This document shows positions 1 through 64,000 of a stretch of 64,000 nt of DNA, in pieces. The stretch is taken from the NCBI GenBank assembly GCA_964488055.1, contig CAZATL010000003.1:245-64244 (forward strand). Direction: 5' to 3'. The stretch's first letter is position 1. Every line of letters begins with the position of its first letter. The position numbers were made by a program, and so were the translations under genes. Origin of the DNA: an uncultured Gammaproteobacteria bacterium. GTDB taxonomy: Bacteria; Patescibacteriota; Microgenomatia; UBA1406; GWC2-37-13. The notes under the pieces were generated by a model. It did not search any database. It had not been told where the DNA came from and was given only the letters and a program-made list of their open reading frames with translations.

Positions 1-944
1 CACTCAAAACCATACCTTCTATACTTCTTGAGAGAAGTGTGAACTTCAAAGAGATAGTAAAAGTGCAAGTCGTCGAGAATACACTTTTTTATGTTATTGT
101 ATCGATTTTCATCGTTCTAAAGTTTGAGATCTATAGCTTTGCCCTTGCAGTGCTTGCCAGATCACTAGTTGGGACAATATTAATATACAGAATAAGTCCA
201 TGGAGGCCAATGTTCGGAATAAATTGGCAAGCACTTCGTTCACTCCTTTCATTTGGAATACCTTTTCAGGCCAATTCATTTTTGGCGCTGATCAAGGATG
301 ATCTGATGATCATTTTTCTAGGCAAAACACTTGGACTTGCGTCACTTGGTGAGATTGTATGGGCAAAAAAATGGGCAGAGGCGCCCATACGAATAGTGAT
401 GGATAACGTAACAAAGATACTTTTCCCGCTAGTCTCAAGACTTCAGGAAGATGGCGTGAATATGAAGAAGACAGTTGTGTCAACTATCTGGATACAATTT
501 GCATTCCTTGCACCAACAGTTTTGGTCGCAGCGCTTGCAATGCCGTATATAGTGAAATACATTCCAAAGTATTCCAAGTGGGAGTCTGCACTTCCAATTT
601 TTTATATATTTTGTATTTCAGCTGTCTTCTCCACACTCTCGACACCTCTCCTAAACGTCTTCAACGCTCTAAAAAAGCCCAAGATACCACTTGCTTTTAT
701 GACATTTTGGACAGTTTCAACATGGGTATTCTCTCCACCCGCCATAAGTATGTTTGGGTCAATAGGCTTTGCTTATGTCCAGCTTGCACTATCATCGACG
801 TTTATCATCATTCTTTTTCTGACCAAATTTAGTCTTGGGATTGAGATATTTGATTTCCATATACCACTATCCACACTTCGTGAAGCCACACACTTTGCAT
901 GGAACAACTTACGAAGAAACAAAAATGTGTCTAGTCATTCTTGA
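1..944 (+). CDS. Wzx/MOP-type polysaccharide flippase, C-terminal portion (5' end lies outside the window)
   Basis: The reading frame is open from nt 3 to the stop at 942-944. The product is a series of hydrophobic helices (FGIPFQANSFLALIKDDLMIIFLGK...) like the C-terminal half of Polysacc_synt/Wzx transporters. It sits next to glycosyltransferase genes. Confidence 0.6.
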   Translation, partial: LKTIPSILLERSVNFKEIVKVQVVENTLFYVIVSIFIVLKFEIYSFALAVLARSLVGTILIYRISPWRPMFGINWQALRSLLSFGIPFQANSFLALIKDDLMIIFLGKTLGLASLGEIVWAKKWAEAPIRIVMDNVTKILFPLVSRLQEDGVNMKKTVVSTIWIQFAFLAPTVLVAALAMPYIVKYIPKYSKWESALPIFYIFCISAVFSTLSTPLLNVFNALKKPKIPLAFMTFWTVSTWVFSPPAISMFGSIGFAYVQLALSSTFIIILFLTKFSLGIEIFDFHIPLSTLREATHFAWNNLRRNKNVSSHS

Positions 945-1650
945 GAAGACCAGTTTTCGCCAGGATTATAAGCCAGATAAACTCGAGAAGCTTTGCTTGC
1001 CTTCCCATTCTCCATGGCTGCAACATAAGTCTAAATAGCCATTCTAGCCCAATTCTTCTTATCATCATAGGAGCTCTGGCGACTTTTCCAGATACAAAGT
1101 CAAACCCTCCACCCACTCCCATACAAACTATTCCATGAAGATTGCTTTTATTTTTCTCTATCCATAGCTCTTGATCGGGCGATCCAAAGGCTAAAAAAAG
1201 TACATTAGGCCTAATGGACAGTATTTTAGGTAGAAGCTCTGGCTCGTTTTTGTCGACATCAGGAAGCGAAAAGTATTCGCAACTATTTTCTAATGTTTTT
1301 GAGAATTGATCTGCGACTTCTTTGGCCACTCCACCCATCCCGCCGACAAAGACTATCCTTTTGCCCCTACATCTTTTTACCATGTCTACCATCAGATCTA
1401 CTCCTGTCACTCGCTTGACACTCTCTTTGCCAAGTATCTTGGACGCAAATACTATGCCCACTCCGTCAGCAACGACAACGCTGTCTGGATGAAAATACAC
1501 ACCCCAAAACTCTCGCTTGTGGTATGCAGCCACTGCATTTTCTGGATTCAATGAAACAATATGCAAGAACTTATTGTTGCTTATTGACTCTTCTATGGTT
1601 CTTATCAGGCTGTCTGTTTTTGATACTTGGTTTAGTAGTTTTTTTAGCAT
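931..1650 (-). CDS. WecB/TagA/CpsF-family (GT26) glycosyltransferase
   Basis: Family-typical blocks are present: LNPENAVAAY, VVADGVGIVFASKILG, RVTGVDLM, KRIVFVGGMGGVA, FLAFGSPDQELWI, GVGGGFDFVSGKVARAP and GLEWLFRL. I chose the ATG at 1650 because the 72 upstream codons of the tracked ORF run into the divergent GT2 gene. A TACAAT box (minus strand, 1666-1661) lies just upstream. Confidence 0.85.
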   Translation of the reverse strand: MLKKLLNQVSKTDSLIRTIEESISNNKFLHIVSLNPENAVAAYHKREFWGVYFHPDSVVVADGVGIVFASKILGKESVKRVTGVDLMVDMVKRCRGKRIVFVGGMGGVAKEVADQFSKTLENSCEYFSLPDVDKNEPELLPKILSIRPNVLFLAFGSPDQELWIEKNKSNLHGIVCMGVGGGFDFVSGKVARAPMMIRRIGLEWLFRLMLQPWRMGRQAKLLEFIWLIILAKTGLLKND

Positions 1651-1699
1651 CTTTATAGCTATTGTACCAACTAAAGTAGTGTTATAATGAGTGTCAAGT

Positions 1700-2638
1700 A
1701 TGGATGTAAGCGCAATAATTGTGGCCGAGGGAGCATGTCCTGACATTAGACTAACCATAAGCAGCTCAAAAGAGCTTGCCCGCGAGACAATCATAGTCGA
1801 TATTGGTATAGATCTTGCAGTGCGTCGAAGCATACAGTCTGAATACGACGACATCACGATTCGCAAGATGGATAAGCCGGATTTTGTTGAACTTATCCGC
1901 CAGGAAACATTCTCTTTTGCGACCTATGACTGGATACTACTTCTTGATCCTGATGAATACCTATCTCCAGATCTTGTGAGATATATTCAGACACTTAATG
2001 CAGAGACAATCGCAGGCAACACTCACTTCAAGATACCTAGACAAAACTACATATTCGGCAAATGGATATCTCACAGCAGATGGTGGCCAGATTACCAGGT
2101 GAGGCTTTTCCGAAAAGACAGCGTTGAGTGGCCCAAGATGCTCCACGCGCAGCCACTTATAAATGGCAAAGGTTATGTGATACCGGCGTTTGAGAACGAA
2201 AAGGTAGAAATGAACGCAAAAACCATTGTCCACCACAACTACACGGGTATTGTCCAGTATCTTGAGAAAGCAGTGAGATATGCCAAAGTCGAAGCAGATG
2301 ACATTGTATCGCAGGAAAAAGACTATTCGCTTCTTGAAGCAACACGCAACGCTACATCAGAGTTTATATCTAGGTTTTTCGCAGAAAAGGGATACAAAGA
2401 TGGCGTACACGGCTTCATACTTGCTATTCTTCAGATGTTTTACAGCATACTTATCTTTTGTTTCGTGTGGGAAAAGCGAGGATATAGCGAAGTTACCCCA
2501 CTATCACTTCATAAATCAGTAAATCAGGTTTTTATGACCACAAGTAAAGAGATACTTTATTGGAGAAGAAGAGAGAAGATAATAAAAGGAGCTCAACTTT
2601 TTATTACAAAAATCAAAGAATGGGCCCTCTCTTCCTAG
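1700..2638 (+). CDS. GT2 glycosyltransferase (WaaE/KdtX-like subtype) with C-terminal membrane helix
   Basis: The N-terminal GT-A region has the acidic motif LLLDPDEY. The block SRWWPDYQVRLFRK is shared with the paralog at 25453. A hydrophobic helix (FILAILQMFYSILIFCFVW) lies near the C-terminus. The start could be GTG 1691 or ATG 1700. TGTTATAAT at 1680-1688 favours 1700. Confidence 0.8.
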   Translation: MDVSAIIVAEGACPDIRLTISSSKELARETIIVDIGIDLAVRRSIQSEYDDITIRKMDKPDFVELIRQETFSFATYDWILLLDPDEYLSPDLVRYIQTLNAETIAGNTHFKIPRQNYIFGKWISHSRWWPDYQVRLFRKDSVEWPKMLHAQPLINGKGYVIPAFENEKVEMNAKTIVHHNYTGIVQYLEKAVRYAKVEADDIVSQEKDYSLLEATRNATSEFISRFFAEKGYKDGVHGFILAILQMFYSILIFCFVWEKRGYSEVTPLSLHKSVNQVFMTTSKEILYWRRREKIIKGAQLFITKIKEWALSS

Positions 2639-2650
2639 AAATAGGCTTCA

Positions 2651-4393
2651 CTAAATCCTCTTCTTTTTTGCACGGATAGATACAAATGCAGCATATACAA
2701 CTAATACACCAATCGAGATAAGTGTTACGTACTTGCCAAATCTTCGAACCTTCGTGTCCTCATACACAACAAATGCCTCGTGCTCACCCTTTGGCACACC
2801 GAACGTAATCACACCTCTATATGCCGGGTCCTGGAATTCGATGGGCACTGACGCCCCATCCACATAAGCGGTCCATCCTGGGAAATAGAAGGTGTGATCA
2901 TTCACAGTGACATCTGTGTCAGCTACAACTTTGTATTTTCGGCTGGCATTTTTTATTATTCTATCCACTATCTCACCTCTCCCCTTCACTATCTCACCCT
3001 TTTGTCTTGAGATAGGATATTCTCTCGAATCAAGTGTCCATTTGGGCTGGACCATGAGACCATGATAGTTTTCTGCTGAAAAATAGAACGAGTCCATTGG
3101 TATATTTGTGTAGTTTTTGCCATAAATTTGTGGGAACTGCAAGACAATAACGAGCGAAATGATCGAGCACCACAAAATTAGTCCTATTTTCTTTCTGTGA
3201 CTGCTTATCTCGTACAAATATACAAATAGAATTGAGGAAAAAAAGTATACAACAGACAGGAATCTAGATGGGATCTGAATATTCCCAAGTGTTGGAATAC
3301 TTTCATAAAAGTATTGCGATAGGATTGATCCAAAAAAGAGCGAAATTACAAGTCCTACGAGAGAGATTATGAATACATTTTTCCTGATCTCTGATTTGTT
3401 ATCTGGGCTTACCTCTTCGTCCTTGCTCAATTTCACCAAGAAATTACCTCGCCAGACTACAATAATAGCTATGAGAAATACTGTAAATAGGGTAAGAATT
3501 ATCGTCTCAAGTAACCCAAAGCGTATATCTGCACAGCGCCAAAAAATATAATTCATTTCGACACAAGTGAATCTTGGAAACAAGCTGACAAAGCTCTTGG
3601 CGGTCAAAGCTTGATCATAGACCAAAAGATTGCTATTTGCCGCCATATATAGGTATTTACTCTCAAGCATGAGCGGTAGTAGATAGTAAGAAGATGCGGC
3701 AAGCGCCAGAATAGACGAGAAAATCGTACCCAACCACTTCATGTAGTCAAATCGCAAGAAAACTAAAGCTGCTACAAAAATGGCGGGTGTATATAAGATA
3801 AGTGACATGGGATGTGTCAGGATTAGAAGAGTCAGAAGTATGGCGAATATAAGATAAAATTTCGATCTACTGTACTGCTTGATGTAAAGTATTGTTATAA
3901 ATATATATGGGAGCCAAACTGTTGAGAAAAGCTCTGGCATTGCTCCTCTTACATATATGTTTGTGATCCTGTACGTAGCAAATGTATAGAGAAATGTTCC
4001 CAAGAAGGCGCCACTTGGTGACATAAAAAGCGCCAAAAATATATAAAATCCCATGGCTGATGCAATAAGTGCAATGAAAATGAGCAGGTAGTAGGAAATA
4101 AGCGGACTGTTTGTAACGAATGTCAGCATGCCTCCTATGTAGTTTGGGATCTGGTGTGAGATCGTGCCAACTGGCAAGCCGTAATTAGCAAATCCATCGC
4201 CCCACATCACAGGGAACTCGCCATCCCCCATAGCATTATGAAACTGTGCGATCGTCAGTATGTGCGCATTTGAGTCAAGCATGGCAGCTTTTGAGCCATG
4301 CAAGAGAGGCTCTGCTATGACAAGTATATTGGCAAATATGACAAATACCAGCCACGTGCCGTGTACTCGAGTGAATTTCTTTATACTATCCAT
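2651..4393 (-). CDS. Large polytopic membrane protein, PTPS-related/YfhO-like (putative GT-C-type glycosyltransferase)
   Basis: The 580-aa product has at least 10 hydrophobic helices. Its first loop reads DSNAHILTIAQFHNAMGDGEFPVMWGDGFANYGLP. A roughly 130-aa soluble C-terminal region is followed by a final TM anchor. Family assignment is by resemblance only. Confidence 0.6.
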   Translation of the reverse strand: MDSIKKFTRVHGTWLVFVIFANILVIAEPLLHGSKAAMLDSNAHILTIAQFHNAMGDGEFPVMWGDGFANYGLPVGTISHQIPNYIGGMLTFVTNSPLISYYLLIFIALIASAMGFYIFLALFMSPSGAFLGTFLYTFATYRITNIYVRGAMPELFSTVWLPYIFITILYIKQYSRSKFYLIFAILLTLLILTHPMSLILYTPAIFVAALVFLRFDYMKWLGTIFSSILALAASSYYLLPLMLESKYLYMAANSNLLVYDQALTAKSFVSLFPRFTCVEMNYIFWRCADIRFGLLETIILTLFTVFLIAIIVVWRGNFLVKLSKDEEVSPDNKSEIRKNVFIISLVGLVISLFFGSILSQYFYESIPTLGNIQIPSRFLSVVYFFSSILFVYLYEISSHRKKIGLILWCSIISLVIVLQFPQIYGKNYTNIPMDSFYFSAENYHGLMVQPKWTLDSREYPISRQKGEIVKGRGEIVDRIIKNASRKYKVVADTDVTVNDHTFYFPGWTAYVDGASVPIEFQDPAYRGVITFGVPKGEHEAFVVYEDTKVRRFGKYVTLISIGVLVVYAAFVSIRAKKKRI

Positions 4394-4417
4394 TGTTTAG
4401 ATTATAATATCAAACTG

Positions 4418-4933
4418 ATGCTTATACAAAGATTCAGATATATCTTCGTTGTCTCGGTTCTGATCATTGGCGCGCTCTTCTTGCTCGGGAAGACCAGATA
4501 TATCATAAACCCTATGTCAAGATATGTGCTTCGCAGTACATACATCGCTACCCTCAAAAGTGATAATAAAATTGACGCAGAAAAATTTTGGGAGTTCAGG
4601 GACTTTTACTTTGCAGACACATCCACATTCAAGCATGATAATGTGGGGGGTGATAAACCATTTTTGATATTATCAAATGGTGCGATACAAAGTCTTGATT
4701 TTCTAGTATTGCCAAACTCACCTCTAGCTAATAAATTTGTAATACCAAACGGCGTAAAGATCATTCTACAATCACAGAATGAAGTGGTGTATGAAGACGG
4801 GAAAAGAACCATCATTAGATTCACAAAGGAAATGCCCGAGATGCAAAAAGTGAATGGTTTTTTCAGTTATTTTGGGGTAGATCTCAAAAAATTTGACAAT
4901 TACCTCTGGTACAACGAGACAACTATCTATTAG
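4418..4933 (+). CDS. Hypothetical N-terminally anchored protein
   Basis: The ATG at 4418 gives MLIQRFRYIFVVSVLIIGALFLLGK (signal-anchor) plus a roughly 140-aa soluble part. The longer tracked ORF start at 4298 overlaps the divergent upstream gene. No motif was recognised. Confidence 0.5.
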   Translation: MLIQRFRYIFVVSVLIIGALFLLGKTRYIINPMSRYVLRSTYIATLKSDNKIDAEKFWEFRDFYFADTSTFKHDNVGGDKPFLILSNGAIQSLDFLVLPNSPLANKFVIPNGVKIILQSQNEVVYEDGKRTIIRFTKEMPEMQKVNGFFSYFGVDLKKFDNYLWYNETTIY

Positions 4934-4946
4934 TAAAAGTGCAAAG

Positions 4947-6602
4947 ATGAGATCAATAAGTCTTCATTTGAAAAACTCCAAATATCTTATTCCTAGTGTG
5001 TTGCTTTTCCTTTGTTTAGCGTCACTACTACTTCATTTATACAAGGCGGGTGATCTATGTCTAAATGAAGATGAGGCAGCCCAGGGATACAATACTTATT
5101 CGGTGTTACAAACAGGTAAGGACGAATATGGCAAACTCCCAATCAGATATCTCTCATTTGGCGAAAACAAACTCCCACTAACTGGACTACTTTCAGCACC
5201 ATTTATTTATTTCATAGGACTTAGTGACATAAGCGTTAGATTACCTGTTTACATAATCGGGACAATATTTCCATTGCTTTTTTACTTTGCCACATACTCA
5301 CTTACGAAAAATAAGTCAGTTGCACTTTGTGCAGCATTTTTTTCTACATCGAACTTTTGGCTCCAAGCAACTAGTCGTCACCAGCACGAGGCTGTTGTAC
5401 TATCTGCAATAGTTCTGCTATATATCACCATTCTCTTCTCGAGAAAGACACTCACAAAAAAGTATTTCACGATACTATCGTCGCTCACATTTCTTGGATT
5501 TTATACTTATCATAGTGCCAAGATAATCATTCCTTCCCTTACTGTATTTACAGTATTGTACGTATTTGCCAAAGAGAAATTGGCAATATCCGAGAACCTA
5601 AAGTCTGCACTCTTGGTAGCAGCCATACTATCGATTGGCATAGTGATGTTTGCCTCTACAGAATTTCTGGTGCCAAATAACAGACTGGGGAATCTCTCAT
5701 ATTTTACACACCCAGTTTTCATCCACGAGATTGAAGAAGGTAGAAGACTTGGTGGGTCGCCACTCTTTTACAACAAAGCGGTCTACGGAACTTATAAGCT
5801 TGCCACGAGATCACTCGGCTATCTCTCACCACAGTACCTACTTATAAACTCTGACCCAAACCCAAGATATGGATCTTCATATTTGCCACTTCTATCGATT
5901 GTTGAATACATTTTATTCTTGGTTGGGATAATTATTTCGTGTGTCCAAATCTATTACAAAAGATCGCTTAGCACCAACTTGTTTCTCCATTATTTTATTA
6001 TCATTTCTATTCTCCCTGCATCGCTCGCGCTACCTGTTGGCTCATCAACGAGGAGCTACCTGCTCCTAATTCCAACTATCATACTTACATCACAAGCAGT
6101 TATACATATTTCGAATCACGTGAAAAGATTGGTTTCAAATAAGTATTTTGCTTACTTATTTGTGTTTGTGGTCTTGGCAGTTCACACCTGTTTGGCAGCA
6201 ACTACCTGGGGCAAGTATTTCAATGAATATTTGAGCAACCCAAAGACAAGTATTGCCTGGCAATGCGGCATGAAGCAGGTTGCCAAATATGCCTGGGAAA
6301 ACTACGGTGAGTATGACAAGATAAATATAGCAAGTACCATGGGTCAACCATACATTTTTTTGCTTTTCTATGGTGGTCCATATCCTCCGAGTGAGTACCA
6401 AAAAGTATCAAAGGTTATGCCATACAATACTTACGGATTTTGGGAGCAAGAGACATTCGACAGGTTTACTTTCGCCAAAAGTGCGATATGCGATCCAGAG
6501 GGTAGAACCCTAAACATTACAAATAACAAAGCACTTCTTGGCGCAATAAATATTAACCTTCAAAAATTATCACATGGCTTTTATGCTTTCAGTTGCAAGT
6601 AA
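4947..6602 (+). CDS. GT-C glycosyltransferase, ArnT/PMT (GT39/GT83)-like
   Basis: It is polytopic. The first extracytoplasmic loop carries the acidic motif NEDEAAQGYNTYSVLQTGKDEYGKLP, followed by RLPVYIIGTIFPLLFY. It is a paralog of the next gene. The ATG at 4947 lies just after the upstream stop. Confidence 0.75.
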   Translation: MRSISLHLKNSKYLIPSVLLFLCLASLLLHLYKAGDLCLNEDEAAQGYNTYSVLQTGKDEYGKLPIRYLSFGENKLPLTGLLSAPFIYFIGLSDISVRLPVYIIGTIFPLLFYFATYSLTKNKSVALCAAFFSTSNFWLQATSRHQHEAVVLSAIVLLYITILFSRKTLTKKYFTILSSLTFLGFYTYHSAKIIIPSLTVFTVLYVFAKEKLAISENLKSALLVAAILSIGIVMFASTEFLVPNNRLGNLSYFTHPVFIHEIEEGRRLGGSPLFYNKAVYGTYKLATRSLGYLSPQYLLINSDPNPRYGSSYLPLLSIVEYILFLVGIIISCVQIYYKRSLSTNLFLHYFIIISILPASLALPVGSSTRSYLLLIPTIILTSQAVIHISNHVKRLVSNKYFAYLFVFVVLAVHTCLAATTWGKYFNEYLSNPKTSIAWQCGMKQVAKYAWENYGEYDKINIASTMGQPYIFLLFYGGPYPPSEYQKVSKVMPYNTYGFWEQETFDRFTFAKSAICDPEGRTLNITNNKALLGAININLQKLSHGFYAFSCK

Positions 6603-8322
6603 GCTGGCCAAAGATTATAAAACAGGATTTGTTAAGTATAGTCTTGTTGTCATTGTGGTTGTGATGTCTGCTGTAATAAGGTTACACAAAATTGACACTG
6701 CACCATATGGCACACTAGTTGACGAGGCAAGCTATGGTTATATTGCATACTCTTTGTCAGAAACCGGCAAAGATGAACTTGGAAATGCGCTTCCATTTAG
6801 CTTCAAAGCGTTTGGCGACTACAAGATGCCAGTGTATGCCTATACTTTGGTACCTACCATAAGACTTTTTGGTCTTTCAAATCTATCAGTTAGGTTGCCT
6901 TCTGTGGTCTCCGGGGTGCTTATTACATACCTTACTTATTTCATTCTTAGGAAATTACACCTCGGATTCAGTACTTCGATATTATCAACGCTTATTGTTG
7001 CTTTTTCTCCATGGAGCATTTTGTTGAGTAGGTTTGCCTTCGAATCAAATGTTGCTTTGTTTTTGTTTATGGCTTCCATAGCGTGCTTCGTTTCATACCT
7101 GCAGTCAAGGAACAAATACTTACTAATACTTTCTTCGATATTGCTTGGGTTTACTTGGTATACATATATAGCGTACAGGATGGCGACTATTGGCATCGTG
7201 GTTGCAACTTCAATTTATTTGATTGCAAGCAAGCGCATTACTAGAAGAAGTGTGATTTTATTTATTGCGACCTTCATATTAGTCATTTTGCCACTCATGC
7301 CGACAATATTTTCCTCAAGTGGCACAGCAAGGTTCAGTCAGATCGGACTTTTCTCGAATGAATCGATAGTAAGCGAGATTAGCGAGTTTCGAGGATTGTG
7401 CTACAAGGATTGGCCGAGAGTTGTGTGCAATGTAATAGTCAATAGACCTGTGGCCTGGATAGGATCCATACTACAGAATCTTTTCTCATCTTTATCACTT
7501 GAATTTTTGTTCCTAAGTGGAGATAAGGGTTTGCTTTATTTGACAGTGTCAAACTATGGTGCATTTTTATTGCCGACTATTGTATTGTACTTTGCTGGAA
7601 TCGTAGCGCTTTTTGGTAAGGATAGAAACAAGTCAAGTATCATTTTGTTTGTTTCACTTGTTTTTTTAGCTCTCATCCCTTCGGCACTTGTCGGATTGCC
7701 ACAAAAGGTTAGGCTCTCTCCTTTCTTTCCTTTTGCGATCTTTTTGTTTGCGATGGGATACGAACAAATAATGATATTCCTACATAGGTTTGGCACAAGA
7801 GCAAAAAATGCTTTTACATTAGTGTACGGTGTGATTATTTGCACTCTGGGACTTATATATAGCCTGAACATGACATATGTCCATTTCGTAAAATTCTCAC
7901 AAGAGTATGCAGGACCATTGAGAGGAGCCATAGTTGAAGCAAACTCCAAATACAAAAATATTGACACTTATTTTGCATCAGATCTACACGATGCAATAAT
8001 TCATTATGCTTTTTATACAAAAATAAGTCCAGCAAGCTATCAAAAATTTGCCAAATATAGTGTGCCAGACAGTGGCGACTTCTCACACCCTATAAGTTAT
8101 AAAAATGTGCATATGCAGTCAATCTCTGTCAAAGACATATATTGCATGCAAAAGAATACTGGTAAGGATTTTGTTTTTATTACAACGAAAAATCTTGAAT
8201 TAAGCGGTGAATCTCTCTATCCACCAGTATATAAGTATTTGTCACATGACAAAAACTCGTCACTAATGTATATATATTATTTTGACCATAAAAACGACAT
8301 AAAATGTAACAAAGTTTTGTAG
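6574..8322 (+). CDS. GT-C glycosyltransferase, ArnT/PMT-like (paralog of 4947-6602)
   Basis: VDEASYGYIAYSLSETGKDELGNALPFSFKAFGDYKMPVY and RLPSVVSGVLITYLTYF align with the upstream gene. It is polytopic and overlaps the upstream gene by 29 nt. The start could be 6574 or 6583. Confidence 0.75.
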   Translation: MAFMLSVASKLAKDYKTGFVKYSLVVIVVVMSAVIRLHKIDTAPYGTLVDEASYGYIAYSLSETGKDELGNALPFSFKAFGDYKMPVYAYTLVPTIRLFGLSNLSVRLPSVVSGVLITYLTYFILRKLHLGFSTSILSTLIVAFSPWSILLSRFAFESNVALFLFMASIACFVSYLQSRNKYLLILSSILLGFTWYTYIAYRMATIGIVVATSIYLIASKRITRRSVILFIATFILVILPLMPTIFSSSGTARFSQIGLFSNESIVSEISEFRGLCYKDWPRVVCNVIVNRPVAWIGSILQNLFSSLSLEFLFLSGDKGLLYLTVSNYGAFLLPTIVLYFAGIVALFGKDRNKSSIILFVSLVFLALIPSALVGLPQKVRLSPFFPFAIFLFAMGYEQIMIFLHRFGTRAKNAFTLVYGVIICTLGLIYSLNMTYVHFVKFSQEYAGPLRGAIVEANSKYKNIDTYFASDLHDAIIHYAFYTKISPASYQKFAKYSVPDSGDFSHPISYKNVHMQSISVKDIYCMQKNTGKDFVFITTKNLELSGESLYPPVYKYLSHDKNSSLMYIYYFDHKNDIKCNKVL

Positions 8323-8334
8323 ATAGAATAACTT

Positions 8335-10017
8335 ATGAAAAAGTTTTATCCCAATATTTATAAGATCTTACTTATTGTCGCTGGCATTGTCCTAAATCTT
8401 CTTTTTATCATCCCAAGCATCAAATGGGGATGTGAGGCGAATATTTGTGGGCTGTGGATGGGAGAATGGCATTATCACGATGCGCTATGGCATATTGCCG
8501 TATCACGAGTGTCATTTGAGTCGTTCCCGTTTGTGTATCCTTCCGCATCGGGATTTACACTCACATCATATAACTACCTCTTGGGATTAATCTTACATAT
8601 GCTCGAGATTGTTAAAATCGATTCATTCATTTCATATTTTTATTTGCTTCCAATTATCTCCAATTTGCTATTTGCATGTGCAATATTTCGATATTTGAGT
8701 TTAACCAAGAAAACTGTATCGCAGTCAATATGGATAATATTTTTCACGTACTTTTGCGGCTCTTTCTCATATTTTCTAATCTTTTATAATCAAACTATCG
8801 CTGATTACAGCATTCTTAAGGGGTTTCCAGTCGCCACTACTCTTCAACCAAGTTTCGTACTCTCAAATATTCAATTTTTTATTTCTCTTGCTGTATTTGT
8901 ATATATATTTACTGATATTGTCACAAAGAAATTAGATAAGAAAATGATGCTGATTCACGCTTTTCTTATTACAATTAGTATCGGACTAAAGATGTATACA
9001 AGCATGCTAACTTTGCTTGTAGTCTTCATTGGAGCCGCAGTTTGGTTCGCCAAAGGTCAAAAAATGATAAGTTGTATGTATCTACTCTCAATTTTTGGAT
9101 TTTCAGCTTTTGCTTATTTGGGTTTTTATTTGCCATATGAGTCATACATAAATGGCTTGCCTTTTGCTTTTTATCCACTATCAATTCCACATGTTCTGAC
9201 CGAGTCTCAAAACCTTTTTTACAATAAAGAATTCACTCTTGGAAGATACTACATGATAGGCTTGAATAAGCTGTCTCCACGACTTGTAATGTACGAGCTA
9301 ATTAGCGCAATTATTTTTGTGGTAATTAATTTGGGCACGAGAATACTTTTTCCACTATATTTTATTAAATCTAGACTTAATCTGGAAAATGTGATATTGC
9401 TTGCCGTGAGTCTGACCGGGTTTATTATTCCGATATTTTATATCCAGAAAAGTGGCGGATGGTACAACTCCATCCAGTTCGCTTATTTGAGCATATACAC
9501 AACTGGAATCTTGTCTGCTCTCTTACTAGACAGGATGATAAATGCGAAAAAAAAAGCCTTGAAAATCACCGCAATACTCTTTGCCATTGTCATTATAGTT
9601 TTGTCGCTACCTAATACGATATTTACTCTCAATTTTCTGGTAAAAGATAAAATTCTGATAAGTCAGTCAGAGCTTGATGCATTGTCATTTTTGGCCAGCC
9701 AACAAAATGGCATTGTACTTTCTTTACCCGATGGCAAAAATTCGTCCTACGTGCCTGCACTGTCGCGTAAGATAAGCTATCTCATAGACGACGAACAAGC
9801 AGCACTACTAAACTTGCCCACATCTGATAGAAGGGAGAGAATAGATAAAAGGGACTGTAGCATTTTGAGTGAAATTGACTATATATACCTTAATAACGAA
9901 CACGGACAGGAGTTTTCAAGATGTGGTCAAGTGAAAAAGCAGTTTAGATTAACTTACAAAATTGGAGGGGTAGTAATATTCTCAAGGCTCCAATCTGGAA
10001 TACAAACTCACGAGTGA
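8335..10017 (+). CDS. Polytopic membrane protein, unassigned family B (paralog 1 of 3), GT-C-like
   Basis: The N-terminal loop reads C-x3-C-G...HYHDALWHIAVSRVSFESFPFVYPSASGFTLTSYNYLL. An internal motif GGWYNSIQF is present. The C-terminal soluble block reads SELDALSFL...GIVLSLP...SYVPALSRKISYL. All three blocks are shared with 9982-11715 and 14098-15852. Confidence 0.7.
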   Translation: MKKFYPNIYKILLIVAGIVLNLLFIIPSIKWGCEANICGLWMGEWHYHDALWHIAVSRVSFESFPFVYPSASGFTLTSYNYLLGLILHMLEIVKIDSFISYFYLLPIISNLLFACAIFRYLSLTKKTVSQSIWIIFFTYFCGSFSYFLIFYNQTIADYSILKGFPVATTLQPSFVLSNIQFFISLAVFVYIFTDIVTKKLDKKMMLIHAFLITISIGLKMYTSMLTLLVVFIGAAVWFAKGQKMISCMYLLSIFGFSAFAYLGFYLPYESYINGLPFAFYPLSIPHVLTESQNLFYNKEFTLGRYYMIGLNKLSPRLVMYELISAIIFVVINLGTRILFPLYFIKSRLNLENVILLAVSLTGFIIPIFYIQKSGGWYNSIQFAYLSIYTTGILSALLLDRMINAKKKALKITAILFAIVIIVLSLPNTIFTLNFLVKDKILISQSELDALSFLASQQNGIVLSLPDGKNSSYVPALSRKISYLIDDEQAALLNLPTSDRRERIDKRDCSILSEIDYIYLNNEHGQEFSRCGQVKKQFRLTYKIGGVVIFSRLQSGIQTHE

Positions 10018-11715
10018 ATTGTCTTCAACAAGAGTGAAAGTTTCCAATAACTTAATACAATCGTGATATCTTTGATAAGAATCTACATTTTTCTTCAGAT
10101 ATATGTATCTTATCTTGCTATCAATATTGCAGTCTTGGAGTAACTGTAGTGTCTCGAGCCTCTTTTTGTAGTCGACGTTCAGAAGCTCAAGTTGTTTGAT
10201 ATCAGCAAAATATACCTGTTTACGAGAAATTGCCGTGACATAAGCGGTGTCATACATCTCAGACAAAATGCCGGCTCTATCTTTCTCAAATGGTTGTGTC
10301 AGGACTATGCCGTCTGGCATATTCTTGAGTTTTTCAAGCACGACGAGTTCACTGTCTAGTATCACACTAGACCCTCCCAATGCGAATGTTCTTACAAGAT
10401 CTACCTGCGCTGGTATAAATGCCAAAAATGATGCCATTATAAGAATAATGGCTAAAGGTCTGATTTTGTGCCAAGCAAGATATATTGTTTCTGCCAAAAG
10501 CAAATTACCAAAAATAAATCCGAAATACATAAACTGTATTGTGTTCCACCAGTCTCCACTTTGAATAAAAAGTATTGGCATGAGAGAACAAAATAATACG
10601 ATTACTGTCCACACAAATGCGTGAAAAGATATATGGCTCTTTCTTGACACAACATAATAAAATGATGCAACAATTCCAAGCAGCCTCATGCCGTAATTGA
10701 AAAAAAGAAAATATCCAATTATCTGCGCACACACCCAGATCAGTTTTGGCCCTATGCTGCCAGATGAGCTAAGCGGATACCATAGACTCACAAGATCAGG
10801 CATATGCCACATGTTTGGATCCTCAATCATTTGCTTTGGTATCGCAATCGGGTCGAAGAATATCCCACCATTTGAGTTTCCAGAATAAAAAATAATATAT
10901 GCTATGGCCAAGGCAATAAATGACGAAAGAGTGGTGATTAACGCGTTTTTCCAATCTTTCTTGAAAAGATACAAGACTGTATACGACCCGACAATTATCA
11001 CAAGCGGTATGACTGCGTATATTTTTAGTCCGGCTATGAGAAAAACAAGTGCCAAAACGTAAATTTTGTTTTTCTTTTTGAACAAGATGTATGCTAAAAG
11101 CAAAAGTAAAGCTATGCTCCACATGAATTGTGGATTGGTCATACTAAGCGCGCTCTGCATGGTAGGATTGCCAGATGAGCCCCACACATTTCCATTTTTG
11201 AAATATTGAATAATAAATCCAAATGAAGATGCAAAAAACATCACAAAAAACACAAGTATTGTGTATGTCTTATCTTTGCGGATGGATTGCGAGTAGAGAT
11301 ACAAGATTGTAGAAAAGAACACAAACCAGACCGTAGGCTGAATCCTGAAGTACAAATCCCACGCAGTAAAACCGAGGAGAGTGAATATCCAGAGAACAAT
11401 ATCAAGTAGGAAATTGTATCCTGACAGGCTGGCCCCGGAGAATGTGGGAAAAATAAATGGTATTTGTCGAAATGAACTGTTTATCAGTGCCACGTGCCAT
11501 ATGCCATCATGCTCATGAGCCCCCCAGAGATGCATCCCGCACACGCCTTCAATACACCTCACCATTCCAGAAGGCCAGATTACCACCATATGGAGGACGA
11601 AGGCAGCAGCAACGATGATAACAAGCAGCCAGTTTCTTTTGATACAATCAAACAGTTCCAAATATGGTTTTTTACTTAGCACGTAGCACTTAGCACTTAG
11701 CACTTTTTTCATCAT
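9982..11715 (-). CDS. Polytopic membrane protein, unassigned family B (paralog 2 of 3)
   Basis: It carries CIEGVCGMHLWGAHEHDGIWHVALINSSFRQIPFIFPTFSGASLSGYNFLL, GDWWNTIQF and AYVTAISRKQVYF. Its 3' end overlaps the convergent paralog by 36 nt. The start could be ATG 11715 or an internal TTG at 11661. Confidence 0.7.
   Translation of the reverse strand: MMKKVLSAKCYVLSKKPYLELFDCIKRNWLLVIIVAAAFVLHMVVIWPSGMVRCIEGVCGMHLWGAHEHDGIWHVALINSSFRQIPFIFPTFSGASLSGYNFLLDIVLWIFTLLGFTAWDLYFRIQPTVWFVFFSTILYLYSQSIRKDKTYTILVFFVMFFASSFGFIIQYFKNGNVWGSSGNPTMQSALSMTNPQFMWSIALLLLLAYILFKKKNKIYVLALVFLIAGLKIYAVIPLVIIVGSYTVLYLFKKDWKNALITTLSSFIALAIAYIIFYSGNSNGGIFFDPIAIPKQMIEDPNMWHMPDLVSLWYPLSSSGSIGPKLIWVCAQIIGYFLFFNYGMRLLGIVASFYYVVSRKSHISFHAFVWTVIVLFCSLMPILFIQSGDWWNTIQFMYFGFIFGNLLLAETIYLAWHKIRPLAIILIMASFLAFIPAQVDLVRTFALGGSSVILDSELVVLEKLKNMPDGIVLTQPFEKDRAGILSEMYDTAYVTAISRKQVYFADIKQLELLNVDYKKRLETLQLLQDCNIDSKIRYIYLKKNVDSYQRYHDCIKLLETFTLVEDNSLVSLYSRLEP
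11674..11704. repeat. Tandem heptamer array, ACTTAGC x4 (one copy ACGTAGC)
   Basis: The sequence reads acttagc acgtagc acttagc acttagc act. It lies at the extreme 5' end of the minus-strand gene, or in its leader if TTG 11661 is the true start. Confidence 0.9.
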
Positions 11716-12538
11716 GCTTGCAATTATAACTGTTGTGTATAGAAATTACGAAATATTACATGACTTCATAGAGTCGCTGGCAAGTCAGACATCATCCTCA
11801 TACAAAGTCTATTTTGTCGACGTCACAGAACCTGACAAAAGAGAGATAATTCCTTGGATCAGAAAAATTGAGGGAAAATACGTTTTCATAGAAAGCGAAA
11901 ACAAAGGATATGCAAGCGGAGTCAATATAGGAATAACGAGCGCCCTCAAGGAGGGCCTGACCCGATTTGCCATCGTGAATCCAGATATAGTATTTGATGA
12001 AAATTTCGTTGTGCACAGCACTCAAGTCATCTCTCAACACCCAAGATGTATTGTTGGAGGAAAAATATACTACGCCAAGGGATTTGAATACCACAAAGAC
12101 AGGTATCAACCATCAGAACTAGGTCGTGTGCTTTGGTATGCAGGAGGGAAGATTGACTGGAAACACGCTGTGTGTAGCCATATAGGAGTCGACGAGGTGG
12201 ACTCTGACAAGTACTCGAAGCCGTGCAAAACTGAATTTGCATCTGGCTGTCTCATGATATATGACAAATCAGTCTATGATATCGTAGGTTCTTGGGATGA
12301 AAATTATTTCATGTACTTCGAGGATACAGATTACTGCGTCAGAGCCACGAAGAAGGGTTTGCCCATTTGGTATGATCCTGCAATCATTATTTACCACAAG
12401 AACGCCCAAAGCACAGGTGGATCAGGCTCTCTGGGGCATGTGAGGTGGATGAATAAATCGCGTATGAGATTTGGCGTAAAATATGCACCCCTTCGTACCA
12501 AAATTCATCTTCTTTGGAACTATGTCTTTGCCAAATAG
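11714..12538 (+). CDS. GT2 glycosyltransferase (rhamnosyl/galactosyl-transferase-like)
   Basis: It starts MLAIITVVYRNYEILHDFIESL, has NKGYASGVNIG, and carries the acidic motif FMYFEDTDYCVRA. It is soluble, at about 274 aa. Confidence 0.8.
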   Translation: MLAIITVVYRNYEILHDFIESLASQTSSSYKVYFVDVTEPDKREIIPWIRKIEGKYVFIESENKGYASGVNIGITSALKEGLTRFAIVNPDIVFDENFVVHSTQVISQHPRCIVGGKIYYAKGFEYHKDRYQPSELGRVLWYAGGKIDWKHAVCSHIGVDEVDSDKYSKPCKTEFASGCLMIYDKSVYDIVGSWDENYFMYFEDTDYCVRATKKGLPIWYDPAIIIYHKNAQSTGGSGSLGHVRWMNKSRMRFGVKYAPLRTKIHLLWNYVFAK

Positions 12539-14114
12539 AGAGCTTACAAAAAAACTACTATTAATGACATATAGGATTCTGCCTTGGGTGCTCGTATTTT
12601 TTATTGCCATTTTCTCTTCATATTTATATCTCAAAAAAACCGCTTCTTTTAGATTTCTTGACGAGGAAAATAATATTGTGCCTGGGTATCTAATGACCCA
12701 AGGCTTATCTTTGTATAAAGAAATTTTCATGAATCACAATCCTTTGCCTTTAGTCATTAGCCAAATCCTACAGTCAATATTTACTAGCAATACATTATTT
12801 GACCTTGTGAAGCTCCATAGAGTGTTTATGATTTTGTTTGGGCTTGTTGCAAATATCTTATTACTTGTTAGATTCAGGTCGAAAGCTCTGCTATTTGTTG
12901 GTATATATGAATATCTCCGCTTCTATATATCTGGCCAAATGTTTCTAGCAGAAGGGATGATCGCGTATATGTTCGCATATTACGTTTTGCTACTTGTTGA
13001 AACATGTATAAGTAACAAGCGTAAGATGTCTAGCATTGATACTGCGATTGCATCAATACTATTTGTGTTTATTGTTCTTTCTAGGGAACCTTACGTGCCA
13101 GTAGCATGTGTCTTATATCTACTTACATTGCTAAACGCAAAAAACACAAAAGTCGCAGTCTTGTCAATTATTTCATCAGCACTAGCAATACTTACTTTCA
13201 TGATTCAGTTTGATTTGGGGGAATTTTACAAACAGGTTGTGCTTTTGAATCAATCTTATGCACTACTTGGATCCAAAGACCAGGGAGGGCTTCAGATTTT
13301 TTCTGGGATACGCAATTTGTACGAGTATATATGGGATGCTTCCAAGCTTGATAAACCGTTATATATCATTCTAGGAACAATCAATATTACGTTATTTATT
13401 TTGCTATTTCAAAAAGCCAGAAAAATAGGGTGGAGGTCGTCTGTGCCCACAATTACTGTTGTAATTATTATTTTATTTTTAGCTGGTGTTCGCAATTTCG
13501 CATCTGGCGTAGAGTGGTTTGGAATGTATAGATCAATTCCATACATCGCTATACTCATTTCACTAGTAGCGGCGCTCGCTACCAGAAAGACGGTTTTACT
13601 AATACTAATTTTTGTTACTCTTGTTTCAGTACTTCATCCTAGGTCACACTTCCTAGAGAAAAGAGATAACGCAAACGAATACTACATCAACTACTCACCA
13701 AGTTACACAGTCGGAAATGTGATAGCTATCATATGCAAAAATGTCGCCTGTAATATGCATATAGACGGACTAGATATAAACCCTTACTTCGTGAGCAAAG
13801 TAAGACCAAGCTACAAATATGCCATATACTACCCCATAAATGATATGTACCTCGACTACAAGTCCATAAGACAGGAATCGCTAATTAGAAATAGTCCATC
13901 TGTCTATTACGACTCATCATGTGAAGTTTCTCCAAGCAAATTGCCGAGCGCAATTATCAATGACTATATCTGGCTTTACAAAAACGATAAAAAGAAGCTG
14001 ACAAAGTCGTGCATAGCCATAAACAAGATGACACTATTACCTAATATAAATATTGACCAATTGGAAGAAATTAAAAAGCATTTTTATATCATAAGAGATG
14101 AAGACGCCAATTAA
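12522..14114 (+). CDS. Polytopic membrane protein, putative GT-C (acidic DEEN first-loop motif)
   Basis: After TM1 the loop reads FLDEENNIVPGYLMTQGLSLYKEIFMNHNPLP, the same style as the DE-loops of 4947 and 6574. There are at least 9 further helices and a soluble roughly 150-aa C-terminus. ATG 12522 overlaps the upstream stop by 17 nt, so the start is uncertain. Confidence 0.6.
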   Translation: MSLPNRELTKKLLLMTYRILPWVLVFFIAIFSSYLYLKKTASFRFLDEENNIVPGYLMTQGLSLYKEIFMNHNPLPLVISQILQSIFTSNTLFDLVKLHRVFMILFGLVANILLLVRFRSKALLFVGIYEYLRFYISGQMFLAEGMIAYMFAYYVLLLVETCISNKRKMSSIDTAIASILFVFIVLSREPYVPVACVLYLLTLLNAKNTKVAVLSIISSALAILTFMIQFDLGEFYKQVVLLNQSYALLGSKDQGGLQIFSGIRNLYEYIWDASKLDKPLYIILGTINITLFILLFQKARKIGWRSSVPTITVVIIILFLAGVRNFASGVEWFGMYRSIPYIAILISLVAALATRKTVLLILIFVTLVSVLHPRSHFLEKRDNANEYYINYSPSYTVGNVIAIICKNVACNMHIDGLDINPYFVSKVRPSYKYAIYYPINDMYLDYKSIRQESLIRNSPSVYYDSSCEVSPSKLPSAIINDYIWLYKNDKKKLTKSCIAINKMTLLPNINIDQLEEIKKHFYIIRDEDAN

Positions 14115-15852
14115 ATGGATTTTGCACAACAAGGTAGAGACATTTATTTTGATATCAGGATCAATAATACTATTAAGCATTGTTATACCTTACGAAAAGT
14201 ATTATTGTCTTTTCGGACAGTGCGGGCTTTGGCTCGTAGACAAGATAAGGGCAAGAGATGATTTCTGGCAGATAGCTATAGCACAGAGTTCATTTAATAC
14301 TTGGCCGTTTGAGCTGCCAAATGCATCAGGCGTACCACTGCAGGGATATCATTACTTGTATAGTTTCATTTTGTTCTTGCTCGGCAAGATATACTTTGAC
14401 CCGATATCAGCGAACGGATTTTTGTACCCAATATTTTGGGTTGCCTGCTATTCATACCTATCCTTTGCTTTAATCAAGCTAATTAGCAAATCAGTGCTTG
14501 TTCAAAGGATTTTTTTATTTCTACAGTTCTTTGGTGGTTCTTTCGGATATTTACTCACACTCTATCACAAAAAATCGTTTCTATTTTCTGAAGGAATGAC
14601 TTATCAACCCATCCTATATCTTACCAATAAGCCTCTGTCACTTTCTGTACTACTCTTTTTGGGAATAATAATTCTCGTAATCAGAAATTACTTGAACACT
14701 GCTAGAGGTATTGTCATCTTGTCGACATTAGTCTTTCTTACTTGGGGAGCCAAATTTCATACAGGCTTTGCTATGGCAATATTTTTGGCTTCTTATGGAC
14801 TCGGCTTGTATATGACAAAGAAGATCAGCCTTCGGAAATTTATCGCAATAGGGGCAAGTTTTGTTATAGCAAGCATTTTGTCTATATTTGTATTCTATAG
14901 ACCGGATTTATCTTTTGGGTCTGGAAAGCCGCCGCTTTCCTGGGCTCCATTTTCACTTGCTCACGGAATGATCGAGTCGCCAGACATGCTCTATATGAGA
15001 TCACTTACAGACGCCAGATACTATCTCTATTCACAAAACATCTTTAGTCCTAGATTAGCTTTTATTGAGATTTTTTCGGCTATTTTATATCTATTTTTTA
15101 TGGTGGGCACAAGGTTTATTGCCGTAGTTGGAATAGCCCGAATGTTTTGGCAACGTACGCTGCCCATTATTCACGCTTCAATGGTCGCAACCATCTTAGG
15201 ACTCGGATTTATGATGCTCGGATTTGTCCAAAATGCCGATTGGTTTAATACCATGCAATTTTTTACTTTTGCCATAATTTTTCTAAATATTTACACCGCA
15301 CAGTCATTAGAAGTGATAATGAGAAAGATCGGAACTAGACGAATAATTTTTTCCTTAATAGCCATTATTTTCGTGATGCTTACTGCACCTTTTTCATTTG
15401 CAACCGTATATACAACAACGAGCATGATTCCCGTCAACGGATTAGTCATAAAAAAAGATGAACTTGAAGCCTTGAAAAAGCTTGAAGATATGCCCGGTGC
15501 AATTGTTTTCGTCCCAGAAGGCGGTCTTTTAGACAAAAATGGAGATGGATCTGATAGGACAATATGGAAACACAATGATATATCATATGTAAGTGCATTG
15601 ACGAGAAAGCAAAGCTATCTTTCTGTACAACACCAACTCTCACTACTTGGAATAAATTATGAAGAAAGAAAGAAAATTGTCAGTAATCCGAGTCTAATAA
15701 ATATTGATGCTTTTGATTCGATCGACTACTACTACTTGCCAAAAGAACACCCTCATTACAGTTTATTGAGGGGCAAAGCAGTCAAATCAAATTTATTCAG
15801 AAATGCCTTTGAAAACGAAAAGTATATTATCTATCAGAGAAAGAGATTGTGA
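14098..15852 (+). CDS. Polytopic membrane protein, unassigned family B (paralog 3 of 3)
   Basis: It carries CLFGQCGLWLVDKIRARDDFWQIAIAQSSFNTWPFELPNASGVPLQGYHYLY, ADWFNTMQF and SYVSALTRKQSYL. It overlaps the upstream gene by 17 nt. Confidence 0.7.
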   Translation: MKTPIKWILHNKVETFILISGSIILLSIVIPYEKYYCLFGQCGLWLVDKIRARDDFWQIAIAQSSFNTWPFELPNASGVPLQGYHYLYSFILFLLGKIYFDPISANGFLYPIFWVACYSYLSFALIKLISKSVLVQRIFLFLQFFGGSFGYLLTLYHKKSFLFSEGMTYQPILYLTNKPLSLSVLLFLGIIILVIRNYLNTARGIVILSTLVFLTWGAKFHTGFAMAIFLASYGLGLYMTKKISLRKFIAIGASFVIASILSIFVFYRPDLSFGSGKPPLSWAPFSLAHGMIESPDMLYMRSLTDARYYLYSQNIFSPRLAFIEIFSAILYLFFMVGTRFIAVVGIARMFWQRTLPIIHASMVATILGLGFMMLGFVQNADWFNTMQFFTFAIIFLNIYTAQSLEVIMRKIGTRRIIFSLIAIIFVMLTAPFSFATVYTTTSMIPVNGLVIKKDELEALKKLEDMPGAIVFVPEGGLLDKNGDGSDRTIWKHNDISYVSALTRKQSYLSVQHQLSLLGINYEERKKIVSNPSLINIDAFDSIDYYYLPKEHPHYSLLRGKAVKSNLFRNAFENEKYIIYQRKRL

Positions 15853-15856
15853 TTTA

Positions 15857-17308
15857 TCATTCTGACTTCTTAAGAATATATAAATCTACTTCTTGATTTA
15901 TTTTGGAACTACCTAAAATAGTATAGTCTTTCCCAAATGAAGTAAATTCCCAAGTGCTTATCTTATCAAGTGGCTTTGATTGTTTTGATAGCACAACAAG
16001 ATACTGGTTATCTTTATAGTTATCTACAGCGAGCGGTTGCACCAGACTATCGTCAAGCGACAGCAAATAACGAAGTGGCATGGCTCTGTTGTCTCGCTGC
16101 AAGTCTTGCGTAATATTCCACTTGGAATTCTGGCTCATATGCACCAACTCTCTCTTAATTACCTCAAGAGCTTTTCTCTGACTAGCGAGCCCAAAACCGT
16201 CCTGCTCATCAGGTATCTCAAAATGCTTATTAACATTTGCGAGTGCAGAGATAACAAGTAGCATCGATAGTACAAGAATATATCTTTCCTTCAATTTCAC
16301 TGAAGTAACAAAATATGCAAGCATAAGAACAAGTACTGGTAGAATACCAATGAGATAATGGCTTTGGATTATACCTCTATACAAAGTGAGGCTTGCCAGA
16401 AGTGATAAAAAACTAAAGTTATAAATATTCAAAATAGACTTATGTTTTTTTGCGTACAAAACAAAGGCAAATAAGATCACCAGGATTGTCGCTCCTCCAA
16501 GAAAAATATCTTCATACCCCAGAAGTTGTGATACAGAAGTAAAAAACTGATATAGCCTTTCAGACGCAATCTCTTTCTCTCCCCCACCACTTGTCAGATG
16601 CTTGAGTATTGCATTTGTGTTGAAGAAATTATTTCGCAATTCAAATAATACGAATGGAGAAATGCCCATCAAGGCTCCCAGAATGAAAGTGGCTGCATTT
16701 TTTACACTTTTTTGCAGCATTGCATATGCAAAGTAAAAAAATGCATATACATAAAGAAGGTAATGCGCCTGAACCAATATACCTGTTACAAATCCTGCCA
16801 GCGCCATTTGCCATAATCTTTTATCTTTATATGTGAGCAGATAAATTGTGAGTGTGGATAAAAATAGTGCAGGATATGAGTTGAACGCGGCTTTTGAGTA
16901 ATATATAAAGAGTGGCGACACAGCAAATAGTGTCGCAGCGAGCATACCTGTACTTTTTGAGCCAATTCGCTTGCCAAGTAAATATATGACAGGTATTGTG
17001 GCAAGCTGCAAAAAAATCTGGAAATAAGTGCCAGCCAGTGGATCAGATTTTAGTAAATAGAAAAATGGGATCATCAAATAGTAGATTGCGGGCCCATTAA
17101 AAAATTCACCGACGGAAGCGCGTGGGCCAAGTAGCGTGAAATCTCCATGGAGTATATTTTTCACAGCGTACGAATCAATTGCCTGATCAGATAGAAAGAT
17201 TGCATATTCATCAATTCTATGAATACGAAGCAGCGCGGCGATTATTACAATAGTTAGTACAATGATGGATTCACTTCTCAAAATATTCAAGTCAATTTTT
17301 CTTCTCAT
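15857..17308 (-). CDS. GT-C glycosyltransferase, GT39-like family C (paralog of 22279 and 23901)
   Basis: The first loop SDQAIDSYAVKNILHGDFTLLGPRASVGEFFNGPAIYY aligns with (D/E)QGRD...GP...G.FHG.WYYY in the two plus-strand paralogs. It is polytopic. ATG 17308 directly abuts the stop of the upstream gene (17310). Confidence 0.7.
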   Translation of the reverse strand: MRRKIDLNILRSESIIVLTIVIIAALLRIHRIDEYAIFLSDQAIDSYAVKNILHGDFTLLGPRASVGEFFNGPAIYYLMIPFFYLLKSDPLAGTYFQIFLQLATIPVIYLLGKRIGSKSTGMLAATLFAVSPLFIYYSKAAFNSYPALFLSTLTIYLLTYKDKRLWQMALAGFVTGILVQAHYLLYVYAFFYFAYAMLQKSVKNAATFILGALMGISPFVLFELRNNFFNTNAILKHLTSGGGEKEIASERLYQFFTSVSQLLGYEDIFLGGATILVILFAFVLYAKKHKSILNIYNFSFLSLLASLTLYRGIIQSHYLIGILPVLVLMLAYFVTSVKLKERYILVLSMLLVISALANVNKHFEIPDEQDGFGLASQRKALEVIKRELVHMSQNSKWNITQDLQRDNRAMPLRYLLSLDDSLVQPLAVDNYKDNQYLVVLSKQSKPLDKISTWEFTSFGKDYTILGSSKINQEVDLYILKKSE

Positions 17309-17309
17309 G

Positions 17310-18773
17310 CTATCTATTACTTGTTGCATAATTACCAATTAATTTACCAAAAAGCCTTGAAGCAGAGCCCATATACTGTTGATGGATCACGCCATATTTG
17401 AGATGAGCGGTTAACATATTTCTATCGGGCTTCTCATTGGTGGCTGGATTACTAATGTCTTTTAGCACTGCGGTCTGCGTTATAACTGTAAAAAATCCGA
17501 GTAAAAATATGCTCGTTGCATATATTCTGACGTTTCTTCCTGCGCTCCAGATATACTCAAGATTCTTGAGCAATATTAAGACCAGAATTGTAAGCAAAAG
17601 CGGAGTCGTGCGGAGTAGCCAGTCATTGGCAGCACCCAGTCGGGTCTGTGAGATAACACACAAAATGATAATGCACCACCAAGCTAATCTATACTCTGTC
17701 AGACTTACTTTCCTACGAATTGCGATGATTAGTGGCACAAAAATAAGAATATCTACAACCAAAAAAACTATCATGCCGATGATATTTTGAGATGTGCTTT
17801 TTTGATATGTCCAATATGAAGTCATGTGATCATTCAAGATATTTACCTGACTTTTGAAATACAAAAAAACAACCAAACCAAAAACCACACCAGCAAAAGA
17901 AGTAAAAATTGTTCTTTTGTTTACTTTGATGGGCCAAAGGAATGGAATTGATACAAGAAAAATGGAAGCCGATACAAATGGCGACCAAAGGAGACCTAGT
18001 CCTACATAAAGTAATATATTCCTAGTAATACTACTATTTTTTATGTCTACAAAAACAAGATAAGCAAAAAGCCAGGCACTTATTGCATGTTGCGGTGCCC
18101 AAGTCAACTGACTTATGAATGACGGGATTTGCAGTCCTGGTGCATATGACTCAAGATGAGTAAAGGATATTGGAATCTTCCCAAGCAGTACATTCCCTAT
18201 GATATCTATACCACTAATACCAAAAAGGATAAGCAGATACCAGACATTATTCTTACTGAATCTCATAATTCCTATGGCAAAAAGCAAAATGCCAACGCAA
18301 GTGTAAATAAAAGTAGCAATCTCTGCACTTTGCCAGTTACCGAGTAACTTGCCCACGATAGCAGGCGGTATGTAGTAAGCTAGATAATAGACAAGTGTAG
18401 TGTCGCTAACGTAAGGACCCGCGCCGTAGTTTACAGGCCAATCGTAATTTATGAGATCATTTATGATCACGTTATGCTTCGTCCAGTCTCCTCGCTGTAT
18501 CACGTATCCACCTGCTCCAGATATAACAGCCAAAAAAGTAACAAGTGTTATGGTAATCGCCAAATTTTGGGTGCTTGTGCTTGAAATAAAATGCTTGACA
18601 TAATTATCAATACCACCCCTCGTGTGCAGGTACAAGGCATAAAGAAGAAGCGCGATAAGCACTATGCTGTATGGCATCCTGACCCAGAAAAATATGAATA
18701 CAAGACAAGGAAAACTCAAGTACACCATTATCCAAGTATTTAGGGATGAAAATAATCCTTTTATATTTGACAT
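17310..18773 (-). CDS. Polytopic membrane protein (GT-C / O-antigen-polymerase-like, unassigned)
   Basis: The 487-aa product has at least 11 hydrophobic helices. One loop reads QRGDWTKHNVIINDLINYDWPVNYGAGPY. No soluble domain is evident. It is embedded in the GT-C array. Confidence 0.55.
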   Translation of the reverse strand: MSNIKGLFSSLNTWIMVYLSFPCLVFIFFWVRMPYSIVLIALLLYALYLHTRGGIDNYVKHFISSTSTQNLAITITLVTFLAVISGAGGYVIQRGDWTKHNVIINDLINYDWPVNYGAGPYVSDTTLVYYLAYYIPPAIVGKLLGNWQSAEIATFIYTCVGILLFAIGIMRFSKNNVWYLLILFGISGIDIIGNVLLGKIPISFTHLESYAPGLQIPSFISQLTWAPQHAISAWLFAYLVFVDIKNSSITRNILLYVGLGLLWSPFVSASIFLVSIPFLWPIKVNKRTIFTSFAGVVFGLVVFLYFKSQVNILNDHMTSYWTYQKSTSQNIIGMIVFLVVDILIFVPLIIAIRRKVSLTEYRLAWWCIIILCVISQTRLGAANDWLLRTTPLLLTILVLILLKNLEYIWSAGRNVRIYATSIFLLGFFTVITQTAVLKDISNPATNEKPDRNMLTAHLKYGVIHQQYMGSASRLFGKLIGNYATSNR

Positions 18774-18793
18774 ATCATCTATTCACAACTCTA

Positions 18794-19960
18794 TTACATA
18801 AATGGCAACATACTGTCCAGGAACATATTCGATGATATGAAATTCACAACATACCAATACAGAGCTGGCAAAATCGCAAGAAACATCCACCTTACCTGTT
18901 TTTGCTCTAAAAAGCGTCCAGCAGACCCAATGATAACAGGCACAATCGGCACTAGGTATCTAGCAAGATCTCTGTGTTGAACTGTAAGTATAAATCCAAA
19001 ATATACAATTACAAAAAAGAAAAGGGCATCTTTTTTCTTTTGGATTTTGTCAAATAAATAAAGCCAGATTGCCCCAAAGTAAAAAAGCAAGTCCTCAAGA
19101 AAAAAAGTCTTTATTTCTTTTGCAGAAGACTCAAATTGCGAGTAGAAGAATCCTGATGGCACGACAGCTCCAGTATGGAAATATGCAAAGAAGTCACCGT
19201 ACTGTCTCAAGTAAAGTAAGCAAACAGTTAGAAATCCACCAAATGATCCCAATATAATCCAGAGAAGCTTGGGATTGTTTTTACGGCTTGATAAGTAGAG
19301 GTACAAATAGTATATAGCCACTCCCCCGCCCCACAACACCCCGTGTATACGCGTGAAGGATGCATAAGCAGCAAAAATACCTGCCCAGATGTAATGTTTA
19401 TTATTCAACAGAATAGCTGATGCCAAAAGACAGCACATGAATACTATTTCTGACGAACCAGTACTTCGCAGTATCCAGAATCTTGGTAAAAGTAGTGTGA
19501 CAAAAGTCAAAGTGAGGGCATTTTTTGCTTCAAAAATGTTTTTGTAAAACAAATAAAGTAGACATCCCATTAGCATTGATGCGACTAGATTTATGTATAT
19601 CATGCTCTCAAGATACCCCATCATTGGGGCTAATATTTTTATGATGATAGGGTAACCTGGGGTGTGGGCCGCATAGTAAATGGGCTTTAGATCGAGTACT
19701 TTGTATTTTTCGATTTGATCTGATCTATAGTTTGTTTTGGCTGGAATCACAAACATAAGGCCATCATAGTTTCGGTATATTCCCTCAAATCCATACTTCG
19801 CCGCACGGCTAGCTGGCTCACCAACCCGCATGATAAACGGCATCCATACGACAAGCGTAGTCACAAGCGAAAACACTGCAATATATGAAAATTGTTTTGT
19901 GTAGGAAAAATTTTTGGTTCTTGATTTGTATGAGTGGAAAACCTTCATAATATTTTTCAT
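18794..19960 (-). CDS. PIG-V/mannosyltransferase-like GT-C membrane protein (tandem paralog 2)
   Basis: YRNYDGLMFVIPAKTNY...YYAAHTPGYPIIIKILAP matches the YDG..Y..IA...GY style first loop of PIG-V-type (GT76-like) proteins. It aligns along its full length with 19962-21095. Confidence 0.65.
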   Translation of the reverse strand: MKNIMKVFHSYKSRTKNFSYTKQFSYIAVFSLVTTLVVWMPFIMRVGEPASRAAKYGFEGIYRNYDGLMFVIPAKTNYRSDQIEKYKVLDLKPIYYAAHTPGYPIIIKILAPMMGYLESMIYINLVASMLMGCLLYLFYKNIFEAKNALTLTFVTLLLPRFWILRSTGSSEIVFMCCLLASAILLNNKHYIWAGIFAAYASFTRIHGVLWGGGVAIYYLYLYLSSRKNNPKLLWIILGSFGGFLTVCLLYLRQYGDFFAYFHTGAVVPSGFFYSQFESSAKEIKTFFLEDLLFYFGAIWLYLFDKIQKKKDALFFFVIVYFGFILTVQHRDLARYLVPIVPVIIGSAGRFLEQKQVRWMFLAILPALYWYVVNFISSNMFLDSMLPFM

Positions 19961-19961
19961 A

Positions 19962-21095
19962 TTACTTTAAAAATCCGATCTCTAATGGGTAACTAAAACC
20001 AGATATAAACCTAATTACATATAAATATATTGCAGGAGACAAGAGTAATAATCCTGCCTTTACGTAAGGCTTTTTCAACCACTCATGTTGCATAATTATT
20101 ATGAATGGAATTAGCGGTAGGATATATCTCGACATCTCTCTATGCGTCACTGTCAAAACGAACAAAAATGTAAGATAAACATAGATACGTAGAGCAATTG
20201 GAAGCTCCTTAGACTTATTAAGAAGTGTTATCCAAGCTATTCCGAAATAAAACAAAATATCCTCTAGATATTTGTCACTACCCATCCCTTTGGCATTTAT
20301 AAAAAATTGAGAATAAATCATTCCTGTCTGAACGACAACTGATGAGTGGAAGTAAGCCAAGAAATCACCATATTGTCTCTGATATAAAAAACACATGAGG
20401 CCAAACCCTAACATCGAAAAAGACGCTGGGATAAGTATTCTCATGTTTGCTTTGAAGTCATTTCTTCTAATAAATAGATATAAAAATAGAGAGATACCCA
20501 AGATCACTCCAGGTACTCTAGTAAAGCTCGCATACATCGCAAAAAGTCCAGCCAGCAAGTATCTCTCTTTGTAAATAAGGATCAGAGATAAGTTGATGCA
20601 AAATAAAAAGATGATCTCTGATGATCCAGTTGTGCTTGAGATTAGCATTCTCGGCATTAGCAAAATAAGTGTTGTCAGATAGAGTGGCTCTTTTATTTTT
20701 AGGGTATTGTCGATTAGATAATAGATTGATGCAGCAAGCGCTACAGTTCCAATTACGTTTACAAAAAGCATTCCATTCAAATATCCAAACAAAGGTGCGG
20801 CTATCCTTATAAGGACAGGGTAACCTGGCGGATGAATAGCAAAATATTTAGCATCAAATGTCTTGAGACTTGATATGACATCAGCCCTGTAGAGTGACTT
20901 GGCTGCTATTGCATAGAGTGGCCCATCGTATGCGCGCTGCACTAGTTCAAATCCTTTGAGCCTTATTTCGCTTTTTTCAGGCCCAATCTTAAAATAAAAT
21001 GGTGTCCAGACAAGCAAAATTGAAAAGGTAGAAATAAAAGCAAGAATGATATAGGGTCGAAGGATATGTGTAAGTACCATGTGATATCTTTGCAT
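19962..21095 (-). CDS. PIG-V/mannosyltransferase-like GT-C membrane protein (tandem paralog 1)
   Basis: It carries QRAYDGPLYAIAAKSLY...YFAIHPPGYPVLIRIAAP. Later blocks are shared with 18794-19960: RSTGSSEIVF/SSTTGSSEIIF, YASFTR, and QYGDFFAYFH/QYGDFLAYFH. Its stop is 1 nt from the start of the downstream paralog. Confidence 0.65.
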   Translation of the reverse strand: MQRYHMVLTHILRPYIILAFISTFSILLVWTPFYFKIGPEKSEIRLKGFELVQRAYDGPLYAIAAKSLYRADVISSLKTFDAKYFAIHPPGYPVLIRIAAPLFGYLNGMLFVNVIGTVALAASIYYLIDNTLKIKEPLYLTTLILLMPRMLISSTTGSSEIIFLFCINLSLILIYKERYLLAGLFAMYASFTRVPGVILGISLFLYLFIRRNDFKANMRILIPASFSMLGFGLMCFLYQRQYGDFLAYFHSSVVVQTGMIYSQFFINAKGMGSDKYLEDILFYFGIAWITLLNKSKELPIALRIYVYLTFLFVLTVTHREMSRYILPLIPFIIIMQHEWLKKPYVKAGLLLLSPAIYLYVIRFISGFSYPLEIGFLK

Positions 21096-21101
21096 ATTGT
21101 T

Positions 21102-22292
21102 CTATTTTTTCTTCTGTATTTTTGTCTTTTTTCTTCCCAAGAATTGCTTGAAAATATAGCAAATAATCAAAAATACAATTGTAACAGCGATACTGACATA
21201 TATTATTAAGTTTTTGAATTTGACATCCCCTCCTTGCCCCCACTCCCCCCCAAGTACATACGGATAATAGCCTAACAAAAGACCTGTGAAAAACGGCGTC
21301 AACAGAACGAAAATTGATGGGAAAAAAGGAATCATTACAAATAAGTTTAGGAAATACCATGGATGTATCTCGCCGTTTGCGACAACATATAAGACAAGCA
21401 CTGCAACTAAAGCACCAACAATCATATTTTTTAGGGTTTCTAGACCAACCTTTCTACCTAGCAAATTTACTTCGCGTTTATGATGGATGCCAAATGCCAA
21501 GAGCACTGTGGGAAGCGTCATATACTTGACAAAACCACCAAAAAGAAGACTGGTGAGTCCCCAGACTAGATTTTTCTTACTAACCAAGTAATAACCAATT
21601 ATTGCAAAAGACAAAGCTATAAAGTCATTATGACTGTTTATAAGACCCTCGACAATCACAAGTGGTGACAAAGCAAAAACTAAGGCCGACCTCTTATTAG
21701 TTTCGTGTAGACAGTACGTAGCCACAAAGTAAAGCAAAACGTTCGTGAGTTTGAAAAGAAAAAAAGTAAAAGCAAATTTTCCAAAACCCAAAAAGGAAGG
21801 GACAAGTGTGAGAAGTAAGAATGTTGGACCATATGGATATGTACGATGAGTCCAATGCATAAACCTCACCATAGGGTCAGCCGGAAAATCGAGCGCCTTA
21901 TGAAGATATGGATTTTCGCCGTAATGCGTGAATATCCTTGCATCGAAAATGTAGTTAAAAAGATCATGTGAAAGCGCTGGATAGCTCAAAAGCCCAGCAA
22001 CGATACCGACAAAAAGCACCGTTCCGACTGTTACTCTTGGTGGTCTTACTTGAATCGCAACATACGAGAGAGTAATAATTGCGACGAGAACGACGAAAAT
22101 TTGACTAGACAAAATCCTATCATGATAGCCAATACTAACCATGACTTCACGAAAGACTGTCCAGTCTGCATGTTTGACAAGTGTGAAATTGGGATCTGTG
22201 AGCACCCACGACCATAGAACAAGTCCCGACAAGCCAAACAAAAAAAGCGCAATAAAAAACTTTTGATATACTGTTGACATGAAAAGTGGCAA
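21102..22292 (-). CDS. DUF2029/GT87-like polytopic membrane glycosyltransferase
   Basis: SHDLFNYIFDARIFTHYGENPYLHKALDFPADP...THRTYPYGPTFLLL resembles the PimE/DUF2029 first-loop signature. It is polytopic. The start could be TTG 22292 or ATG 22280, and either overlaps the divergent gene's ATG at 22279. Confidence 0.65.
   Translation of the reverse strand: MPLFMSTVYQKFFIALFLFGLSGLVLWSWVLTDPNFTLVKHADWTVFREVMVSIGYHDRILSSQIFVVLVAIITLSYVAIQVRPPRVTVGTVLFVGIVAGLLSYPALSHDLFNYIFDARIFTHYGENPYLHKALDFPADPMVRFMHWTHRTYPYGPTFLLLTLVPSFLGFGKFAFTFFLFKLTNVLLYFVATYCLHETNKRSALVFALSPLVIVEGLINSHNDFIALSFAIIGYYLVSKKNLVWGLTSLLFGGFVKYMTLPTVLLAFGIHHKREVNLLGRKVGLETLKNMIVGALVAVLVLYVVANGEIHPWYFLNLFVMIPFFPSIFVLLTPFFTGLLLGYYPYVLGGEWGQGGDVKFKNLIIYVSIAVTIVFLIICYIFKQFLGRKKTKIQKKK
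22264..22272 (+). promoter_or_regulatory. Extended -10 box TGaTATACT, placed for a leaderless transcript of the 22279 gene
   Basis: TGATATACT occupies 22264-22272. The A of the ATG at 22279 is 7 nt after the last -10 base. Confidence 0.45.
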
Positions 22293-23862
22293 ATTTTTGA
22301 TCTACGGATCTTTTGCAGTAATTGTACTGCTTTTCGCGTATTTCCGCCTGACAATAATAAACACGCACAACGTCGCGTATACATATGATCAGGGACGCGA
22401 TTTCTTGGCGGGCGCACGAATAGTAGTTGACAAAAATCCAGTTTTCATCGGTCCAACGACTGGCATTGGCGGACTCTTCCATGGAGCCTGGTGGTATTAT
22501 GCTACAGCAGCGTCATTTATGATATTTGGCCCTGCCCCCATAAACTATTACTACTTCTTATTTGTGATACATCTTGTATCTTTCATAGTGTGGCTTGTCG
22601 TTGTGAGAAAAGTATTTGGGGATTCATTGGCGCTTATTTCAGGCGTAATCTTATCTTCCGGTTCGTATTATGTCGGAAATCAAACTTTTGCTGGCAACAA
22701 CATACTGACTATTCCATCATTCGCTTTATTCTGCATTTCGCTACTTATCATCCTATCAGGAGGAGATAGTAAAAAGATGTGCAAATCCAAGACTAGCCTA
22801 CTTCTGATCCCATTTCTGTGGGGAGCCTCGACTGGTTTTGTCGCAGAGACAGAGCTATCATTTGGCTTGTTTCTAGTTCCGTCCATAATACTACTTTTTG
22901 CAACAAGCAAAGCAATAAGATCGTATCTATTTCACAAACTTTCCTTTTTGTCGTATGCGATCGGACTTCTCATTCCTTTTTTGCCCAGAATTCTTTTTGA
23001 AGTAAAGAATGGTTTTCTCCAGACTAAGGTGCTTCTTGGATTTTTTACAAAGCCCAAACTATACAATCCACGAAGTTACTCGGAGGTATTTGACGAGAGG
23101 GTGTATGTATTTAGAACATACTGGGAACAAGCTCTTGGGAGCAATTTCCTGGCTTATCTTTCTGCAGCACTGCTTGTCGGGATAGTGGTTTATGTCATTA
23201 TACATAAATATAGGCTGGCAAAAAGCAAATCAGAGACACTACCTATGCCACCTATGCAGAATGAGTTTGTAAGAATTGCAATTGTCTTTGCCACGCTTCT
23301 TGCCGGGCTTTTTGTGTTTTGTCTTGTCTATAGAGATCCATTCTGGGGCAATTATTATGAAGGTATCCAGCTTGGATTTGTTGTTCTGTTTCTGGCACTT
23401 ATCAAGACTGTTCAGCAATTATCCAGAAAGCTTTACCTATTTTTTATCACAATCACAATCCTACTATCCCTACTCACTCTGAAGGATAGGCTTCTGTTCA
23501 CAATGGGTTTTAAGGCAGGTACAGGAGGCCTCAAGATGCAAGAGTCAATCGTGCAGCAAATAGTTGATACACAAAACAAGAAAGGTGACAAGATATTTTG
23601 TGCTAGGGTATATACCCCACCTGTCATTCCGCATACTTATGATTATCTATGGTTCTATCATTACCAAAACAAAGACATTGAGACACCAAGATACGACTAT
23701 GTGGATGGAAAATGCTGGTATATCATTGAGCCCGAATGGAAAGGCTATGAATTCCGACTAGTCGAGTGGAAAAAGAAAAATATTCCTGCAGAAGCAAAAG
23801 AGATCTCAAGTACAAAGATTGAGATAGAGGGCGTGACACTAGTGCAATATACGAATCTATAG
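22279..23862 (+). CDS. GT-C glycosyltransferase, GT39-like family C
   Basis: It carries YDQGRDFLAGARIVVDKNPVFIGPTTGIGGLFHGAWWYY and is polytopic. The C-terminal soluble block YDYLWFYHY...CWYIIEPEWKGY is shared with 23901. Confidence 0.7.
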   Translation: MKSGKFLIYGSFAVIVLLFAYFRLTIINTHNVAYTYDQGRDFLAGARIVVDKNPVFIGPTTGIGGLFHGAWWYYATAASFMIFGPAPINYYYFLFVIHLVSFIVWLVVVRKVFGDSLALISGVILSSGSYYVGNQTFAGNNILTIPSFALFCISLLIILSGGDSKKMCKSKTSLLLIPFLWGASTGFVAETELSFGLFLVPSIILLFATSKAIRSYLFHKLSFLSYAIGLLIPFLPRILFEVKNGFLQTKVLLGFFTKPKLYNPRSYSEVFDERVYVFRTYWEQALGSNFLAYLSAALLVGIVVYVIIHKYRLAKSKSETLPMPPMQNEFVRIAIVFATLLAGLFVFCLVYRDPFWGNYYEGIQLGFVVLFLALIKTVQQLSRKLYLFFITITILLSLLTLKDRLLFTMGFKAGTGGLKMQESIVQQIVDTQNKKGDKIFCARVYTPPVIPHTYDYLWFYHYQNKDIETPRYDYVDGKCWYIIEPEWKGYEFRLVEWKKKNIPAEAKEISSTKIEIEGVTLVQYTNL

Positions 23863-23900
23863 AGACTCATATAGCTATTAATAATCTATCTACTATAACC

Positions 23901-25448
23901 ATGCAGACATCCAAAATAAAATTGCAAAGCAAAAAATATATTTATTATTCATACAGTGTTGTGACAGATTGGATCAATGCAAACAAATTAGTAGTAGTTA
24001 TTCTATTATCCATTTTTGTTCTCGCATTTGTTCTGCGTATATCTGGACTCGACCAAAATCTTCTCTTTGGTTTTGAACAAGGTCGTGACGCACTAAAAGC
24101 CCAGGATATTCACTCTTTCAGAGATATCGTTCTCATTGGGCCAAAGACTGATATAGATGGGATATTTCATGGTGTTTGGTACTACTATCTGGTTGCCATC
24201 TTGTACCTTGTCTCACAGGGCGACCCAGTACTAGTCGTCTACGAGCTCGCAGCCCTAAACGCCCTGAGCGTGTTTGTCGTGTATGCCATCGCCAGAAACC
24301 TAAACATGAGTAAGCCCATGTCGGTTATAGCTTCGCTGTTTGTAGCAGTATCTTTCAATATCGTGATTTATGCCAGATGGCTCTCAAATGTATCACCAAG
24401 CATACTCGTTGTGGCGTGCTTCATGCTGTCTGTCATATTACTTGTGAAAAATAGGAAGGATATATATTGGATACCTACATTTTTTTTCTTTGCACTTCTC
24501 TTCCATTTTGAACTATTACACGGTCTGTATGCGACAGTGCTGCTACTTGTCATAAGTCCTGTATACAGGCTCAAGCTATTCACGAAGAATTGGTGGATCG
24601 GTTTGGGACTTTTTGTAGCAATAAACATACCTTTTGTAATATTCGATATCAAAAACCAGTTTATATTGAGCAAAGGAGTGATTCATTATCTGACAACATC
24701 AAATCTCTCCCCCAAGCCATTCCACGCCATCACTGTCTATACTCTTGGACTTATCCAAGAAATCACAACCACCTTTCACACCAAGATGGCCACAGCTCCT
24801 TTTCTAGCCTTTTTTGTACTACTCATAAAGATACTTACGGATCACAAGTCTAGGTCACAAAGCTCCGTGCAAGTTTTGTTATTTTTCATTGCATGGTCAT
24901 TCCCTTACATGTTTTTACTCAAATACGATCCTCTTGACCAGTTTTATGCAGGGACATCACTTGCTCTCATTTTGGTCTTCACATACGGATTGAGCATTAT
25001 TACCACAAACTCAAACAAGTATTTTGTGTATGGAGCTTCCATCCTATTGTCACTTGGTATGTTTGCTGGTACATACGAAAATATCGCAAGTCGTGAGGGA
25101 ATTTTTTATCATTCTGTACAGAGAAGTATGACCTTGGGTGATCAAAAGAAAGTCATAAGTCAAATGTTTAGCAAAAATACTCCATTTGAGTGGGAGGCTT
25201 TCACAATACCATACTACTATAATGATGCATACAAATATCTCATTCCGTGGTATGGTAATAAACTTGTAGGTAGTAATGCCCAAAGTCTACTTTCTGCACC
25301 TGACAAGGAATTGTATTTTCTGATCATTGAGCCGAGTACTTCAGGCTACTGGCTAGATAGATGGATCAAGGAAAAGGATGGGGTTAGCACAAAAGTAAAA
25401 GAATCCGAATATGGCGAAATGCTCCTCGAAGAGAGATTAAAAAAGTAA
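23901..25448 (+). CDS. GT-C glycosyltransferase, GT39-like family C
   Basis: It carries FEQGRDALKAQDIHSFRDIVLIGPKTDIDGIFHGVWYYY and is polytopic. The C-terminal block reads YKYLIPWYG...YFLIIEPSTSGY. A TACTAT box at 23891-23896 lies directly upstream of the ATG. Confidence 0.7.
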   Translation: MQTSKIKLQSKKYIYYSYSVVTDWINANKLVVVILLSIFVLAFVLRISGLDQNLLFGFEQGRDALKAQDIHSFRDIVLIGPKTDIDGIFHGVWYYYLVAILYLVSQGDPVLVVYELAALNALSVFVVYAIARNLNMSKPMSVIASLFVAVSFNIVIYARWLSNVSPSILVVACFMLSVILLVKNRKDIYWIPTFFFFALLFHFELLHGLYATVLLLVISPVYRLKLFTKNWWIGLGLFVAINIPFVIFDIKNQFILSKGVIHYLTTSNLSPKPFHAITVYTLGLIQEITTTFHTKMATAPFLAFFVLLIKILTDHKSRSQSSVQVLLFFIAWSFPYMFLLKYDPLDQFYAGTSLALILVFTYGLSIITTNSNKYFVYGASILLSLGMFAGTYENIASREGIFYHSVQRSMTLGDQKKVISQMFSKNTPFEWEAFTIPYYYNDAYKYLIPWYGNKLVGSNAQSLLSAPDKELYFLIIEPSTSGYWLDRWIKEKDGVSTKVKESEYGEMLLEERLKK

Positions 25449-25452
25449 CTTT

Positions 25453-26265
25453 ATGCTAACTGTCATAATAAACACCAGAAACGAAGAATCTAATATTGAA
25501 GAATGTGTGAAGTCGGCACAGCTGCTATCCAGTGAAGTGATCGTGGTTGATATGCACAGTACCGACAGGACGCGCGACATAGCCACATCGCTTGGTGCAC
25601 GCACTCTTCTTTTTCCACATACAAAGTACGTGGAGCCGGCTCGGACTTTTGCCATACAAGAGTGTGAGACAGAGTGGGTCTTCATACTCGACGCAGATGA
25701 AAGAATGACCAAAGAATTGGCAGAAGAAATAAAAAAACTCATAGCTTTCAGTCGTCAGTCGTCAGAAAATACTAACCTACCCCCTACAACCTACCCCCTA
25801 CAACCTACTTATTACAGGGTTCCCCGTAAAAACATCTTTGGTCGCAAGAAATGGCTCGCACATGGCGGATGGTGGCCAGATCACCAGACAAGACTTATCA
25901 AAAAATCGGCACTTGTAGAATGGCCAGCGCGCATTCACTCAACCCCTGTCATAAAAGGTGAACAGGGCATCCTGAAAAATCCGATTGTTCACTATTTCCA
26001 TGGCGACCTAGTGACCATGGTCGAAAAGACCCTAAACTTCGAAAATATTGAGTCTGACCTACTTTACGGTGCCAAAAGACCTGTGAATGTGCTCACCTTC
26101 TTCCGAAAATTTTATGGCGAGATGTGGCGTAGACTAATAAGAAATGCCGGCTTCATGGATGGATCATATGGGATACTTGAGTCTATATACCAAGCCTTCT
26201 CAAAGACTATCACCTATTTACTACTTTACGAAAAGACATATGTCAAAGACCAAGATCGAGCTTGA
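25453..26265 (+). CDS. GT2 glycosyltransferase (paralog of 1700-2638)
   Basis: It starts MLTVIINTRNEESNIEECV, has FILDADERM, and carries GGWWPDHQTRLIKK. A repeat-encoded insert lies at 25749-25808. Confidence 0.8.
   Translation: MLTVIINTRNEESNIEECVKSAQLLSSEVIVVDMHSTDRTRDIATSLGARTLLFPHTKYVEPARTFAIQECETEWVFILDADERMTKELAEEIKKLIAFSRQSSENTNLPPTTYPLQPTYYRVPRKNIFGRKKWLAHGGWWPDHQTRLIKKSALVEWPARIHSTPVIKGEQGILKNPIVHYFHGDLVTMVEKTLNFENIESDLLYGAKRPVNVLTFFRKFYGEMWRRLIRNAGFMDGSYGILESIYQAFSKTITYLLLYEKTYVKDQDRA
25749..25808. repeat. In-CDS tandem repeats: CAGTCGT x2.4, then CCTACCCCCTACAA x2.4
   Basis: The heptamer tract cagtcgtcagtcgtcag lies at 25749-25765. The 14-mer tract cctaccccctacaa cctaccccctacaa cctac lies at 25776-25808. 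They encode ...SRQSSENTNLPPTTYPLQPTY... This segment is about 14 aa longer than the equivalent stretch of the paralog at 1700-2638. Confidence 0.9.
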
Positions 26266-26827
26266 CGCACTAGCTGCTGCGATCACGAGTAAAAACATTG
26301 TTACTTCAAGTAAAGTAGATTATAAGAACCCGTTCTTCTATGTAACGCACGAGGTGTCAGACTACGAAGGCAATACCTATGACACATATATACTTTCAAA
26401 AAAAACCTTGGGTGGGGCATTTGTCGTGGCGATTATGAGTGACAAAATCCTTCTCGTACCTCAATACCGAAGACACATAAAGACTGTGTCTTATGAGATA
26501 CCAGCTGGTAGCATAGAAGACCACGAAGATATAGAGACGGCTGGTAAGAGAGAGCTTCTTGAGGAAGCTGGATACTCCACAAACAAAATTACGTATGTAG
26601 CAGGTTACTATTCTATAGGCGGCGTGAGTAATGTCAAACATCATGTGCTCATAGCAGAGAATCTCGAAAAGAAAAACTCATCTAAGGAATCGTCTGAAAT
26701 CATACTCGAACCTGATTTTTTTACAATCCGAGAGATAAATGAAATGGTGCTAGATGGTAGAATAACAGACGGACCAACGATTGCAGCGATATACTATTAC
26801 ACTTTATACAAGGAGAAAAATGGCTAA
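26240..26827 (+). CDS. NUDIX hydrolase (ADP-ribose/nucleotide-sugar pyrophosphatase-like)
   Basis: The NUDIX box is GSIEDHEDIETAGKRELLEEAGY. ATG 26240 overlaps the upstream GT2 gene by 26 nt. Confidence 0.8.
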   Translation: MSKTKIELDALAAAITSKNIVTSSKVDYKNPFFYVTHEVSDYEGNTYDTYILSKKTLGGAFVVAIMSDKILLVPQYRRHIKTVSYEIPAGSIEDHEDIETAGKRELLEEAGYSTNKITYVAGYYSIGGVSNVKHHVLIAENLEKKNSSKESSEIILEPDFFTIREINEMVLDGRITDGPTIAAIYYYTLYKEKNG

Positions 26828-27911
26828 ACGAATAGGGCTTTGGAATCCATACCTAGACACCGTGGGAGGTGGCGAGAAACATATGCTTCAGATATGTGAC
26901 TTCTTTATAAGATATGGTTACGAACTCACAATATTCTGGGACAAGAATATCCAGAGACAACTGGAACAAAAGCTGTCGCTCAAGCTACCCGAAAATACCA
27001 AGTGGGAGCCATCACTCAAAGGTGCAGCTTGGTCTAATAAGCATAAGATGCTACGCTGTCTTGATATTTTGCTTTATGCCACAGATGGCTCGTACTTTTA
27101 TTCATCAGCAAAAAACACCATAGGCTTTTGCATGGTACCAGAGGAGAAGCTTTATAAGATGACTTTCCTGAATAAACTCAAGACTTACAAATGGTCATTC
27201 ATAAGCAATTCCAGATTTACACAAAAGAATCTGTATAAATATGGCGTAAGATCACAGGTTGTCTACCCCATTCTCACCTTACCGAGCAAAAAGGTAGAAA
27301 AAACCGTGTCACAAGGCACACAACTAACCTTCCTAAGCGTTGGTAGATTCTTCAGACATTTGCACTCAAAAAGACATGATGTGGCTGTCGCATGGTTTGT
27401 AAACTTCATAGAAGAACATTCACAGTATTCACAAAGTAAGCTTATACTGGCTGGAGGACTCAAGAAAGAAGATGCACAGTATTTCGAATCACTCAAAAAG
27501 CTAGCCTCGCAGTATCAGAATATAGATTTCAGACCGAACATCACCTCATCAGATCTTGAGAAGGCATATATATCTTCCGACTTCTATCTACACTTTGCTG
27601 GGTGGCAAGTAAATGAGACAACACATCCAGAGCGCACAGAGCATCTTGGTATTACTCCACTTGAGGCTATGTCATATGGGTGCATCACGATGTGCTATAG
27701 GTCTGGTGGTATCAAAGAAATCGTCAGAGATGGCGAGAACGGATATACTTTCAGTCAACTGCCAGAATTGAGCAGCAAAATAATCTCTATCTCAAGAGAT
27801 GTCATAAAACAGCAGGAAATAAGAAGAAATGCAATAGACACTGTGACTGCATTATTTTCGCAAAAATCGTTTGATGAAACGATGAAAAATTTGTACAGAA
27901 AGTTCATCTAG
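26820..27911 (+). CDS. GT4 (GT-B fold) glycosyltransferase
   Basis: It starts MAKRIGLWNPYLDTVGGGEKHML. The C-terminal block EHLGITPLEAMSYGCITMCYRSGGIKEIV is the E-x7-E style region. AAGGAG lies 5 nt upstream of ATG 26820. Confidence 0.8.
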   Translation: MAKRIGLWNPYLDTVGGGEKHMLQICDFFIRYGYELTIFWDKNIQRQLEQKLSLKLPENTKWEPSLKGAAWSNKHKMLRCLDILLYATDGSYFYSSAKNTIGFCMVPEEKLYKMTFLNKLKTYKWSFISNSRFTQKNLYKYGVRSQVVYPILTLPSKKVEKTVSQGTQLTFLSVGRFFRHLHSKRHDVAVAWFVNFIEEHSQYSQSKLILAGGLKKEDAQYFESLKKLASQYQNIDFRPNITSSDLEKAYISSDFYLHFAGWQVNETTHPERTEHLGITPLEAMSYGCITMCYRSGGIKEIVRDGENGYTFSQLPELSSKIISISRDVIKQQEIRRNAIDTVTALFSQKSFDETMKNLYRKFI

Positions 27912-27916
27912 CGCCT

Positions 27917-28729
27917 ATGCTATCAACAACAATCATAGTCCCTGTGTATAAAAAAATTGAACTATTCAGTGATACATTTCTACGTAATACAAAGCACGTT
28001 TCGGGCGCCACTGTACTTGTAATAAATGACGACCCACAAAGTGTCCTGCCACAAGATGCAAAAATAGAAGATGCAAGTGGTGCTACTTTTATCCAAAATA
28101 GCGAGAATCTCGGCTTTGCCAAAACTGTAAACAAAGCCGTTTCAAGTGTAAAAACAGATCTCATTATGCTTCTAAATTCTGATGTTTTTCTACTCGACAA
28201 GAGCTGGCAAAAGGCTATCAAGTGTTTTGAGAAAAATCCAAAACTATTTGCTATAAGCTTCGCACAAGATGATGGAAGTGGCAAGATAACAGGTCGGAAC
28301 AGACTGTATTTCAAAAACGGACTCTTCCACCACTCCTCTCTACAGTTTGAACTAAACTCGGAACTTGGAACTAGGAACTTGGAACTACTTTCGACCGCTT
28401 GGGCAGAAGGAGGTTCTGCTATTTTTCGAAAATCGATGTGGGATAAGCTTGGTGGGTTTGACGAAAATTTCTCACCATTTTACTGGGAAGACGTGGATCT
28501 ATCATACAGAGCAAGAAAGAGTGGTTGGGAAGTGTTATTTTCGCCTAGTATCAAAGTCCTTCACAAGCACGAGTCAACGATCGGATCATTCTATGATAAA
28601 GCTAAAGTAAATGAGATAGCCTACCGTCACCAACTCTACTTCACCAAAAAACACACCAACTTTATCCAGAAGATCCAGCTATATCTCTTTACTCTCAAGC
28701 AAAAAATAAGAAATGGCTCTAGGCCCTAG
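27917..28729 (+). CDS. GT2 glycosyltransferase
   Basis: It carries TIIVPVYKK, NLGFAKTVNKA, and GGFDENFSPFYWEDVDLSYRARKSGW. Confidence 0.8.
   Translation: MLSTTIIVPVYKKIELFSDTFLRNTKHVSGATVLVINDDPQSVLPQDAKIEDASGATFIQNSENLGFAKTVNKAVSSVKTDLIMLLNSDVFLLDKSWQKAIKCFEKNPKLFAISFAQDDGSGKITGRNRLYFKNGLFHHSSLQFELNSELGTRNLELLSTAWAEGGSAIFRKSMWDKLGGFDENFSPFYWEDVDLSYRARKSGWEVLFSPSIKVLHKHESTIGSFYDKAKVNEIAYRHQLYFTKKHTNFIQKIQLYLFTLKQKIRNGSRP
28361..28388. repeat. In-CDS tandem heptamers, GAACTNG x4
   Basis: The sequence reads gaacttg gaactag gaacttg gaactac. It encodes ...ELGTRNLELL... in a loop of the GT2 protein. Confidence 0.85.
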
Positions 28730-28783
28730 GCACGCCGGAGTTTATCTTTTAACGTCCTATTTATCGAGGAGCATGTCGAGAGA

Positions 28784-28807
28784 CTCTTTGCTCTTTGCTC
28801 TTTGCTC
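28784..28807. repeat. Intergenic tandem heptamers, CTCTTTG x3.4
   Basis: The sequence reads ctctttg ctctttg ctctttg ctc. It lies between convergent gene ends (28729 and 28815). Confidence 0.9.
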
Positions 28808-28814
28808 TAAATTA

Positions 28815-29516
28815 TTATGTCATCAGCACAAAAAGTGCGAATGTAGCAGCCATTCGTAGCGCGTACACTGGGATCATGCTCTTGCGATACAGGAGCACAC
28901 TAGTCAAAACAAAACTAAGTAGAATCTCTGCCGTGAAATACATGACTAGTTTCTGCCCAAAAAGCTCCGGCATAGTCATAATCCTAGGAATTCGCAAGAA
29001 CATATGAAGCATACTTGCCTGAAAAATTGTTTTTATCACACCATGTGTCTCGTCCCAAATATGTCTTGCCACAAAACCCCTGGAGAGTGTTTCTTCTGTT
29101 AGCGATACCGCAGCAGAGATCGCTAGCATGTACGCGATATTCTCGATATTCAAACTACTTTTTGTGACAAACATCACATAAAGCGTAAAAAGAAAAAGGG
29201 GTATCGATATGATCGAAGCAAACTGTAGGTGTGACAAGATATTTTCTGTTGATAGCCACAGACCCGTCTTCCATGTTTTGCGTTCGACTGCCTTTACGTA
29301 ATAAAACACTGGCCACAGGAAAACAACTGGCTTGAAGATAAATTCGTCAAATGTCATTGGTGATGTTGACCCTATCGTGGATCTGTAGAAAGCCCAAACT
29401 ATCACAACTATTCCCCAAAGGTTGAATGCCTTTTGGGTGGGTGATACTACGCGACGGTGGTGTAGCTTGTGACTAGCGTGGCTCGTGGCCGCAGACTCTG
29501 GTTCTTTTTTTTCCAT
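28815..29516 (-). CDS. CPBP-family intramembrane metalloprotease (CAAX protease-like)
   Basis: It is polytopic, with LTEETLSRGFVARHIW (the EExxxR motif) and a downstream His motif (QASMLHMF). Confidence 0.75.
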   Translation of the reverse strand: MEKKEPESAATSHASHKLHHRRVVSPTQKAFNLWGIVVIVWAFYRSTIGSTSPMTFDEFIFKPVVFLWPVFYYVKAVERKTWKTGLWLSTENILSHLQFASIISIPLFLFTLYVMFVTKSSLNIENIAYMLAISAAVSLTEETLSRGFVARHIWDETHGVIKTIFQASMLHMFLRIPRIMTMPELFGQKLVMYFTAEILLSFVLTSVLLYRKSMIPVYALRMAATFALFVLMT

Positions 29517-29553
29517 ATTGTAGATCTAGCAATCGTACCAGATCCCAAGAGAC

Positions 29554-29583
29554 TTGACAATGTAGTAGTAGTAGTAGTACGAT
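29554..29583 (+). promoter_or_regulatory. Candidate promoter TTGACA-18 nt-TACGAT whose spacer is a (GTA)6 microsatellite
   Basis: TTGACA lies at 29554-29559. The (GTA)6 tract lies at 29562-29579. TACGAT lies at 29578-29583. The ATG at 29592 is 9 nt after the -10 box. Confidence 0.4.
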
Positions 29584-29591
29584 TTACGAAT

Positions 29592-30185
29592 ATGACAGAT
29601 GAATCTCGATCGGGTTTCGACCCAACAATAAACAAACCAGTAGAAGCCGTCGTTTCGGGCGCACCGGAAACCGCAGTTGAGAATGCGCCTGATCCATTCG
29701 CAGAGTACGAGGAAGTAATTAAAAGAAAAGTAGAAGCCGACCCCAATAGACTGCCTGTCATGTGGGATCGAGATGTTCCAAATGCAATAGCATTGCATGT
29801 AATCTCTAGCTCAACTGATAGCGCGTACATACATCAAGAAGCTGCAAATTTGATCAGACTTCTAGGCTCGCAAAATGCGGCCGTTGATAGAGAAATTGCT
29901 ATTTATCAGTCAGGCACACCTCACAGAGATGCAACAGCTGTACTAATTGCCAATCTTCGTGAAAGAATAGCTTATGTTAGTGGAATGAGAAGAGCACTTG
30001 AAAGAATAAATTCGTCTCCAAGCTCTACACCAACTACACAAGAATGCTATAGGCAGCTGACATTAAAAACCAGTATGAATGAATACTCATGGGGAGAAGG
30101 AGATGTGAAGCTATGCAAAGCTGCTATTGGTTATCTGGAGAATTATGCCAAGCGAACCCCATTCAAGGATGATGACGAATGGTGA
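29592..30185 (+). CDS. Hypothetical protein (no recognisable motif)
   Basis: The product is soluble and acidic, at 197 aa from ATG 29592. The longer tracked ORF (29469) would overlap the divergent CPBP gene and read through the GTA repeat as poly-Val. Confidence 0.5.
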   Translation: MTDESRSGFDPTINKPVEAVVSGAPETAVENAPDPFAEYEEVIKRKVEADPNRLPVMWDRDVPNAIALHVISSSTDSAYIHQEAANLIRLLGSQNAAVDREIAIYQSGTPHRDATAVLIANLRERIAYVSGMRRALERINSSPSSTPTTQECYRQLTLKTSMNEYSWGEGDVKLCKAAIGYLENYAKRTPFKDDDEW

Positions 30186-30222
30186 CGTACATCAATCTGA
30201 ATAAAATCAAGTGATCTAATTA

Positions 30223-31521
30223 CTATTCTAGATAGTCCCGTAGTTTTCTGGCTCGTGTTGGGTGTTTGAGCTTTCTTATCGCTTTAGCTTCAATCTGTCT
30301 GATGCGCTCACGAGTAACCTTGAATTCTTTGCCCACTTCCTCAAGAGTCTTTGGCTTCCCGTCCTCGAGCCCAAATCTCATGACAAGTACCTTCTTCTCA
30401 CGAGGAGATAGAGTCTCAAGCACGTCTCCTACAGCATCCTTGAGAAGCTCTCGACTCACGCGGTCATACATTGTAGGCTGTGTGGTATCCGCCACAAATT
30501 GCTCGAGCGTCGCCTCTTTGTCCTCGCCAACTGGGGTCGAAAGTGATTTTGGCTGCTGGGAGATCTTCACAAGATTCTCAACTTCCTCGACTGGTATCTC
30601 CATCTCTTTTGCGATTTGCTTTATTTCTGGTTCTTTGCCGAGTTTTTGGGCGAGTCTTCTCTGTGTCTTGTAGAATCTATTGATCTGGTCGACCATGTGC
30701 ACAGGTATGCGGATCGTACGCGACTGATCGGCTATGGCACGTGTTATGGCCTGGCGTATCCACCAAGTAGCGTATGTTGAGAATTTGAAACCGCGCTTCC
30801 AGTCGTACTTTTCGACACCTCTTATGAGACCTTTGTTACCCTCCTGAATAAGATCAAGAAATGACAGTCTACGGCCGAGATACTTCTTTGCGATAGATAC
30901 GACAAGGCGTAAATTGGCTTTTGTGAGCTTTTCCTTGGCATCCATATCACCCTTTTCATATGCTTTGGCAAGTGCAATCTCTTCCTCGAACTTGAGAAGT
31001 GGGGTCCTACCAATTTCTTTGAGATACTTTTTAATGGGGTCGAGACTCTCGCCATGCTTGATACTAATGAGCGCTTCAAGCTCCTTCTCCATGTCTTCTG
31101 CAGACTTGAACATATCAGCCTCATCTCTTGTGGATATCGACTCGAAGATATCGATTCCTTCGTGGAATGCCTGTATGAAAAATTCATCTATTTCCTCAAT
31201 ATGATTCTCCGGTTCGGAGAAGATCATGAGAATATCATCAAGCACCAAAAATCCGTCATCCTTGCCTTGCTTCAGCAGATCTCGAGCTGCCTTACCGAGC
31301 TTTACCTCACCGACTGACTTTGGTATTCTTTTCACGAAAACTGGAGCAGCCTCCTGCTTTGTAGCAGCTTTGGTAGTTTTTTTTACTATCGATTTCTTTG
31401 TTGCTTTGTCACTTTTTACTGGTTGCTTTTTTACTTTTTTTTCTGGCTTTACTGACTTCTGGGGTTTTGCTTTGATCTTTTTGTGTATTTTCTTTGTGGG
31501 TTTTTTTGTTGCTTTGGGCAT
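30223..31521 (-). CDS. rpoD: Primary RNA polymerase sigma factor (sigma-70/RpoD) with Lys-rich N-terminal tail
   Basis: Region 2 reads [54 protein letters not shown]. Region 4 reads [26 protein letters not shown]. The first roughly 60 aa are K/P/T-rich. Confidence 0.95.
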
Positions 31522-31721
31522 ACTTATTTATAGAAAATCAAAATGTTTATGTGTAGTTTTCACAAAAGGAATTCGCGCGAGACAAAATGAAGATGTGTCA
31601 GATTTATCAAGTGGCATACTCGCCACCTGAGAGAGTCACACCCATACAATTGTCGCTGACGATCCTTGAGAAATACTCACAAGGCGCTTTGCGCGCATGG
31701 ATAAAATAAACTGTACACATT

Positions 31722-33515
31722 TTACAGTACTTGGAGCTCCTTTTCCACTGATTTGAGCATGTCGCTAGCCATAGAAAGCGTTTCATCAGTTGGGTCATGA
31801 CCTCCATCCCCCTGGATTAGTGACAGCGCAAGGAGCTTTTTGAGCGTGAGAGCCAGTCGTAACACCTCTTTGGTCTCGTGCACACCATCATACTGCATCA
31901 CGCTTGACATAAGATACAGCTCCTCTGCCTTTGACCTATGCTCCTCTGGAAGTCTCATGAGACATGAGTTCACGTCTACTGGTAGACCAAGAGTTGACTG
32001 TTTTGACCAAGCATCATAAAGCTGGGCAAATGGTACTTTGTCAAACTCATCGCCCGTTAGAACTTCCTTGATTTTTTTGACTGCATCAACATCCTTTATC
32101 CTAAAGAGTGCACTTATCAGTTCTTTTTGGATTTTGACTTTTTGGGAGTCTGGTTGTGTATTTTGTTGCGTAGTCTTTGATATCCTTGGTTTTTGTTTTT
32201 TGGCATTATTTATAGCCTCTTCTATGGAGCTGACTGATGTAGATACATATTCTGCAATTTTCTTGATGTAGTGATCTTTTACTATAGAATTATCTGCATG
32301 CACTAAAAACTCCGCCATTTTTGCTGTAAATTTCTTCTTGGAATATGGATCATCAGATTTCACTTCACTGGAAAAAGTGGAAAAAAGATAATCAAAGACA
32401 GGAGTTGGATTTGCAACAATTTTCTTAAATTCATTGAGATGCTCACGTGCTGCGTCATCTGGATCCTTTCCTCCTGGCATCTCGCACACATATATGTCAA
32501 ACCCAAAAGGTGATGCCTCGATAATGCTCCGCCTCAACGCATCCTGCCCAGCCTTGTCATTGTCCAGTGCCAATATGAGTCTGTCGCAGTATCTCTTTAG
32601 TATCTTTAGCTGCTCTTGTGTGAAAGCCGAGCCCTTTATAGCTACGATATTCTCGATACCTTTTGTATATGGCGTCAGAAAATCAAACTCCCCCTCGACA
32701 ACTATCACTGCATTTTCCTTACGCACTGCATCTTTTGAGATAGAGAAGCCATACAGACTTTCTCTTTTGTGATAGACGAGTGTCTCCGGTGTGTTGACAT
32801 ATTTAGCACCTGTCTTCTCCGTCGGTTCGACACCACCAAGCAATCTACCCGAAAACCCAACTACCTTACCCAGTGTGTTCATGATAGGGAAGATGAGTCT
32901 TCCACGGAACCTATCTATTGCCCCACGAGATGTACCAATAGCGAGACCTGTCGCGACTATGTCTTCGTTTTTGTAGCCCTTTTTATGTAGGTATCCGACC
33001 AGACTATCCCAGCCAGTAGGCGCAAAACCTAGCATGAATTTATCTGCTATGCCCGGCGGGAGCGCGCGCGACTCAAGATAAGCGCGCGCTTGACTTGCTA
33101 TAGCGTGACTCTTCAAAATGTACGCATAGTATTTCGCAGTTAACTCATTTATCTCAAACAGTTTATTTCTCTTCTCGCTCTCCGAATCAGCAAATCCTGA
33201 TCTCTCCAGCTTATCTGTGATATTGACACCCGACCTTTGGGCAAGGATTTTCAGGGCATCAGAAAATGGAACGTTTTCCCACTTCATCACAAATGTGATG
33301 ACATCCCCACCCTCGTGACACGCGCCGAAGCAGTGCCACCTCTGTATCTCTGGAGAAACGACAAAAGATGGGGTCTTCTCGTCGTGGAATGGGCAGTTTG
33401 CCTTGAAGTATTTTCCCGCCTTCTTGAGGTTCACATAGGAGCCAACAAGATCAACTATATCTGTCTTCGATTTTATTTCATCTACTATCGACTGGATGGA
33501 TGTTGTGCTTGTCAT
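31722..33515 (-). CDS. dnaG: DNA primase
   Basis: It has the zinc-finger block CPFHDEKTPSFVVSPEIQRWHCFGACHEGGDVITF and TOPRIM-type EGEFD and DNDKAGQ. It lies directly upstream of rpoD, as in the classical dnaG-rpoD arrangement. I chose ATG 33515; the tracked start at 33533 is TTG. Confidence 0.93.
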   Translation of the reverse strand: MTSTTSIQSIVDEIKSKTDIVDLVGSYVNLKKAGKYFKANCPFHDEKTPSFVVSPEIQRWHCFGACHEGGDVITFVMKWENVPFSDALKILAQRSGVNITDKLERSGFADSESEKRNKLFEINELTAKYYAYILKSHAIASQARAYLESRALPPGIADKFMLGFAPTGWDSLVGYLHKKGYKNEDIVATGLAIGTSRGAIDRFRGRLIFPIMNTLGKVVGFSGRLLGGVEPTEKTGAKYVNTPETLVYHKRESLYGFSISKDAVRKENAVIVVEGEFDFLTPYTKGIENIVAIKGSAFTQEQLKILKRYCDRLILALDNDKAGQDALRRSIIEASPFGFDIYVCEMPGGKDPDDAAREHLNEFKKIVANPTPVFDYLFSTFSSEVKSDDPYSKKKFTAKMAEFLVHADNSIVKDHYIKKIAEYVSTSVSSIEEAINNAKKQKPRISKTTQQNTQPDSQKVKIQKELISALFRIKDVDAVKKIKEVLTGDEFDKVPFAQLYDAWSKQSTLGLPVDVNSCLMRLPEEHRSKAEELYLMSSVMQYDGVHETKEVLRLALTLKKLLALSLIQGDGGHDPTDETLSMASDMLKSVEKELQVL

Positions 33516-33599
33516 CGATCTGTATTGTACCAAGGTTGAGACAGCAAGTTGTCACTGGAATAGCTATCCCCCTTGCAAACTATACCCAGCTGTCCTACT

Positions 33600-35114
33600 A
33601 TGATACATATGGTGATCTTTCATATCAAACCACAAGAAGTTTCTTTCCTTTATTCGAAAAAGTCTGCCATATTGGGTGGAAGCGAGACCCGCTGGTCATC
33701 GCACAAGCTTGTCAAGCCTGTCATAAAGGATGGCGTTATCATCTCCGTTGATATTCTTGCATCTGCCATGAAAGAGGCACTTGGCGATGTTTCAGTCTCT
33801 TCAGACAAAGAAGTCGTTGTCGTACTTGACCACAGTCTATACAAACTTGTACGGACAGAGATACCACAAGACATGGACAAGTCAGAGTATCACTCTTACC
33901 TAAAAAATGCTTATATCGAAACAACAAAAGAAACAGAGGGTAATTGTGTGTTTGAGATGATTGTAAAAGAGTTTGAATCACGAAAGTTCGGATTTGTATA
34001 TACATTTGATCTTGAGTCACTGGAAACCCTTGAGAAGTCAATGTCGCTTCTTGACATGAAAGTATCGTATGTCGTACCTGAGCACATATCTTACTATGCC
34101 ATATTCGAAAAGACATTGAGACTGGATAAACACGAATATATACTTTTTGCAAAGTACGAGTCTGGTACGCTTGAAGGATATCTTTTTGACACTTTTGGAC
34201 CTGTGCCAAACCAAAAAACTTGGAAAAAGGACAAAGTATCAGCAAGCAACATCGAGTCTATCCTCAAAGACAAGTCTTCAGAAATAGAGAAAGAGGTCGC
34301 AAAGCTCAATCGCATCATCATTGCAGGTACCGATTCTGAAAAAATCAGACAAGACACCTTCACAAAAAATGTAGGAGTTTGGACAAATCCCCTAAAGAGA
34401 ATACTGCCAAATTTCTACGAAGAATACCTGAATTTGCTAAAGCCCAAATCTGACTCTGCTCCAATTTTTCCAACGCTCACATATCCAGCACTTTTTGGCG
34501 GATTCGTCACTGCTCAAGACGGTAAGTCATTCCCCTTCCAAAAAAAGAAAAAGGATTCAATCGAAAAGGTAAATATTCAAGATGCTCAAGTTAATCATTC
34601 AAATACAAACAATATGGGAACCCAAAGTGAGAAAAAAGGATTAAAAATACCCAAAGAAGCGATTCTATTTTTGGTAATTTTCATCGTCACTTTTGCTCTT
34701 TTCTATTTCATCGCAGCAAGCAGAAGTAAGGATGGCGTCAATCTGCCATTTTTGACAAAACCAACAGAGACCCCAACGCCGTCTCCATCACCAGTTCCGC
34801 CCACCCCTACGCCAACAGTTGTCGTAAAGAGAGAAGAGGTAAACGTAAAGGTACTAAACGGAACGGGAGTAGCCGGGCAAGCAGGAGGACTGAAGGCAGC
34901 ACTTCTGAAGGCTGGATATGTGGGCGTAGTCACTGATAATGCAGACAAATATGACTACACCCAATCTGTCCTCCAGATAAAATCTGGTAAGGAATATCTA
35001 GAGTCGACCATTCTTGAGGATATCAAAGACTTTATAACAGGTCCCAAAGTCGAAACGCTAGATAGCGCAGAGACCGCGGATGTTGTTGTGATAATTGGCA
35101 AAGATATAAAGTAA
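33600..35114 (+). CDS. Membrane protein with extracytoplasmic LytR_C-type domain and cytoplasmic PilM/FtsA-like N-terminal region
   Basis: The C-terminus VNVKVLNGTGVAGQAGGLKAALLKAGY...ADVVVIIGKD is LytR_cpsA_psr C-terminal-domain-like. There is a single TM (ILFLVIFIVTFALFYFIAA) and a PT-rich linker. The roughly 340-aa N-terminal region assignment is weak. The start could be 33573 (TTG), 33600 or 33609. Confidence 0.6.
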   Translation: MIHMVIFHIKPQEVSFLYSKKSAILGGSETRWSSHKLVKPVIKDGVIISVDILASAMKEALGDVSVSSDKEVVVVLDHSLYKLVRTEIPQDMDKSEYHSYLKNAYIETTKETEGNCVFEMIVKEFESRKFGFVYTFDLESLETLEKSMSLLDMKVSYVVPEHISYYAIFEKTLRLDKHEYILFAKYESGTLEGYLFDTFGPVPNQKTWKKDKVSASNIESILKDKSSEIEKEVAKLNRIIIAGTDSEKIRQDTFTKNVGVWTNPLKRILPNFYEEYLNLLKPKSDSAPIFPTLTYPALFGGFVTAQDGKSFPFQKKKKDSIEKVNIQDAQVNHSNTNNMGTQSEKKGLKIPKEAILFLVIFIVTFALFYFIAASRSKDGVNLPFLTKPTETPTPSPSPVPPTPTPTVVVKREEVNVKVLNGTGVAGQAGGLKAALLKAGYVGVVTDNADKYDYTQSVLQIKSGKEYLESTILEDIKDFITGPKVETLDSAETADVVVIIGKDIK

Positions 35115-35143
35115 GGAGCAAAGGTTAGTAAATAAAAAATGTT

Positions 35144-35173
35144 AAGGGCGGGGTGGTAACCCCGCCCTTTTTA
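35144..35173 (+). terminator. Rho-independent terminator hairpin
   Basis: The stems aagggcgggg and ccccgccctt form 10 perfect bp around the 6-nt loop tggtaa, followed by a T-run. It lies 30 nt after the stop of the LytR_C gene. Confidence 0.8.
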
Positions 35174-35174
35174 A

Positions 35175-35183
35175 TGTTATAAT
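35175..35183 (+). promoter_or_regulatory. Extended -10 promoter element TGTTATAAT upstream of prfB
   Basis: An exact TGnTATAAT lies at 35175-35183. The same 9-mer occurs at 1680-1688. Confidence 0.5.
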
Positions 35184-35199
35184 CAGGTCTATTTCGTAG

Positions 35200-35235
35200 C
35201 CTTACAAACCTTATAAACTTTACGAACTTTACAAA
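35200..35235 (+). repeat. Four tandem 9-mers CYTTAYRAA in the prfB leader
   Basis: The sequence reads ccttacaaa ccttataaa ctttacgaa ctttacaaa, then ctaacac ATG. A second copy of the array lies at 56990-57025. Confidence 0.9.
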
Positions 35236-35242
35236 CTAACAC

Positions 35243-36241
35243 ATGGACGAACTCCAAAAAAAATACCAGGCTATCCTAGTGGGAGTAGATCTGGACAAAA
35301 CAAAATCCGACCTCAAGATACTACAGGACAAGACTTATGACCCAGAGTTTTGGGCTGACATAGAAGGCTCAAAGACCGTCATGAAGGAGATAAAAAGACT
35401 AGAGAAACTAATAGACGATGTGGAGATGATCGCTCTTCTTCTTGACGATCATCAAGAGGATGAGGCCAGGAAGCTCATCGAGGCATACGAGGTGCAGCTT
35501 TTTTTGTCGGGACCCCATGACAAAGGTGATTGTATTTTCGGTATTCATGCTGGACAAGGTGGCACTGAAGCTATGGACTGGGCACACATGTTATACCGTA
35601 TGTATAGCAGATATTTTGAAAAAAAAGGTTATACAACAGAGACAATCGACTGGGTAGATGGTGAGGAGGCAGGTATAAAAACTGTCGTCATGAACGTGAG
35701 GGGGGAATTTGCTTACGGGCTACTGCGCTGCGAGGCTGGAGTACATCGCTTAGTGAGGCAATCTCCATTCAATGCAGACAAGTTGAGACAAACGTCTTTC
35801 GCTCTCATTGAAGTTCTTCCAATCCTTGAGAAAACAGAGATAGATATAAAAGATTCTGAACTAGAATGGGATTTCTTCAGGGCAGGTGGACATGGTGGAC
35901 AAAACGTAAACAAAGTCGCATCAGCAGTCAGACTCACCCACAAACCAACTGGCATTATCGTATCATGTCAGACAGAAAGAGAACAAAGACAAAATAGAGA
36001 AACAGCACTAAAAATACTGACGTCGAAGCTTTGGCAAATTCGCGAAGATTCACTTAACGAAGCTCAAGACAGCTTCAAAAAAGACAAAATAGCGGGATGG
36101 GGCAGACAGATACGCTCGTATGTGCTCCACCCATACAAAATGGTGAAAGATCTTCGTACAGAATATGAAACATCTGATACTGTAGGTGTGCTTGACGGCG
36201 ACCTTGACCCCTTCATCGAAAGCTACCTAAAAAAGAAATGA
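35243..36241 (+). CDS. prfB: Peptide chain release factor 2 (single uninterrupted ORF)
   Basis: It has the SPF tripeptide (RQSPFNA), the GGQ motif ([11 protein letters not shown]), and the RF2-type N-terminus ...DPEFWAD... No in-frame TGA or +1 frameshift site was seen. Confidence 0.93.
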
Positions 36242-36299
36242 GACATAAGTGTTTTTGTCTTGCACATTCTGTGTTTTTTTGTTATCCTGATGCAGCACT

Positions 36300-36776
36300 A
36301 TGGTCCATACAAATACCATTCATGAAATTGACAAATTACCAGATAACAATGTTCCTGTTGATATGCCAAAAAAATCCATCCCAAAACACACAGCTTTTTT
36401 TATCTTGTCTTCCATCATCTTACTAGGGATCATAACTGGCACTGTTGTTGCTCTCCTATCGCCTAGCAAATCATCAGTCACGGGCAAAAATGATGTAGTC
36501 ATGGTCCCAACAGGCAAAAATGCCCAGAGCGCAGGAGTTCTAGACAAAAAGACATTCACGGACTCGACGGAGGGGATTCTCAAAGAAGGTGGTTTTGAGG
36601 GTGAGGGAAGTCATCATCTTGAGCGAGGCGCAAAAGACCAGACCGCATATCTCACCTCGAGTACTATAGACATGTCACCGTTCGTTGGTAAAAAGGTAAA
36701 GGTGTGGGGGCAAACTCACACAAGCGAAAAGGTAGGTTGGTTCATGGATGTGGGATATATTGAGATCTCAAAGTGA
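36300..36776 (+). CDS. Hypothetical single-pass membrane protein
   Basis: It has one TM (AFFILSSIILLGIITGTVVALL) and a roughly 100-aa extracytoplasmic part. No motif was recognised. Confidence 0.5.
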   Translation: MVHTNTIHEIDKLPDNNVPVDMPKKSIPKHTAFFILSSIILLGIITGTVVALLSPSKSSVTGKNDVVMVPTGKNAQSAGVLDKKTFTDSTEGILKEGGFEGEGSHHLERGAKDQTAYLTSSTIDMSPFVGKKVKVWGQTHTSEKVGWFMDVGYIEISK

Positions 36777-36821
36777 CATTATTAGCGTTTTCGAGATACT
36801 CGCCTCAAGTCAAATATAAAT

Positions 36822-37496
36822 ATGATCTCATTTTCTGAAGTTACAATTAAGTTTGGCAATGGAGTGACTGCAATGGAGGATGTCTCGTTCTCTATAGCCA
36901 AAAATGAGTTTGTGTTCCTTATTGGAGCATCTGGCGCTGGCAAGAGCACGGTATTGAGTTGTATTATGGGAGTACATAAGCCCAAAAAAGGCAGTGTAGA
37001 GGTCGGCGAGCCACCAGTAAGAGTACAAAAACTAAAAGGACGCAAGTTAGCCCAACATAGGCAAAATATCGGATTTGTCTTCCAGGACTTCAAGATACTA
37101 CCTTACAAAAATATCATTGAGAATGTCGTTCTCGCACTAAGTGCAAAAGATATACCTTTGGCATTTCAGAAACAAGAAGCAATGGATGCTCTGGCGAAAG
37201 TCGGGCTGCAGAATAAGATCCAAGAATTCCCAGTACAACTATCTGCTGGAGAGTTACAGCGCGTCGCAATTGCTAGGGCACTGGCTGGCGACAGACAGAT
37301 CATTCTCGCAGATGAACCAACTGGTAATCTCGATCCTAAGACCACGTGGGATGTCATGAAGCTCTTCACGAATCTCGCAGGCCAAAGGACCATACTTATA
37401 GCGACTCACAACATAGATGTAGTAAACAGTCTCAAGAAGCGCACTATCACCCTGGACAAAGGCAAAGTCATCGCAGACAAAACTTACGATACATAA
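36822..37496 (+). CDS. ftsE: Cell-division ABC ATPase FtsE
   Basis: Walker A is GASGAGKST, the ABC signature is LSAGELQRVAIARAL, and Walker B is IILADEPTGNLD. It is 224 aa and is followed 4 nt later by the ftsX-like gene. Confidence 0.9.
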   Translation: MISFSEVTIKFGNGVTAMEDVSFSIAKNEFVFLIGASGAGKSTVLSCIMGVHKPKKGSVEVGEPPVRVQKLKGRKLAQHRQNIGFVFQDFKILPYKNIIENVVLALSAKDIPLAFQKQEAMDALAKVGLQNKIQEFPVQLSAGELQRVAIARALAGDRQIILADEPTGNLDPKTTWDVMKLFTNLAGQRTILIATHNIDVVNSLKKRTITLDKGKVIADKTYDT

Positions 37497-37499
37497 ACT

Positions 37500-38393
37500 A
37501 TGATCGAAATACTAAACAACATCAGACGCACGCCATTCCAGTCATCGAGCATGTTCCTAATCCAGTTTTTTGCTGGCTTTTTGCTCCTTGTATCAGTCTC
37601 TGTCACTATATTTCTTGTTGCAATTTTCAACAAAGTAGAAACACAGATCCCAGTCATTGTTTATTTCAAGCCGACCACTGTCGAGGCTGATATATTCAAA
37701 CTTCGTGAACAGCTCATAAAATCTGGCAAAGTTGCGAATCTCGACTATATTGATAAAAAGAAAGCCTTCGAATTTTACAAAAGCCAAAATCAAAACAACC
37801 CCCTGCTCCTTGAGATGACATCTGAAGAAAATTTCCCTCCATCCTTTGAGATACAGGCCACCGAACCAAGATACCTATTTGAGATTGCGAATTTTTTCAA
37901 AAACGAAAAGGGTGTAGATGAAGTGCAGTTTGAAAAGCAAACCGTCCAAAGACTCGTGACTGTCACAAACATACTCCGCACTTCAGTGTTTGTTCTCGCA
38001 GTATATCTAGCTGTCATGTCTGTGATCACGCTTATGACCATGGTCATGTTCAAGATAGCTCTTCGCAAAGAAGAGATCGAGCTACAACAATTACTTGGAG
38101 CAAGTCGGGGAAAGATCGCTCATCCATTTTTTGATGAGGGCAACTTCATAACTATCCTGTCCACACTTACTGCAATAGGAGTCTACGTGGGACTTATGTT
38201 TGTTGTGAGAGACTCTGTGACTGCCTATCTTTTTGGTGTAAAGGATCTTTCTGTGAATATATATGGTTCCACATTCGTCGTCTGGCCACTGAACGTCACA
38301 ACAGTTTCTGCACTTATGGGAATCATATTCGTCTACATCTTTACAATGAATGTGATATCTACAAAGATCGCCACAGATAAATACATCAAGTAA
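37500..38393 (+). CDS. ftsX: Cell-division permease-like protein FtsX
   Basis: The layout is TM1, then a roughly 110-aa extracytoplasmic loop, then three C-terminal TMs. The gene is coupled to ftsE. Confidence 0.8.
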   Translation: MIEILNNIRRTPFQSSSMFLIQFFAGFLLLVSVSVTIFLVAIFNKVETQIPVIVYFKPTTVEADIFKLREQLIKSGKVANLDYIDKKKAFEFYKSQNQNNPLLLEMTSEENFPPSFEIQATEPRYLFEIANFFKNEKGVDEVQFEKQTVQRLVTVTNILRTSVFVLAVYLAVMSVITLMTMVMFKIALRKEEIELQQLLGASRGKIAHPFFDEGNFITILSTLTAIGVYVGLMFVVRDSVTAYLFGVKDLSVNIYGSTFVVWPLNVTTVSALMGIIFVYIFTMNVISTKIATDKYIK

Positions 38394-38400
38394 AACTTCC

Positions 38401-38516
38401 AATAATCAAGAATCAATCCTCAAGTAAATATCAATCTACAATTTTCAGTGATGTAAATTGAAATTTGAATGTTGAAACTTAATTGACTATTGTCATTGAT
38501 GATTGAAAATTTGCAT
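38401..38516. repeat. AT-rich heptamer word arrays of opposite polarity (TCAA-words, then TTGA-words)
   Basis: The first block reads aatcaag aatcaat cctcaag (38404-38424). The second reads aaattga aatttga atgttga (38455-38475), followed by degenerate copies. It lies in the ftsX-hydrolase spacer. Confidence 0.7.
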
Positions 38517-38563
38517 ATGCGACCCCCTTGTCTTATAGTTGTTTTTTTGCTATCTTGTTTGTC

Positions 38564-39820
38564 ATGAAGAAGATGTGTTTTTTGTGTCTACTGGTTTTGT
38601 GTCTGCTAACTATTCATATTGCTCCTTTGGGATATGTGTTTGCTGAAGATCCGACACCAACACCTACCCCAAATGCCACACAAGTTGCAGAGCGCCAGAA
38701 GCTAGAACAAAAAATAAATGAGTACCAAGGCAAACTAAACGAGACTAGAAAACAGCGCGACACTCTGGATAATCAGCTCAAATATCTAGATACACAGGCG
38801 TATGTCACAACACTTCGTATTGAAGAAACAGAAAACAAAGTCGAGGACGTCAAAAAAGAAACAGAGATACTCACAAACAGGATAGAGACGCTTGATCAGA
38901 AACTAGACACGCAGTGGAAGCTTTTCCTTGCCAGCACATATGCTGCGTACAAAAAGAGACAAGCATCGGTATTTGATCTTATCCTAAATAGCCAAAATGC
39001 AGAAGAAATGTTTGCATCAATGAAATACCATGCCCTCGCCCAGAACAATAGACAAAGGCTACTTGTGCAGACACAAGAAACTAAAATAAACTTCGAAGAA
39101 CAGAAAAGTCTGCGCGAGAAGAAACAAGATGAGCTCACAAAACTTCAAGACGTACTGGCAGACCAGAAAGTCAGTCTCGAGAACCAGCAAGTGTCAAAAA
39201 AAATCCTAATATCAGCTACCAAAAATAAAGAGAATGAATACCAAAACATCATAGCCGAGGCCCAAAGACAAATATCAGCGCTAAAAAGCTTTTTCATATC
39301 AACTGGCACCAACATAATTGGTGCAAATGCACTTGGAACTGGCGCCGGTGGCTGGTATTACTCGCAGCGTGATGAGAGATGGGCAGGTATGCGAATGGGA
39401 GACTCTGGGGAGTCAGTACTAGATGTCGGCTGTTTCATAAGCTCTCTTGCCATGGTACTAAAATACTATGGACACGACTACACTCCAATGTCATTTGCAA
39501 GCTCATCAAGATATTTCTACGGAGGACCATCATCCGGATGCTTCCCCACCTCATACGCGACAGCATATGCATGCACACCAAATACATTTAATGGAGGCTG
39601 GCCAGGCGGACTCAAATATCGTGAGATAGGCAGGGGTGAGATAGATGGATACTTGGAGCGAGGAGTACCTGTCATCTCATCTGTCAATGGACAGGGTCAC
39701 TACATTGTCCTAAAACGCATCGAAAACGGCCAGTACATCATGAATGACCCAATATATGGACCAGACCTAAAGGTCGCCGATTATTACAGTCTTTCTGGCC
39801 GTTATGCTGTGTTTGAGTGA
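38564..39820 (+). CDS. Secreted coiled-coil protein with C-terminal C39-like cysteine peptidase domain (PcsB/EnvC-analogous putative cell-wall hydrolase)
   Basis: It has a signal peptide (MKKMCFLCLLVLCLLTIHIAPLGYVFA) and about 200 aa of heptad-like Q/E/K/L-rich sequence. The C-terminal domain has GWYYSQRDERW...DVGCFISSLAMVLKYYG...GHYIVLKRIENGQYIMNDP, giving Cys/His placement like Peptidase_C39_2. Confidence 0.65.
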   Translation: MKKMCFLCLLVLCLLTIHIAPLGYVFAEDPTPTPTPNATQVAERQKLEQKINEYQGKLNETRKQRDTLDNQLKYLDTQAYVTTLRIEETENKVEDVKKETEILTNRIETLDQKLDTQWKLFLASTYAAYKKRQASVFDLILNSQNAEEMFASMKYHALAQNNRQRLLVQTQETKINFEEQKSLREKKQDELTKLQDVLADQKVSLENQQVSKKILISATKNKENEYQNIIAEAQRQISALKSFFISTGTNIIGANALGTGAGGWYYSQRDERWAGMRMGDSGESVLDVGCFISSLAMVLKYYGHDYTPMSFASSSRYFYGGPSSGCFPTSYATAYACTPNTFNGGWPGGLKYREIGRGEIDGYLERGVPVISSVNGQGHYIVLKRIENGQYIMNDPIYGPDLKVADYYSLSGRYAVFE

Positions 39821-41681
39821 TCACACCCTCCCCACTATAGAGAAATCACTCATTTCACTTTCTACTTTTTGTCTTTTGGCCATAGCTATATTCCACGCGC
39901 CTTTTGCAAATGCGCAGTCAGTTGTCATAAATGAATTTCAGGTTTCCTCTACCCAAAGTGTCGAAGTGATCAACACGACCGAAAACCCTGTTGATATAAG
40001 TGGATGGTATATAGACGACTCCTCAGGCTCAACTTACTACACTATCCCCCAGGGAACTATTCTCCATTCGAGGAGTTGCGTGGTTTTTCAGTCGGATTTC
40101 AATCTAAATACTGCAAGTGCAGATATAGTAAGATTGTTTGATTCAACATTAAAACCTATAGAGACTGGCGCTGTTACCATAGACAGCTTTGCTTATTCCC
40201 AAGCTCCAGCAAGTGGCAGCTCATATTCTAGGAATCCTGATGGGAGTGGGTCATTTGCAATATCTTCACCATCATTTGGACTATACAACTCGAGTGGCAC
40301 AAGTTGTATATATGTTTCGACCCCATCCCAAACACCTACCGTCACTCCGACCCCGAATATTCCGCCCACCCCCACGCCCACCACATATCCAGCAAACTTC
40401 AAAGATAATATTTATCTATCAGAAATCATGTCCTATCCGCAAACAGGCGACGAGTGGGTAGAAATATATAACGATAACAATTTTACAGTCAATGTCGTTG
40501 ACTGGTATATAGATGACCTGGATGATAGTGGTGGTTCACCACTAAAGTTTAGTGGAATAATCCCAGCGCACTCATACTTCGTGCAAGACATATCTTCGTC
40601 ACTTTTCAATAACGATGCAGATATCGCGAGGCTACTTGATGAGAATATGATCGAGGTATCATTTTTTTCATACTCAAAAAATAACATAGGTCTTTCATGG
40701 GGGACAAGTGGCGACATCTTATTGCAGATATTTTGTCAACAATCCCCTACCAAAAATACTAATAATGCAGATTGCATCGAAGCGACACCCACACTTACAC
40801 TCACTCCAACCAAAACTCCAACATCCACAAAGACTCCTACGCTTACTCAAACACCGACACAAGCATATGAAACAATATCTGGGATATTCATAACAGAGAT
40901 ATTTCCACGCACAGATACAGACCATCCGAAAGAATGGGTAGAGATCTACAACGATAACAGATTTGCAGTCAATCTAAGAGAGTGGCATCTTGGAGACTCA
41001 TCAGACAGAGAGATGCAAATGTTTACTGTCGATATAGATCCATACAAATACGGGGTGATCGAACTTTCATCATCAAGACTCAATAATGACGGTGACACAG
41101 TTTATCTGATGGACCCAAACCAAAATGTGGTCGATGAGTTTGCATATACTAGCTCTGAAGTATCAACTAGCTGGGGCAGAAAGAGTGGCAGCTTCCAAGA
41201 GTGGTGCATGCAATCTCCGTCAAAAGGTGATTACAACAAACAATGCCTCGTGAGTCCTACACACACCCCAACTCGTACACCAACATTCACGAAAACTCCC
41301 ACACCAACACGTACTCCCACACCACAGAAAGCAACAAACATGACAGATATCTCAAGCCTAAAGAATTCTTCAACACCATTTAATAGCGCGCAGAATGTGA
41401 TGGGCATCTCATCTGTCAAAAAGAAAATTGCGATGTCATATACCCCAAGATTAGATGTTGGCAATAAGAACAACGCTTTCCCCTTGAGTTTTGCTGTACA
41501 TGCAGCCCAAAATACAGACGAGTTAGATGACAGTAAATATGCCGAAACAAACACATCATACTTGCCGTATAATGATCCGATTTTAGGCACAATCATAATT
41601 GTGGTTTTGTCGCTTGTAGTTGGATTTTTGACATCTGATATATGGAAAAAATGGGAAGAAGATCAAAAGCCTTACTTCTGA
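39804..41681 (+). CDS. Surface protein with three lamin-tail domains (LTD), PT-rich linkers and a C-terminal TM anchor
   Basis: There are three LTD-like repeats: VVINEFQV...VEVINTTENPVDISGWYIDD, IYLSEIM...EWVEIYNDNNFTVNVVDWYIDD, and IFITEIF...EWVEIYNDNRFAVNLREWHLGD. The linkers are TPTxTPTP. The C-terminal helix is IIIVVLSLVVGFLTSDIW. Confidence 0.75.
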   Translation: MLCLSDHTLPTIEKSLISLSTFCLLAIAIFHAPFANAQSVVINEFQVSSTQSVEVINTTENPVDISGWYIDDSSGSTYYTIPQGTILHSRSCVVFQSDFNLNTASADIVRLFDSTLKPIETGAVTIDSFAYSQAPASGSSYSRNPDGSGSFAISSPSFGLYNSSGTSCIYVSTPSQTPTVTPTPNIPPTPTPTTYPANFKDNIYLSEIMSYPQTGDEWVEIYNDNNFTVNVVDWYIDDLDDSGGSPLKFSGIIPAHSYFVQDISSSLFNNDADIARLLDENMIEVSFFSYSKNNIGLSWGTSGDILLQIFCQQSPTKNTNNADCIEATPTLTLTPTKTPTSTKTPTLTQTPTQAYETISGIFITEIFPRTDTDHPKEWVEIYNDNRFAVNLREWHLGDSSDREMQMFTVDIDPYKYGVIELSSSRLNNDGDTVYLMDPNQNVVDEFAYTSSEVSTSWGRKSGSFQEWCMQSPSKGDYNKQCLVSPTHTPTRTPTFTKTPTPTRTPTPQKATNMTDISSLKNSSTPFNSAQNVMGISSVKKKIAMSYTPRLDVGNKNNAFPLSFAVHAAQNTDELDDSKYAETNTSYLPYNDPILGTIIIVVLSLVVGFLTSDIWKKWEEDQKPYF

Positions 41682-42085
41682 AAGTTGCTTGTTGGTTACC
41701 AGCTATATGCTGGATGATTATTATCTTTCTTTTTTCTTCAAGACAGAGTGTCTCTGTTGCAAGTAATTTCTGGCTTAATTTTGTCTTCTTTAAGTCTATT
41801 CATATAGCAGAATATGCCATATTGACGGCGCTTAATGCGTTTGCGATAAGATCTAGTTCTAGTGGCATCAACGTAAGTAATATTGCACTATTTTCTTCAG
41901 TCATGGCTGTTTTGTATGGCTCACTCGACGAGCTTCATCAGACATTTGTACCAACAAGAAGCGGACAGGTGCTAGATGTTCTTATTGACGCAATCGGAGT
42001 ATTTTCTGTATACTCATTGCTGAAAGTCTATGAAAAAAATCCGAAGGTTTTTGCACCATATATTCGTTTCTGGAAAACACAATAA
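41642..42085 (+). CDS. VanZ-like family membrane protein
   Basis: It is a small 4-TM protein with HIAEYAILTAL and DELHQTFVPTRSGQVLDVLIDAIG. Confidence 0.7.
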   Translation: MEKMGRRSKALLLKVACWLPAICWMIIIFLFSSRQSVSVASNFWLNFVFFKSIHIAEYAILTALNAFAIRSSSSGINVSNIALFSSVMAVLYGSLDELHQTFVPTRSGQVLDVLIDAIGVFSVYSLLKVYEKNPKVFAPYIRFWKTQ

Positions 42086-42950
42086 CCACCAGGCTCATTC
42101 TGTGTCCCATGGCACCCTCACTGCCATTTTGTTTTTGTCTATCGCTTGCGTGTCGACGCTACCTCATATTGGAATAGATAATGGTGGTAGTGGTATGGGA
42201 TCTGTACTTGGTTTTGCAACAGACATAAAGTCCGAATCTCTGCTAGAGGTTACAAATGGGCAAAGAATCGCAAATGGTCTACCAGCACTTCGTGAGAACG
42301 CCAAGCTAGCACAGGCTGCACTTGCCAAGGCAGAAGACATGTATGCCAAAGGATACTGGGCACATTTTGGCCCAGATGGTGAGACACCATGGACTTTTAT
42401 TTTGTCCCAAGATTACGACTACGAGTATGCTGGCGAGAATCTAGCTAAGAATTTCATGACAAGCAGTGCTGTTGTTGACGCTTGGATGAATTCTCCTACA
42501 CACAGAGCAAATATTCTAAATGGCAATTACAAAGATGTTGGATATGCTGTGCTTGACGGCAACCTAAACGGCGAGGACACGACACTAGTTGTGCAGATGT
42601 TTGGAACCACACAGAGCAATAATTTTCAAACTGTAAAAGCTGCAAATACCTCAAATACTGAGAGCGACGTGGTACCAGCAGCAGATGAGAAGCGTGTAGA
42701 AGTGCCGGCGGGATCAGCAGAAACGAGAACAGAGACTAAGGTTGTTTCGCCGAAAATAAATCTATTGCCAGCTTATCAATTTCTGTCAGGCATCATCGTT
42801 GCATTTCTCATAATTGCTTTTGCTATTGACCTGTTTCATATAAGTAGAACAGACTTCCATAGACATCGTGGCAAGCATATTGCTCATCTTATATTTCTTA
42901 TTGCAGCTCTCGCAGGTATATATATGATTGGGTCTGGAGGAATACTATAA
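42030..42950 (+). CDS. CAP/SCP (YkwD-like) domain protein with N- and C-terminal TM segments
   Basis: It carries NGLPALRENAKLAQAALAKAEDMYAKGYWAHFGPDG...YAGENLAKNF...VDAWMNSPTHRANILNGNYKDVGYAV. Confidence 0.75.
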   Translation: MKKIRRFLHHIFVSGKHNNHQAHSVSHGTLTAILFLSIACVSTLPHIGIDNGGSGMGSVLGFATDIKSESLLEVTNGQRIANGLPALRENAKLAQAALAKAEDMYAKGYWAHFGPDGETPWTFILSQDYDYEYAGENLAKNFMTSSAVVDAWMNSPTHRANILNGNYKDVGYAVLDGNLNGEDTTLVVQMFGTTQSNNFQTVKAANTSNTESDVVPAADEKRVEVPAGSAETRTETKVVSPKINLLPAYQFLSGIIVAFLIIAFAIDLFHISRTDFHRHRGKHIAHLIFLIAALAGIYMIGSGGIL

Positions 42951-43020
42951 ATACAAGATTCAAGCGACAATAAACAAGGCTCAATATTAATAGCAATAAT
43001 TGACAAAGAATACATAAAAT

Positions 43021-43305
43021 ATGAAACACATGATTAGACACATCAAACATGAGATCTGGCACAATCACGTTTTTGATTATTTATTCCTGGCAACAGCAGC
43101 TGTCTTCTTTGTATTGTCAATGAGACTCTTCTCTGGAGAAAAGACTATGCAGATGCTGCTTGTCATAGCTTTCGCCGGTTTTTATATCATTTGGGGGATG
43201 TATCATCATATAATCTCAAAGACAATGCGAATAAAGATCATGCTTGAGTATGTGCTTGTTGGAGTATCGGTGCTCTTTTTCTTGTTGACTATTGCATTGA
43301 GGTAA
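43021..43305 (+). CDS. Small hypothetical membrane protein (3 predicted helices)
   Basis: The 94-aa ORF has three hydrophobic segments. No motif was recognised. Confidence 0.45.
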   Translation: MKHMIRHIKHEIWHNHVFDYLFLATAAVFFVLSMRLFSGEKTMQMLLVIAFAGFYIIWGMYHHIISKTMRIKIMLEYVLVGVSVLFFLLTIALR

Positions 43306-43370
43306 TGGAAAAAATGGGTGATTTGATTTTTTGCCGTTAGTCTCTACAATACTACAAGTTATAGAAATAT

Positions 43371-44096
43371 ATGAAAGGAATAATACTAGCTGGCGGAAGT
43401 GCCACAAGACTTCGGCCACTTACGAAGATTACGTCTAAGCAGCTTCTTCCTGTGTACAACAAGCCAATGATCTACTACCCCATTGAGACTCTAGTCAAAG
43501 CAGGGATAAAAGACATTCTGATCATCATTTCTCCAGAATATGCTGGACATTTCCTAAACCTACTTGGTACTGGCAAGGACTTTGGATGTAGGTTTACTTA
43601 CGAGATACAGGAAAAGCCAAAGGGTTTGTCTGATGCCTTCATAGTAGGTGAGCAATTTATAAAAGATGACAATGTGACCATGGTGCTTGGAGATAATCTT
43701 TTTGACTACGATTTTACCAATGAAATTGGTTCATTTGAAACTGGTGGGCATGTATTTGCACTCAAGGTTCCCGACCCACAAAGATACGCTGTGGTGGAAT
43801 TTGATAAAAATATGAAGGTGATCTCTATTGAAGAAAAGCCAAAATTACCAAAGAGTGACTATGCTGTACCAGGTCTTTATATATTTGATAAGAGAGCATC
43901 AGAATTTGCAAAGAATGTAAAGCCTTCAGAGCGAGGCGAACTCGAGATCCCAGACCTTTATAATCAATACTTAGCAAAAGGAGAATTGAAAGTATCTGTA
44001 ATTGATTGTGTATGGGAAGATGCAGGGACTTTTGACAGTTTACTTCGGGCCAACAATTATTGGGCAGAAAAATCAAAATTATCACAAAAATCATAA
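43371..44096 (+). CDS. rfbA: Glucose-1-phosphate thymidylyltransferase-like sugar nucleotidyltransferase (short form)
   Basis: It carries MKGIILAGGSATRLRPLTKITSKQLLPVYNKPMIYYPIETLVKAGIKDILII, KPKGLSDAF and LGDNLF. At 241 aa it is shorter than classical RmlA. Confidence 0.75.
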   Translation: MKGIILAGGSATRLRPLTKITSKQLLPVYNKPMIYYPIETLVKAGIKDILIIISPEYAGHFLNLLGTGKDFGCRFTYEIQEKPKGLSDAFIVGEQFIKDDNVTMVLGDNLFDYDFTNEIGSFETGGHVFALKVPDPQRYAVVEFDKNMKVISIEEKPKLPKSDYAVPGLYIFDKRASEFAKNVKPSERGELEIPDLYNQYLAKGELKVSVIDCVWEDAGTFDSLLRANNYWAEKSKLSQKS

Positions 44097-44121
44097 CCAA
44101 AACAAACATAAAACCACAATA

Positions 44122-44164
44122 AAACCAACCCTTTTGAGCAATCAGCGCGGGGTGGTTTCTTTTT
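44122..44164 (+). terminator. Candidate intrinsic terminator after the rfbA-like gene
   Basis: The stems aaaccaaccc and ggggtggttt pair at 9 of 10 positions around a 17-nt loop, followed by cttttt. The 3' arm shares gcggggtggt with the 5' arm and loop of the 35144 hairpin. Confidence 0.45.
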
Positions 44165-44168
44165 CTGT

Positions 44169-44196
44169 TTGACATTTGGCTATAATTCTGTATAAT
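44169..44196 (+). promoter_or_regulatory. Consensus sigma-70-type promoter upstream of rpoB
   Basis: TTGACA lies at 44169-44174, followed by a 16-nt spacer and TATAAT at 44191-44196. It is about 70 nt upstream of the rpoB ATG. Confidence 0.65.
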
Positions 44197-44265
44197 TTTG
44201 AGCTGAAACGGCCGGTTTCCTACTTTCTGTGATTTAAAAATTCGAACGCGCCCTTGCAAGGCTCT

Positions 44266-47200
44266 ATGTCAAAAACTTTTACAGCCCAAAAACCTCCGTT
44301 AAAAACCCTTTTTCTTGGTACTAAGGAGACTCCGCTTGAAAAAATGGATCTTATTGAGATCCAAAAAGAATCATGGAAACACTTCGAAGATGTTCTTCTA
44401 AAACAGACCATCCAAAACTTCTTCCCAATAGACGATTACACAGGTAAAAAATTCAATCTTCAGTTTCTCGAGCTATCATTTGGAAAGCCAAGATATGACA
44501 TCGAACTCTGCAAAGCAAAAAAGCTCACTTTCGATAGACCAGTTTATCTGAAGCTCCAACTAAACAACAAAAGAGCAAACCAAGTCAAAGTGCAGGATGT
44601 ATATCTCTGCAATCTACCCATCATGACAGATAGGGGCACATTCATCATAAATGGTATCGAGAGAGCTGTCATAAGCCAGATCGTCAGAGCACCTGGTGTG
44701 TATTTCACAGCAGAGATAGACAAGTCAACAGGACTCACACTCTACAATGCAGAGATTCGACCATATATAGGCGCATGGCTTGACTTCACGATCAACAAAC
44801 AAGGTGTAATTGAAGCCAAAATAAACAGAAAAAGAAAACTTCTTGCAACAGCGTTCCTCAAGCTTTTTGATGGTGAAGACCAAACAACGATAAGATCTCA
44901 TTTCCAGGACATCGATAGCGATCTTGTTGAGAAGTACCTCATGCCAACCATCAAAAAAGACAGAACACACTCCAAGGAAGATGCTGTCATGGAGTTTTAT
45001 CGCAAGGTCAAACCAGGTGAGCCACTAGTAATCGAAAATGCCTACAAGACTCTCAACATGGTCTTCTTCGACCCAAAAAGATATTCGTTGAGTCATGTGG
45101 GTAGATACAAACTCAACAAAAGACTTGGAACTAAGTTTGAAAACGCAAAAGAGTATCATATGCTTCAGAAGGAAGATGTTATTGAGGCGCTCAAGAAACT
45201 CATGACCCTTACAAAGACGCAGGAGGGATTTGACGACATCGACCACCTAGGTAACAGACGCCTCCGCACTGTCGGAGAGATAGTGTCACTATATGGCATT
45301 CGCCTCGGCATGGTGAGAGTCGAAAAAGAGGTAAGAGAGAGAATGAGTCTTGTTGCAACAGAGACACAGGTCGCACCAGCCCAAGTCATAAACACAAAAC
45401 CAGTTGCATCAGCCCTAAATAGCTTCTTCAAGACATCACAACTATCAAACATTATTGATCAGACAAATCTTCTAGCAGAGCTTGACAACCTGCGTCGTAT
45501 CACAGTAGCCGGGCCAGGTGGCATCGAGAAAGAAAGAGCGAGCTTCTCTATTCGTGACATCCACAGCTCACAATACGGCAGAATCTGTCCAATCAGATCT
45601 CCAGAGGGACCAAATATCGGAGTTGTCACCTATCTCGCCATGTACGGCAAGGTAAACAAATATGGCTTTTTAGAAACTCCTTACAAAAAAATTATCCAAA
45701 AAGGTAAGAAGTCAATTGTTACAGACGAAATAGTCTATCTACAGGCTGACGACGAAGACGACCACTACATCACTTCGTCCTCTCTCAACATAGACAAACA
45801 CGGTGAGGTGATAGATGAGCACGCAGTTGCAAGATACAAGGGTGAGGTAAAAGAAGTGTCAGTCTCAAAGATAGAGTACATCGACATATCGCCACGCCAG
45901 GCTGTTGGGGTATCAGCATCACTCATACCATTCCTACAAAATGATGACGCATCTCGTGCGCTCATGGGCACACACATGCAATGTCAAGGTGTGCCACTTG
46001 TGAAGCCAGCTGCCCCACTTGTTGGGACAGGAATGGAGTCCGTCATAGCAAAAGGTCTCGGTCGAACTGTTGTGGCTCCAGAGGATGGCACAATCGAATA
46101 CATAGACGCACGTAAAATCATACTCAAGGGCAAGTCAGGCGAAAAGCACGAATACAAGCTCGATAGATTCTCAAGGACCAATAAAGATGTCTGCTTTGAT
46201 CAAAGACCAACTGTCGAACCAAATCAAAAAGTAAAAAAGGGAGATCTCATCATTGATGGACCAGGCACAGATAATGGTCATCTAGCACTTGGTCAAAATC
46301 TTACAATAGCATACACATCACTCCATGGCTATGGATACGAAGACGGATTTGTGGTGTCAGAGAGACTTCTGAAGGAAGATGTCTTCACTTCAATCACACT
46401 CGAAGAGTTTGTGGCAGATGTTGTCGACACGAAACTAGGCCCTGAAGAACTAACTCGCGACATACCAAATGTCCGTGAGGAAATGCTTGCCAATCTTGAT
46501 AAAGATGGCTTCATCTTAGAAGGTATACAGGTGAAGGGTGGAGATGTTTTGATTGGAAAAGTTGCACCCAAGGGTGAGCGTGAGCTTACTGCAGAAGAGA
46601 GGCTTTTGAGGGCCATCTTCGGTGAAAAGGCAAAAGATGTCAAAGACACATCGCTTCGTGTGCCATATGGTAAGCGCGGAGTGGTCGTCGGAGTGGACGT
46701 CATAGACGGTCAAAAAGATCCAAACGAACTAGAGCCATCAGTCCTGAAGCGAGTGCTTGTACATACAGCATCCCTCAGAAAGGTGACAGTTGGTGACAAG
46801 CTAGCTGGAAGACACGGAAACAAAGGTGTCATAGCAAAAGTGTTGCCAGTTGAGGATATGCCTTATCTTGAAGATGGTACGCCAGTTGATATCATCATAT
46901 CCCCTGCTTCTATCCTTGCCCGTATGAATATGGGTCAGATATTTGAGACTATTCTAGGGAAGATCGCCCAAAAGGAAGGCGTTAGAATAGATACACCTAT
47001 CTTCGAACGAATCAAGGAATCCTTCATAATAGAAGAGTTGAAGAAATACGGCCTTCCAACAGATGGCAAACAGAAGCTATTTGATGGACAGACAGGTCAG
47101 GTGTTTGACAGACCAGTCTTGACTGGCGTTGGATACATCCTCAAGCTCATCCATATGGTTGAGGATAAATTCCATGCAAGATCTGTCGGACCATACTCAC

Positions 47201-47496
47201 TAGTCACACAGCAACCACTTGGTGGCAAGAGTCAGATGGGTGGTCAGAGATTTGGAGAGATGGAGGTCTGGGCACTTGAAGCTCACAGAGTACCTCATGT
47301 ACTCCAAGAGATGCTTACAATCAAGTCTGACGATGTGAGAGGTAGACAGAAAGGATTTGAATCAATCATCAAGGGTATATCGATACCACAGTCATCCGTG
47401 CCAGAATCATTCAACGTTCTTGTCAAAGAACTCAATGCACTTGGTCTCGCAGTAGAGTATCTTGGTGGCGAAAAGGAAATTAACTTACTGCAATAA
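44266..47496 (+). CDS. rpoB: DNA-directed RNA polymerase subunit beta
   Basis: Signature blocks are [56 protein letters not shown] and [16 protein letters not shown]. ATG 44266 lies within the tracked ORF, which starts at TTG 44254. Confidence 0.98.
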   Translation: [1076 protein letters not shown]

Positions 47497-47536
47497 AAAA
47501 TAATAATTAATTGAAACAAAATTTCCAAAAACTCAT

Positions 47537-50500
47537 ATGGATGACCAAAAACAAAATCTCAATTTCTCAGGACTAAAGATAAGAATCGCCTCACCAGAAG
47601 ACATAAAAGAATGGTCTAAAGGCGAAGTAACAAAACCAGAGACTATAAATTACCGCACTTTCAGACCAGAGAAAGATGGTCTTTTTGATGAGCGCATATT
47701 TGGCCCAACCAAAGACTACGAATGTTACTGTGGTAAATATAAGAGAATAAGATACAAGGGTATCATCTGCGACAGATGTGGCGTCGAGGTCACAGCATCT
47801 GTTGTGAGACGTGAGAGAATGGGACACATCAAGCTCTCAACCCCAGTCGCTCATATTTGGTACTTCAAAGGTCCAAATGCACCAATATCAACTCTTCTTG
47901 AGATTCCAGCACAAATGCTTGAAAGAGTCATTTATTATGCCGCATATCTTGTGACGGGTGTTGATGTACCAAAGCAAAAAGAGGTAGTAGGTAAACTAGA
48001 ATCCATGAAAGGGACAGAGATTGCTGACGTTGAGGGACAATTTGAGAAGAAGCGTGCAGATCTGTCTGAAGATTTCACAAAACAGCGAAATGATCTGAAG
48101 AAAAAAATCTCAAAACAAGATCAGCTCCAAATCACGCTAAGTGAGGTAGATCTCAAGGAAAGAGAATCTCAAAAAAGACTGAATGATGCCTTCATCGACA
48201 GAAAAGCACAGGTCACAGCGACATATGACAGAGTGATAAAAATAGTCAAAGAGGCTAGTGTGAATACTGTCTTTGAGGAAGAAGATTATCTATTCCTAAA
48301 AGAGAAGGAACTTGACGGATTTGCAGAGGTAGGGATGGGAGCCGAAGTGCTCTACTCCATACTTGAGAAATTCGACCTGAAGGCGGCTCTTGAGAAGTGC
48401 CAAGCACTTCTTCATGAGGTGAGGGGCGAGAGAAGAACCAAAGTGCTCAAGAAAATGAGAGTGGTTGAATCATTCATAAAAAGCAACATTCAGCCAATGT
48501 GGCTCATGCTCTCGATGTTACCTGTCATTCCTCCAGACTTGAGACCTGTCGTGCAGCTATCTGGCGGGAAATTCGCTACATCAGATCTAAACGATCTTTA
48601 TAGAAGAGTAATAAATCGTAACAATCGTCTCAAGCAACTTATCGAACTCGGCGCTCCAGAGATCATTTTGCGCAACGAAAAGCGAATGCTTCAAGAGGCA
48701 GTTGACTCTCTCATCGATCTTCAAAAATCAAGAGGCAAGGCACGCGTCGTCGGATCATCTCAAGCCAAGGCTCTCAAATCACTGTCTGATATTCTTCGTG
48801 GAAAGCAGGGAAGATTCCGTCAGAATCTACTTGGTAAACGCGTTGACTACTCGGCAAGATCAACAATCACTGTTGGTCCCAACCTGAAGCTTGATCAGTG
48901 TGGATTACCCAAAGAAATGGCTCTTGAGATATTCAAGCCATTCCTTCTCCATGAGATAATGATCCAGGGCCATGCACCAAACATAAAGGCAGCCAAAAAT
49001 TTCCTTGAAGAGAAGCAGCCAGTCGTGTACGACATCCTAGAACAAGTAGTAAAAGATCACCCAATACTTCTGAACCGTGCACCAACACTTCACAAGCTAT
49101 CGATACTTGGCTTTTACCCTGTGCTCATAGATGATCACGCCATACGCCTTCATCCAACAGTCTGTGCGGGATTTAACGCTGACTTTGACGGAGATGCCAT
49201 GGGTGTATTCTTGCCGCTTTCGAAAGAGTCGATTGACGAAGTGAAAGATCGAATGCTTGCAAAACACAATCTCCTAAAGCCTGCAGACGGATCACCAATA
49301 GTCATCCCAAACAAAGAGATGGCACTTGGTGTCTACTATATGACATCAGAGGACAAGATTTATGAAAATGCAAAAGATCCAAGTCTCATGCTTTGCGAAA
49401 GCAGATACGCTGCCATAAGTCTCTATGATCTTGGTAAGATTGAGCTTCGACAGCCGATATATGTGAAGCTTGATGAGACTGCAGTCAAGACGACTGTCGG
49501 AAGAGTTCTCTTCAACAATCTTTTGCCGCCAGAATTGCAGTTTGTAAACGAAGCTGTGAAGGCATCTGATATCAAAAATCTCATCACAAGGGCGATCAAG
49601 CTCTACAACGACCACGACAAAGTTGCTACGCTCATAGACAATATCAAGTCTGTTGGTTTCTGGGCATCAACTATCGCAGGAGGTTTGTCAGTATCAGTCT
49701 TCGACTGTGCTATAGCCCCAGAGAAGGATGCTGTTCTTGAAGAAGCCCAAAATAAAATTGGTGAGATCGAAAAGAACTACCAAGATGGGCTTCTCACAGA
49801 AGATGAGAAACGCAGATACAGCAACAAACATTGGATGGAAATCACAGAAAAGCTTGCAGACTTGACATGGGACTCAATAGACGAGGAAAACCCAGTAAAG
49901 ATCATCATCAAATCAGGTGGAGCTCGTGCTTCAAGAGAGCAACTCAAGCAGCTTTCAGCTATCAAGGGACTTGTCGTCGACCCAATGGGTAAGATCATCG
50001 AAGTTCCAACAAAGTCAAACTATAGAGAAGGTCTCAACATCTTCGAATACGTCATATCAGCAAGAGGAGCCCGCAAGGGTCTCACAGACTCTGCCCTAAA
50101 GACTGCAGACGCTGGATACCTGACAAGGAGACTACACGATGTGGCACATGACATGATCATCCGCGAAAAGGAATGTGACACAACAACATATCTGATAGTA
50201 TCAAAGAGCGGCGAAAGAGGTGAGAAGTTTGGTGAAAGAATAAGAGGAAGATTTGCAGCACAGGACATAATCGTGAATGATGAGCTCGTCGTTGCAAAAA
50301 ATACACCAATCATGGACGACGTTGTCAAGACAATAGTCGGTAGTGATCTACAAAGCGTCGAGGTGTATTCACCACTCCACTGCACATGCAGACAAGGACT
50401 TTGTCAGAGATGCTATGGCATAGACCTATCGACTGGACTCATCGCGGAGATAGGCACACCAGTTGGTGTAACCGCAGCACAATCAATCGGCGAACCAGGT

Positions 50501-51301
50501 ACACAGCTTACGATGCGTGTCAGACACTTTGGAGGTATCGTCATATCTGACGTGACACAGGGCTTGCCAAGAGTCGAGGAGCTTTTTGAGACTCGAACAC
50601 CGAAGATCGTGTCACCAATCACAAGTATTAGTGGTAATGTGACGGTCATCGAAGATACAGCCAAAGACACCTATCAGCTAAAAATAGTATCAACAGATGG
50701 CGAGGAAGAAGAGTACAGAGTGCCAATGTCACAGAAACTAAAGATCAAGGATGGTGATCTTGTCGCAGCAGGAACATCATTATCTGAGGGCTATCTTGAT
50801 GTTGATGATGTACTTGCAATAAGAGGACTCATCCAGGCCCAGCAATATCTTGTTGATGAGATTCAGAAAGTGTACGAATCGCAAGGCATCGCAATCACTG
50901 ACAAGCACTTTGAGATCATAGTACGAAAGATGAGTGATAAGATCTCGATTGAGGAAGAAGGTGACACGCCACTTGTCAAAGGCGAGGTAGTATCGAGACT
51001 TAGATATGAGATGGAAAACAGGAAGGTTCTCGCACTTGGCGCAAAACCAGCGACAGGTAAGGTGATCATACTTGGCATCACAAGGGCCGCAATCTATACA
51101 GAAAGCTGGCTGTCAGCCGCATCATTCGAGCAAACAACAAGCGTGCTATCAAAAGCAGCAATCGCAGGTCAGACAGATTACTTGCTAGGACTCAAAGAGA
51201 ATGTTATAATCGGCCGTTTGATACCCGTCAATCAGTCGCTTATCGAAGAATATCATCAGAAATTCCAGAAGACGTATGCCAACAATCAACCAACTCATTA
51301 A
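47537..51301 (+). CDS. rpoC: DNA-directed RNA polymerase subunit beta'
   Basis: The N-terminal Zn-binding block is CYCGKYK...CDRCGVEV. The catalytic motif is NADFDGDAM. The product is 1254 aa. Confidence 0.98.
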
Positions 51302-51725
51302 AAATAAACGCGGATCACGCGTTTACAAATCACGTTCAGCAGCTTTACAACTTGTTTTCAATGGTATCAAGCGCAGATATGTACCCACCTTGAATCCTTT
51401 CAAAAGAGGTGTATGCACTGTCGTAAGAACAATGACACCAAAAAAACCAAACTCTGCACTACGCAAGGTGGCACGTGTCAGACTATCAAATAAACAAGAA
51501 GTAACAGCATACATACAAGGCATTGGTCACAATCTAGCGGAGCACTCTATCGTGCTTGTAAGAGGTGGACGTGTGAAGGACTTGCCTGGAGTGAAGTACC
51601 ACATAGTGCGTGGCAAATTCGACACACAGGGTGTATCGACACAGGGCACGCCATCAGCCAAAGACCCAAGACGCCAAAGTAGAAGTAAGTACGGAACAAA
51701 AAGACCAAAAGCAGCAAAAAGTTAG
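51276..51725 (+). CDS. rpsL: 30S ribosomal protein S12
   Basis: It carries [47 protein letters not shown] and SKYGTKRPK. The start overlaps the rpoC 3' end by 26 nt. Confidence 0.97.
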
Positions 51726-51771
51726 CAGTAACTAGATTATCTTTCATGTCTCAATTTATTTTGAGATTGAA

Positions 51772-51850
51772 CGTTTCCCAAAGAGTAGCCCTGCAAACGG
51801 CGAATTATTAATAAAGTTATTTGGGAAACGCAGACTTTCTCGTTTGCAGG
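51772..51850 (+). promoter_or_regulatory. Structured rpsL-rpsG intercistronic element with interleaved perfect pairings (pseudoknot topology)
   Basis: A cgtttcccaaa (51772-51782) pairs with A' tttgggaaacg (51820-51830), 11 bp. B cctgcaaacg (51790-51799) pairs with B' cgtttgcagg (51841-51850), 10 bp. The order is A-B-A'-B'. A T7 run follows at 51857-51863, and the rpsG ATG is at 51871. Confidence 0.55.
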
Positions 51851-51870
51851 TGTAAATTTTTTTATTTCAT

Positions 51871-52344
51871 ATGCCAAGACGTTCTTATAAAAGACGCAAC
51901 CCTGGAGCAGATCCTGTCTACGACAGTATCGAAGTTGCCAAACTCATAAATTACATAATGATAGACGGCAAAAAGACTGTAGCCGAAAAGATAGTCTATG
52001 ATGTAATGGAAAAACTTAAGGAAGTTGAAAAAGATCCTGTGAAAGCATTGACTCGCGCTGTTGCAAACACATCGCCACAGATGGAGGTCAGACCTCGCAG
52101 ATTAGGAGGCGCTTCGTATATGGTGCCGACTGAAGTCAGAAGAGAGCGCAAACTTTTCCTCGCCCTAAACTGGATAGTAGAGGGAGCAAGAGTAAGATCG
52201 AGTAAGGAATATAAGTCATTTGCTGATAAGCTTTATGTGGAGCTCAAAGACGCTATCCAAGGAGTCGGTGGAGCAGTCAGCAAGAAGTCATCAGTCGAAA
52301 AGCAAGCAGAGCAAAACAAAGCATTCGCCCACTTGAAGTGGTAA
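51871..52344 (+). CDS. rpsG: 30S ribosomal protein S7
   Basis: It starts MPRRSYKRR and carries EVRPRRLGGASYMVPTEVR. At 157 aa, it follows rpsL as in the str operon. Confidence 0.97.
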   Translation: MPRRSYKRRNPGADPVYDSIEVAKLINYIMIDGKKTVAEKIVYDVMEKLKEVEKDPVKALTRAVANTSPQMEVRPRRLGGASYMVPTEVRRERKLFLALNWIVEGARVRSSKEYKSFADKLYVELKDAIQGVGGAVSKKSSVEKQAEQNKAFAHLKW

Positions 52345-52353
52345 ACCTACGGA

Positions 52354-52468
52354 AATTTCTAATTACTAATTTCTAATTTCCAAACAAAAACCAAAGAATG
52401 CGCTCTAACTTTGCTCAAGATAACTTAAATTTATTTAGTAATTAGAACAATTAGGTCAATTAGAAATT
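52354..52468. repeat. AT-rich heptamer arrays of opposite polarity in the rpsG-fusA spacer
   Basis: The first block reads aatttct aattact aatttct aatttcc (52354-52381). The second reads agtaatt agaacaatt aggtcaatt agaaatt (52437-52468). ttctaattact (52357-52367) is perfectly complementary to agtaattagaa (52437-52447). Confidence 0.75.
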
Positions 52469-52500
52469 AAATTTCAGCAATTCGTAATTTGTAATTAATT

Positions 52501-54600
52501 ATGGCTACTCAACCAGTCAAAACCTCAAATCGTAATGTCGCGTCAGAAAAGATAAGAAATTTCGGTGTGATCGCCCACATAGACTCTGGCAAAACAACCA
52601 CTTCAGAGAGAATACTCTTTTACACAGGAAGAACTTACAAAATAGGCGATATTGACGAGGGCAATACACAGCTTGACTGGATGGAACAGGAGAAAGAGCG
52701 TGGCATTACCATAGTGTCTGCAGCTACAACTACCTTCTGGAAAGGCTACAGATTCAATCTGATTGACACTCCCGGACACGTTGACTTCACAGCAGAGGTC
52801 GAAAGATCACTCCGCGTACTTGACGGTGGCATAGTGGTATTTGATGCAGAAGAGGGAGTGCAGTCACAATCAGAGACTGTATGGCGACAGGCAGATAAAT
52901 ACAAAGTGCCAAGAATTGTATTCATAAACAAAATGGACAAACTTGGTGCTGATTTCGAGGGCACTCTTCAAGAGATATCAGATAGACTCGGATCAAATCC
53001 AGTTGCACTTACCTATCCTATAGGTAAGGAGAGTGATTTCAAAGGCTTGATCCATCTAGTTGACATGAAGGCTATTATCTATGACAAGAATGAGGATGGC
53101 ACAGAATACACAGTGACAGATGAAATCCCACAAGAACTTGTATCAAAAGTGAAAGAATTCAGAGCCAAACTAGTTGAGAAGGTGGCAGAGACTGATGACG
53201 CACTTCTTGAGAAGTTCCTAAATGGTCAAGAGGTAGGAAATGACGAGCTCAAAGCTGCACTTCGTAGAGCAACAGTCGCGTACAAGATTGTCCCAACTTT
53301 CTGTGGCACATCACTTCGTAACAAAGGTGTCCAGCCAGTGCTTGACGCAGTCATCGACTATCTGCCATCCCCTGCCGACCTTGAGAAAGTCACGGGTCTC
53401 AATCCCCACGATCCAGAAAAGTCAGAGGAAAGAAAACTTATAAATGATGAGAAATTCTCTGCTCTGTCTTTCAAAATACAGCTTGATCCACACGTCGGAA
53501 AGATCACCTATACAAGAATATACTCAGGTGTACTAGAGTCTGGCAGCTATGTGCACAATGTAAACAGAAACATAAATGAAAGAGTCTCACGCATCATGCT
53601 CATGCATGCAAATAGTCGCGAAGAGATTGATACTGCATATGCTGGTGAAATAGTGGCACTCGTTGGACCGAAAGACACAAGAACTGGCGATACTCTTGCT
53701 GACGAAAACTATCCACTCCTACTTGAGCAGATCACATTCCCAGAGCCAGTCATCTCACTTGCTATAGAGCCAAAGACAAAAGCCGATCAAGAAAAGCTTG
53801 GACTTTGTCTCCAGAGACTAGCTGAAGAGGACCCAACATTCAGAGTCAAGGTCAATCACGAGACTGGACAGACCATCATGTCAGGTATGGGAGAGCTGCA
53901 TCTTGAAATACTTGTCGACCGCATGAAACGCGAAATGGCAATGGATGCAAATGTTGGGAAGCCACAAGTTGCTTATAAAGAGACTGTCCAAAAACCAGCT
54001 AGTGCAGAAGCAAAATACATCAAGCAAACTGGCGGTCGAGGCCAATATGGACACGTCATTGCGTCTATCAAGCCACAGGCACGCGGTGAAGGCTTCAAAT
54101 TTACAAACGTAGTCAAGGGTGGTCACATACCAAATGAATACATAGGCTCTGTCGAAAAAGGTGTGAAAGAATCACTTGAGAAGGGTGTGCTCCTTGGATT
54201 CCCAATGGTTGATCTTGAGTTTATACTCGAGGATGGGTCATATCATGAAGTAGACTCATCTGACATCGCATTCAAGATAGCTGGATCTATGGCTCTAGTT
54301 GATGCATGTAAGAATGCAGGCATCTCGCTCCTGGAGCCTATCATGAAGCTCGAGATCAATGTCCCTGACGAATTCATGGGCACAGTCATAGGCGACATCT
54401 CGTCCAAGAGAGGTCGTGTCTCAACCACAGAGAAAAAGGGCAAAACAACAATCATAAAGGCACTCGCGCCACTTGCCGAACTCTCGGGATACGTGACGAC
54501 GCTTCGCTCACTTACTCAAGGACGAGGTACATCGTACATGGAGCCCAGTCACTATGAGGAGGTCCCACAAGCGATAGTTCGCGCCATGCAAGATAAATAA
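52501..54600 (+). CDS. fusA: Translation elongation factor G
   Basis: GTPase motifs are AHIDSGKTT, DTPGHVDF and NKMD. The full-length product is 699 aa. Confidence 0.97.
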   Translation: MATQPVKTSNRNVASEKIRNFGVIAHIDSGKTTTSERILFYTGRTYKIGDIDEGNTQLDWMEQEKERGITIVSAATTTFWKGYRFNLIDTPGHVDFTAEVERSLRVLDGGIVVFDAEEGVQSQSETVWRQADKYKVPRIVFINKMDKLGADFEGTLQEISDRLGSNPVALTYPIGKESDFKGLIHLVDMKAIIYDKNEDGTEYTVTDEIPQELVSKVKEFRAKLVEKVAETDDALLEKFLNGQEVGNDELKAALRRATVAYKIVPTFCGTSLRNKGVQPVLDAVIDYLPSPADLEKVTGLNPHDPEKSEERKLINDEKFSALSFKIQLDPHVGKITYTRIYSGVLESGSYVHNVNRNINERVSRIMLMHANSREEIDTAYAGEIVALVGPKDTRTGDTLADENYPLLLEQITFPEPVISLAIEPKTKADQEKLGLCLQRLAEEDPTFRVKVNHETGQTIMSGMGELHLEILVDRMKREMAMDANVGKPQVAYKETVQKPASAEAKYIKQTGGRGQYGHVIASIKPQARGEGFKFTNVVKGGHIPNEYIGSVEKGVKESLEKGVLLGFPMVDLEFILEDGSYHEVDSSDIAFKIAGSMALVDACKNAGISLLEPIMKLEINVPDEFMGTVIGDISSKRGRVSTTEKKGKTTIIKALAPLAELSGYVTTLRSLTQGRGTSYMEPSHYEEVPQAIVRAMQDK

Positions 54601-54601
54601 T

Positions 54602-54874
54602 ATGAGCCAACAAGAAAAATTCAGATCAAGACGAGAATTTCTTTTTGGTGTAGCAGCTGCCACTACTGATGCAGCGTTTGCGACAGGAAGTGGAGTACTT
54701 GGAACAGTGTGTGCTTGTGTTTCAAAAAATGAGGTCGCAAACAATAAGCCAACTATAGCAAGTAGAACAATTGGTGTTCTTAGTCTTGTTGGATCAGGAA
54801 TGTTATTTACTTCAGCCAGTGTATTAGCTTTAAGAACGAAAAAAAGAGTGGATGACATGAGGAATCGCAGATAA
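54602..54874 (+). CDS. Small protein with twin-arginine-like signal (SRREFLF) and C-terminal TM plus basic tail
   Basis: The ATG lies 1 nt after the fusA stop. The product starts MSQQEKFRSRREFLFGVAAATTDAAFA and ends IGVLSLVGSGMLFTSASVLALRTKKR. Whether it is coding is not proven. Confidence 0.45.
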   Translation: MSQQEKFRSRREFLFGVAAATTDAAFATGSGVLGTVCACVSKNEVANNKPTIASRTIGVLSLVGSGMLFTSASVLALRTKKRVDDMRNRR

Positions 54875-54906
54875 TTGTGCATTAAATCCAATATTGACAA
54901 ACATCT

Positions 54907-55569
54907 ATGTCACTTGTAACAATCTCTGATACTCATCTCACGAATCACTTCGATCAAAGGAAGTATGACAAGCTAAAATCAGTCATAGAGTCTGCAGACA
55001 AAGTGGTGCTAAATGGTGACTTCTGGGACGGATATGAGGTAGACTTTGACTCATTCTACAAGTCAAAATGGAGAGACCTCTTTCTTCTTCTCAAATCAAA
55101 AAACACTGTCTATCTTTTTGGCAATCACGACAAAAAGGAGTTTTCTGACGACAGAATATTTGAGTTTTGTGATATCGCAGAGCAAAAGCAAATTGTCGAG
55201 TACGCAGGAAAAAAATTAATTTTCGAACATGGAGACAAACACGTTATGAAGCTTGACGGAAAACTCGGTATAAATAGGCCAGACCAGTGGCAAAGCAATA
55301 TCACAGAGTTTCTGCAGGCTACCTTCATAAAAATATTCGGACTTCGGGGCTTCTCGATGTTGTTTGGCAGAATGAATGGAAAGCTGAAAGAGATCGTTAT
55401 GAGCCAAAATCCAGACGCAAATATGATATTTTTCTTTGGACATGTACATGTGGCAGAGATTGATCTAGAGAGTCATTTTGTAAATAGTGGAATCTTCAAT
55501 TATGGCTTCGCACAGCACGTCATTGTCACAGACAGCGGGGAAATAATGGCTGTGGATGAAAAATACTAG
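54907..55569 (+). CDS. Calcineurin-like metallophosphoesterase
   Basis: Its motifs are ISDTHL, LNGDFWD, GNHD, EHGD and GHVH. Confidence 0.75.
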   Translation: MSLVTISDTHLTNHFDQRKYDKLKSVIESADKVVLNGDFWDGYEVDFDSFYKSKWRDLFLLLKSKNTVYLFGNHDKKEFSDDRIFEFCDIAEQKQIVEYAGKKLIFEHGDKHVMKLDGKLGINRPDQWQSNITEFLQATFIKIFGLRGFSMLFGRMNGKLKEIVMSQNPDANMIFFFGHVHVAEIDLESHFVNSGIFNYGFAQHVIVTDSGEIMAVDEKY

Positions 55570-55570
55570 G

Positions 55571-55648
55571 TCAATTCTCAATTTGCAATTCTCAATTTTC
55601 AAGTAATATAAAAGCCAATTGCCAACTACCAATGACAATTACCAAGTA
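55571..55648. repeat. Two tandem heptamer arrays (TCAATTY x4, then RCCAAYT x4-5) between convergent genes
   Basis: The first reads tcaattc tcaattt gcaattc tcaattt (55571-55598). The second reads gccaatt gccaact accaatg acaatt accaagt (55614-55647). Confidence 0.8.
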
Positions 55649-55791
55649 ATTAAAAATTTTAATTATCAACTGTCAATTGTAAATTAGTGAAAAAAAATTC
55701 AAACAATAAGATGTGCAAAGATTTGCTTGACAGTAGTCATTATAAATTGAAAGTTAGTTACAATTGACTCTTGAAGATTCCTTAGCAATTG

Positions 55792-56448
55792 TCATTGAAT
55801 ATTGGTTATTGACTTAGTGCATTTCCACAGCGGGCATTTCGGGCAATTTTTGCAGTTTGCGGGACAATATTCACGACCATATTGTATTAGTCGTAGCGTA
55901 AGACCGCTCCAATCTTCTTTTGGAAAAATTTCCATCAAATCCTTCTCTATTTTGACCGGGTCTTTTTCTTTTGTAAGTCCGTATTTTTTAGCTAATCTTT
56001 TGACATGAGTATCGACAGCTATCCCTTCGCTTATTCCATACAGTTCTGACAGGACAACATTTGCCGTCTTTCTGCCCACTCCAGGCAGCTCAACAAGCTC
56101 TGCAATGTTCTCTGGTATCATACCCCCATATTTGTCTTTTAAGATTGTTGCTGTCGCAATAATATTCTTTGCTTTGGTCTTATAAAGACCTACAGACGAT
56201 ATATCATTGCAACACCTTTCATAATTGGCGCTTGCGAAATCATCAAGCGATTTGTACTTTTGGAACAGAACTTTTGTCACTCTATTTACCTGCTTGTCTG
56301 TGGTCTGTGCTGACATAATAACAGCAAACAAGAACTCGTATGGCTTACTGTAGTTTAGCGCCGACTCGATATCTGGATAAATTTCATTTAGTACTCTGGC
56401 GATGCAGTTTGCCAGTCTCATAAGAGAAACATGTTTATCTGGTTTCAT
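55792..56448 (-). CDS. nth: Endonuclease III (DNA glycosylase/AP lyase)
   Basis: The HhH-GPD block is LVELPGVGRKTANVVL...AVDTHV. The C-terminal Fe-S Cys cluster is CPANCKNCPKCPLWKC. Confidence 0.92.
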   Translation of the reverse strand: MKPDKHVSLMRLANCIARVLNEIYPDIESALNYSKPYEFLFAVIMSAQTTDKQVNRVTKVLFQKYKSLDDFASANYERCCNDISSVGLYKTKAKNIIATATILKDKYGGMIPENIAELVELPGVGRKTANVVLSELYGISEGIAVDTHVKRLAKKYGLTKEKDPVKIEKDLMEIFPKEDWSGLTLRLIQYGREYCPANCKNCPKCPLWKCTKSITNIQ

Positions 56449-56452
56449 ATTT

Positions 56453-56905
56453 CTACCAAATACATCCAGCTTTGATGGAGTCTATCCTTATGCTTAGAAG
56501 TTGATCGAGTACATTCCCACATTTGTCCTCGATTGTGGCACCAGATGAAGCCTCTTTTGTATTTACAATACTCGCCAAATTACTACTCTTACCATTCAAG
56601 CATGCTTTGAGGTTGTCGAGTCTTTCACAGGCTGTAAATCCTCCCACCGTCCCACTAGGAAGTGCTGCGGGATTATCTGGATTGACTGGTGCGAAAGTGA
56701 CTACTACTTCGTCCTCGATCTGTGACTTCTCTACTCCAGACTTTGCGAAGCCTGTCTGCCGACTCATAACTCTCATCGCAAAAAAATACACAAGAGCCGC
56801 ACTAAAAATAGCAGCAACAAATATGAGAAGCGTTATGAATATTTTGTGGTGTGATTTCATAAAAATAATTTTTTGCAAAAGCATCGCATCATTGCGATCG
56901 GCCAT
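56453..56905 (-). CDS. Hypothetical single-pass membrane protein
   Basis: It has a TM (IFITLLIFVAAIFSAALVYFFA) and a roughly 100-aa Cys-containing ectodomain. Its stop is 4 nt before the nth start. The start is ambiguous (56905 or 56860). Confidence 0.5.
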   Translation of the reverse strand: MADRNDAMLLQKIIFMKSHHKIFITLLIFVAAIFSAALVYFFAMRVMSRQTGFAKSGVEKSQIEDEVVVTFAPVNPDNPAALPSGTVGGFTACERLDNLKACLNGKSSNLASIVNTKEASSGATIEDKCGNVLDQLLSIRIDSIKAGCIW

Positions 56906-56947
56906 TGGTCGAGTGGTAATCTATAAAGCAATTTTACTTTTCTTTAC

Positions 56948-57025
56948 GGGCGGACACATTGGTCCGCCCCTACATATTTAATAGTTTTGCCTTACGAACA
57001 TTACAAACCTTATGAACTTTATAAA
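56948..57025 (+). repeat. Second copy of the composite element: GC hairpin plus four tandem 9-mers CNTTAYRAA
   Basis: The hairpin is gggcggac / acattg / gtccgccc (56948-56969). A 20-nt AT-rich spacer contains tttaat. The 9-mers are ccttacgaa cattacaaa ccttatgaa ctttataaa (56990-57025). The order and strand match 35144-35235. Confidence 0.85.
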
Positions 57026-57547
57026 CTAATTACTATTTTGCTCAAATACCTTCATCACATGATCTTGCAAAAAGTCTGCAGACTGCAGCTCCAAAAACTC
57101 GCTCTGTGTCACCCATTTGTACTCTGTGTGCTCCGTCCCTGTGCGCACTGCATCATTTGTGGCATGTGCCACATATCCAATATATAGATAGTATATATTG
57201 TTAGCTTGATCAAGATTGGTTAGTACATGAACAGGTCTCATATTCTCAACCTCGAGCTCCGACTCCTCGACTATCTCGCGTCGCAATGCGACGTCATGTC
57301 TCTCTCCGTATTTTACATTCCCGCCAGGCAAGTCCCAACAGTTTGGCCTGCTTTTGGCATCGGCTGGCCTTTTGAGCGCGAGAAACACATTTTTTTTCTT
57401 TGGGTGGAAAACTACTGCTTTCTGGAGGAACTTGACATTTTCGGTGAAGAGGTGTTTCGGGATGGTCTTTCTGACGATATCCATATAAGTAAAATGAAAC
57501 TCGTAACAGATGCAACTCTCATACATTATATACCTGTCGATAAGCAA
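57026..57547 (-). CDS. NUDIX hydrolase
   Basis: The NUDIX box is GGNVKYGERHDVALRREIVEESEL. The start is ambiguous: TTG 57547, ATG 57526 or ATG 57484. Confidence 0.8.
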   Translation of the reverse strand: MLIDRYIMYESCICYEFHFTYMDIVRKTIPKHLFTENVKFLQKAVVFHPKKKNVFLALKRPADAKSRPNCWDLPGGNVKYGERHDVALRREIVEESELEVENMRPVHVLTNLDQANNIYYLYIGYVAHATNDAVRTGTEHTEYKWVTQSEFLELQSADFLQDHVMKVFEQNSN

Positions 57548-57576
57548 AAGCAGCGCCTTAAAATAACCTCATGACA

Positions 57577-58245
57577 CTATGTTTTTACCCTTCCCCACCC
57601 AGTGCGAGAGACGATGATATGATCAAGCAGTGTCACCCCAAGTATCTCGCCCGCCTTCTTCATACGCTTTGTGAAGAGTATATCGTCCATTGATGGCTCG
57701 AGGTTCCCTGATGGGTGATTGTGGACGAGTATAATCGATGCTACAGGCAGGCTTCTCACATGACTATATATTTCCCTTGGCAAGACACTTACCTTGTTGA
57801 GCGCGCCGACAGCCATTATCTCCTTCAAGAGCAACTCTCCCCTTGCATTTAGAAAAAAACAAAGCAGTGACTCTTTATTACTGTTTATTATCTCTTGAGA
57901 ATTTGCGTAGACAATCTCCGGTGAAGTTAGTGGTACATTATTCTTTTCGAGAAGCCTAGCTCCAAACTCTTGAGCAGCTAACATCTGTGATATCTTATGT
58001 GGACCCATACCAGTGACATCAAGGTCATTCTTAGTTATCCTATAACTATCTCCGTCGAAATTTTTGTTCCTTTTTTGTTTTATCACTTTTTCTATTTGTG
58101 ATGCAAGCTTCATGACAGACTGGGTACGAGTGCCAGTTGTCAAGATGACAGCTATGAGCTCATGTAGCGTGAGTCCTTCTACGCCGGATTTCAGAAGCCT
58201 TTCTCTTGGTCGAAGTTCACGAGGAATTGACTTTATTTTCTTCAT
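57577..58245 (-). CDS. radC: RadC-family JAB/MPN domain protein
   Basis: The N-terminal HhH-like region reads RERLLKSGVEGLTLHELIAVIL. The JAMM-like motif is ILVHNHPSGNLEPSMDD. Confidence 0.85.
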   Translation of the reverse strand: MKKIKSIPRELRPRERLLKSGVEGLTLHELIAVILTTGTRTQSVMKLASQIEKVIKQKRNKNFDGDSYRITKNDLDVTGMGPHKISQMLAAQEFGARLLEKNNVPLTSPEIVYANSQEIINSNKESLLCFFLNARGELLLKEIMAVGALNKVSVLPREIYSHVRSLPVASIILVHNHPSGNLEPSMDDILFTKRMKKAGEILGVTLLDHIIVSRTGWGRVKT

Positions 58246-58276
58246 TTCAGGGATATTATAGAAGAAAATGTTCGAT

Positions 58277-58633
58277 CTACAAACAGCTCCAGATTTTGTT
58301 TGACGTTTCTTTTGGTGTTAGCTTTGAGATGTTGAGAACAAGGTCATTTTTCGTGAGTAGCTTCATGTAAGCGGACTCATCTGCTGTAAGCAGTACTATA
58401 CTCACCTTATCAAACCTCTCTATACGTTTTTGGAGTCGCAAAAATGACTTCACAAGTGCAGGCTCAATATCGTCAGTATGCATCACAAGAAGTGAGAATT
58501 TTGTGATAGACTCAACTAGGATGGCATTCTCAACTTTTGAAACAGGGAATATTTCGATATTTTCGGTCATAAGCATATCGTGATATAATTGTCGAAGTCG
58601 GAAATCTGGGATAAGTAGAAGTATATTATCCAT
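58277..58633 (-). CDS. Stand-alone receiver (REC)-like domain protein, possibly degenerate
   Basis: The 118-aa product has a beta-alpha pattern: ILLLIPD, LLVMHTDD, IVLLTADES, and a later Lys (NISKLTP). The acidic pocket is only partly conserved. Confidence 0.35.
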   Translation of the reverse strand: MDNILLLIPDFRLRQLYHDMLMTENIEIFPVSKVENAILVESITKFSLLVMHTDDIEPALVKSFLRLQKRIERFDKVSIVLLTADESAYMKLLTKNDLVLNISKLTPKETSNKIWSCL

Positions 58634-58695
58634 TTTAAGTATACAAAATTCTATCCTAGATAGAGTATGTTTGTCAACTGTATTTGTTCTTATCT

Positions 58696-58971
58696 ATGGA
58701 AAAACTAGGCAGAAAGATAAAAATCGCCCGAAAAACCAAACGCATTACCCAAAATGACCTCGCGCGTGCAATTGGTGTAAGTGATAAGTCAGTGTCAGCT
58801 TACGAATCTGGTCGTATCGAGCCACCACTCAAGATGCTACAAAAGATTGCCCAAAGTACAGACCATTCACTCGAGTATTTCGTTGGAGAATCAATGGAGT
58901 CACAAATACTCGCCAAACTCACAGAGGTGGAAAGGCTCTTCAACGAAATCAAATCCGCCCTAAATAAGTGA
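58696..58971 (+). CDS. XRE-family helix-turn-helix transcriptional regulator
   Basis: It carries ITQNDLARAIGVSDKSVSAYESGRIEPPLKMLQKIAQ. Confidence 0.8.
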   Translation: MEKLGRKIKIARKTKRITQNDLARAIGVSDKSVSAYESGRIEPPLKMLQKIAQSTDHSLEYFVGESMESQILAKLTEVERLFNEIKSALNK

Positions 58972-58981
58972 TTCTTGTACA

Positions 58982-59713
58982 ATGATCTATATGTACGAAG
59001 TCATATCAAGCAAGCTGATTGTTGTTTTGACAATATTTGTCATAAACATAAACTTCATCACATCATCTGCTCATAGACAGCTTGTGGATCTTGGCTATCT
59101 CCAAACAAAAAACGTAATAAAAGAAAAAAACGGTTTTGCCAAAACAGCTCCTTCCGTCGACTCTAAGTCTACTAACTCACAAGAAGAGCCCGAAAAAAAT
59201 AGTGATGTGATACACGAAGATTCATCAAGCTCCGAGTATGAATATGAGCAACCAAAGCCTAGTATCCCATGGGGCCAGACCGAGAAGCTTGCAGAACACA
59301 CATACCGTATATATGTGGGTGAGGATGAGATCATGAGCAGTGTCGAAGAGCTACACGCTGCACTCAACAAATACAGAGCAAATCACGGAGTACAAGAGCT
59401 CGTCGTAAGTGATCAGCTTTGCAAAATAGCAGATTTTCGCATCGCCCAGCTTGATGCTATAGATGGACTCGATGCACACAAAGGTTTCAAAGATTATCTA
59501 TCAGATGATAAAAATTGGGAAAATATTCCAAGATTCTCATCTGTCGGCGAAAATAGTTCATATGGTTACATACTATCAGGAACACATCTCATAGAGTGGG
59601 TATTTGACGCCGACGAAGAGCATAGGAGTAATCAACAAAATCCCAAGTGGAATAGAGTCTGCGTTCGTATCAGTGGCACAATCGTAGAAATGGTTTTTGG
59701 GGAGGAAAAGTAA
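58982..59713 (+). CDS. CAP/SCP-domain secreted protein
   Basis: It has an N-terminal anchor or signal. The CAP-like blocks are LHAALNKYRANHGVQELVVSDQLCKIADFR...GENSSYG...HLIEWVFDADEEHRSNQQNPKW. Confidence 0.6.
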   Translation: MIYMYEVISSKLIVVLTIFVININFITSSAHRQLVDLGYLQTKNVIKEKNGFAKTAPSVDSKSTNSQEEPEKNSDVIHEDSSSSEYEYEQPKPSIPWGQTEKLAEHTYRIYVGEDEIMSSVEELHAALNKYRANHGVQELVVSDQLCKIADFRIAQLDAIDGLDAHKGFKDYLSDDKNWENIPRFSSVGENSSYGYILSGTHLIEWVFDADEEHRSNQQNPKWNRVCVRISGTIVEMVFGEEK

Positions 59714-59724
59714 CCTTCTCCATT

Positions 59725-60339
59725 TTAGATGGGCATCTTATTATCATCACTTACGTAATTTGGATGCATCTGAATTAGGCGACAATCCAAGTCTACAGCA
59801 ATATCTATGCTTCCCACACATAATGGCATATGTATTGGCGTAAGTTTTAGTCGATTATAGACAGTATTTACACCAGAAATCATTGTGACACCGGAACTGG
59901 TATATACCCCTCCTTTTATATCTTCCGGTGATATGCCACATTTCCCCATAATATATTGAGCTAGCGAATCATATGATTCTGCTATATTTTTTGTGATATG
60001 AAAAAGATAAGGAGATTCTTCTGTCCAGAAGAAGCCCAAAGTGCATCCAGCTGCAAATCTCGATAATACTGGGCCACGATTTGGCCTAGCCACATATCTT
60101 CTCCTGCTTGAGATATCACTAGGTATGGGTGATGATATTTTAGATGGATCAGTCAATTTCTCAATTTCAGGGAAATATATCTCATGCCTATAACTATACG
60201 TCCTACCGCACTCCCTTATATCCTTTATCCTATTTCCCCATACTACTCGGTCATTTATCAATCTAAGATCACAGCCATATATATGGTCACACACCTCGCC
60301 CGCTGGAGTAAATAATCTATCTTTGTATACCTCTGCCAT
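59725..60339 (-). CDS. Hypothetical protein (orphan, Cys/His-rich, no motif recognised)
   Basis: It is a clean 204-aa ORF flanked by non-coding DNA on both sides. I could make no family assignment. Confidence 0.45.
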   Translation of the reverse strand: MAEVYKDRLFTPAGEVCDHIYGCDLRLINDRVVWGNRIKDIRECGRTYSYRHEIYFPEIEKLTDPSKISSPIPSDISSRRRYVARPNRGPVLSRFAAGCTLGFFWTEESPYLFHITKNIAESYDSLAQYIMGKCGISPEDIKGGVYTSSGVTMISGVNTVYNRLKLTPIHMPLCVGSIDIAVDLDCRLIQMHPNYVSDDNKMPI

Positions 60340-60484
60340 AGGTATATTGTACAGAAGAATGAGATATTTATATATGCAAGATCATAGACTGCACATTCTA
60401 TTATCTAAACAATCGTGCATTTCGATTTTGCAAACATACATTATCACATCTAGATAATTGTCTATTTGAGAATACAAAATAAAT

Positions 60485-60916
60485 TTATCTGAAAAGCGAG
60501 AATTTTTTAGTAAATTCTTTTAGGATTGCAGTGTCACCGAATAAACAAATTCCATAGTAATCAAGCTCATTTTCTGTTGATTCTTTCGTCCTTTGTACTT
60601 GCTCAGCAGACGTACCCACAGTCATGGTACTTGTGAAATCAGAAAAAATAATACCACGTTTTATCGCTTCATTTCGGACAGTTCGTATCTGATTTGAATT
60701 GTCAGCCTGAAGCACGATGAAGCCGAAGTGAGAAATATTGGGATGCACTCCCCCATCTTTATCTTGGTATCTCAAGAAACGCATATCAGTATCTCCTTTT
60801 CCTCCCACAAGCCCAGCTGTCATGTGCCCAAGTGCATTCATGAGCTTTGGCACCTCTATCTTTTTATTTAGGATTGCAATAAATCTTTTTGAGTATTCAT
60901 CAGGTAAATTTTGCAT
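60485..60916 (-). CDS. DUF2000-like small protein
   Basis: It carries FIAILNKKIEVPKLMNALGHMTAGLVG and YYGICLFG, which resemble the DUF2000 family. Confidence in the assignment is low. Confidence 0.4.
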   Translation of the reverse strand: MQNLPDEYSKRFIAILNKKIEVPKLMNALGHMTAGLVGGKGDTDMRFLRYQDKDGGVHPNISHFGFIVLQADNSNQIRTVRNEAIKRGIIFSDFTSTMTVGTSAEQVQRTKESTENELDYYGICLFGDTAILKEFTKKFSLFR

Positions 60917-60930
60917 ATTGGAAATAAAAA

Positions 60931-61401
60931 TTATTTGATTATCCTTTCATATGCACTTCCATAATTCTTGAATCCACTTTTTTCATAAAATTTATGTGCG
61001 CGCTCGAGCACACTACTTGACTCAAGTCGGACTACTTTTAGCCCCTCATCCTTTGCCCAACCTAATACCGCTTCCACAAGCAAACTCGCAGCGCCCTTTC
61101 CTTGATATGCTGGACCTACATACATCTCCTCTATCTCACCCACATACATACCTTTTCTGATTTGGGGAATTTTGTATATTGTCACAATCCCTACGAACTT
61201 ATCATTATTCTTAGCAAGAAAAATAGCTCCAGTCTTCGATAAAACCACATCATAAAAAAGATCACTGCCATGCTGTCTGGCGGTTTGTGAGACTGTCTTT
61301 GATAGTGGATCGACTATCTTTGTGACTTCAGTCCTAAATTCATCCATTAGTTCCAGAACTATATCTTTGTGGGATTTGTCAGCTCGAATTATTTCAATCA
61401 T
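60931..61401 (-). CDS. GNAT-family N-acetyltransferase
   Basis: The acetyl-CoA binding block is VGPAYQGKGAASLLVEAVLGWAKDEG. The C-terminal block is AHKFYEKSGF. Confidence 0.8.
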   Translation of the reverse strand: MIEIIRADKSHKDIVLELMDEFRTEVTKIVDPLSKTVSQTARQHGSDLFYDVVLSKTGAIFLAKNNDKFVGIVTIYKIPQIRKGMYVGEIEEMYVGPAYQGKGAASLLVEAVLGWAKDEGLKVVRLESSSVLERAHKFYEKSGFKNYGSAYERIIK

Positions 61402-61468
61402 AATATATAAACAACTGTGATTATACTAAGTTTGAACCTGAAGTAACTACGATGTACAATGGAATTCT

Positions 61469-62269
61469 ATGAATATATTGAATCATAACGATCTTCTAAA
61501 CCTGTCTGGAAAAGTAGCGATTGTGACTGGCGGATCTCTTGGCATTGGCTTTGGTATAAGTTATAGACTGGCAGAGGCAGGTGCCACAGTAGTTATAGCC
61601 GCCAGGCGCCTTGATGAAACCGAAAAGACGGTATCAGAACTCGTTGCAAAAGGATGGAAAGCCATGGCAGTTGCTACAGATGTAGCAAAAGAAGATGACG
61701 TGAAAGCACTCATTGAGAAAACGGTCTCAACATATGGCAAAGTAGATATTCTCGTAAATAATGCTGGTATATTCCCATTTGCTACTCTAGATCAGCTGAC
61801 ATCTGAACTTTTTGATAAAGTAATCGCCACAAATCTACGCGGTGTTTTCCTCACGACAAAGTATGTGTCTGAACAAATGAAAAAGCAAGGCACAGGTGGT
61901 AAGATCACAAATATTACGTCCATTGACGCAATTCACCCGTCTCTTGCCGGTCTGCCCCACTACGACGCTTCAAAGCACGGCGTCTGGGGATTCACAAAAA
62001 ACGTTGCGCTTGAGCTTGCGAAATACAATATCCAAGTAAATGCAGTCGCGCCAGGTGGCATCTACACGCCAGGCGTTGTATCAATGCAGACACAGGGCAA
62101 ACAAAACTCTACAGAAAGATTCCCAGACGCTCCCAAGATGGAAGTGCCAATGGGTAGACAAGGAGTACCAGATGATATTGGTAAGGTGGTGCTATTTATG
62201 GTGTCTGACATGGCCGGATACATGACCGGCACACAGGTAGTCGTGGATGGAGGATATTTGCTGAAGTAA
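61469..62269 (+). CDS. Short-chain dehydrogenase/reductase (FabG-like)
   Basis: It carries TGGSLGIGFGI, NNAG and YDASKHG (the catalytic Y-x3-K). TACAAT at 61455-61460 lies just upstream. Confidence 0.9.
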   Translation: MNILNHNDLLNLSGKVAIVTGGSLGIGFGISYRLAEAGATVVIAARRLDETEKTVSELVAKGWKAMAVATDVAKEDDVKALIEKTVSTYGKVDILVNNAGIFPFATLDQLTSELFDKVIATNLRGVFLTTKYVSEQMKKQGTGGKITNITSIDAIHPSLAGLPHYDASKHGVWGFTKNVALELAKYNIQVNAVAPGGIYTPGVVSMQTQGKQNSTERFPDAPKMEVPMGRQGVPDDIGKVVLFMVSDMAGYMTGTQVVVDGGYLLK

Positions 62270-62336
62270 ACATCTGCTTACTTGTCCATTAGTACACGTG
62301 GGTGAACATGGTTGTTTGGGGTATAATCCCAGAACT

Positions 62337-62993
62337 ATGAGTGAAAAAACTAAGATCAAAGCCGTTGTCTTGGATCTTGACCAAACACTAACATCTGACA
62401 CAGGATCTTGGATAGAGCTAACGTCGCTACTTGGCGTAGATCCAAATCTGCATAAGAAAATCTACAATGATTTTAAGATTGGGAGTCTCAACTACGAGGA
62501 TGCTAAACGTAAACTTATAGATCTTTGGAAGACTTCTGGGAAGACTAAAAAGAATGATCTTCTGGCAATCTTTGACAAGATCGAACTTCGGGAAGGTGCA
62601 TTTGAAGCCATAGAGTATCTGAAGAGTAAATACCAGCTTTGTATTATTTCAGGCGCGATAGACATTTTCGTCGAAACAATCGCTAAAAAACTTGGGATTG
62701 AATCATTGTATGCGTCTACTAAATTTATATTTGATTATAAAGGAGAACTTGTAGATTTCGACTATCTGCTAGACAGAGGGCGTGAGAAGCTTACTTTTTT
62801 TAATGATTACTGTAATAAGCACAATATTAAGCCTGAAGAATGCGCGGCGATAGGTGATGGTGAGTCTGATATGCCGATATTTGAGCGTGTTGGTCTACCA
62901 ATATTATTCCTCGCAGCAGAAACCACAGATGAACAAAAAGCTAAAATCAAAACACAAATAAGCCAATGGAAAAAAATCAAGAATTTACTTTGA
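62337..62993 (+). CDS. HAD-superfamily hydrolase (HAD-IB / phosphoserine-phosphatase-like)
   Basis: Motif I is VVLDLDQTLT and motif IV is GDGESDMP. ATG 62337 lies 9 nt after TATAAT (62322-62327). Confidence 0.75.
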   Translation: MSEKTKIKAVVLDLDQTLTSDTGSWIELTSLLGVDPNLHKKIYNDFKIGSLNYEDAKRKLIDLWKTSGKTKKNDLLAIFDKIELREGAFEAIEYLKSKYQLCIISGAIDIFVETIAKKLGIESLYASTKFIFDYKGELVDFDYLLDRGREKLTFFNDYCNKHNIKPEECAAIGDGESDMPIFERVGLPILFLAAETTDEQKAKIKTQISQWKKIKNLL

Positions 62994-63023
62994 ACAATAA
63001 ACTTAAAGCATGGTAAGCAAAAT

Positions 63024-63183
63024 GCGTCATCTCGACTCCATGAATCAGCCATAGGCTGATGATTGGGTGGAGAGATCTGTTTTGAGTTTTTTTATGTAAT
63101 AAATATCATCACAAGAGATCTCTCCACCCTTGCGCCTTCGTCGAGTCAAACTCGACTCTAGGCTTAAGGAGTCGAGATGACGC
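63024..63183. repeat. 160-nt nested inverted-repeat element (candidate structured RNA or MITE-like element)
   Basis: The outer perfect 16-bp stem pairs gcgtcatctcgactcc (63024-63039) with ggagtcgagatgacgc (63168-63183). The inner perfect 14-bp stem pairs gggtggagagatct (63065-63078) with agatctctccaccc (63116-63129). Two 7-bp hairpins lie at 63044-63060 and 63140-63156. Confidence 0.8.
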
Positions 63184-63262
63184 GAGTATTTTGATCTCTA
63201 AGGGAAAAAAGACTTAGTTTTTTATGCTTATGTAATTAATACTTTTTAGAAGTAGTTACATC

Positions 63263-63724
63263 TCATTTCCTCATCGTAGCATTGAAGGCATCTACATCAA
63301 TAAGCAGGTCAAGTGCATCGTTTATGGATGGTACGATCATGTCTACATGACCCAAAATACCCGCGTGTATACCTTCTTTCTGAAGAGTCGCAATTCGCAC
63401 TTTTGCATTCTCAAAAGTTCCTATATCTATCCTAGCATTACCAATAGCTACCGTAGTACTAGGATTGTATTTTTTTGCTGCATTTGATTTCTCGATGGTG
63501 TCTTTTGTTATAACAACGTCTATATCCATGTCCCTTGCTTGCTCTGGAGCTGTGCCTCTCTGATCACCTGTGAAAAGCATTATCTTGTATCCGTACTCCT
63601 GAAGTTTTTTGATTCTTGGGATTACTCCATCGACTATTTTTCCCCCCACCGCAAGAGTGCCATTTAGATCAAGAATGATAGTATCTAGATTGATTTCTCC
63701 CACACCTACTGGATTGTATTTCAT
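63263..63724 (-). CDS. HAD-like hydrolase (soluble P-type-ATPase-like, COG4087-style)
   Basis: It carries IILDLNGTLAVGGK, LFTGDQRGTA and AIGNARIDI. Confidence 0.6.
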   Translation of the reverse strand: MKYNPVGVGEINLDTIILDLNGTLAVGGKIVDGVIPRIKKLQEYGYKIMLFTGDQRGTAPEQARDMDIDVVITKDTIEKSNAAKKYNPSTTVAIGNARIDIGTFENAKVRIATLQKEGIHAGILGHVDMIVPSINDALDLLIDVDAFNATMRK

Positions 63725-63819
63725 TATTTGGAATTCTTAAATTTTCTAACTGCCCCACTTTCATTCTTTCTAGAACTTTGTGTAATCATAATATTCACAG
63801 GTATCGTTTAGAAATAAGG

Positions 63820-64000
63820 CTATCTCACTCTATTGCACGAGTGAACTATGCCTCTACATGTTTTATAAAATTCATTTTTTATTCCCAAACACTCGCATGC
63901 TTCACCCGAATAAAGTGATCCACTGGGGTATGTGATCAGCTCGACTGTGTCGTATTTTTTAGGGTTAAAGATAAAAAAGAGTAATACAATAATCAAGATA
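63820..64000 (-). CDS. 3' end of a small Cys-rich membrane-anchored protein (start outside the window)
   Basis: The minus-strand frame is open from the window edge to the stop at 63820-63822. The product ends ...ILIIVLLFFIFNPKKYDTVELITYPSGSLYSGEACECLGIKNEFYKTCRGIVHSCNRVR. It is not in the supplied ORF track; I derived it by hand translation. Confidence 0.3.
   Translation of the reverse strand, partial: ILIIVLLFFIFNPKKYDTVELITYPSGSLYSGEACECLGIKNEFYKTCRGIVHSCNRVR

Follow-up and report, generated by a model that had tools for sequence, protein, structure and literature searches.

The stretch of DNA analysed here (the window, 64,000 nucleotides) comes from a Microgenomates (CPR) bacterium whose small genome is probably under 1 Mb. 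Within about 23 kb it holds fourteen GT-C-type genes of some seven sequence families (scheme P, A, B, C, D, E, F and G). We consider it probable that this region forms the centre of an island of a kind typical of the clade, one that evolves fast and serves to assemble or decorate an extracytoplasmic glycan. The GT-C assignment is well supported for the 12 genes of families A, B, C, D, G and P, and moderately so for 12483 and 17310 (genes are named by their start in Table 1).

Table 1. Genes of the array and its surroundings, in window coordinates
Position	Strand	Feature	Basis or remark
39-944	+	Wzx/MOP-type flippase, C-terminal part, cut by window start	Polysacc_synt_3 7e-24
931-1866	-	GT26, WecG/TagA family, cytoplasmic, acts on lipid-PP-linked primer	PF03808 4e-45
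1691-2638	+	GT2, WWPD-x3-RL, hydrophobic C-terminal helix, paralogue of 25453	PF00535 weak
2651-4393	-	Assigned to GT-C family P (PTPS_related/YfhO-like)	PF10131 7e-9, 35 bits (cut-off 26.4)
4298-4933	+	Small single-pass membrane protein, 211 aa, one TM	Kept beside P and A genes
4893-6602	+	GT-C family A member 1, PMT/Agl23-like, loop-1 DE motif	TIGR03663 Agl23 3.8e-8, below cut-off
6574-8322	+	GT-C family A member 2 (PMT/PMT_2)	PF02366 1.2e-11, PF13231 1.6e-9, both above cut-off
8335-10017	+	Predicted GT-C family B member 1, Microgenomates-specific	AF2 model and Foldseek
9982-11715	-	Predicted GT-C family B member 2	28% identity, E 1e-50 to 8335
11714-12538	+	Soluble GT2, rhamnosyltransferase-like, embedded in array	PF00535 3e-8; TIGR01556 5e-17 (below cut-off)
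12483-14114	+	Probable GT-C, family E	Profile-profile comparison only
14098-15852	+	Predicted GT-C family B member 3	E 1e-46 to 1e-48 to 8335 and 9982
15857-17338	-	GT-C family C member 1 (PMT_2)	PF13231 5.9e-7, above cut-off
17310-18773	-	Probable divergent GT-C, family F (orphan)	Structure model
18794-19960	-	GT-C family D member 1 (PIG-V/PIG-M/GT87-like)	Relatives' PF04188 and GT87 matches
19962-21095	-	GT-C family D member 2	42% identity to 18794, E 8e-85; YDG shared
21102-22292	-	GT-C family G, Pfam MptA_B_family, GT87-related	PF26314 on window product P0067
22279-23862	+	GT-C family C member 2	hhalign probability 100 vs 15857 and 23901
23901-25448	+	GT-C family C member 3	PMT_2 6.7e-4 (below cut-off); hhalign probability 100 vs other C members
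25453-26265	+	GT2, WWPD paralogue	PF00535 1e-16
26781-27911	+	GT4 (GT-B) glycosyltransferase	PF00534 3e-19
27917-28729	+	GT2 glycosyltransferase	PF13641 5e-12
28815-29516	-	Membrane protein, 3 TM segments, kept at island edge	Neighbours in L080 (66% identical), L021 (42%)

The ORF listing places 16 genes within 2651-25448. As a preliminary description of this DNA had stated, fourteen of them encode polytopic membrane proteins. These measure 377-584 aa, each with 5-11 TM segments by hydropathy and a positive GRAVY value; all fourteen ORFs are full length and intact. The same description called these proteins almost entirely TM helices, a slight overstatement given the alpha/beta C-terminal domain of ~110 aa in the family B model, and two of its gene starts, 4947 and 12522, fall on ATGs inside longer ORFs, 4893 and 12483. 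The two non-polytopic genes inside the array are 4298 and 11714. Two stretches recur in independent Logan assemblies of run SRR12762274, their proteins identical and their genes in the same order, so the array is no artefact of assembly.

Pfam, profile-profile and structure searches all support a dense and diversified GT-C-like set. Curated cut-offs are exceeded by 2651 (PTPS_related), 6574 (PMT and PMT_2) and 15857 (PMT_2); 19962 (2.6e-3) and 23901 match PMT_2 below cut-off, and Pfam has no model for families B, E or F. Known PMT/PMT_2 enzymes (GT39, GT83 ArnT-like) resemble 6574 and 15857 in domain content, and a DE motif after TM1 is a further likeness; the scores are low (30-45 bits), and families A and C have undergone much expansion and divergence.

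Three genes, 4893, 6574 and 12483, had been grouped by a DE motif in loop 1. All three have the motif, and the first two pair as family A (E 1e-16 by BLASTP/phmmer; hhalign probability 100 for 4893 against the 6574 family), with DE conserved in 77/80 sequences for 4893, but 12483 does not pair with them in pairwise searches, the one exception to the paralogue groups first proposed. Profile comparisons instead place 12483 in a separate family, E, nearer to that of 2651 than to 4893/6574: its hhalign probability is 91.5-97.9 against family P, with its DE motif aligned to the invariant Asp of P, and 90-94 against family C. Pfam and PDB sequence searches with 12483 gave no match. The 2651 product, thought to stand alone, is by its sequence a member of a large PTPS_related/YfhO-like family, 21 members of which include 18 that match PTPS_related, four PMT_2 and two YfhO. 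In profile-profile comparison families A and C are joined at probability 100, and P to A, C and E at 97-98.

Paralogy of the family C trio holds (E 1e-7 to 1e-14 by BLASTP/phmmer), although the (D/E)QGRD and FHG.WYYY motifs by which it had been recognised are clear in 22279 and 23901 and degenerate in 15857. The YDG tandem pair 18794/19962, in which this motif is confirmed, had been described as PIG-V-like; family D relatives match PIG-V (PF04188, 1e-7) and also GT87, and the family profile matches PIG-M structures at 1.5e-5. A further match of 19962, to NF046093 ('cell surface glycopolymer formation protein', 2e-14), is below cut-off. The DUF2029/GT87-like label given to 21102 agrees with its Pfam family; its distant relatives match GT87, PMT_2, PIG-U and GT-C_AftD, and a PIG-M structure is matched at 5e-4.

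The members of family B (8335, 9982, 14098) share ~28% identity (E 1e-46 to 1e-50 by BLASTP/phmmer). The trio is as first proposed, while its cysteine motif has the consensus C-x4-C-G, not C-x3-C-G, and HD..WH is present in 8335 and 9982, with only D and W kept in 14098. Family B has no sequence-level match to any PDB chain. Its AlphaFold (AF2) model (pLDDT 87, pTM 0.88) was compared with known structures by Foldseek, and the 23 best PDB matches are all GT-C: STT3/AglB/PglB (E 2e-7, TM ~0.5), DPY19, AftA and ArnT. Profile-profile comparison with family A gives probability 88-92. We regard GT-C membership of family B as well supported. Like the oligosaccharyltransferases (OSTs) STT3/AglB/PglB (GT66), family B combines a GT-C_A transmembrane core with a C-terminal extracytoplasmic domain, but it lacks their WWD(Y)G motif; since AftA, ArnT and DPY19 have similar TM-scores, the match is one of fold, not of family.

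The other gene said to stand alone, 17310, does belong to an orphan family (F), with 29 homologues, none bearing a Pfam domain. Its AF2 model (pLDDT 91, pTM 0.93) gives weak matches to ALG12 (Foldseek probability 1.0, TM 0.40) and AftD (0.99, TM 0.40), and one to ArnT (TM 0.35), at E 1e-2; only GT-C structures exceed a TM-score of 0.3, other folds lying at ~0.1. Transporter folds emerged for none of the array proteins tested, and none rose above background in the Foldseek searches of the B and F models.

Every GT-C family of the array has a near-invariant Asp in its first large loop (invariant in P as D40, in F as D96 and in B as D49, there with W52). The N-terminal tails of 14/14 proteins carry a net charge of +2 to +7, which fits an N-in topology with loop 1 outside; the whole-protein topology estimate is ambiguous for about half. 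In dozens of species each family has kept this Asp along with other invariant residues, which speaks for purifying selection on a catalytic site. This retention also counts, together with the intact ORFs and the lack of any transporter fold above background, against the very improbable alternative that a good number of the fourteen lack transferase activity and are instead flippase-associated (Agl23-like) GT-C-fold proteins, carrier-lipid recyclers, scaffolds or decaying paralogues, for which one may cite the 'flippase activity-associated protein Agl23' model as best NCBIfam match of 4893 and the fluid, in L080 partly fragmented-looking, gene content of relatives.

The array is bracketed, as reported earlier, by two GT2 genes with WWPD-x3-RL, 1691 and 25453, which are paralogues (26% identical along their whole length, BLASTP E 4e-31), and profile matches confirm the neighbouring flippase, TagA-like GT26, GT4 and GT2 genes. 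Companion genes were counted over 77 related loci. Homologues were found of the flippase in 57, the 1691-type GT2 in 61 (78% identical in relative L020), the 11714-type GT2 in 51 (73% in L020), the 27917-type GT2 in 47, the GT4 in 39 and the GT26 in only five. The flippase forms the largest 'unassigned polytopic' cluster adjoining the arrays of related loci. The single-pass protein 4298 (no Pfam or NCBIfam match) has homologues in 11 loci at 38-54% identity. PDB matches of 25453 are GmaR and SunS, not GtrB. Profile searches gave no family match for 28815, which might, speculatively, be the partner of a soluble GT2. The vicinity also codes for several secreted or surface proteins: CAP-domain proteins, a C39-like peptidase and one protein that carries three LTD domains.

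GT-C arrays are a clade-wide feature of Microgenomates and not peculiar to this genome. Among other Microgenomates species, 50 loci of 18 kb or more have a median of 8 GT-C ORFs per ~21 kb (maximum 11), and a Wzx-type flippase and GT2/GT4 genes like those of the window usually adjoin them. Families A, B, C and P each have 112-118 ORFs across related loci, G 15 and D 7. Identity with the closest relative, STL-PAT6, is 93% for sigma-70, 72-78% for the GT2s and GT4 and 71% for the flippase, but only 29-58% for the GT-Cs, and no clear STL-PAT6 orthologue was found for the D pair, 12483, 6574, 8335 or 23901. By these identities, the GT-Cs diverge faster than the neighbouring cytoplasmic GTs. Such quick turnover of the GT-C complement between related species suggests selection for surface-glycan diversity. 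In L080 the adjoining GT4, GT2 and NUDIX genes appear fragmented.

Two further known systems come close. Gram-positive three-component systems comprise a GT-A (CsbB/GtlA/GacI), a flippase (GtcA or Wzx-type GacK) and a GT-C (YfhO/GtlB/GacL); generally, a GT-C is joined to a GT-A and to a flippase of GtrA or Wzx type, in some cases with a soluble GT-A and small membrane partner (PMC8035078). Here too polytopic GT-Cs are encoded with GT2s and a Wzx-type flippase, some family P members match YfhO, and the soluble GT2s could each have a partner in the membrane, like the GacJ of GacI (PMC8035078). However, in those systems every modification has a single GT-C, and a genome locus holds one to three, against fourteen in a row of about seven families here, and no membrane-linked C55-P-sugar synthase of GtrB/CsbB type or GtrA flippase was found. 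The GT-Cs of mycobacterial and corynebacterial arabinogalactan, LM and LAM (EmbA/B/C, AftA-D, MptA/B, PimE) are likewise many, each forming one linkage of a complex envelope glycan at the outer face; 21102 shares the MptA_B_family, and families B and F match AftA and AftD structurally. Their sequence identity to the array proteins is ~10%, however, their genes are dispersed over a large genome whereas the array is contiguous in a probably sub-megabase one, genes for the synthesis of DPA or PPM donors were not seen, and families B, E and F of the array are without Pfam models.

In the reading that we prefer, nucleotide sugars would feed the TagA-like GT26, four GT2s and one GT4, by which a glycan would be begun or built on polyprenyl phosphate in the cytoplasm. 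The Wzx/MOP flippase would transfer the lipid-linked sugar or glycan to the outer leaflet, where the fourteen GT-C-fold transferases, loop-1 Asp outward and presumably using lipid-phosphate donors, would each form one specific linkage, extending, branching or decorating a wall-bound or lipid-anchored polysaccharide; some may act on surface proteins. The logic would be that of Gram-positive multi-component transmembrane glycosylation and mycobacterial arabinogalactan/LAM assembly, scaled up in one locus. A polyprenyl-phosphate sugar synthase of GtrB/DPM1/ArnC type, noted before as not visible inside the array, was found neither in the window nor in related loci, and the same is true of GtrA-type flippases, so the donor side of this model is without support here. 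Nor was a Wzy polymerase, a polymer ABC exporter or an LCP ligase catalytic domain identified. These negative results, and the rarity of the TagA-like GT26 among the 77 loci, count against the model.

The acceptor may be a protein, an S-layer or a wall polymer. That the array serves mainly protein glycosylation, with PMT-like A and C and OST-like B enzymes O-/N-glycosylating secreted and surface proteins (pilins, S-layer proteins or adhesins, for example) and not making polysaccharide, seems unlikely. Protein O-mannosyltransferase models do match 6574 and 15857, the best structural matches of family B are OSTs and the C-mannosyltransferase DPY19, and the LTD, CAP-domain and C39-like proteins encoded nearby are secreted or surface proteins. 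But the PMT_2 model describes the GT-C core in general, ArnT-like lipid and polymer transferases included, family B lacks the OST motif and scores about equally with AftA and ArnT, families G, D and P resemble enzymes acting on glycolipids or polymers, and the constant partners, Wzx, GT2 and GT4, are polysaccharide-type genes.

We also hold it improbable that the product is a membrane-anchored, PIM/LM/LAM-like mannan lipoglycan, not linked to peptidoglycan, with MptA_B-like and PIG-like enzymes extending an outer-leaflet glycolipid. The family of 21102, the GT87 matches of its relatives and the likeness of the D pair to the GPI mannosyltransferases PIG-V and PIG-M point that way, as does the fact that no LCP ligase catalytic domain was seen adjoining the array; GT87 and PIM-type genes are also reported from Saccharibacteria, another CPR lineage (PMC6031116). 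Against this, the window yielded neither PimA/PimB-type initiation genes nor a polyprenyl-phosphate mannose synthase, G and D are less frequent in related loci than A, B, C and P, and TagA points to a lipid-PP-linked wall-polymer primer. The arrays across the clade point to an elaborate cell-surface glycan assembled outside the membrane.

Sixteen tightly packed genes occupy 2651-25448 in the ORF map, and fourteen of them encode proteins of 377-584 aa with 5-11 TM segments each by hydropathy prediction, which bears out the count of polytopic genes in the preliminary description. GT-C ORFs account for ~95% of the bases in this interval. Genes of the array are referred to by their start coordinate and are grouped into families lettered A to G and P in the table. 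The flanks hold a Wzx/MOP flippase, a TagA/WecG GT26, a GT2, a NUDIX gene, a GT4 and a further GT2, and the two GT2 genes that bracket the array (1691 and 25453) are paralogues, as had been proposed (E 4e-31). Two independent Logan contigs (run SRR12762274) encode identical proteins in an unchanged gene order, which rules out an assembly artefact. The window is bacterial and includes rpoB/rpoC-sized ORFs, sigma-70, DnaG, a release factor and FtsEX; its GC content is 35-44%. No tRNA gene or Rfam family reached the gathering threshold across the 64 kb, though the ribosomal-protein and rpoBC region is present.

Features of the array and its surroundings (array genes by start coordinate; pairwise values from BLASTP/phmmer; loop-1 residues from family alignments)
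Position	Strand	Gene or product	Pairwise comparison	Loop-1 acidic residue
39-944		Wzx/MOP flippase		
1691-2638		GT2		
2651		GT-C-like, family P	no partner	D40
4298-4933	+	single-pass protein, 211 aa, no family match		
4893, 6574		GT-C-like, family A	E 1e-16	D60/E61
8335, 9982, 14098		GT-C-like, family B	~28% identity, E 1e-46 to 1e-50	D49
11714-12538		soluble GT2 within the array		
12483		GT-C-like, family E	no partner	D60
15857, 22279, 23901		GT-C-like, family C	E 1e-7 to 1e-14	D37/E59
17310		GT-C-like, family F	no partner	D96
18794, 19962		GT-C-like, family D	42% identity	D66
21102		GT-C-like, family G	no partner	D110
25453-26265		GT2		
26144-26827	+	NUDIX		
27917-28729		GT2		
28815-29516	-	233-aa protein, 3 TM segments, no family match		
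29469-30185	+	ORF with GTG start		
33573-35114		513-aa protein, single TM (356-385), C-terminal LytR_C domain only (7.5e-9)		
38528-39820		C39-like peptidase		
39804-41681		625-aa protein, three Lamin Tail Domains, N-terminal signal-like segment, C-terminal TM		
41642-42085		VanZ-like protein		
42030-42950, 58982-59713		two CAP-domain proteins		
43371-44096		RmlA-like sugar-phosphate nucleotidyltransferase (NTP_transferase, 1e-59)		

Curated Pfam cut-offs were passed by only three of the fourteen array proteins, all with GT-C-type models: 2651 (PTPS_related), 6574 (PMT and PMT_2, 45.1 and 38.6 bits) and 15857 (PMT_2, 30.3 bits), the latter two above the PMT/PMT_2 (GT39/GT83-like) gathering thresholds. 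In direct Pfam and NCBIfam scans the other 11 fell below curated cut-offs (19962 and 23901, for PMT_2) or were unmatched, and homologue sets, profiles and structure prediction were therefore needed for them. Family profiles were built from 77 related loci (described below) and compared pairwise with hhalign. Families A and C were linked with probability 100, P to A, C and E with 97-98, E to C with 90-94 and B to A with 88-92; D, F and G had no profile links (F against all other families, G against D included). It is through these profiles alone that 4893 and 22279, which have no direct PMT or PMT_2 match, are tied in. Among 21 members of family P, 18 match PTPS_related, four PMT_2 and two YfhO. 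For family E, neither a Pfam scan of its members nor a comparison of its profile with PDB sequences gave anything useful or meaningful; a separate hhalign of E against P gave 91.5% and aligned the DE motif of E with the invariant Asp of P. The preliminary description had placed 12483, the family E gene, with 4893 and 6574: the DE motif is indeed common to all three, but pairwise comparison does not support the grouping.

Structures were predicted for 8335 (family B) and 17310 (family F), the other families being judged by sequence or profile. Only 24 homologues of B are detectable in a set of 5.8 billion proteins, and no Pfam domain is present in any of the 24. The AlphaFold2 model of 8335 is confident (pLDDT 87, pTM 0.88), and its best 23 matches in the PDB are all GT-C enzymes, headed by STT3/AglB/PglB (E ~2e-7, TM ~0.5) and followed by DPY19, AftA, ArnT, AftB and ALG3; transporters come next, at TM ~0.1. 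An oligosaccharyltransferase (OST) of the STT3/PglB/AglB type (GT66) was considered for B and rejected: the WWD/WWE motif (WWDYG in OST) is absent from 8335, 9982 and 14098, the B profile has no meaningful match among PDB sequences, and the similarity is at the level of the fold only. Since B lacks the OST motif, it is by its predicted structure a GT-C_A-type enzyme rather than an OST.

No Pfam domain occurs in any of the 29 homologues of family F, whose profile matches nothing meaningful among PDB sequences. The model of 17310 is very confident (pLDDT 91, pTM 0.93) and matches known structures weakly: ALG12 (E 1e-2, probability 1.0, TM 0.40), AftD (probability 0.99, TM 0.40) and ArnT (TM 0.35). 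All non-GT-C matches, WaaL included, have TM <=0.15. A transporter or a Wzy/WaaL fold was accordingly rejected for 17310 (transporters ~0.1 and WaaL 0.15, versus 0.35-0.40 for GT-C), and we regard it, with moderate confidence and from its modelled fold, as a divergent GT-C.

Family G is large, with 1,277 matches in one search and 5,282 representative clusters in another. The product of 21102 (P0067) carries a precomputed PF26314 MptA_B_family annotation; with our local Pfam copy, neither it nor any relative matched PF26314. Matches to GT87 (PF09594) come from seven of 45 distant G relatives only and not from the window protein. Distant members also match PMT_2, PIG-U, DUF2079 and GT-C_AftD; a Pfam scan of close relatives gave nothing useful. 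A first alignment of G found nothing meaningful among PDB sequences, and the G profile matches a PIG-M structure at 5e-4. Neither gene of the D pair matches PF04188 (PIG-V, GT76) at E<=0.01. One D family member does so at 1.2e-7, D members also match GT87, and the D profile matches PIG-M (GT50) structures at 1.5e-5, so that the pair appears PIG-like at the profile level. The 19962 product also matches, at 2e-14 and under the cut-off, an NCBIfam model named 'cell surface glycopolymer formation protein'.

The GT-C fold, in which a conserved N-terminal TM module is joined to a variable one, is supported across the families: by predicted structure for B and more weakly for F, and at the sequence or profile level for P, A, C, G, D and E. 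The first large loop carries a near-invariant Asp in every family. N-terminal tails of all fourteen proteins are net positive, which favours an N-in topology with loop 1 outside and fits an extracytoplasmic catalytic loop; a crude whole-protein positive-inside count from hydropathy is ambiguous in about half of the proteins, and N-tail charge alone is consistent. Pfam matches, profiles and predicted structures together support the earlier GT-C-array interpretation, with the corrections described here.

The B profile was scanned against one genome per GTDB species, yielding 77 loci. Going by their record titles, nearly all belong to Microgenomates (Woese-, Roizman-, Davies- and Shapirobacteria). 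Many such MAG records (L003, L007, L011 and L012 among the numbered loci, and others) are titled 'uncultured Gammaproteobacteria bacterium', and L074 'Clostridia bacterium'; such titles are more likely to be placeholders or taxonomic errors than to record real occurrences beyond the CPR. Runs of polytopic genes occur in nearly all 77 loci, and the window family profiles identified 118 B, 116 P, 113 A and 112 C ORFs, with G (15), E (11), D (7) and F (3) rarer. For the 50 loci that span 18 kb or more, the number of GT-C ORFs per ~21 kb has a median of 8 and a maximum of 11. Depending on the gene, 39-61 of the 77 loci also carry the companion cytoplasmic GTs, and 57 carry the Wzx/MOP flippase; with 55 members, the biggest polytopic cluster left unassigned matches the window's own flippase. 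Given this recurrence, the window's array ranks as a large instance of an arrangement found clade-wide. Arrays of other Microgenomates also contain a second unassigned polytopic family that the window lacks (21 members, ~370-440 aa; for example L027:16690-17904, L028:18067-19392 and L037:2433-3695), and there are three more clusters of three members each (~500-680, 780-810 and ~445-465 aa). Additional GT-C families or Wzy-like proteins are possible identities for these extra clusters.

Among the relatives found, isolate STL-PAT6 (loci L020 and L080) is the nearest; its array is likewise bounded by DnaG, sigma-70, GT2 and GT4 at one end and by the flippase at the other. Identity to STL-PAT6 is 93% for sigma-70, 72-78% for GT2 and GT4, 71% for the flippase and 29-58% for the GT-Cs, with no clear orthologue for the D pair, 12483, 6574, 8335 or 23901. 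The low GT-C identity and the missing orthologues indicate that the GT-C complement evolves by gain, loss and duplication and outpaces its neighbours in divergence. At the island edge in STL-PAT6 (L080:4293-6735, JAXLZQ010000001.1), counterparts of the GT4, NUDIX and WWPD-motif GT2 genes are broken into ORFs of 280, 87, 100, 57 and 112 aa, which suggests pseudogenisation or assembly errors.

Some neighbouring ORFs call for comment. The single-pass protein 4298-4933 has an extracytoplasmic domain of ~140 aa, and in 11 related loci it likewise lies beside family P and A genes; because its annotated 5' end shares 96 nt with 2651-4393, translation probably begins at an internal Met. About 120 nt of the NUDIX ORF lie over the end of 25453-26265, so that its real start is probably downstream. 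The ORF at 29469 runs over the part of 28815-29516 that encodes the N terminus and is likely spurious, having no homologue in relatives and no family match. No LCP catalytic domain was detected in the 33573-35114 protein, which for that reason cannot be called a wall-polymer ligase. Predicted secreted or surface proteins cluster at 38528-42950, with another at 58982-59713; envelope components or glycosylation targets are possible roles.

The preliminary description saw no donor synthase within the array, and this holds more widely. NCBIfam and PDB matches show no GtrB/CsbB/DPM1-like synthase among the four GT2s, which match rhamnosyltransferase, GmaR, SunS or generic models, and Pfam shows no GtrB/DPM1-like synthase among the other window ORFs. 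The RxxGxSK motif, a signature sought for the membrane-linked GT-A that makes C55-P-sugar (GtrB/CsbB-like), occurs in none of the four GT2s and none of 1,020 ORFs of the related loci. No GtrA-type protein was seen. The RmlA-like gene, 18 kb from the array, and the rhamnosyltransferase-like GT2 at 11714-12538 hint that the island uses a dTDP-sugar, perhaps rhamnose.

The best-supported model, drawn by analogy, is a line for extracytoplasmic glycan assembly and decoration. Cytoplasmic GTs would make lipid-linked precursors, the Wzx-type protein would flip them, and many linkage-specific GT-C enzymes would elaborate them outside with putative polyprenyl-phosphate-sugar donors. Set against this assembly line are three rival readings: the array glycosylates proteins, its product is a lipoglycan, or its proteins have non-catalytic roles. 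In logic the proposed line parallels mycobacterial AG/LAM assembly, which likewise employs GT-C enzymes, and Gram-positive multi-component transmembrane glycosylation systems. In the latter, a GT-A works with a flippase of the GtrA or Wzx type and a GT-C, and there are variants in which a soluble GT-A acts with a small membrane protein (PMC8035078). Of the three components, the Wzx-type flippase is present here, whereas the membrane-linked GtrB/CsbB-like GT-A was not found. The 28815-29516 gene adjoins the GT2 at 27917-28729, and its place is kept in two relatives (66% and 42% identity); it is pure speculation, by analogy, that its product could be a GacJ-like partner letting a soluble GT2 make polyprenyl-phosphate sugar.

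Members of the CPR/Patescibacteria, most of them uncultured, have very small genomes and a cell envelope that is almost uncharacterised. Here ~23 kb is spent on probable outer-face glycosyltransferases, an arrangement kept in kind in Woese-, Roizman-, Davies- and Shapirobacteria, which would make a surface glycan a major investment for these cells, plausibly central to attaching to hosts or evading phages. GT-C enzymes and three-component systems are already well known, so the kind is not new. What is unusual is fourteen such genes in one array in a genome probably below 1 Mb, the conservation of similar arrays throughout a CPR class, the lack of a Pfam model for three of the families involved (two of them, B and F, with confidently modelled GT-C-like folds), and a canonical donor synthase not found in the window or related loci. 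The three families are well populated and ready targets for biochemistry and CAZy classification, and the missing donor synthase poses a concrete, testable question. Targeted full-text literature searches turned up no account of such GT-C arrays in Microgenomates or the wider CPR, the nearest mention being GT87 and PIM-type genes in a Saccharibacterium (PMC6031116).

A broader reading, which we offer tentatively and consider rather unlikely as a whole, is that Microgenomates with genomes probably below 1 Mb build a complex, species-variable envelope heteroglycan almost wholly on the outer face of the membrane, by 8-14 clustered GT-Cs including B, E and F. On this reading donors might come by a non-canonical route, from soluble GT2s with small membrane partners or as host-derived lipid-linked sugars. 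B, E and F, at least three GT-C families without a Pfam model, could define new CAZy families and new linkage specificities. Glycan variability could decide host attachment or phage susceptibility of these episymbionts.

Follow-up and report, generated by a model that had tools for sequence, protein, structure and literature searches.

Multi-component transmembrane glycosylation systems consist of a GT-A enzyme, a flippase of the GtrA or Wzx type, and a GT-C enzyme (PMC8035078, PMC11127046). In the last of these, an extracellular loop usually bears a DxD motif or a modified form of it (PMC8035078). The GtrA/GtrB/Gtr*, CsbB/GtcA/YfhO, GacI/GacJ/GacK/GacL and GT136 systems all combine a cytoplasmic GT2 with a GtrA- or Wzx/MATE-type flippase and an outward-facing GT-C, and a comparable set of genes adjoins some members of the protein family described here. 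Three genes of this family (A, B and C; Table 1) are located in a 64-kb window, i.e., the whole stretch of DNA that was analyzed. In structure, both the membrane part and the C-terminal domain most closely resemble STT3/AglB/PglB (GT66), especially the short AglB-S1 and AglB-S2 of A. fulgidus. Like these proteins, the family has the N-terminus inside, a long first outside loop with an acidic residue, four TM helices after the long late loop, and a C-terminal globular domain outside. Unlike them, it shows only ~10% sequence identity, has no WWDYG or DK/MI-type motif, contains 11 instead of 13 TM helices, the difference of two arising before the long late loop, and has HD where they carry a DxD-type motif, with a single invariant carboxylate.

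Table 1. Positions of the three paralogs, their conserved elements and adjacent genes in the window
Feature	Position	Strand	Remarks
Paralog A	8335..10017	+	560 aa; predicted GT-C fold membrane protein, 11 TM and C-terminal outside domain
Paralog B	9982..11715	-	577 aa; same family as A
Paralog C	14098..15852	+	584 aa; same family as A
C33-x4-C38-G39 of A	8431..8451	+	predicted beta-hairpin just after TM1, outside
C-x4-C-G of B	11536-11556	-	
C-x4-C-G of C	14206-14226	+	
H48-D49-x-x-W52-H53 of A	8476..8493	+	start of first outside-loop helix; candidate catalytic Asp
H48-D49 motif equivalent of B	11494-11511	-	
H48-D49 motif equivalent of C	14254-14271	+	
G-L-K219-M-Y of A	8983..8997	+	invariant Lys; one-residue outside turn between TM5 and TM6
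K219 motif equivalent of B	11017-11031	-	
K219 motif equivalent of C	14746-14760	+	
Q371...W376-x-N378-x-x-Q381-F382 of A	9445..9480	+	outside loop and outer end of TM10
Q371-F382 motif equivalent of B	10531-10563	-	
Q371-F382 motif equivalent of C	15229-15261	+	
C-terminal extracytoplasmic alpha/beta domain of A	9643..10014	+	~residues 437-560; SEL..L, YV.A..RK..Y and Y.YL motifs
GT2 glycosyltransferase (cluster c3)	11714..12538	+	Pfam Glycos_transf_2; head-to-head with B
Two PMT_2/Agl23-like GT-C genes	4893-6602, 6574-8322	+	directly upstream of A; Pfam PMT/PMT_2, TIGR03663
543-aa polytopic membrane protein (cluster c14)	12483..14114	+	directly upstream of C
Wzx fragment	39-944		

Three paralogs and their predicted fold

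As judged from their sequences, A, B and C are full-length diverged paralogs, with 28% identity between A and B (566 columns, BLASTP E = 1e-51) and 27% between A and C (587 columns, E = 1e-49), a similarity far beyond chance even for hydrophobic proteins. Paralog A scores 751 bits against the family HMM, and a scan with this HMM finds exactly three members in the window. A and B are convergent, with a 36-nt overlap of their 3' ends, and the start of C overlaps the 3' end of the membrane-protein gene that precedes it. The initial annotation had described three open reading frames that align from end to end; their coordinates and alignment were confirmed by the ORF list and BLASTP, and every motif it had listed as common was found in all three proteins: (H/R)D..W(H/Q), SF..P..P..SG..L..Y(N/H), W.N..QF, (S/D)EL..L, YV.A(L/I)(S/T)RK..Y and Y.YL. 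The spacing of the cysteine motif, previously given as C-x3-C-G, is C-x4-C-G (CEANICG, CIEGVCG, CLFGQCG), and B, for which no strand had been given, is encoded on the minus strand.

The AF2 model of A (pLDDT 88.2, pTM 0.89) has 11 TM helices, and its first outside loop spans residues 29-96, with helices at 44-62 and 82-92 (DSSP). The N-in topology is indicated by the density of K+R, which is 0.25-0.32 in inside loops versus 0.05-0.09 in outside loops of the 175 sequences that made up the family profile; the same sequences were used for hhalign and for the conservation counts. In the Foldseek search of the PDB, GT-C enzymes occupy the first 25 ranks without exception (STT3, PglB, AglB, DPY19, AftA, ArnT, AftB, ALG3), and ranks 1-20 are STT3, AglB and PglB, apart from DPY19 entries. 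The E-values reach 1e-7, and 23 matches have E<=1e-3 with probability 1.0 and TMq of 0.37-0.53, the TM-scores against GT-C structures being only ~0.5; past rank 25, the probability falls to ~0.1 and the matches are unrelated transporters. The top matches of the membrane part are 8age_A (E = 1.1e-7, TMq 0.53), 3wak and 6gxc. The C-terminal domain modelled alone (pLDDT 87, pTM 0.80) has its best PDB match in the C-terminal globular domain of A. fulgidus AglB-S2 (3vu0, probability 1.0, TMq 0.54), followed by AglB-S1 (3vgp) and then STT3, and no ArnT, PMT or AftA domain was matched by it in this structure search. According to these models, the family has a GT-C class A fold, which bears out the earlier reading of the loop Asp as a sign of a GT-C-like protein.

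At the sequence level, A, B, C and 22 homologs have no match in Pfam, NCBIfam or the PDB sequences, and they are covered by no named family of sequences, no solved structure and no paper that we found. An exhaustive profile search yields at least 1745 representative clusters at 50% identity, with two to three paralogs per locus; as to whether the family is restricted to CPR or wider, nearly all occurrences found to date are in ultrasmall bacteria of the Microgenomates type. Remote homology to neighboring genes of the PMT_2/ArnT-like and PTPS_related/YfhO-like families is detectable with the family profile, for which hhalign gives 94.1% against the PMT_2/Agl23-like cluster c1 (406 columns), 95.0% against the PTPS_related/YfhO-like cluster c2, and 94.7% against cluster c6, compared to only 1.9% for single-sequence hhalign against the neighboring GT-C families. 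There is no HMMER-level match of the family to the Pfam or NCBIfam models of PMT_2, PTPS_related or YfhO-like proteins. The hhalign alignment pairs H48-D49 with the conserved 'hD' of c2. The family and these neighbors have in common the gene islands and a multi-TM core with a C-terminal outside domain; what sets the family apart is HD..WH, the invariant Lys between TM5 and TM6, Q...N..QF, and a Cys hairpin in one subfamily. Assignment to PMT/PMT_2/ArnT (GT39/GT83-like) was rejected: there is no Pfam match, and loop 1 carries HD, not a DE-type motif; as a control, the neighbors at 6574-8322 and 15857-17338 do match PMT/PMT_2.

The family is therefore a divergent new family within the known GT-C superfamily, neither a new kind of enzyme nor a new catalytic principle. 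The initial annotation had proposed an undescribed enzyme family, the novelty of which a confident match to STT3 would remove. The family does lack a name, but both Foldseek and hhalign (94-95%) place it in a known superfamily, and the match to STT3 exists at the level of the fold (Foldseek) and not at the level of the family.

Conserved residues and the cysteine pair

The residues D49 (173/173 aligned homologs), K219 (175/175 homologs and 109/109 locus members), Q371 (174/174), N378 (173/175), Q381 (174/174) and Y79 (174/174) are essentially invariant, and all are located on the predicted outer face. K219 was placed outside from the flanking DSSP helices (202-218 and 220-239) and the positive-inside analysis. 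Within the first-loop motif, W52 is kept in 171/175, H53 in 166/175, and H48 in 150/175 sequences, with Arg in another 12. This acidic motif is of the modified form, HD without DxD: HD replaces the usual DxD/DE pair, and D49 is the sole invariant carboxylate. Of the other acidic residues that might correspond to metal ligands of GT66 enzymes (second DxD, EL5 Glu), position 290 in the long late loop is E or D in 123/175 sequences, and E321 is E in 125/175. Thus, the Asp singled out by the initial annotation is invariant in homologs, and its W-N-x-x-QF motif is conserved at N378, Q381 and F382 (165/175) but not at W376, which is kept in 91/175 only.

The cysteines divide the family into two subfamilies: both are present in 83 of the 175 members, neither in 92, and a single Cys never occurs; A, B and C all belong to the Cys-pair subfamily. 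In the model of A, DSSP strands 29-34 and 37-43 make up the predicted hairpin. Because the cysteines always occur both or neither, they are coupled, a feature restricted to one subfamily that would suit a disulfide, and Cys33/Cys38 would most likely staple a subfamily-specific beta-hairpin after TM1. The pair does not belong to the conserved catalytic core. Hence, it is not a conserved site of the whole family; of the earlier suggestion of an extracytoplasmic disulfide or metal site, the disulfide is compatible with the coupling.

Gene context of the two subfamilies

The first ~29 kb of the window is a glycan-assembly island, of a kind conserved in Microgenomates, with a Wzx-type flippase, a TarA/WecG-like gene, four GT2, one GT4, and ~15 consecutive polytopic membrane proteins. 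The gene families of the island recur in 77 loci of other genomes, and cluster c1 is present in 58 of these 77 related loci. Three-component decoration would require far fewer GT-C-like genes than such islands contain; in this, they are more like the multi-GT-C extracytoplasmic assembly of mycobacterial arabinan, which is an analogy only.

The c3 GT2 adjoins Cys-pair members 18 times, with 16 of the 18 pairs divergent, and Cys-less members 0 times, so that it is the characteristic neighbor of the Cys-pair subfamily. Locus L002 contains an ortholog of B in the same order, A(+)/B(-)/GT2(+). In NCBIfam, the c3 GT2 comes closest to rhamnosyltransferase TIGR01556 (E = 4.6e-17) without reaching the cut-off of that model, and from its sequence it looks like an ordinary soluble rhamnosyltransferase-type GT2. 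No adjacent GT2 is recognized as a polyprenyl-phosphate sugar synthase by profile matches. The product of the c14 gene has no Pfam or NCBIfam match and gives <1% with the A/B/C family in hhalign; its homologs adjoin Cys-pair members in 3 loci.

Like the Gtr/Gac-type systems, Cys-less members are associated with a Wzx-type flippase gene and a GT2: 36 of 70 adjoin Wzx and 22 adjoin the GT2 of cluster c4. In 34 cases, the flippase gene is immediately upstream on the same strand, with a gap of <=15 nt in 33, and one homolog (P0156) is a fusion with a Wzx domain. Unlike in those systems, no flippase gene is adjacent to A, B or C, nor to any of the 41 Cys-pair members analyzed. Among the conserved neighbors, there is no Pfam-recognizable Wzy or ligase.

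Probable function and competing explanations

What is observed here is the paralogy of the three genes, the fold and topology of their products, the conservation of residues, and the surrounding genes; we infer the catalysis, donor and acceptor, along with the roles of single residues and the disulfide. The members of the family are probably extracytoplasmic GT-C class A glycosyltransferases that use a lipid-linked sugar donor. By analogy with GT-C enzymes of solved structure, a polyprenyl-phosphate-linked sugar would be made by a GT2 at the cytoplasmic face and flipped across the membrane, and would then bind a groove of the enzyme at the outer leaflet. D49 may be the catalytic base or an acceptor-activating residue, K219 would probably contact the donor phosphate along with the Q371/N378/Q381 cluster, and the C-terminal domain and outside loops may place the acceptor, a cell-surface glycopolymer or glycoprotein. 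Specificity, for the linkage or for the acceptor, would be what distinguishes the three paralogs. Several observations weigh against this reading: the Cys-pair subfamily has no adjacent flippase, its GT2 neighbor is not recognized as a polyprenyl-phosphate sugar synthase, there is one invariant carboxylate, the TM-scores are ~0.5, and no known family is matched at the HMMER level.

A doubtful alternative is a divergent STT3/AglB-like oligosaccharyltransferase or ligase without WWDYG, which would transfer a Wzx-flipped polyprenyl-diphosphate-linked oligosaccharide en bloc to protein, peptidoglycan or another polymer. For the protein as a whole, no solved structures are nearer than the catalytic subunits of oligosaccharyltransferases, the C-terminal domain alone is closest to those of AglB-S2 and AglB-S1 and then STT3, Cys-less members have Wzx tightly coupled on their upstream side and in one case fused, and the conserved neighbors lack a recognizable Wzy or ligase. 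However, because WWDYG and STT3 profile matches are absent, a GT66 oligosaccharyltransferase proper is ruled out: none of the aligned sequences has WWDYG, no Pfam STT3 or STT3 C-terminal core match was found at E<=1 for A, B, C and 22 homologs (genuine STT3 fragments carry PF21436/PF22627), and the C-terminal domain, when compared by hhalign with 120 STT3 core fragments, reaches a probability of 0.09%. The number of TM helices is 11, not 13. PglB binds its divalent metal through D56, D154 and E319, compared to the sole invariant carboxylate here. Wzx never adjoins the Cys-pair subfamily of the window, and linkage-specific monosaccharide transferases would better account for the two to three paralogs per locus. 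Furthermore, polyprenyl-monophosphate sugars are also a possible cargo of Wzx-type flippases, as proposed for GacK (PMC8035078). In a more specific form, which we consider unlikely, the family would be a bacterial CPR-centred sister lineage of STT3/AglB that lost or never had WWDYG and whose non-sequon acceptor (such as an S-layer protein, pilin or cell wall) receives polyprenyl-diphosphate-linked glycans en bloc after flipping by Wzx; if true, it would supply the ligase or polymerase step that is missing from Wzx-dependent Microgenomates pathways.

It is quite improbable that the family is a non-transferase on a GT-C scaffold, i.e., a flippase-associated or lipid-carrier-handling factor, or a scaffold for glycan assembly. 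Cluster c1, with which the family aligns across 406 columns, weakly matches TIGR03663, 'flippase activity-associated protein Agl23', and a flippase gene is tightly coupled to Cys-less members, but the invariant polar and charged residues, including the first-loop acidic residue, cluster on the outer face as in GT-C active sites, and all solved structural neighbors are transferases. The types named in the initial annotation, Wzy polymerase, WaaL O-antigen ligase and EpsG, would agree with the polytopic nature of the protein and with a locus where a Wzx-type flippase occurs but Wzy is not recognizable, but are highly improbable given that the three proteins and 22 homologs have no Pfam Wzy_C, EpsG or related match at E<=1 and that the 50 best Foldseek matches, the top 25 of them GT-C, contain no Wzy, WaaL or SEDS structure.

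As glycosyltransferases, the family might enter CAZy as a new GT family once activity is shown, as with GT136 (PMC11127046), and it is a candidate new Pfam entry, defined by HD..WH, the invariant Lys between TM5 and TM6, and Q...N..QF. Two subfamilies with distinct gene contexts are defined, residues for mutagenesis are named, and a predicted fold and a probable enzymatic role are given to a large family of 'hypothetical proteins'. Microgenomates and other CPR are uncultured, ultrasmall and probably host-attached; therefore, much of their biology turns on the cell surface, about which almost nothing is known. The ~15 consecutive polytopic membrane proteins and the two to three family copies per locus suggest an unusually elaborate extracytoplasmic assembly of surface glycans in these bacteria.

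Three paralogous genes in a glycan-assembly island

With the family HMM, we found exactly three members of the family in the window, the membrane proteins A, B and C, which align end to end (A-B, 28% identity, E 1e-51; A-C, 27% identity, E 1e-49; BLASTP). The initial annotation had proposed three ORFs whose products are alignable over their whole length, and this was confirmed by the ORFs, the alignment and BLASTP. Every motif that it had listed was present in A, B and C, but the cysteine spacing is C-x4-C-G and not C-x3-C-G. A and B are convergent, their 3' ends overlapping by 36 nt, and B stands head-to-head with a GT2 gene. If each ORF is taken at its longest, B and this GT2 gene have overlapping start codons at 11713-11716 (CATG), with no room left between them for a promoter. 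The A(+)/B(-)/GT2(+) order is kept in L002, a related locus in another genome, where the orthologs are 50-55% identical. Compared with the identity of 27-28% among the paralogs, this indicates that A, B and C are old duplicates.

The three genes belong to a glycan-assembly island. The island includes a fragment of a Wzx-type flippase, a TarA/WecG-like transferase, GT2 genes, a PTPS_related/YfhO-like gene, two PMT_2/Agl23-like genes, the run A, B, GT2 gene, membrane protein without family match and C, eight further polytopic membrane proteins, and further GT2 genes with a GT4 gene. Housekeeping genes make up the rest of the window (sigma-70, DnaG, rpoB, rpoC, EF-G). Some island membrane proteins fall into neighbour-protein clusters (c6, c12, c14, c16) that recur beside the family in other genomes; those without a match may represent further unrecognised GT-C-like families. 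Three surface-related genes are located between the island and rpoB/rpoC. Neither tRNA genes (ARAGORN) nor Rfam families at the gathering threshold were detected in the 64-kb window.

Features of the window discussed in the text
Feature	Position	Strand	Length (aa)	Remarks
Glycan-assembly island	39-28729
Membrane-protein gene run	2651-25448			about 15 polytopic membrane-protein genes in a row
A	8335-10017	+	560	family member
B	9982-11715	-	577	family member
GT2 gene	11714-12538	+
Membrane protein	12483-14114			no Pfam or NCBIfam match
C	14098-15852	+	584	family member
Island ORF	17310-18773			no Pfam or NCBIfam match
Paralogous pair, first	18794-19960			no Pfam or NCBIfam match
Paralogous pair, second	19962-21095			no Pfam or NCBIfam match
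Island ORF	21102-22292			no Pfam or NCBIfam match; cluster c12; 50% identity to a member in locus L020
Island ORF	22279-23862			no Pfam or NCBIfam match
Surface-related gene	33573-35114		513	C-terminal LytR_C domain only; no LCP catalytic-domain match
Surface-related gene	38528-39820			peptidase C39-like protein
Surface-related gene	39804-41681		625	three lamin-tail (LTD) domain matches

Extent of the sequence family

Annotation at the HMMER level was unsuccessful: all searches of Pfam, NCBIfam and PDB sequences, using single sequences and profiles of 3, 17, 25 and 142 sequences, were negative. A, B, C and 22 homologs matched no Pfam-A model at E<=1, there was no NCBIfam match, and the 3-, 17- and 142-sequence profiles matched no glycosyltransferase among the PDB sequences. 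A word-indexed homolog search returned 24 proteins only, all unnamed or "hypothetical", and those with a named source came from Woesebacteria. An exhaustive profile search yielded 1745 representative clusters (50% identity) at E<=1e-3, including 966 at E<=1e-30. Our literature search turned up no paper on the family, nor any on GT-C or OST enzymes of CPR bacteria. Méheust et al. described 35 mostly hypothetical families enriched in Microgenomates, 14 of which are membrane proteins (PMC6744442).

When GTDB species representatives were scanned with strict motif patterns, 77 loci were obtained, and all informative organism names among the hits are those of Microgenomates or Patescibacteria (Woese-, Roizman-, Davies- and Shapirobacteria), with one partial match in Liptonbacteria; because the patterns were strict, restriction of the family to CPR is not proven. 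Two or three copies of the family occur in 33 of the 77 loci, and the recurring neighbours are PMT_2-like (58 loci), YfhO-like (45), two GT2 types (45 and 44) and Wzx (43). It should be noted that many family-bearing MAG records (L002, L010, L042 and others) are titled "uncultured Gammaproteobacteria bacterium", one of them being a complete chromosome of 810,692 bp (OZ246419.1). One member (P0180) carries the label "Candidatus Bathyarchaeia archaeon" and one MAG (L073) that of "Clostridia bacterium". These labels are probably placeholders or wrong, as the genomes look like CPR in size and gene content.

Fold, remote homology and conserved residues

The AlphaFold2 model of A, built on a 25-sequence alignment (pLDDT 88.2, pTM 0.89), has 11 TM helices, a beta-hairpin and two loop helices after TM1, a long late loop (residues 266-314) and then a C-terminal alpha/beta domain. 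In a Foldseek search of the PDB with this model, ranks 1-25 were all GT-C enzymes: yeast and human STT3 (E 1e-7, TMq 0.53), DPY19, AglB, PglB, AftA, ArnT, AftB and, weakly, ALG3. Beyond rank 25 the probability falls to about 0.1, and the matches are MFS transporters and GPCRs. The GT-C fold suspected in the initial annotation is thus supported by the model and its structural matches. For the isolated C-terminal domain (model pLDDT 87), the best structures were the C-terminal globular domains of two minimal oligosaccharyltransferases from A. fulgidus, AglB-S2 (3vu0, prob 1.0, TMq 0.54) and AglB-S1, with STT3 next. Therefore, the nearest solved structures of both halves are OST catalytic subunits.

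Profile comparison with hhalign gave a signal only when deep profiles were used on both sides. A 25-sequence family profile against single neighbour sequences showed none (1.9% and 0.2%), whereas a 175-sequence family profile, compared to profiles of neighbouring membrane-protein clusters from the 77 loci, matched the PMT_2/Agl23-like cluster at 94.1% over 406 columns, the PTPS_related/YfhO-like cluster at 95.0% and a third GT-C-like cluster at 94.7%. The H48-D49 pair (residue numbers are those of A) was aligned to the conserved "hD" of the YfhO-like cluster. Taken with the cluster matches, this places the family within the GT-C clan, as a highly divergent member. The family does not belong to the GT66 oligosaccharyltransferases: unlike these enzymes, it has neither the WWDYG motif nor an STT3 Pfam match, and it has 11 TM helices as opposed to 13. 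Reading "S-Y-V-x-A...D" in the C-terminal domain as a degenerate WWDYG...D was unsupported, since the profile-profile probability of this domain against 120 genuine STT3 core fragments was 0.09%, a weak test given that the fragments are short and of low diversity. These fragments had been retrieved with an STT3 segment as bait.

Conservation was counted over 175 diverse members and confirmed in a 142-sequence MAFFT alignment. The Asp that the initial annotation had placed in the first outside loop, D49, is invariant (173/173), as are K219 (175/175), Q371, Q381 and Y79 (174/174 each). N378 is conserved in 173/175, W52 in 171 members, N178 in 170, H53 in 166, F382 in 165 and H48 in 150 (plus 12 with Arg). 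In the proposed W-N-x-x-QF motif the N..QF core is conserved, but W376 is shared by just 91 of the 175 members. Loop charges clearly follow the positive-inside rule, with a K+R density of 0.25-0.32 in predicted cytoplasmic loops versus 0.05-0.09 in outside loops; the topology is accordingly N-in, with the C-terminal domain outside. This topology puts all invariant polar residues at the outer face or the outer-leaflet boundary, and such a predicted placement is the active-site pattern of GT-C enzymes, in which the acidic residue of the first outside loop is usually catalytic (PMC8035078). R336, considered as a donor-phosphate ligand, was rejected: its position, about 21 residues along helix 315-345, which runs from outside to inside, is close to the cytoplasmic end.

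The Cys pair, which had been highlighted together with the Asp, is not invariant. In 83 members both C33 and C38 occur, in 92 neither does, and no member has just one of them; where the pair is missing, the hairpin is shortened by deletion. In the model of A, the two residues are on opposite strands (29-34 and 37-43) of the outside hairpin, and the pair has the appearance of a structural disulfide within an insertion specific to the subfamily. It is not part of the family-wide core.

Subfamilies, fusions and predicted function

The two subfamilies differ in gene context. Cys-less members have a Wzx-type flippase gene immediately upstream on the same strand in 34 cases, with a gap of <=15 nt or an overlap in 33 of them, and are often flanked by GT2 type c4. 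This pairing matches the multi-component transmembrane glycosylation scheme of GacI/J/K/L, with a GT-A, a Wzx-type flippase and a GT-C (PMC8035078), and Cys-less members with Wzx and GT2 resemble three-component systems (PMC11127046). Conversely, none of 41 Cys-pair members, including A, B and C, adjoins Wzx, and extending the Wzx linkage to the genes of the window was therefore rejected. Cys-pair members lie beside GT2 type c3 in 18 cases, mostly head-to-head, as B does; among such pairs in other loci, 16 of 18 are divergent with tiny or negative spacing.

Long forms of the family were observed (P0078, P0067, P0156; loci L036, L041, L051, L055). These are proteins of about 1000-1160 aa that comprise, in order, a signal peptide, a secreted domain of about 450 aa, three extra TM helices and the family module, an arrangement consistent with the deduced N-in topology. 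The secreted domain gave only weak hints (DUF3863, E 1.5e-3; PDB 3lm3, E 0.08). In Daviesbacteria the gene order is Wzx, long form, short form, PMT_2-like gene. In P0156 (1639 aa) a Wzx domain is fused N-terminal to the long form; its only source is one contig of 8.8 kb, and an artefact of assembly or of a frameshift is possible. The N-terminal part of about 370 aa of another homolog, P0064 (941 aa), resembles cluster c12 by eye, with the motif HD(F/L)FNYLFDAKILT.YHQNPY. P0064 would be a second fusion type, tying the family to another island membrane protein without family assignment.

The best-supported reading, which we consider likely, is that all three proteins are GT-C glycosyltransferases facing outward. 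They would take sugar from a lipid-phosphate-linked donor and so build or decorate a glycan or glycoprotein of the cell surface. Catalysis would fall to D49 and donor binding to K219 with the Q/N cluster, and the C-terminal domain would assist in holding the acceptor. The main rival, an OST- or ligase-like transferase moving Wzx-flipped, diphosphate-linked glycans en bloc, would agree with the OST subunits as structural neighbours and with the Wzx coupling. However, it seems improbable to us given that the WWDYG motif is missing, that only one carboxylate is invariant, that there are several paralogs and that the subfamily in the window has no Wzx link. A non-catalytic role is unlikely, and so is one of Wzy/WaaL type.

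For glycosyltransferases of the GT-C type, the initial description as an undescribed enzyme family holds in that the sequence family is new and unnamed, but it falls within a well-known superfamily and does not amount to a new category of system. GT-C families continue to be established where there is no sequence similarity to existing ones, e.g., GT136 (PMC11127046). The family is of use in the annotation of CPR genomes and in work on the surface glycans of CPR bacteria.
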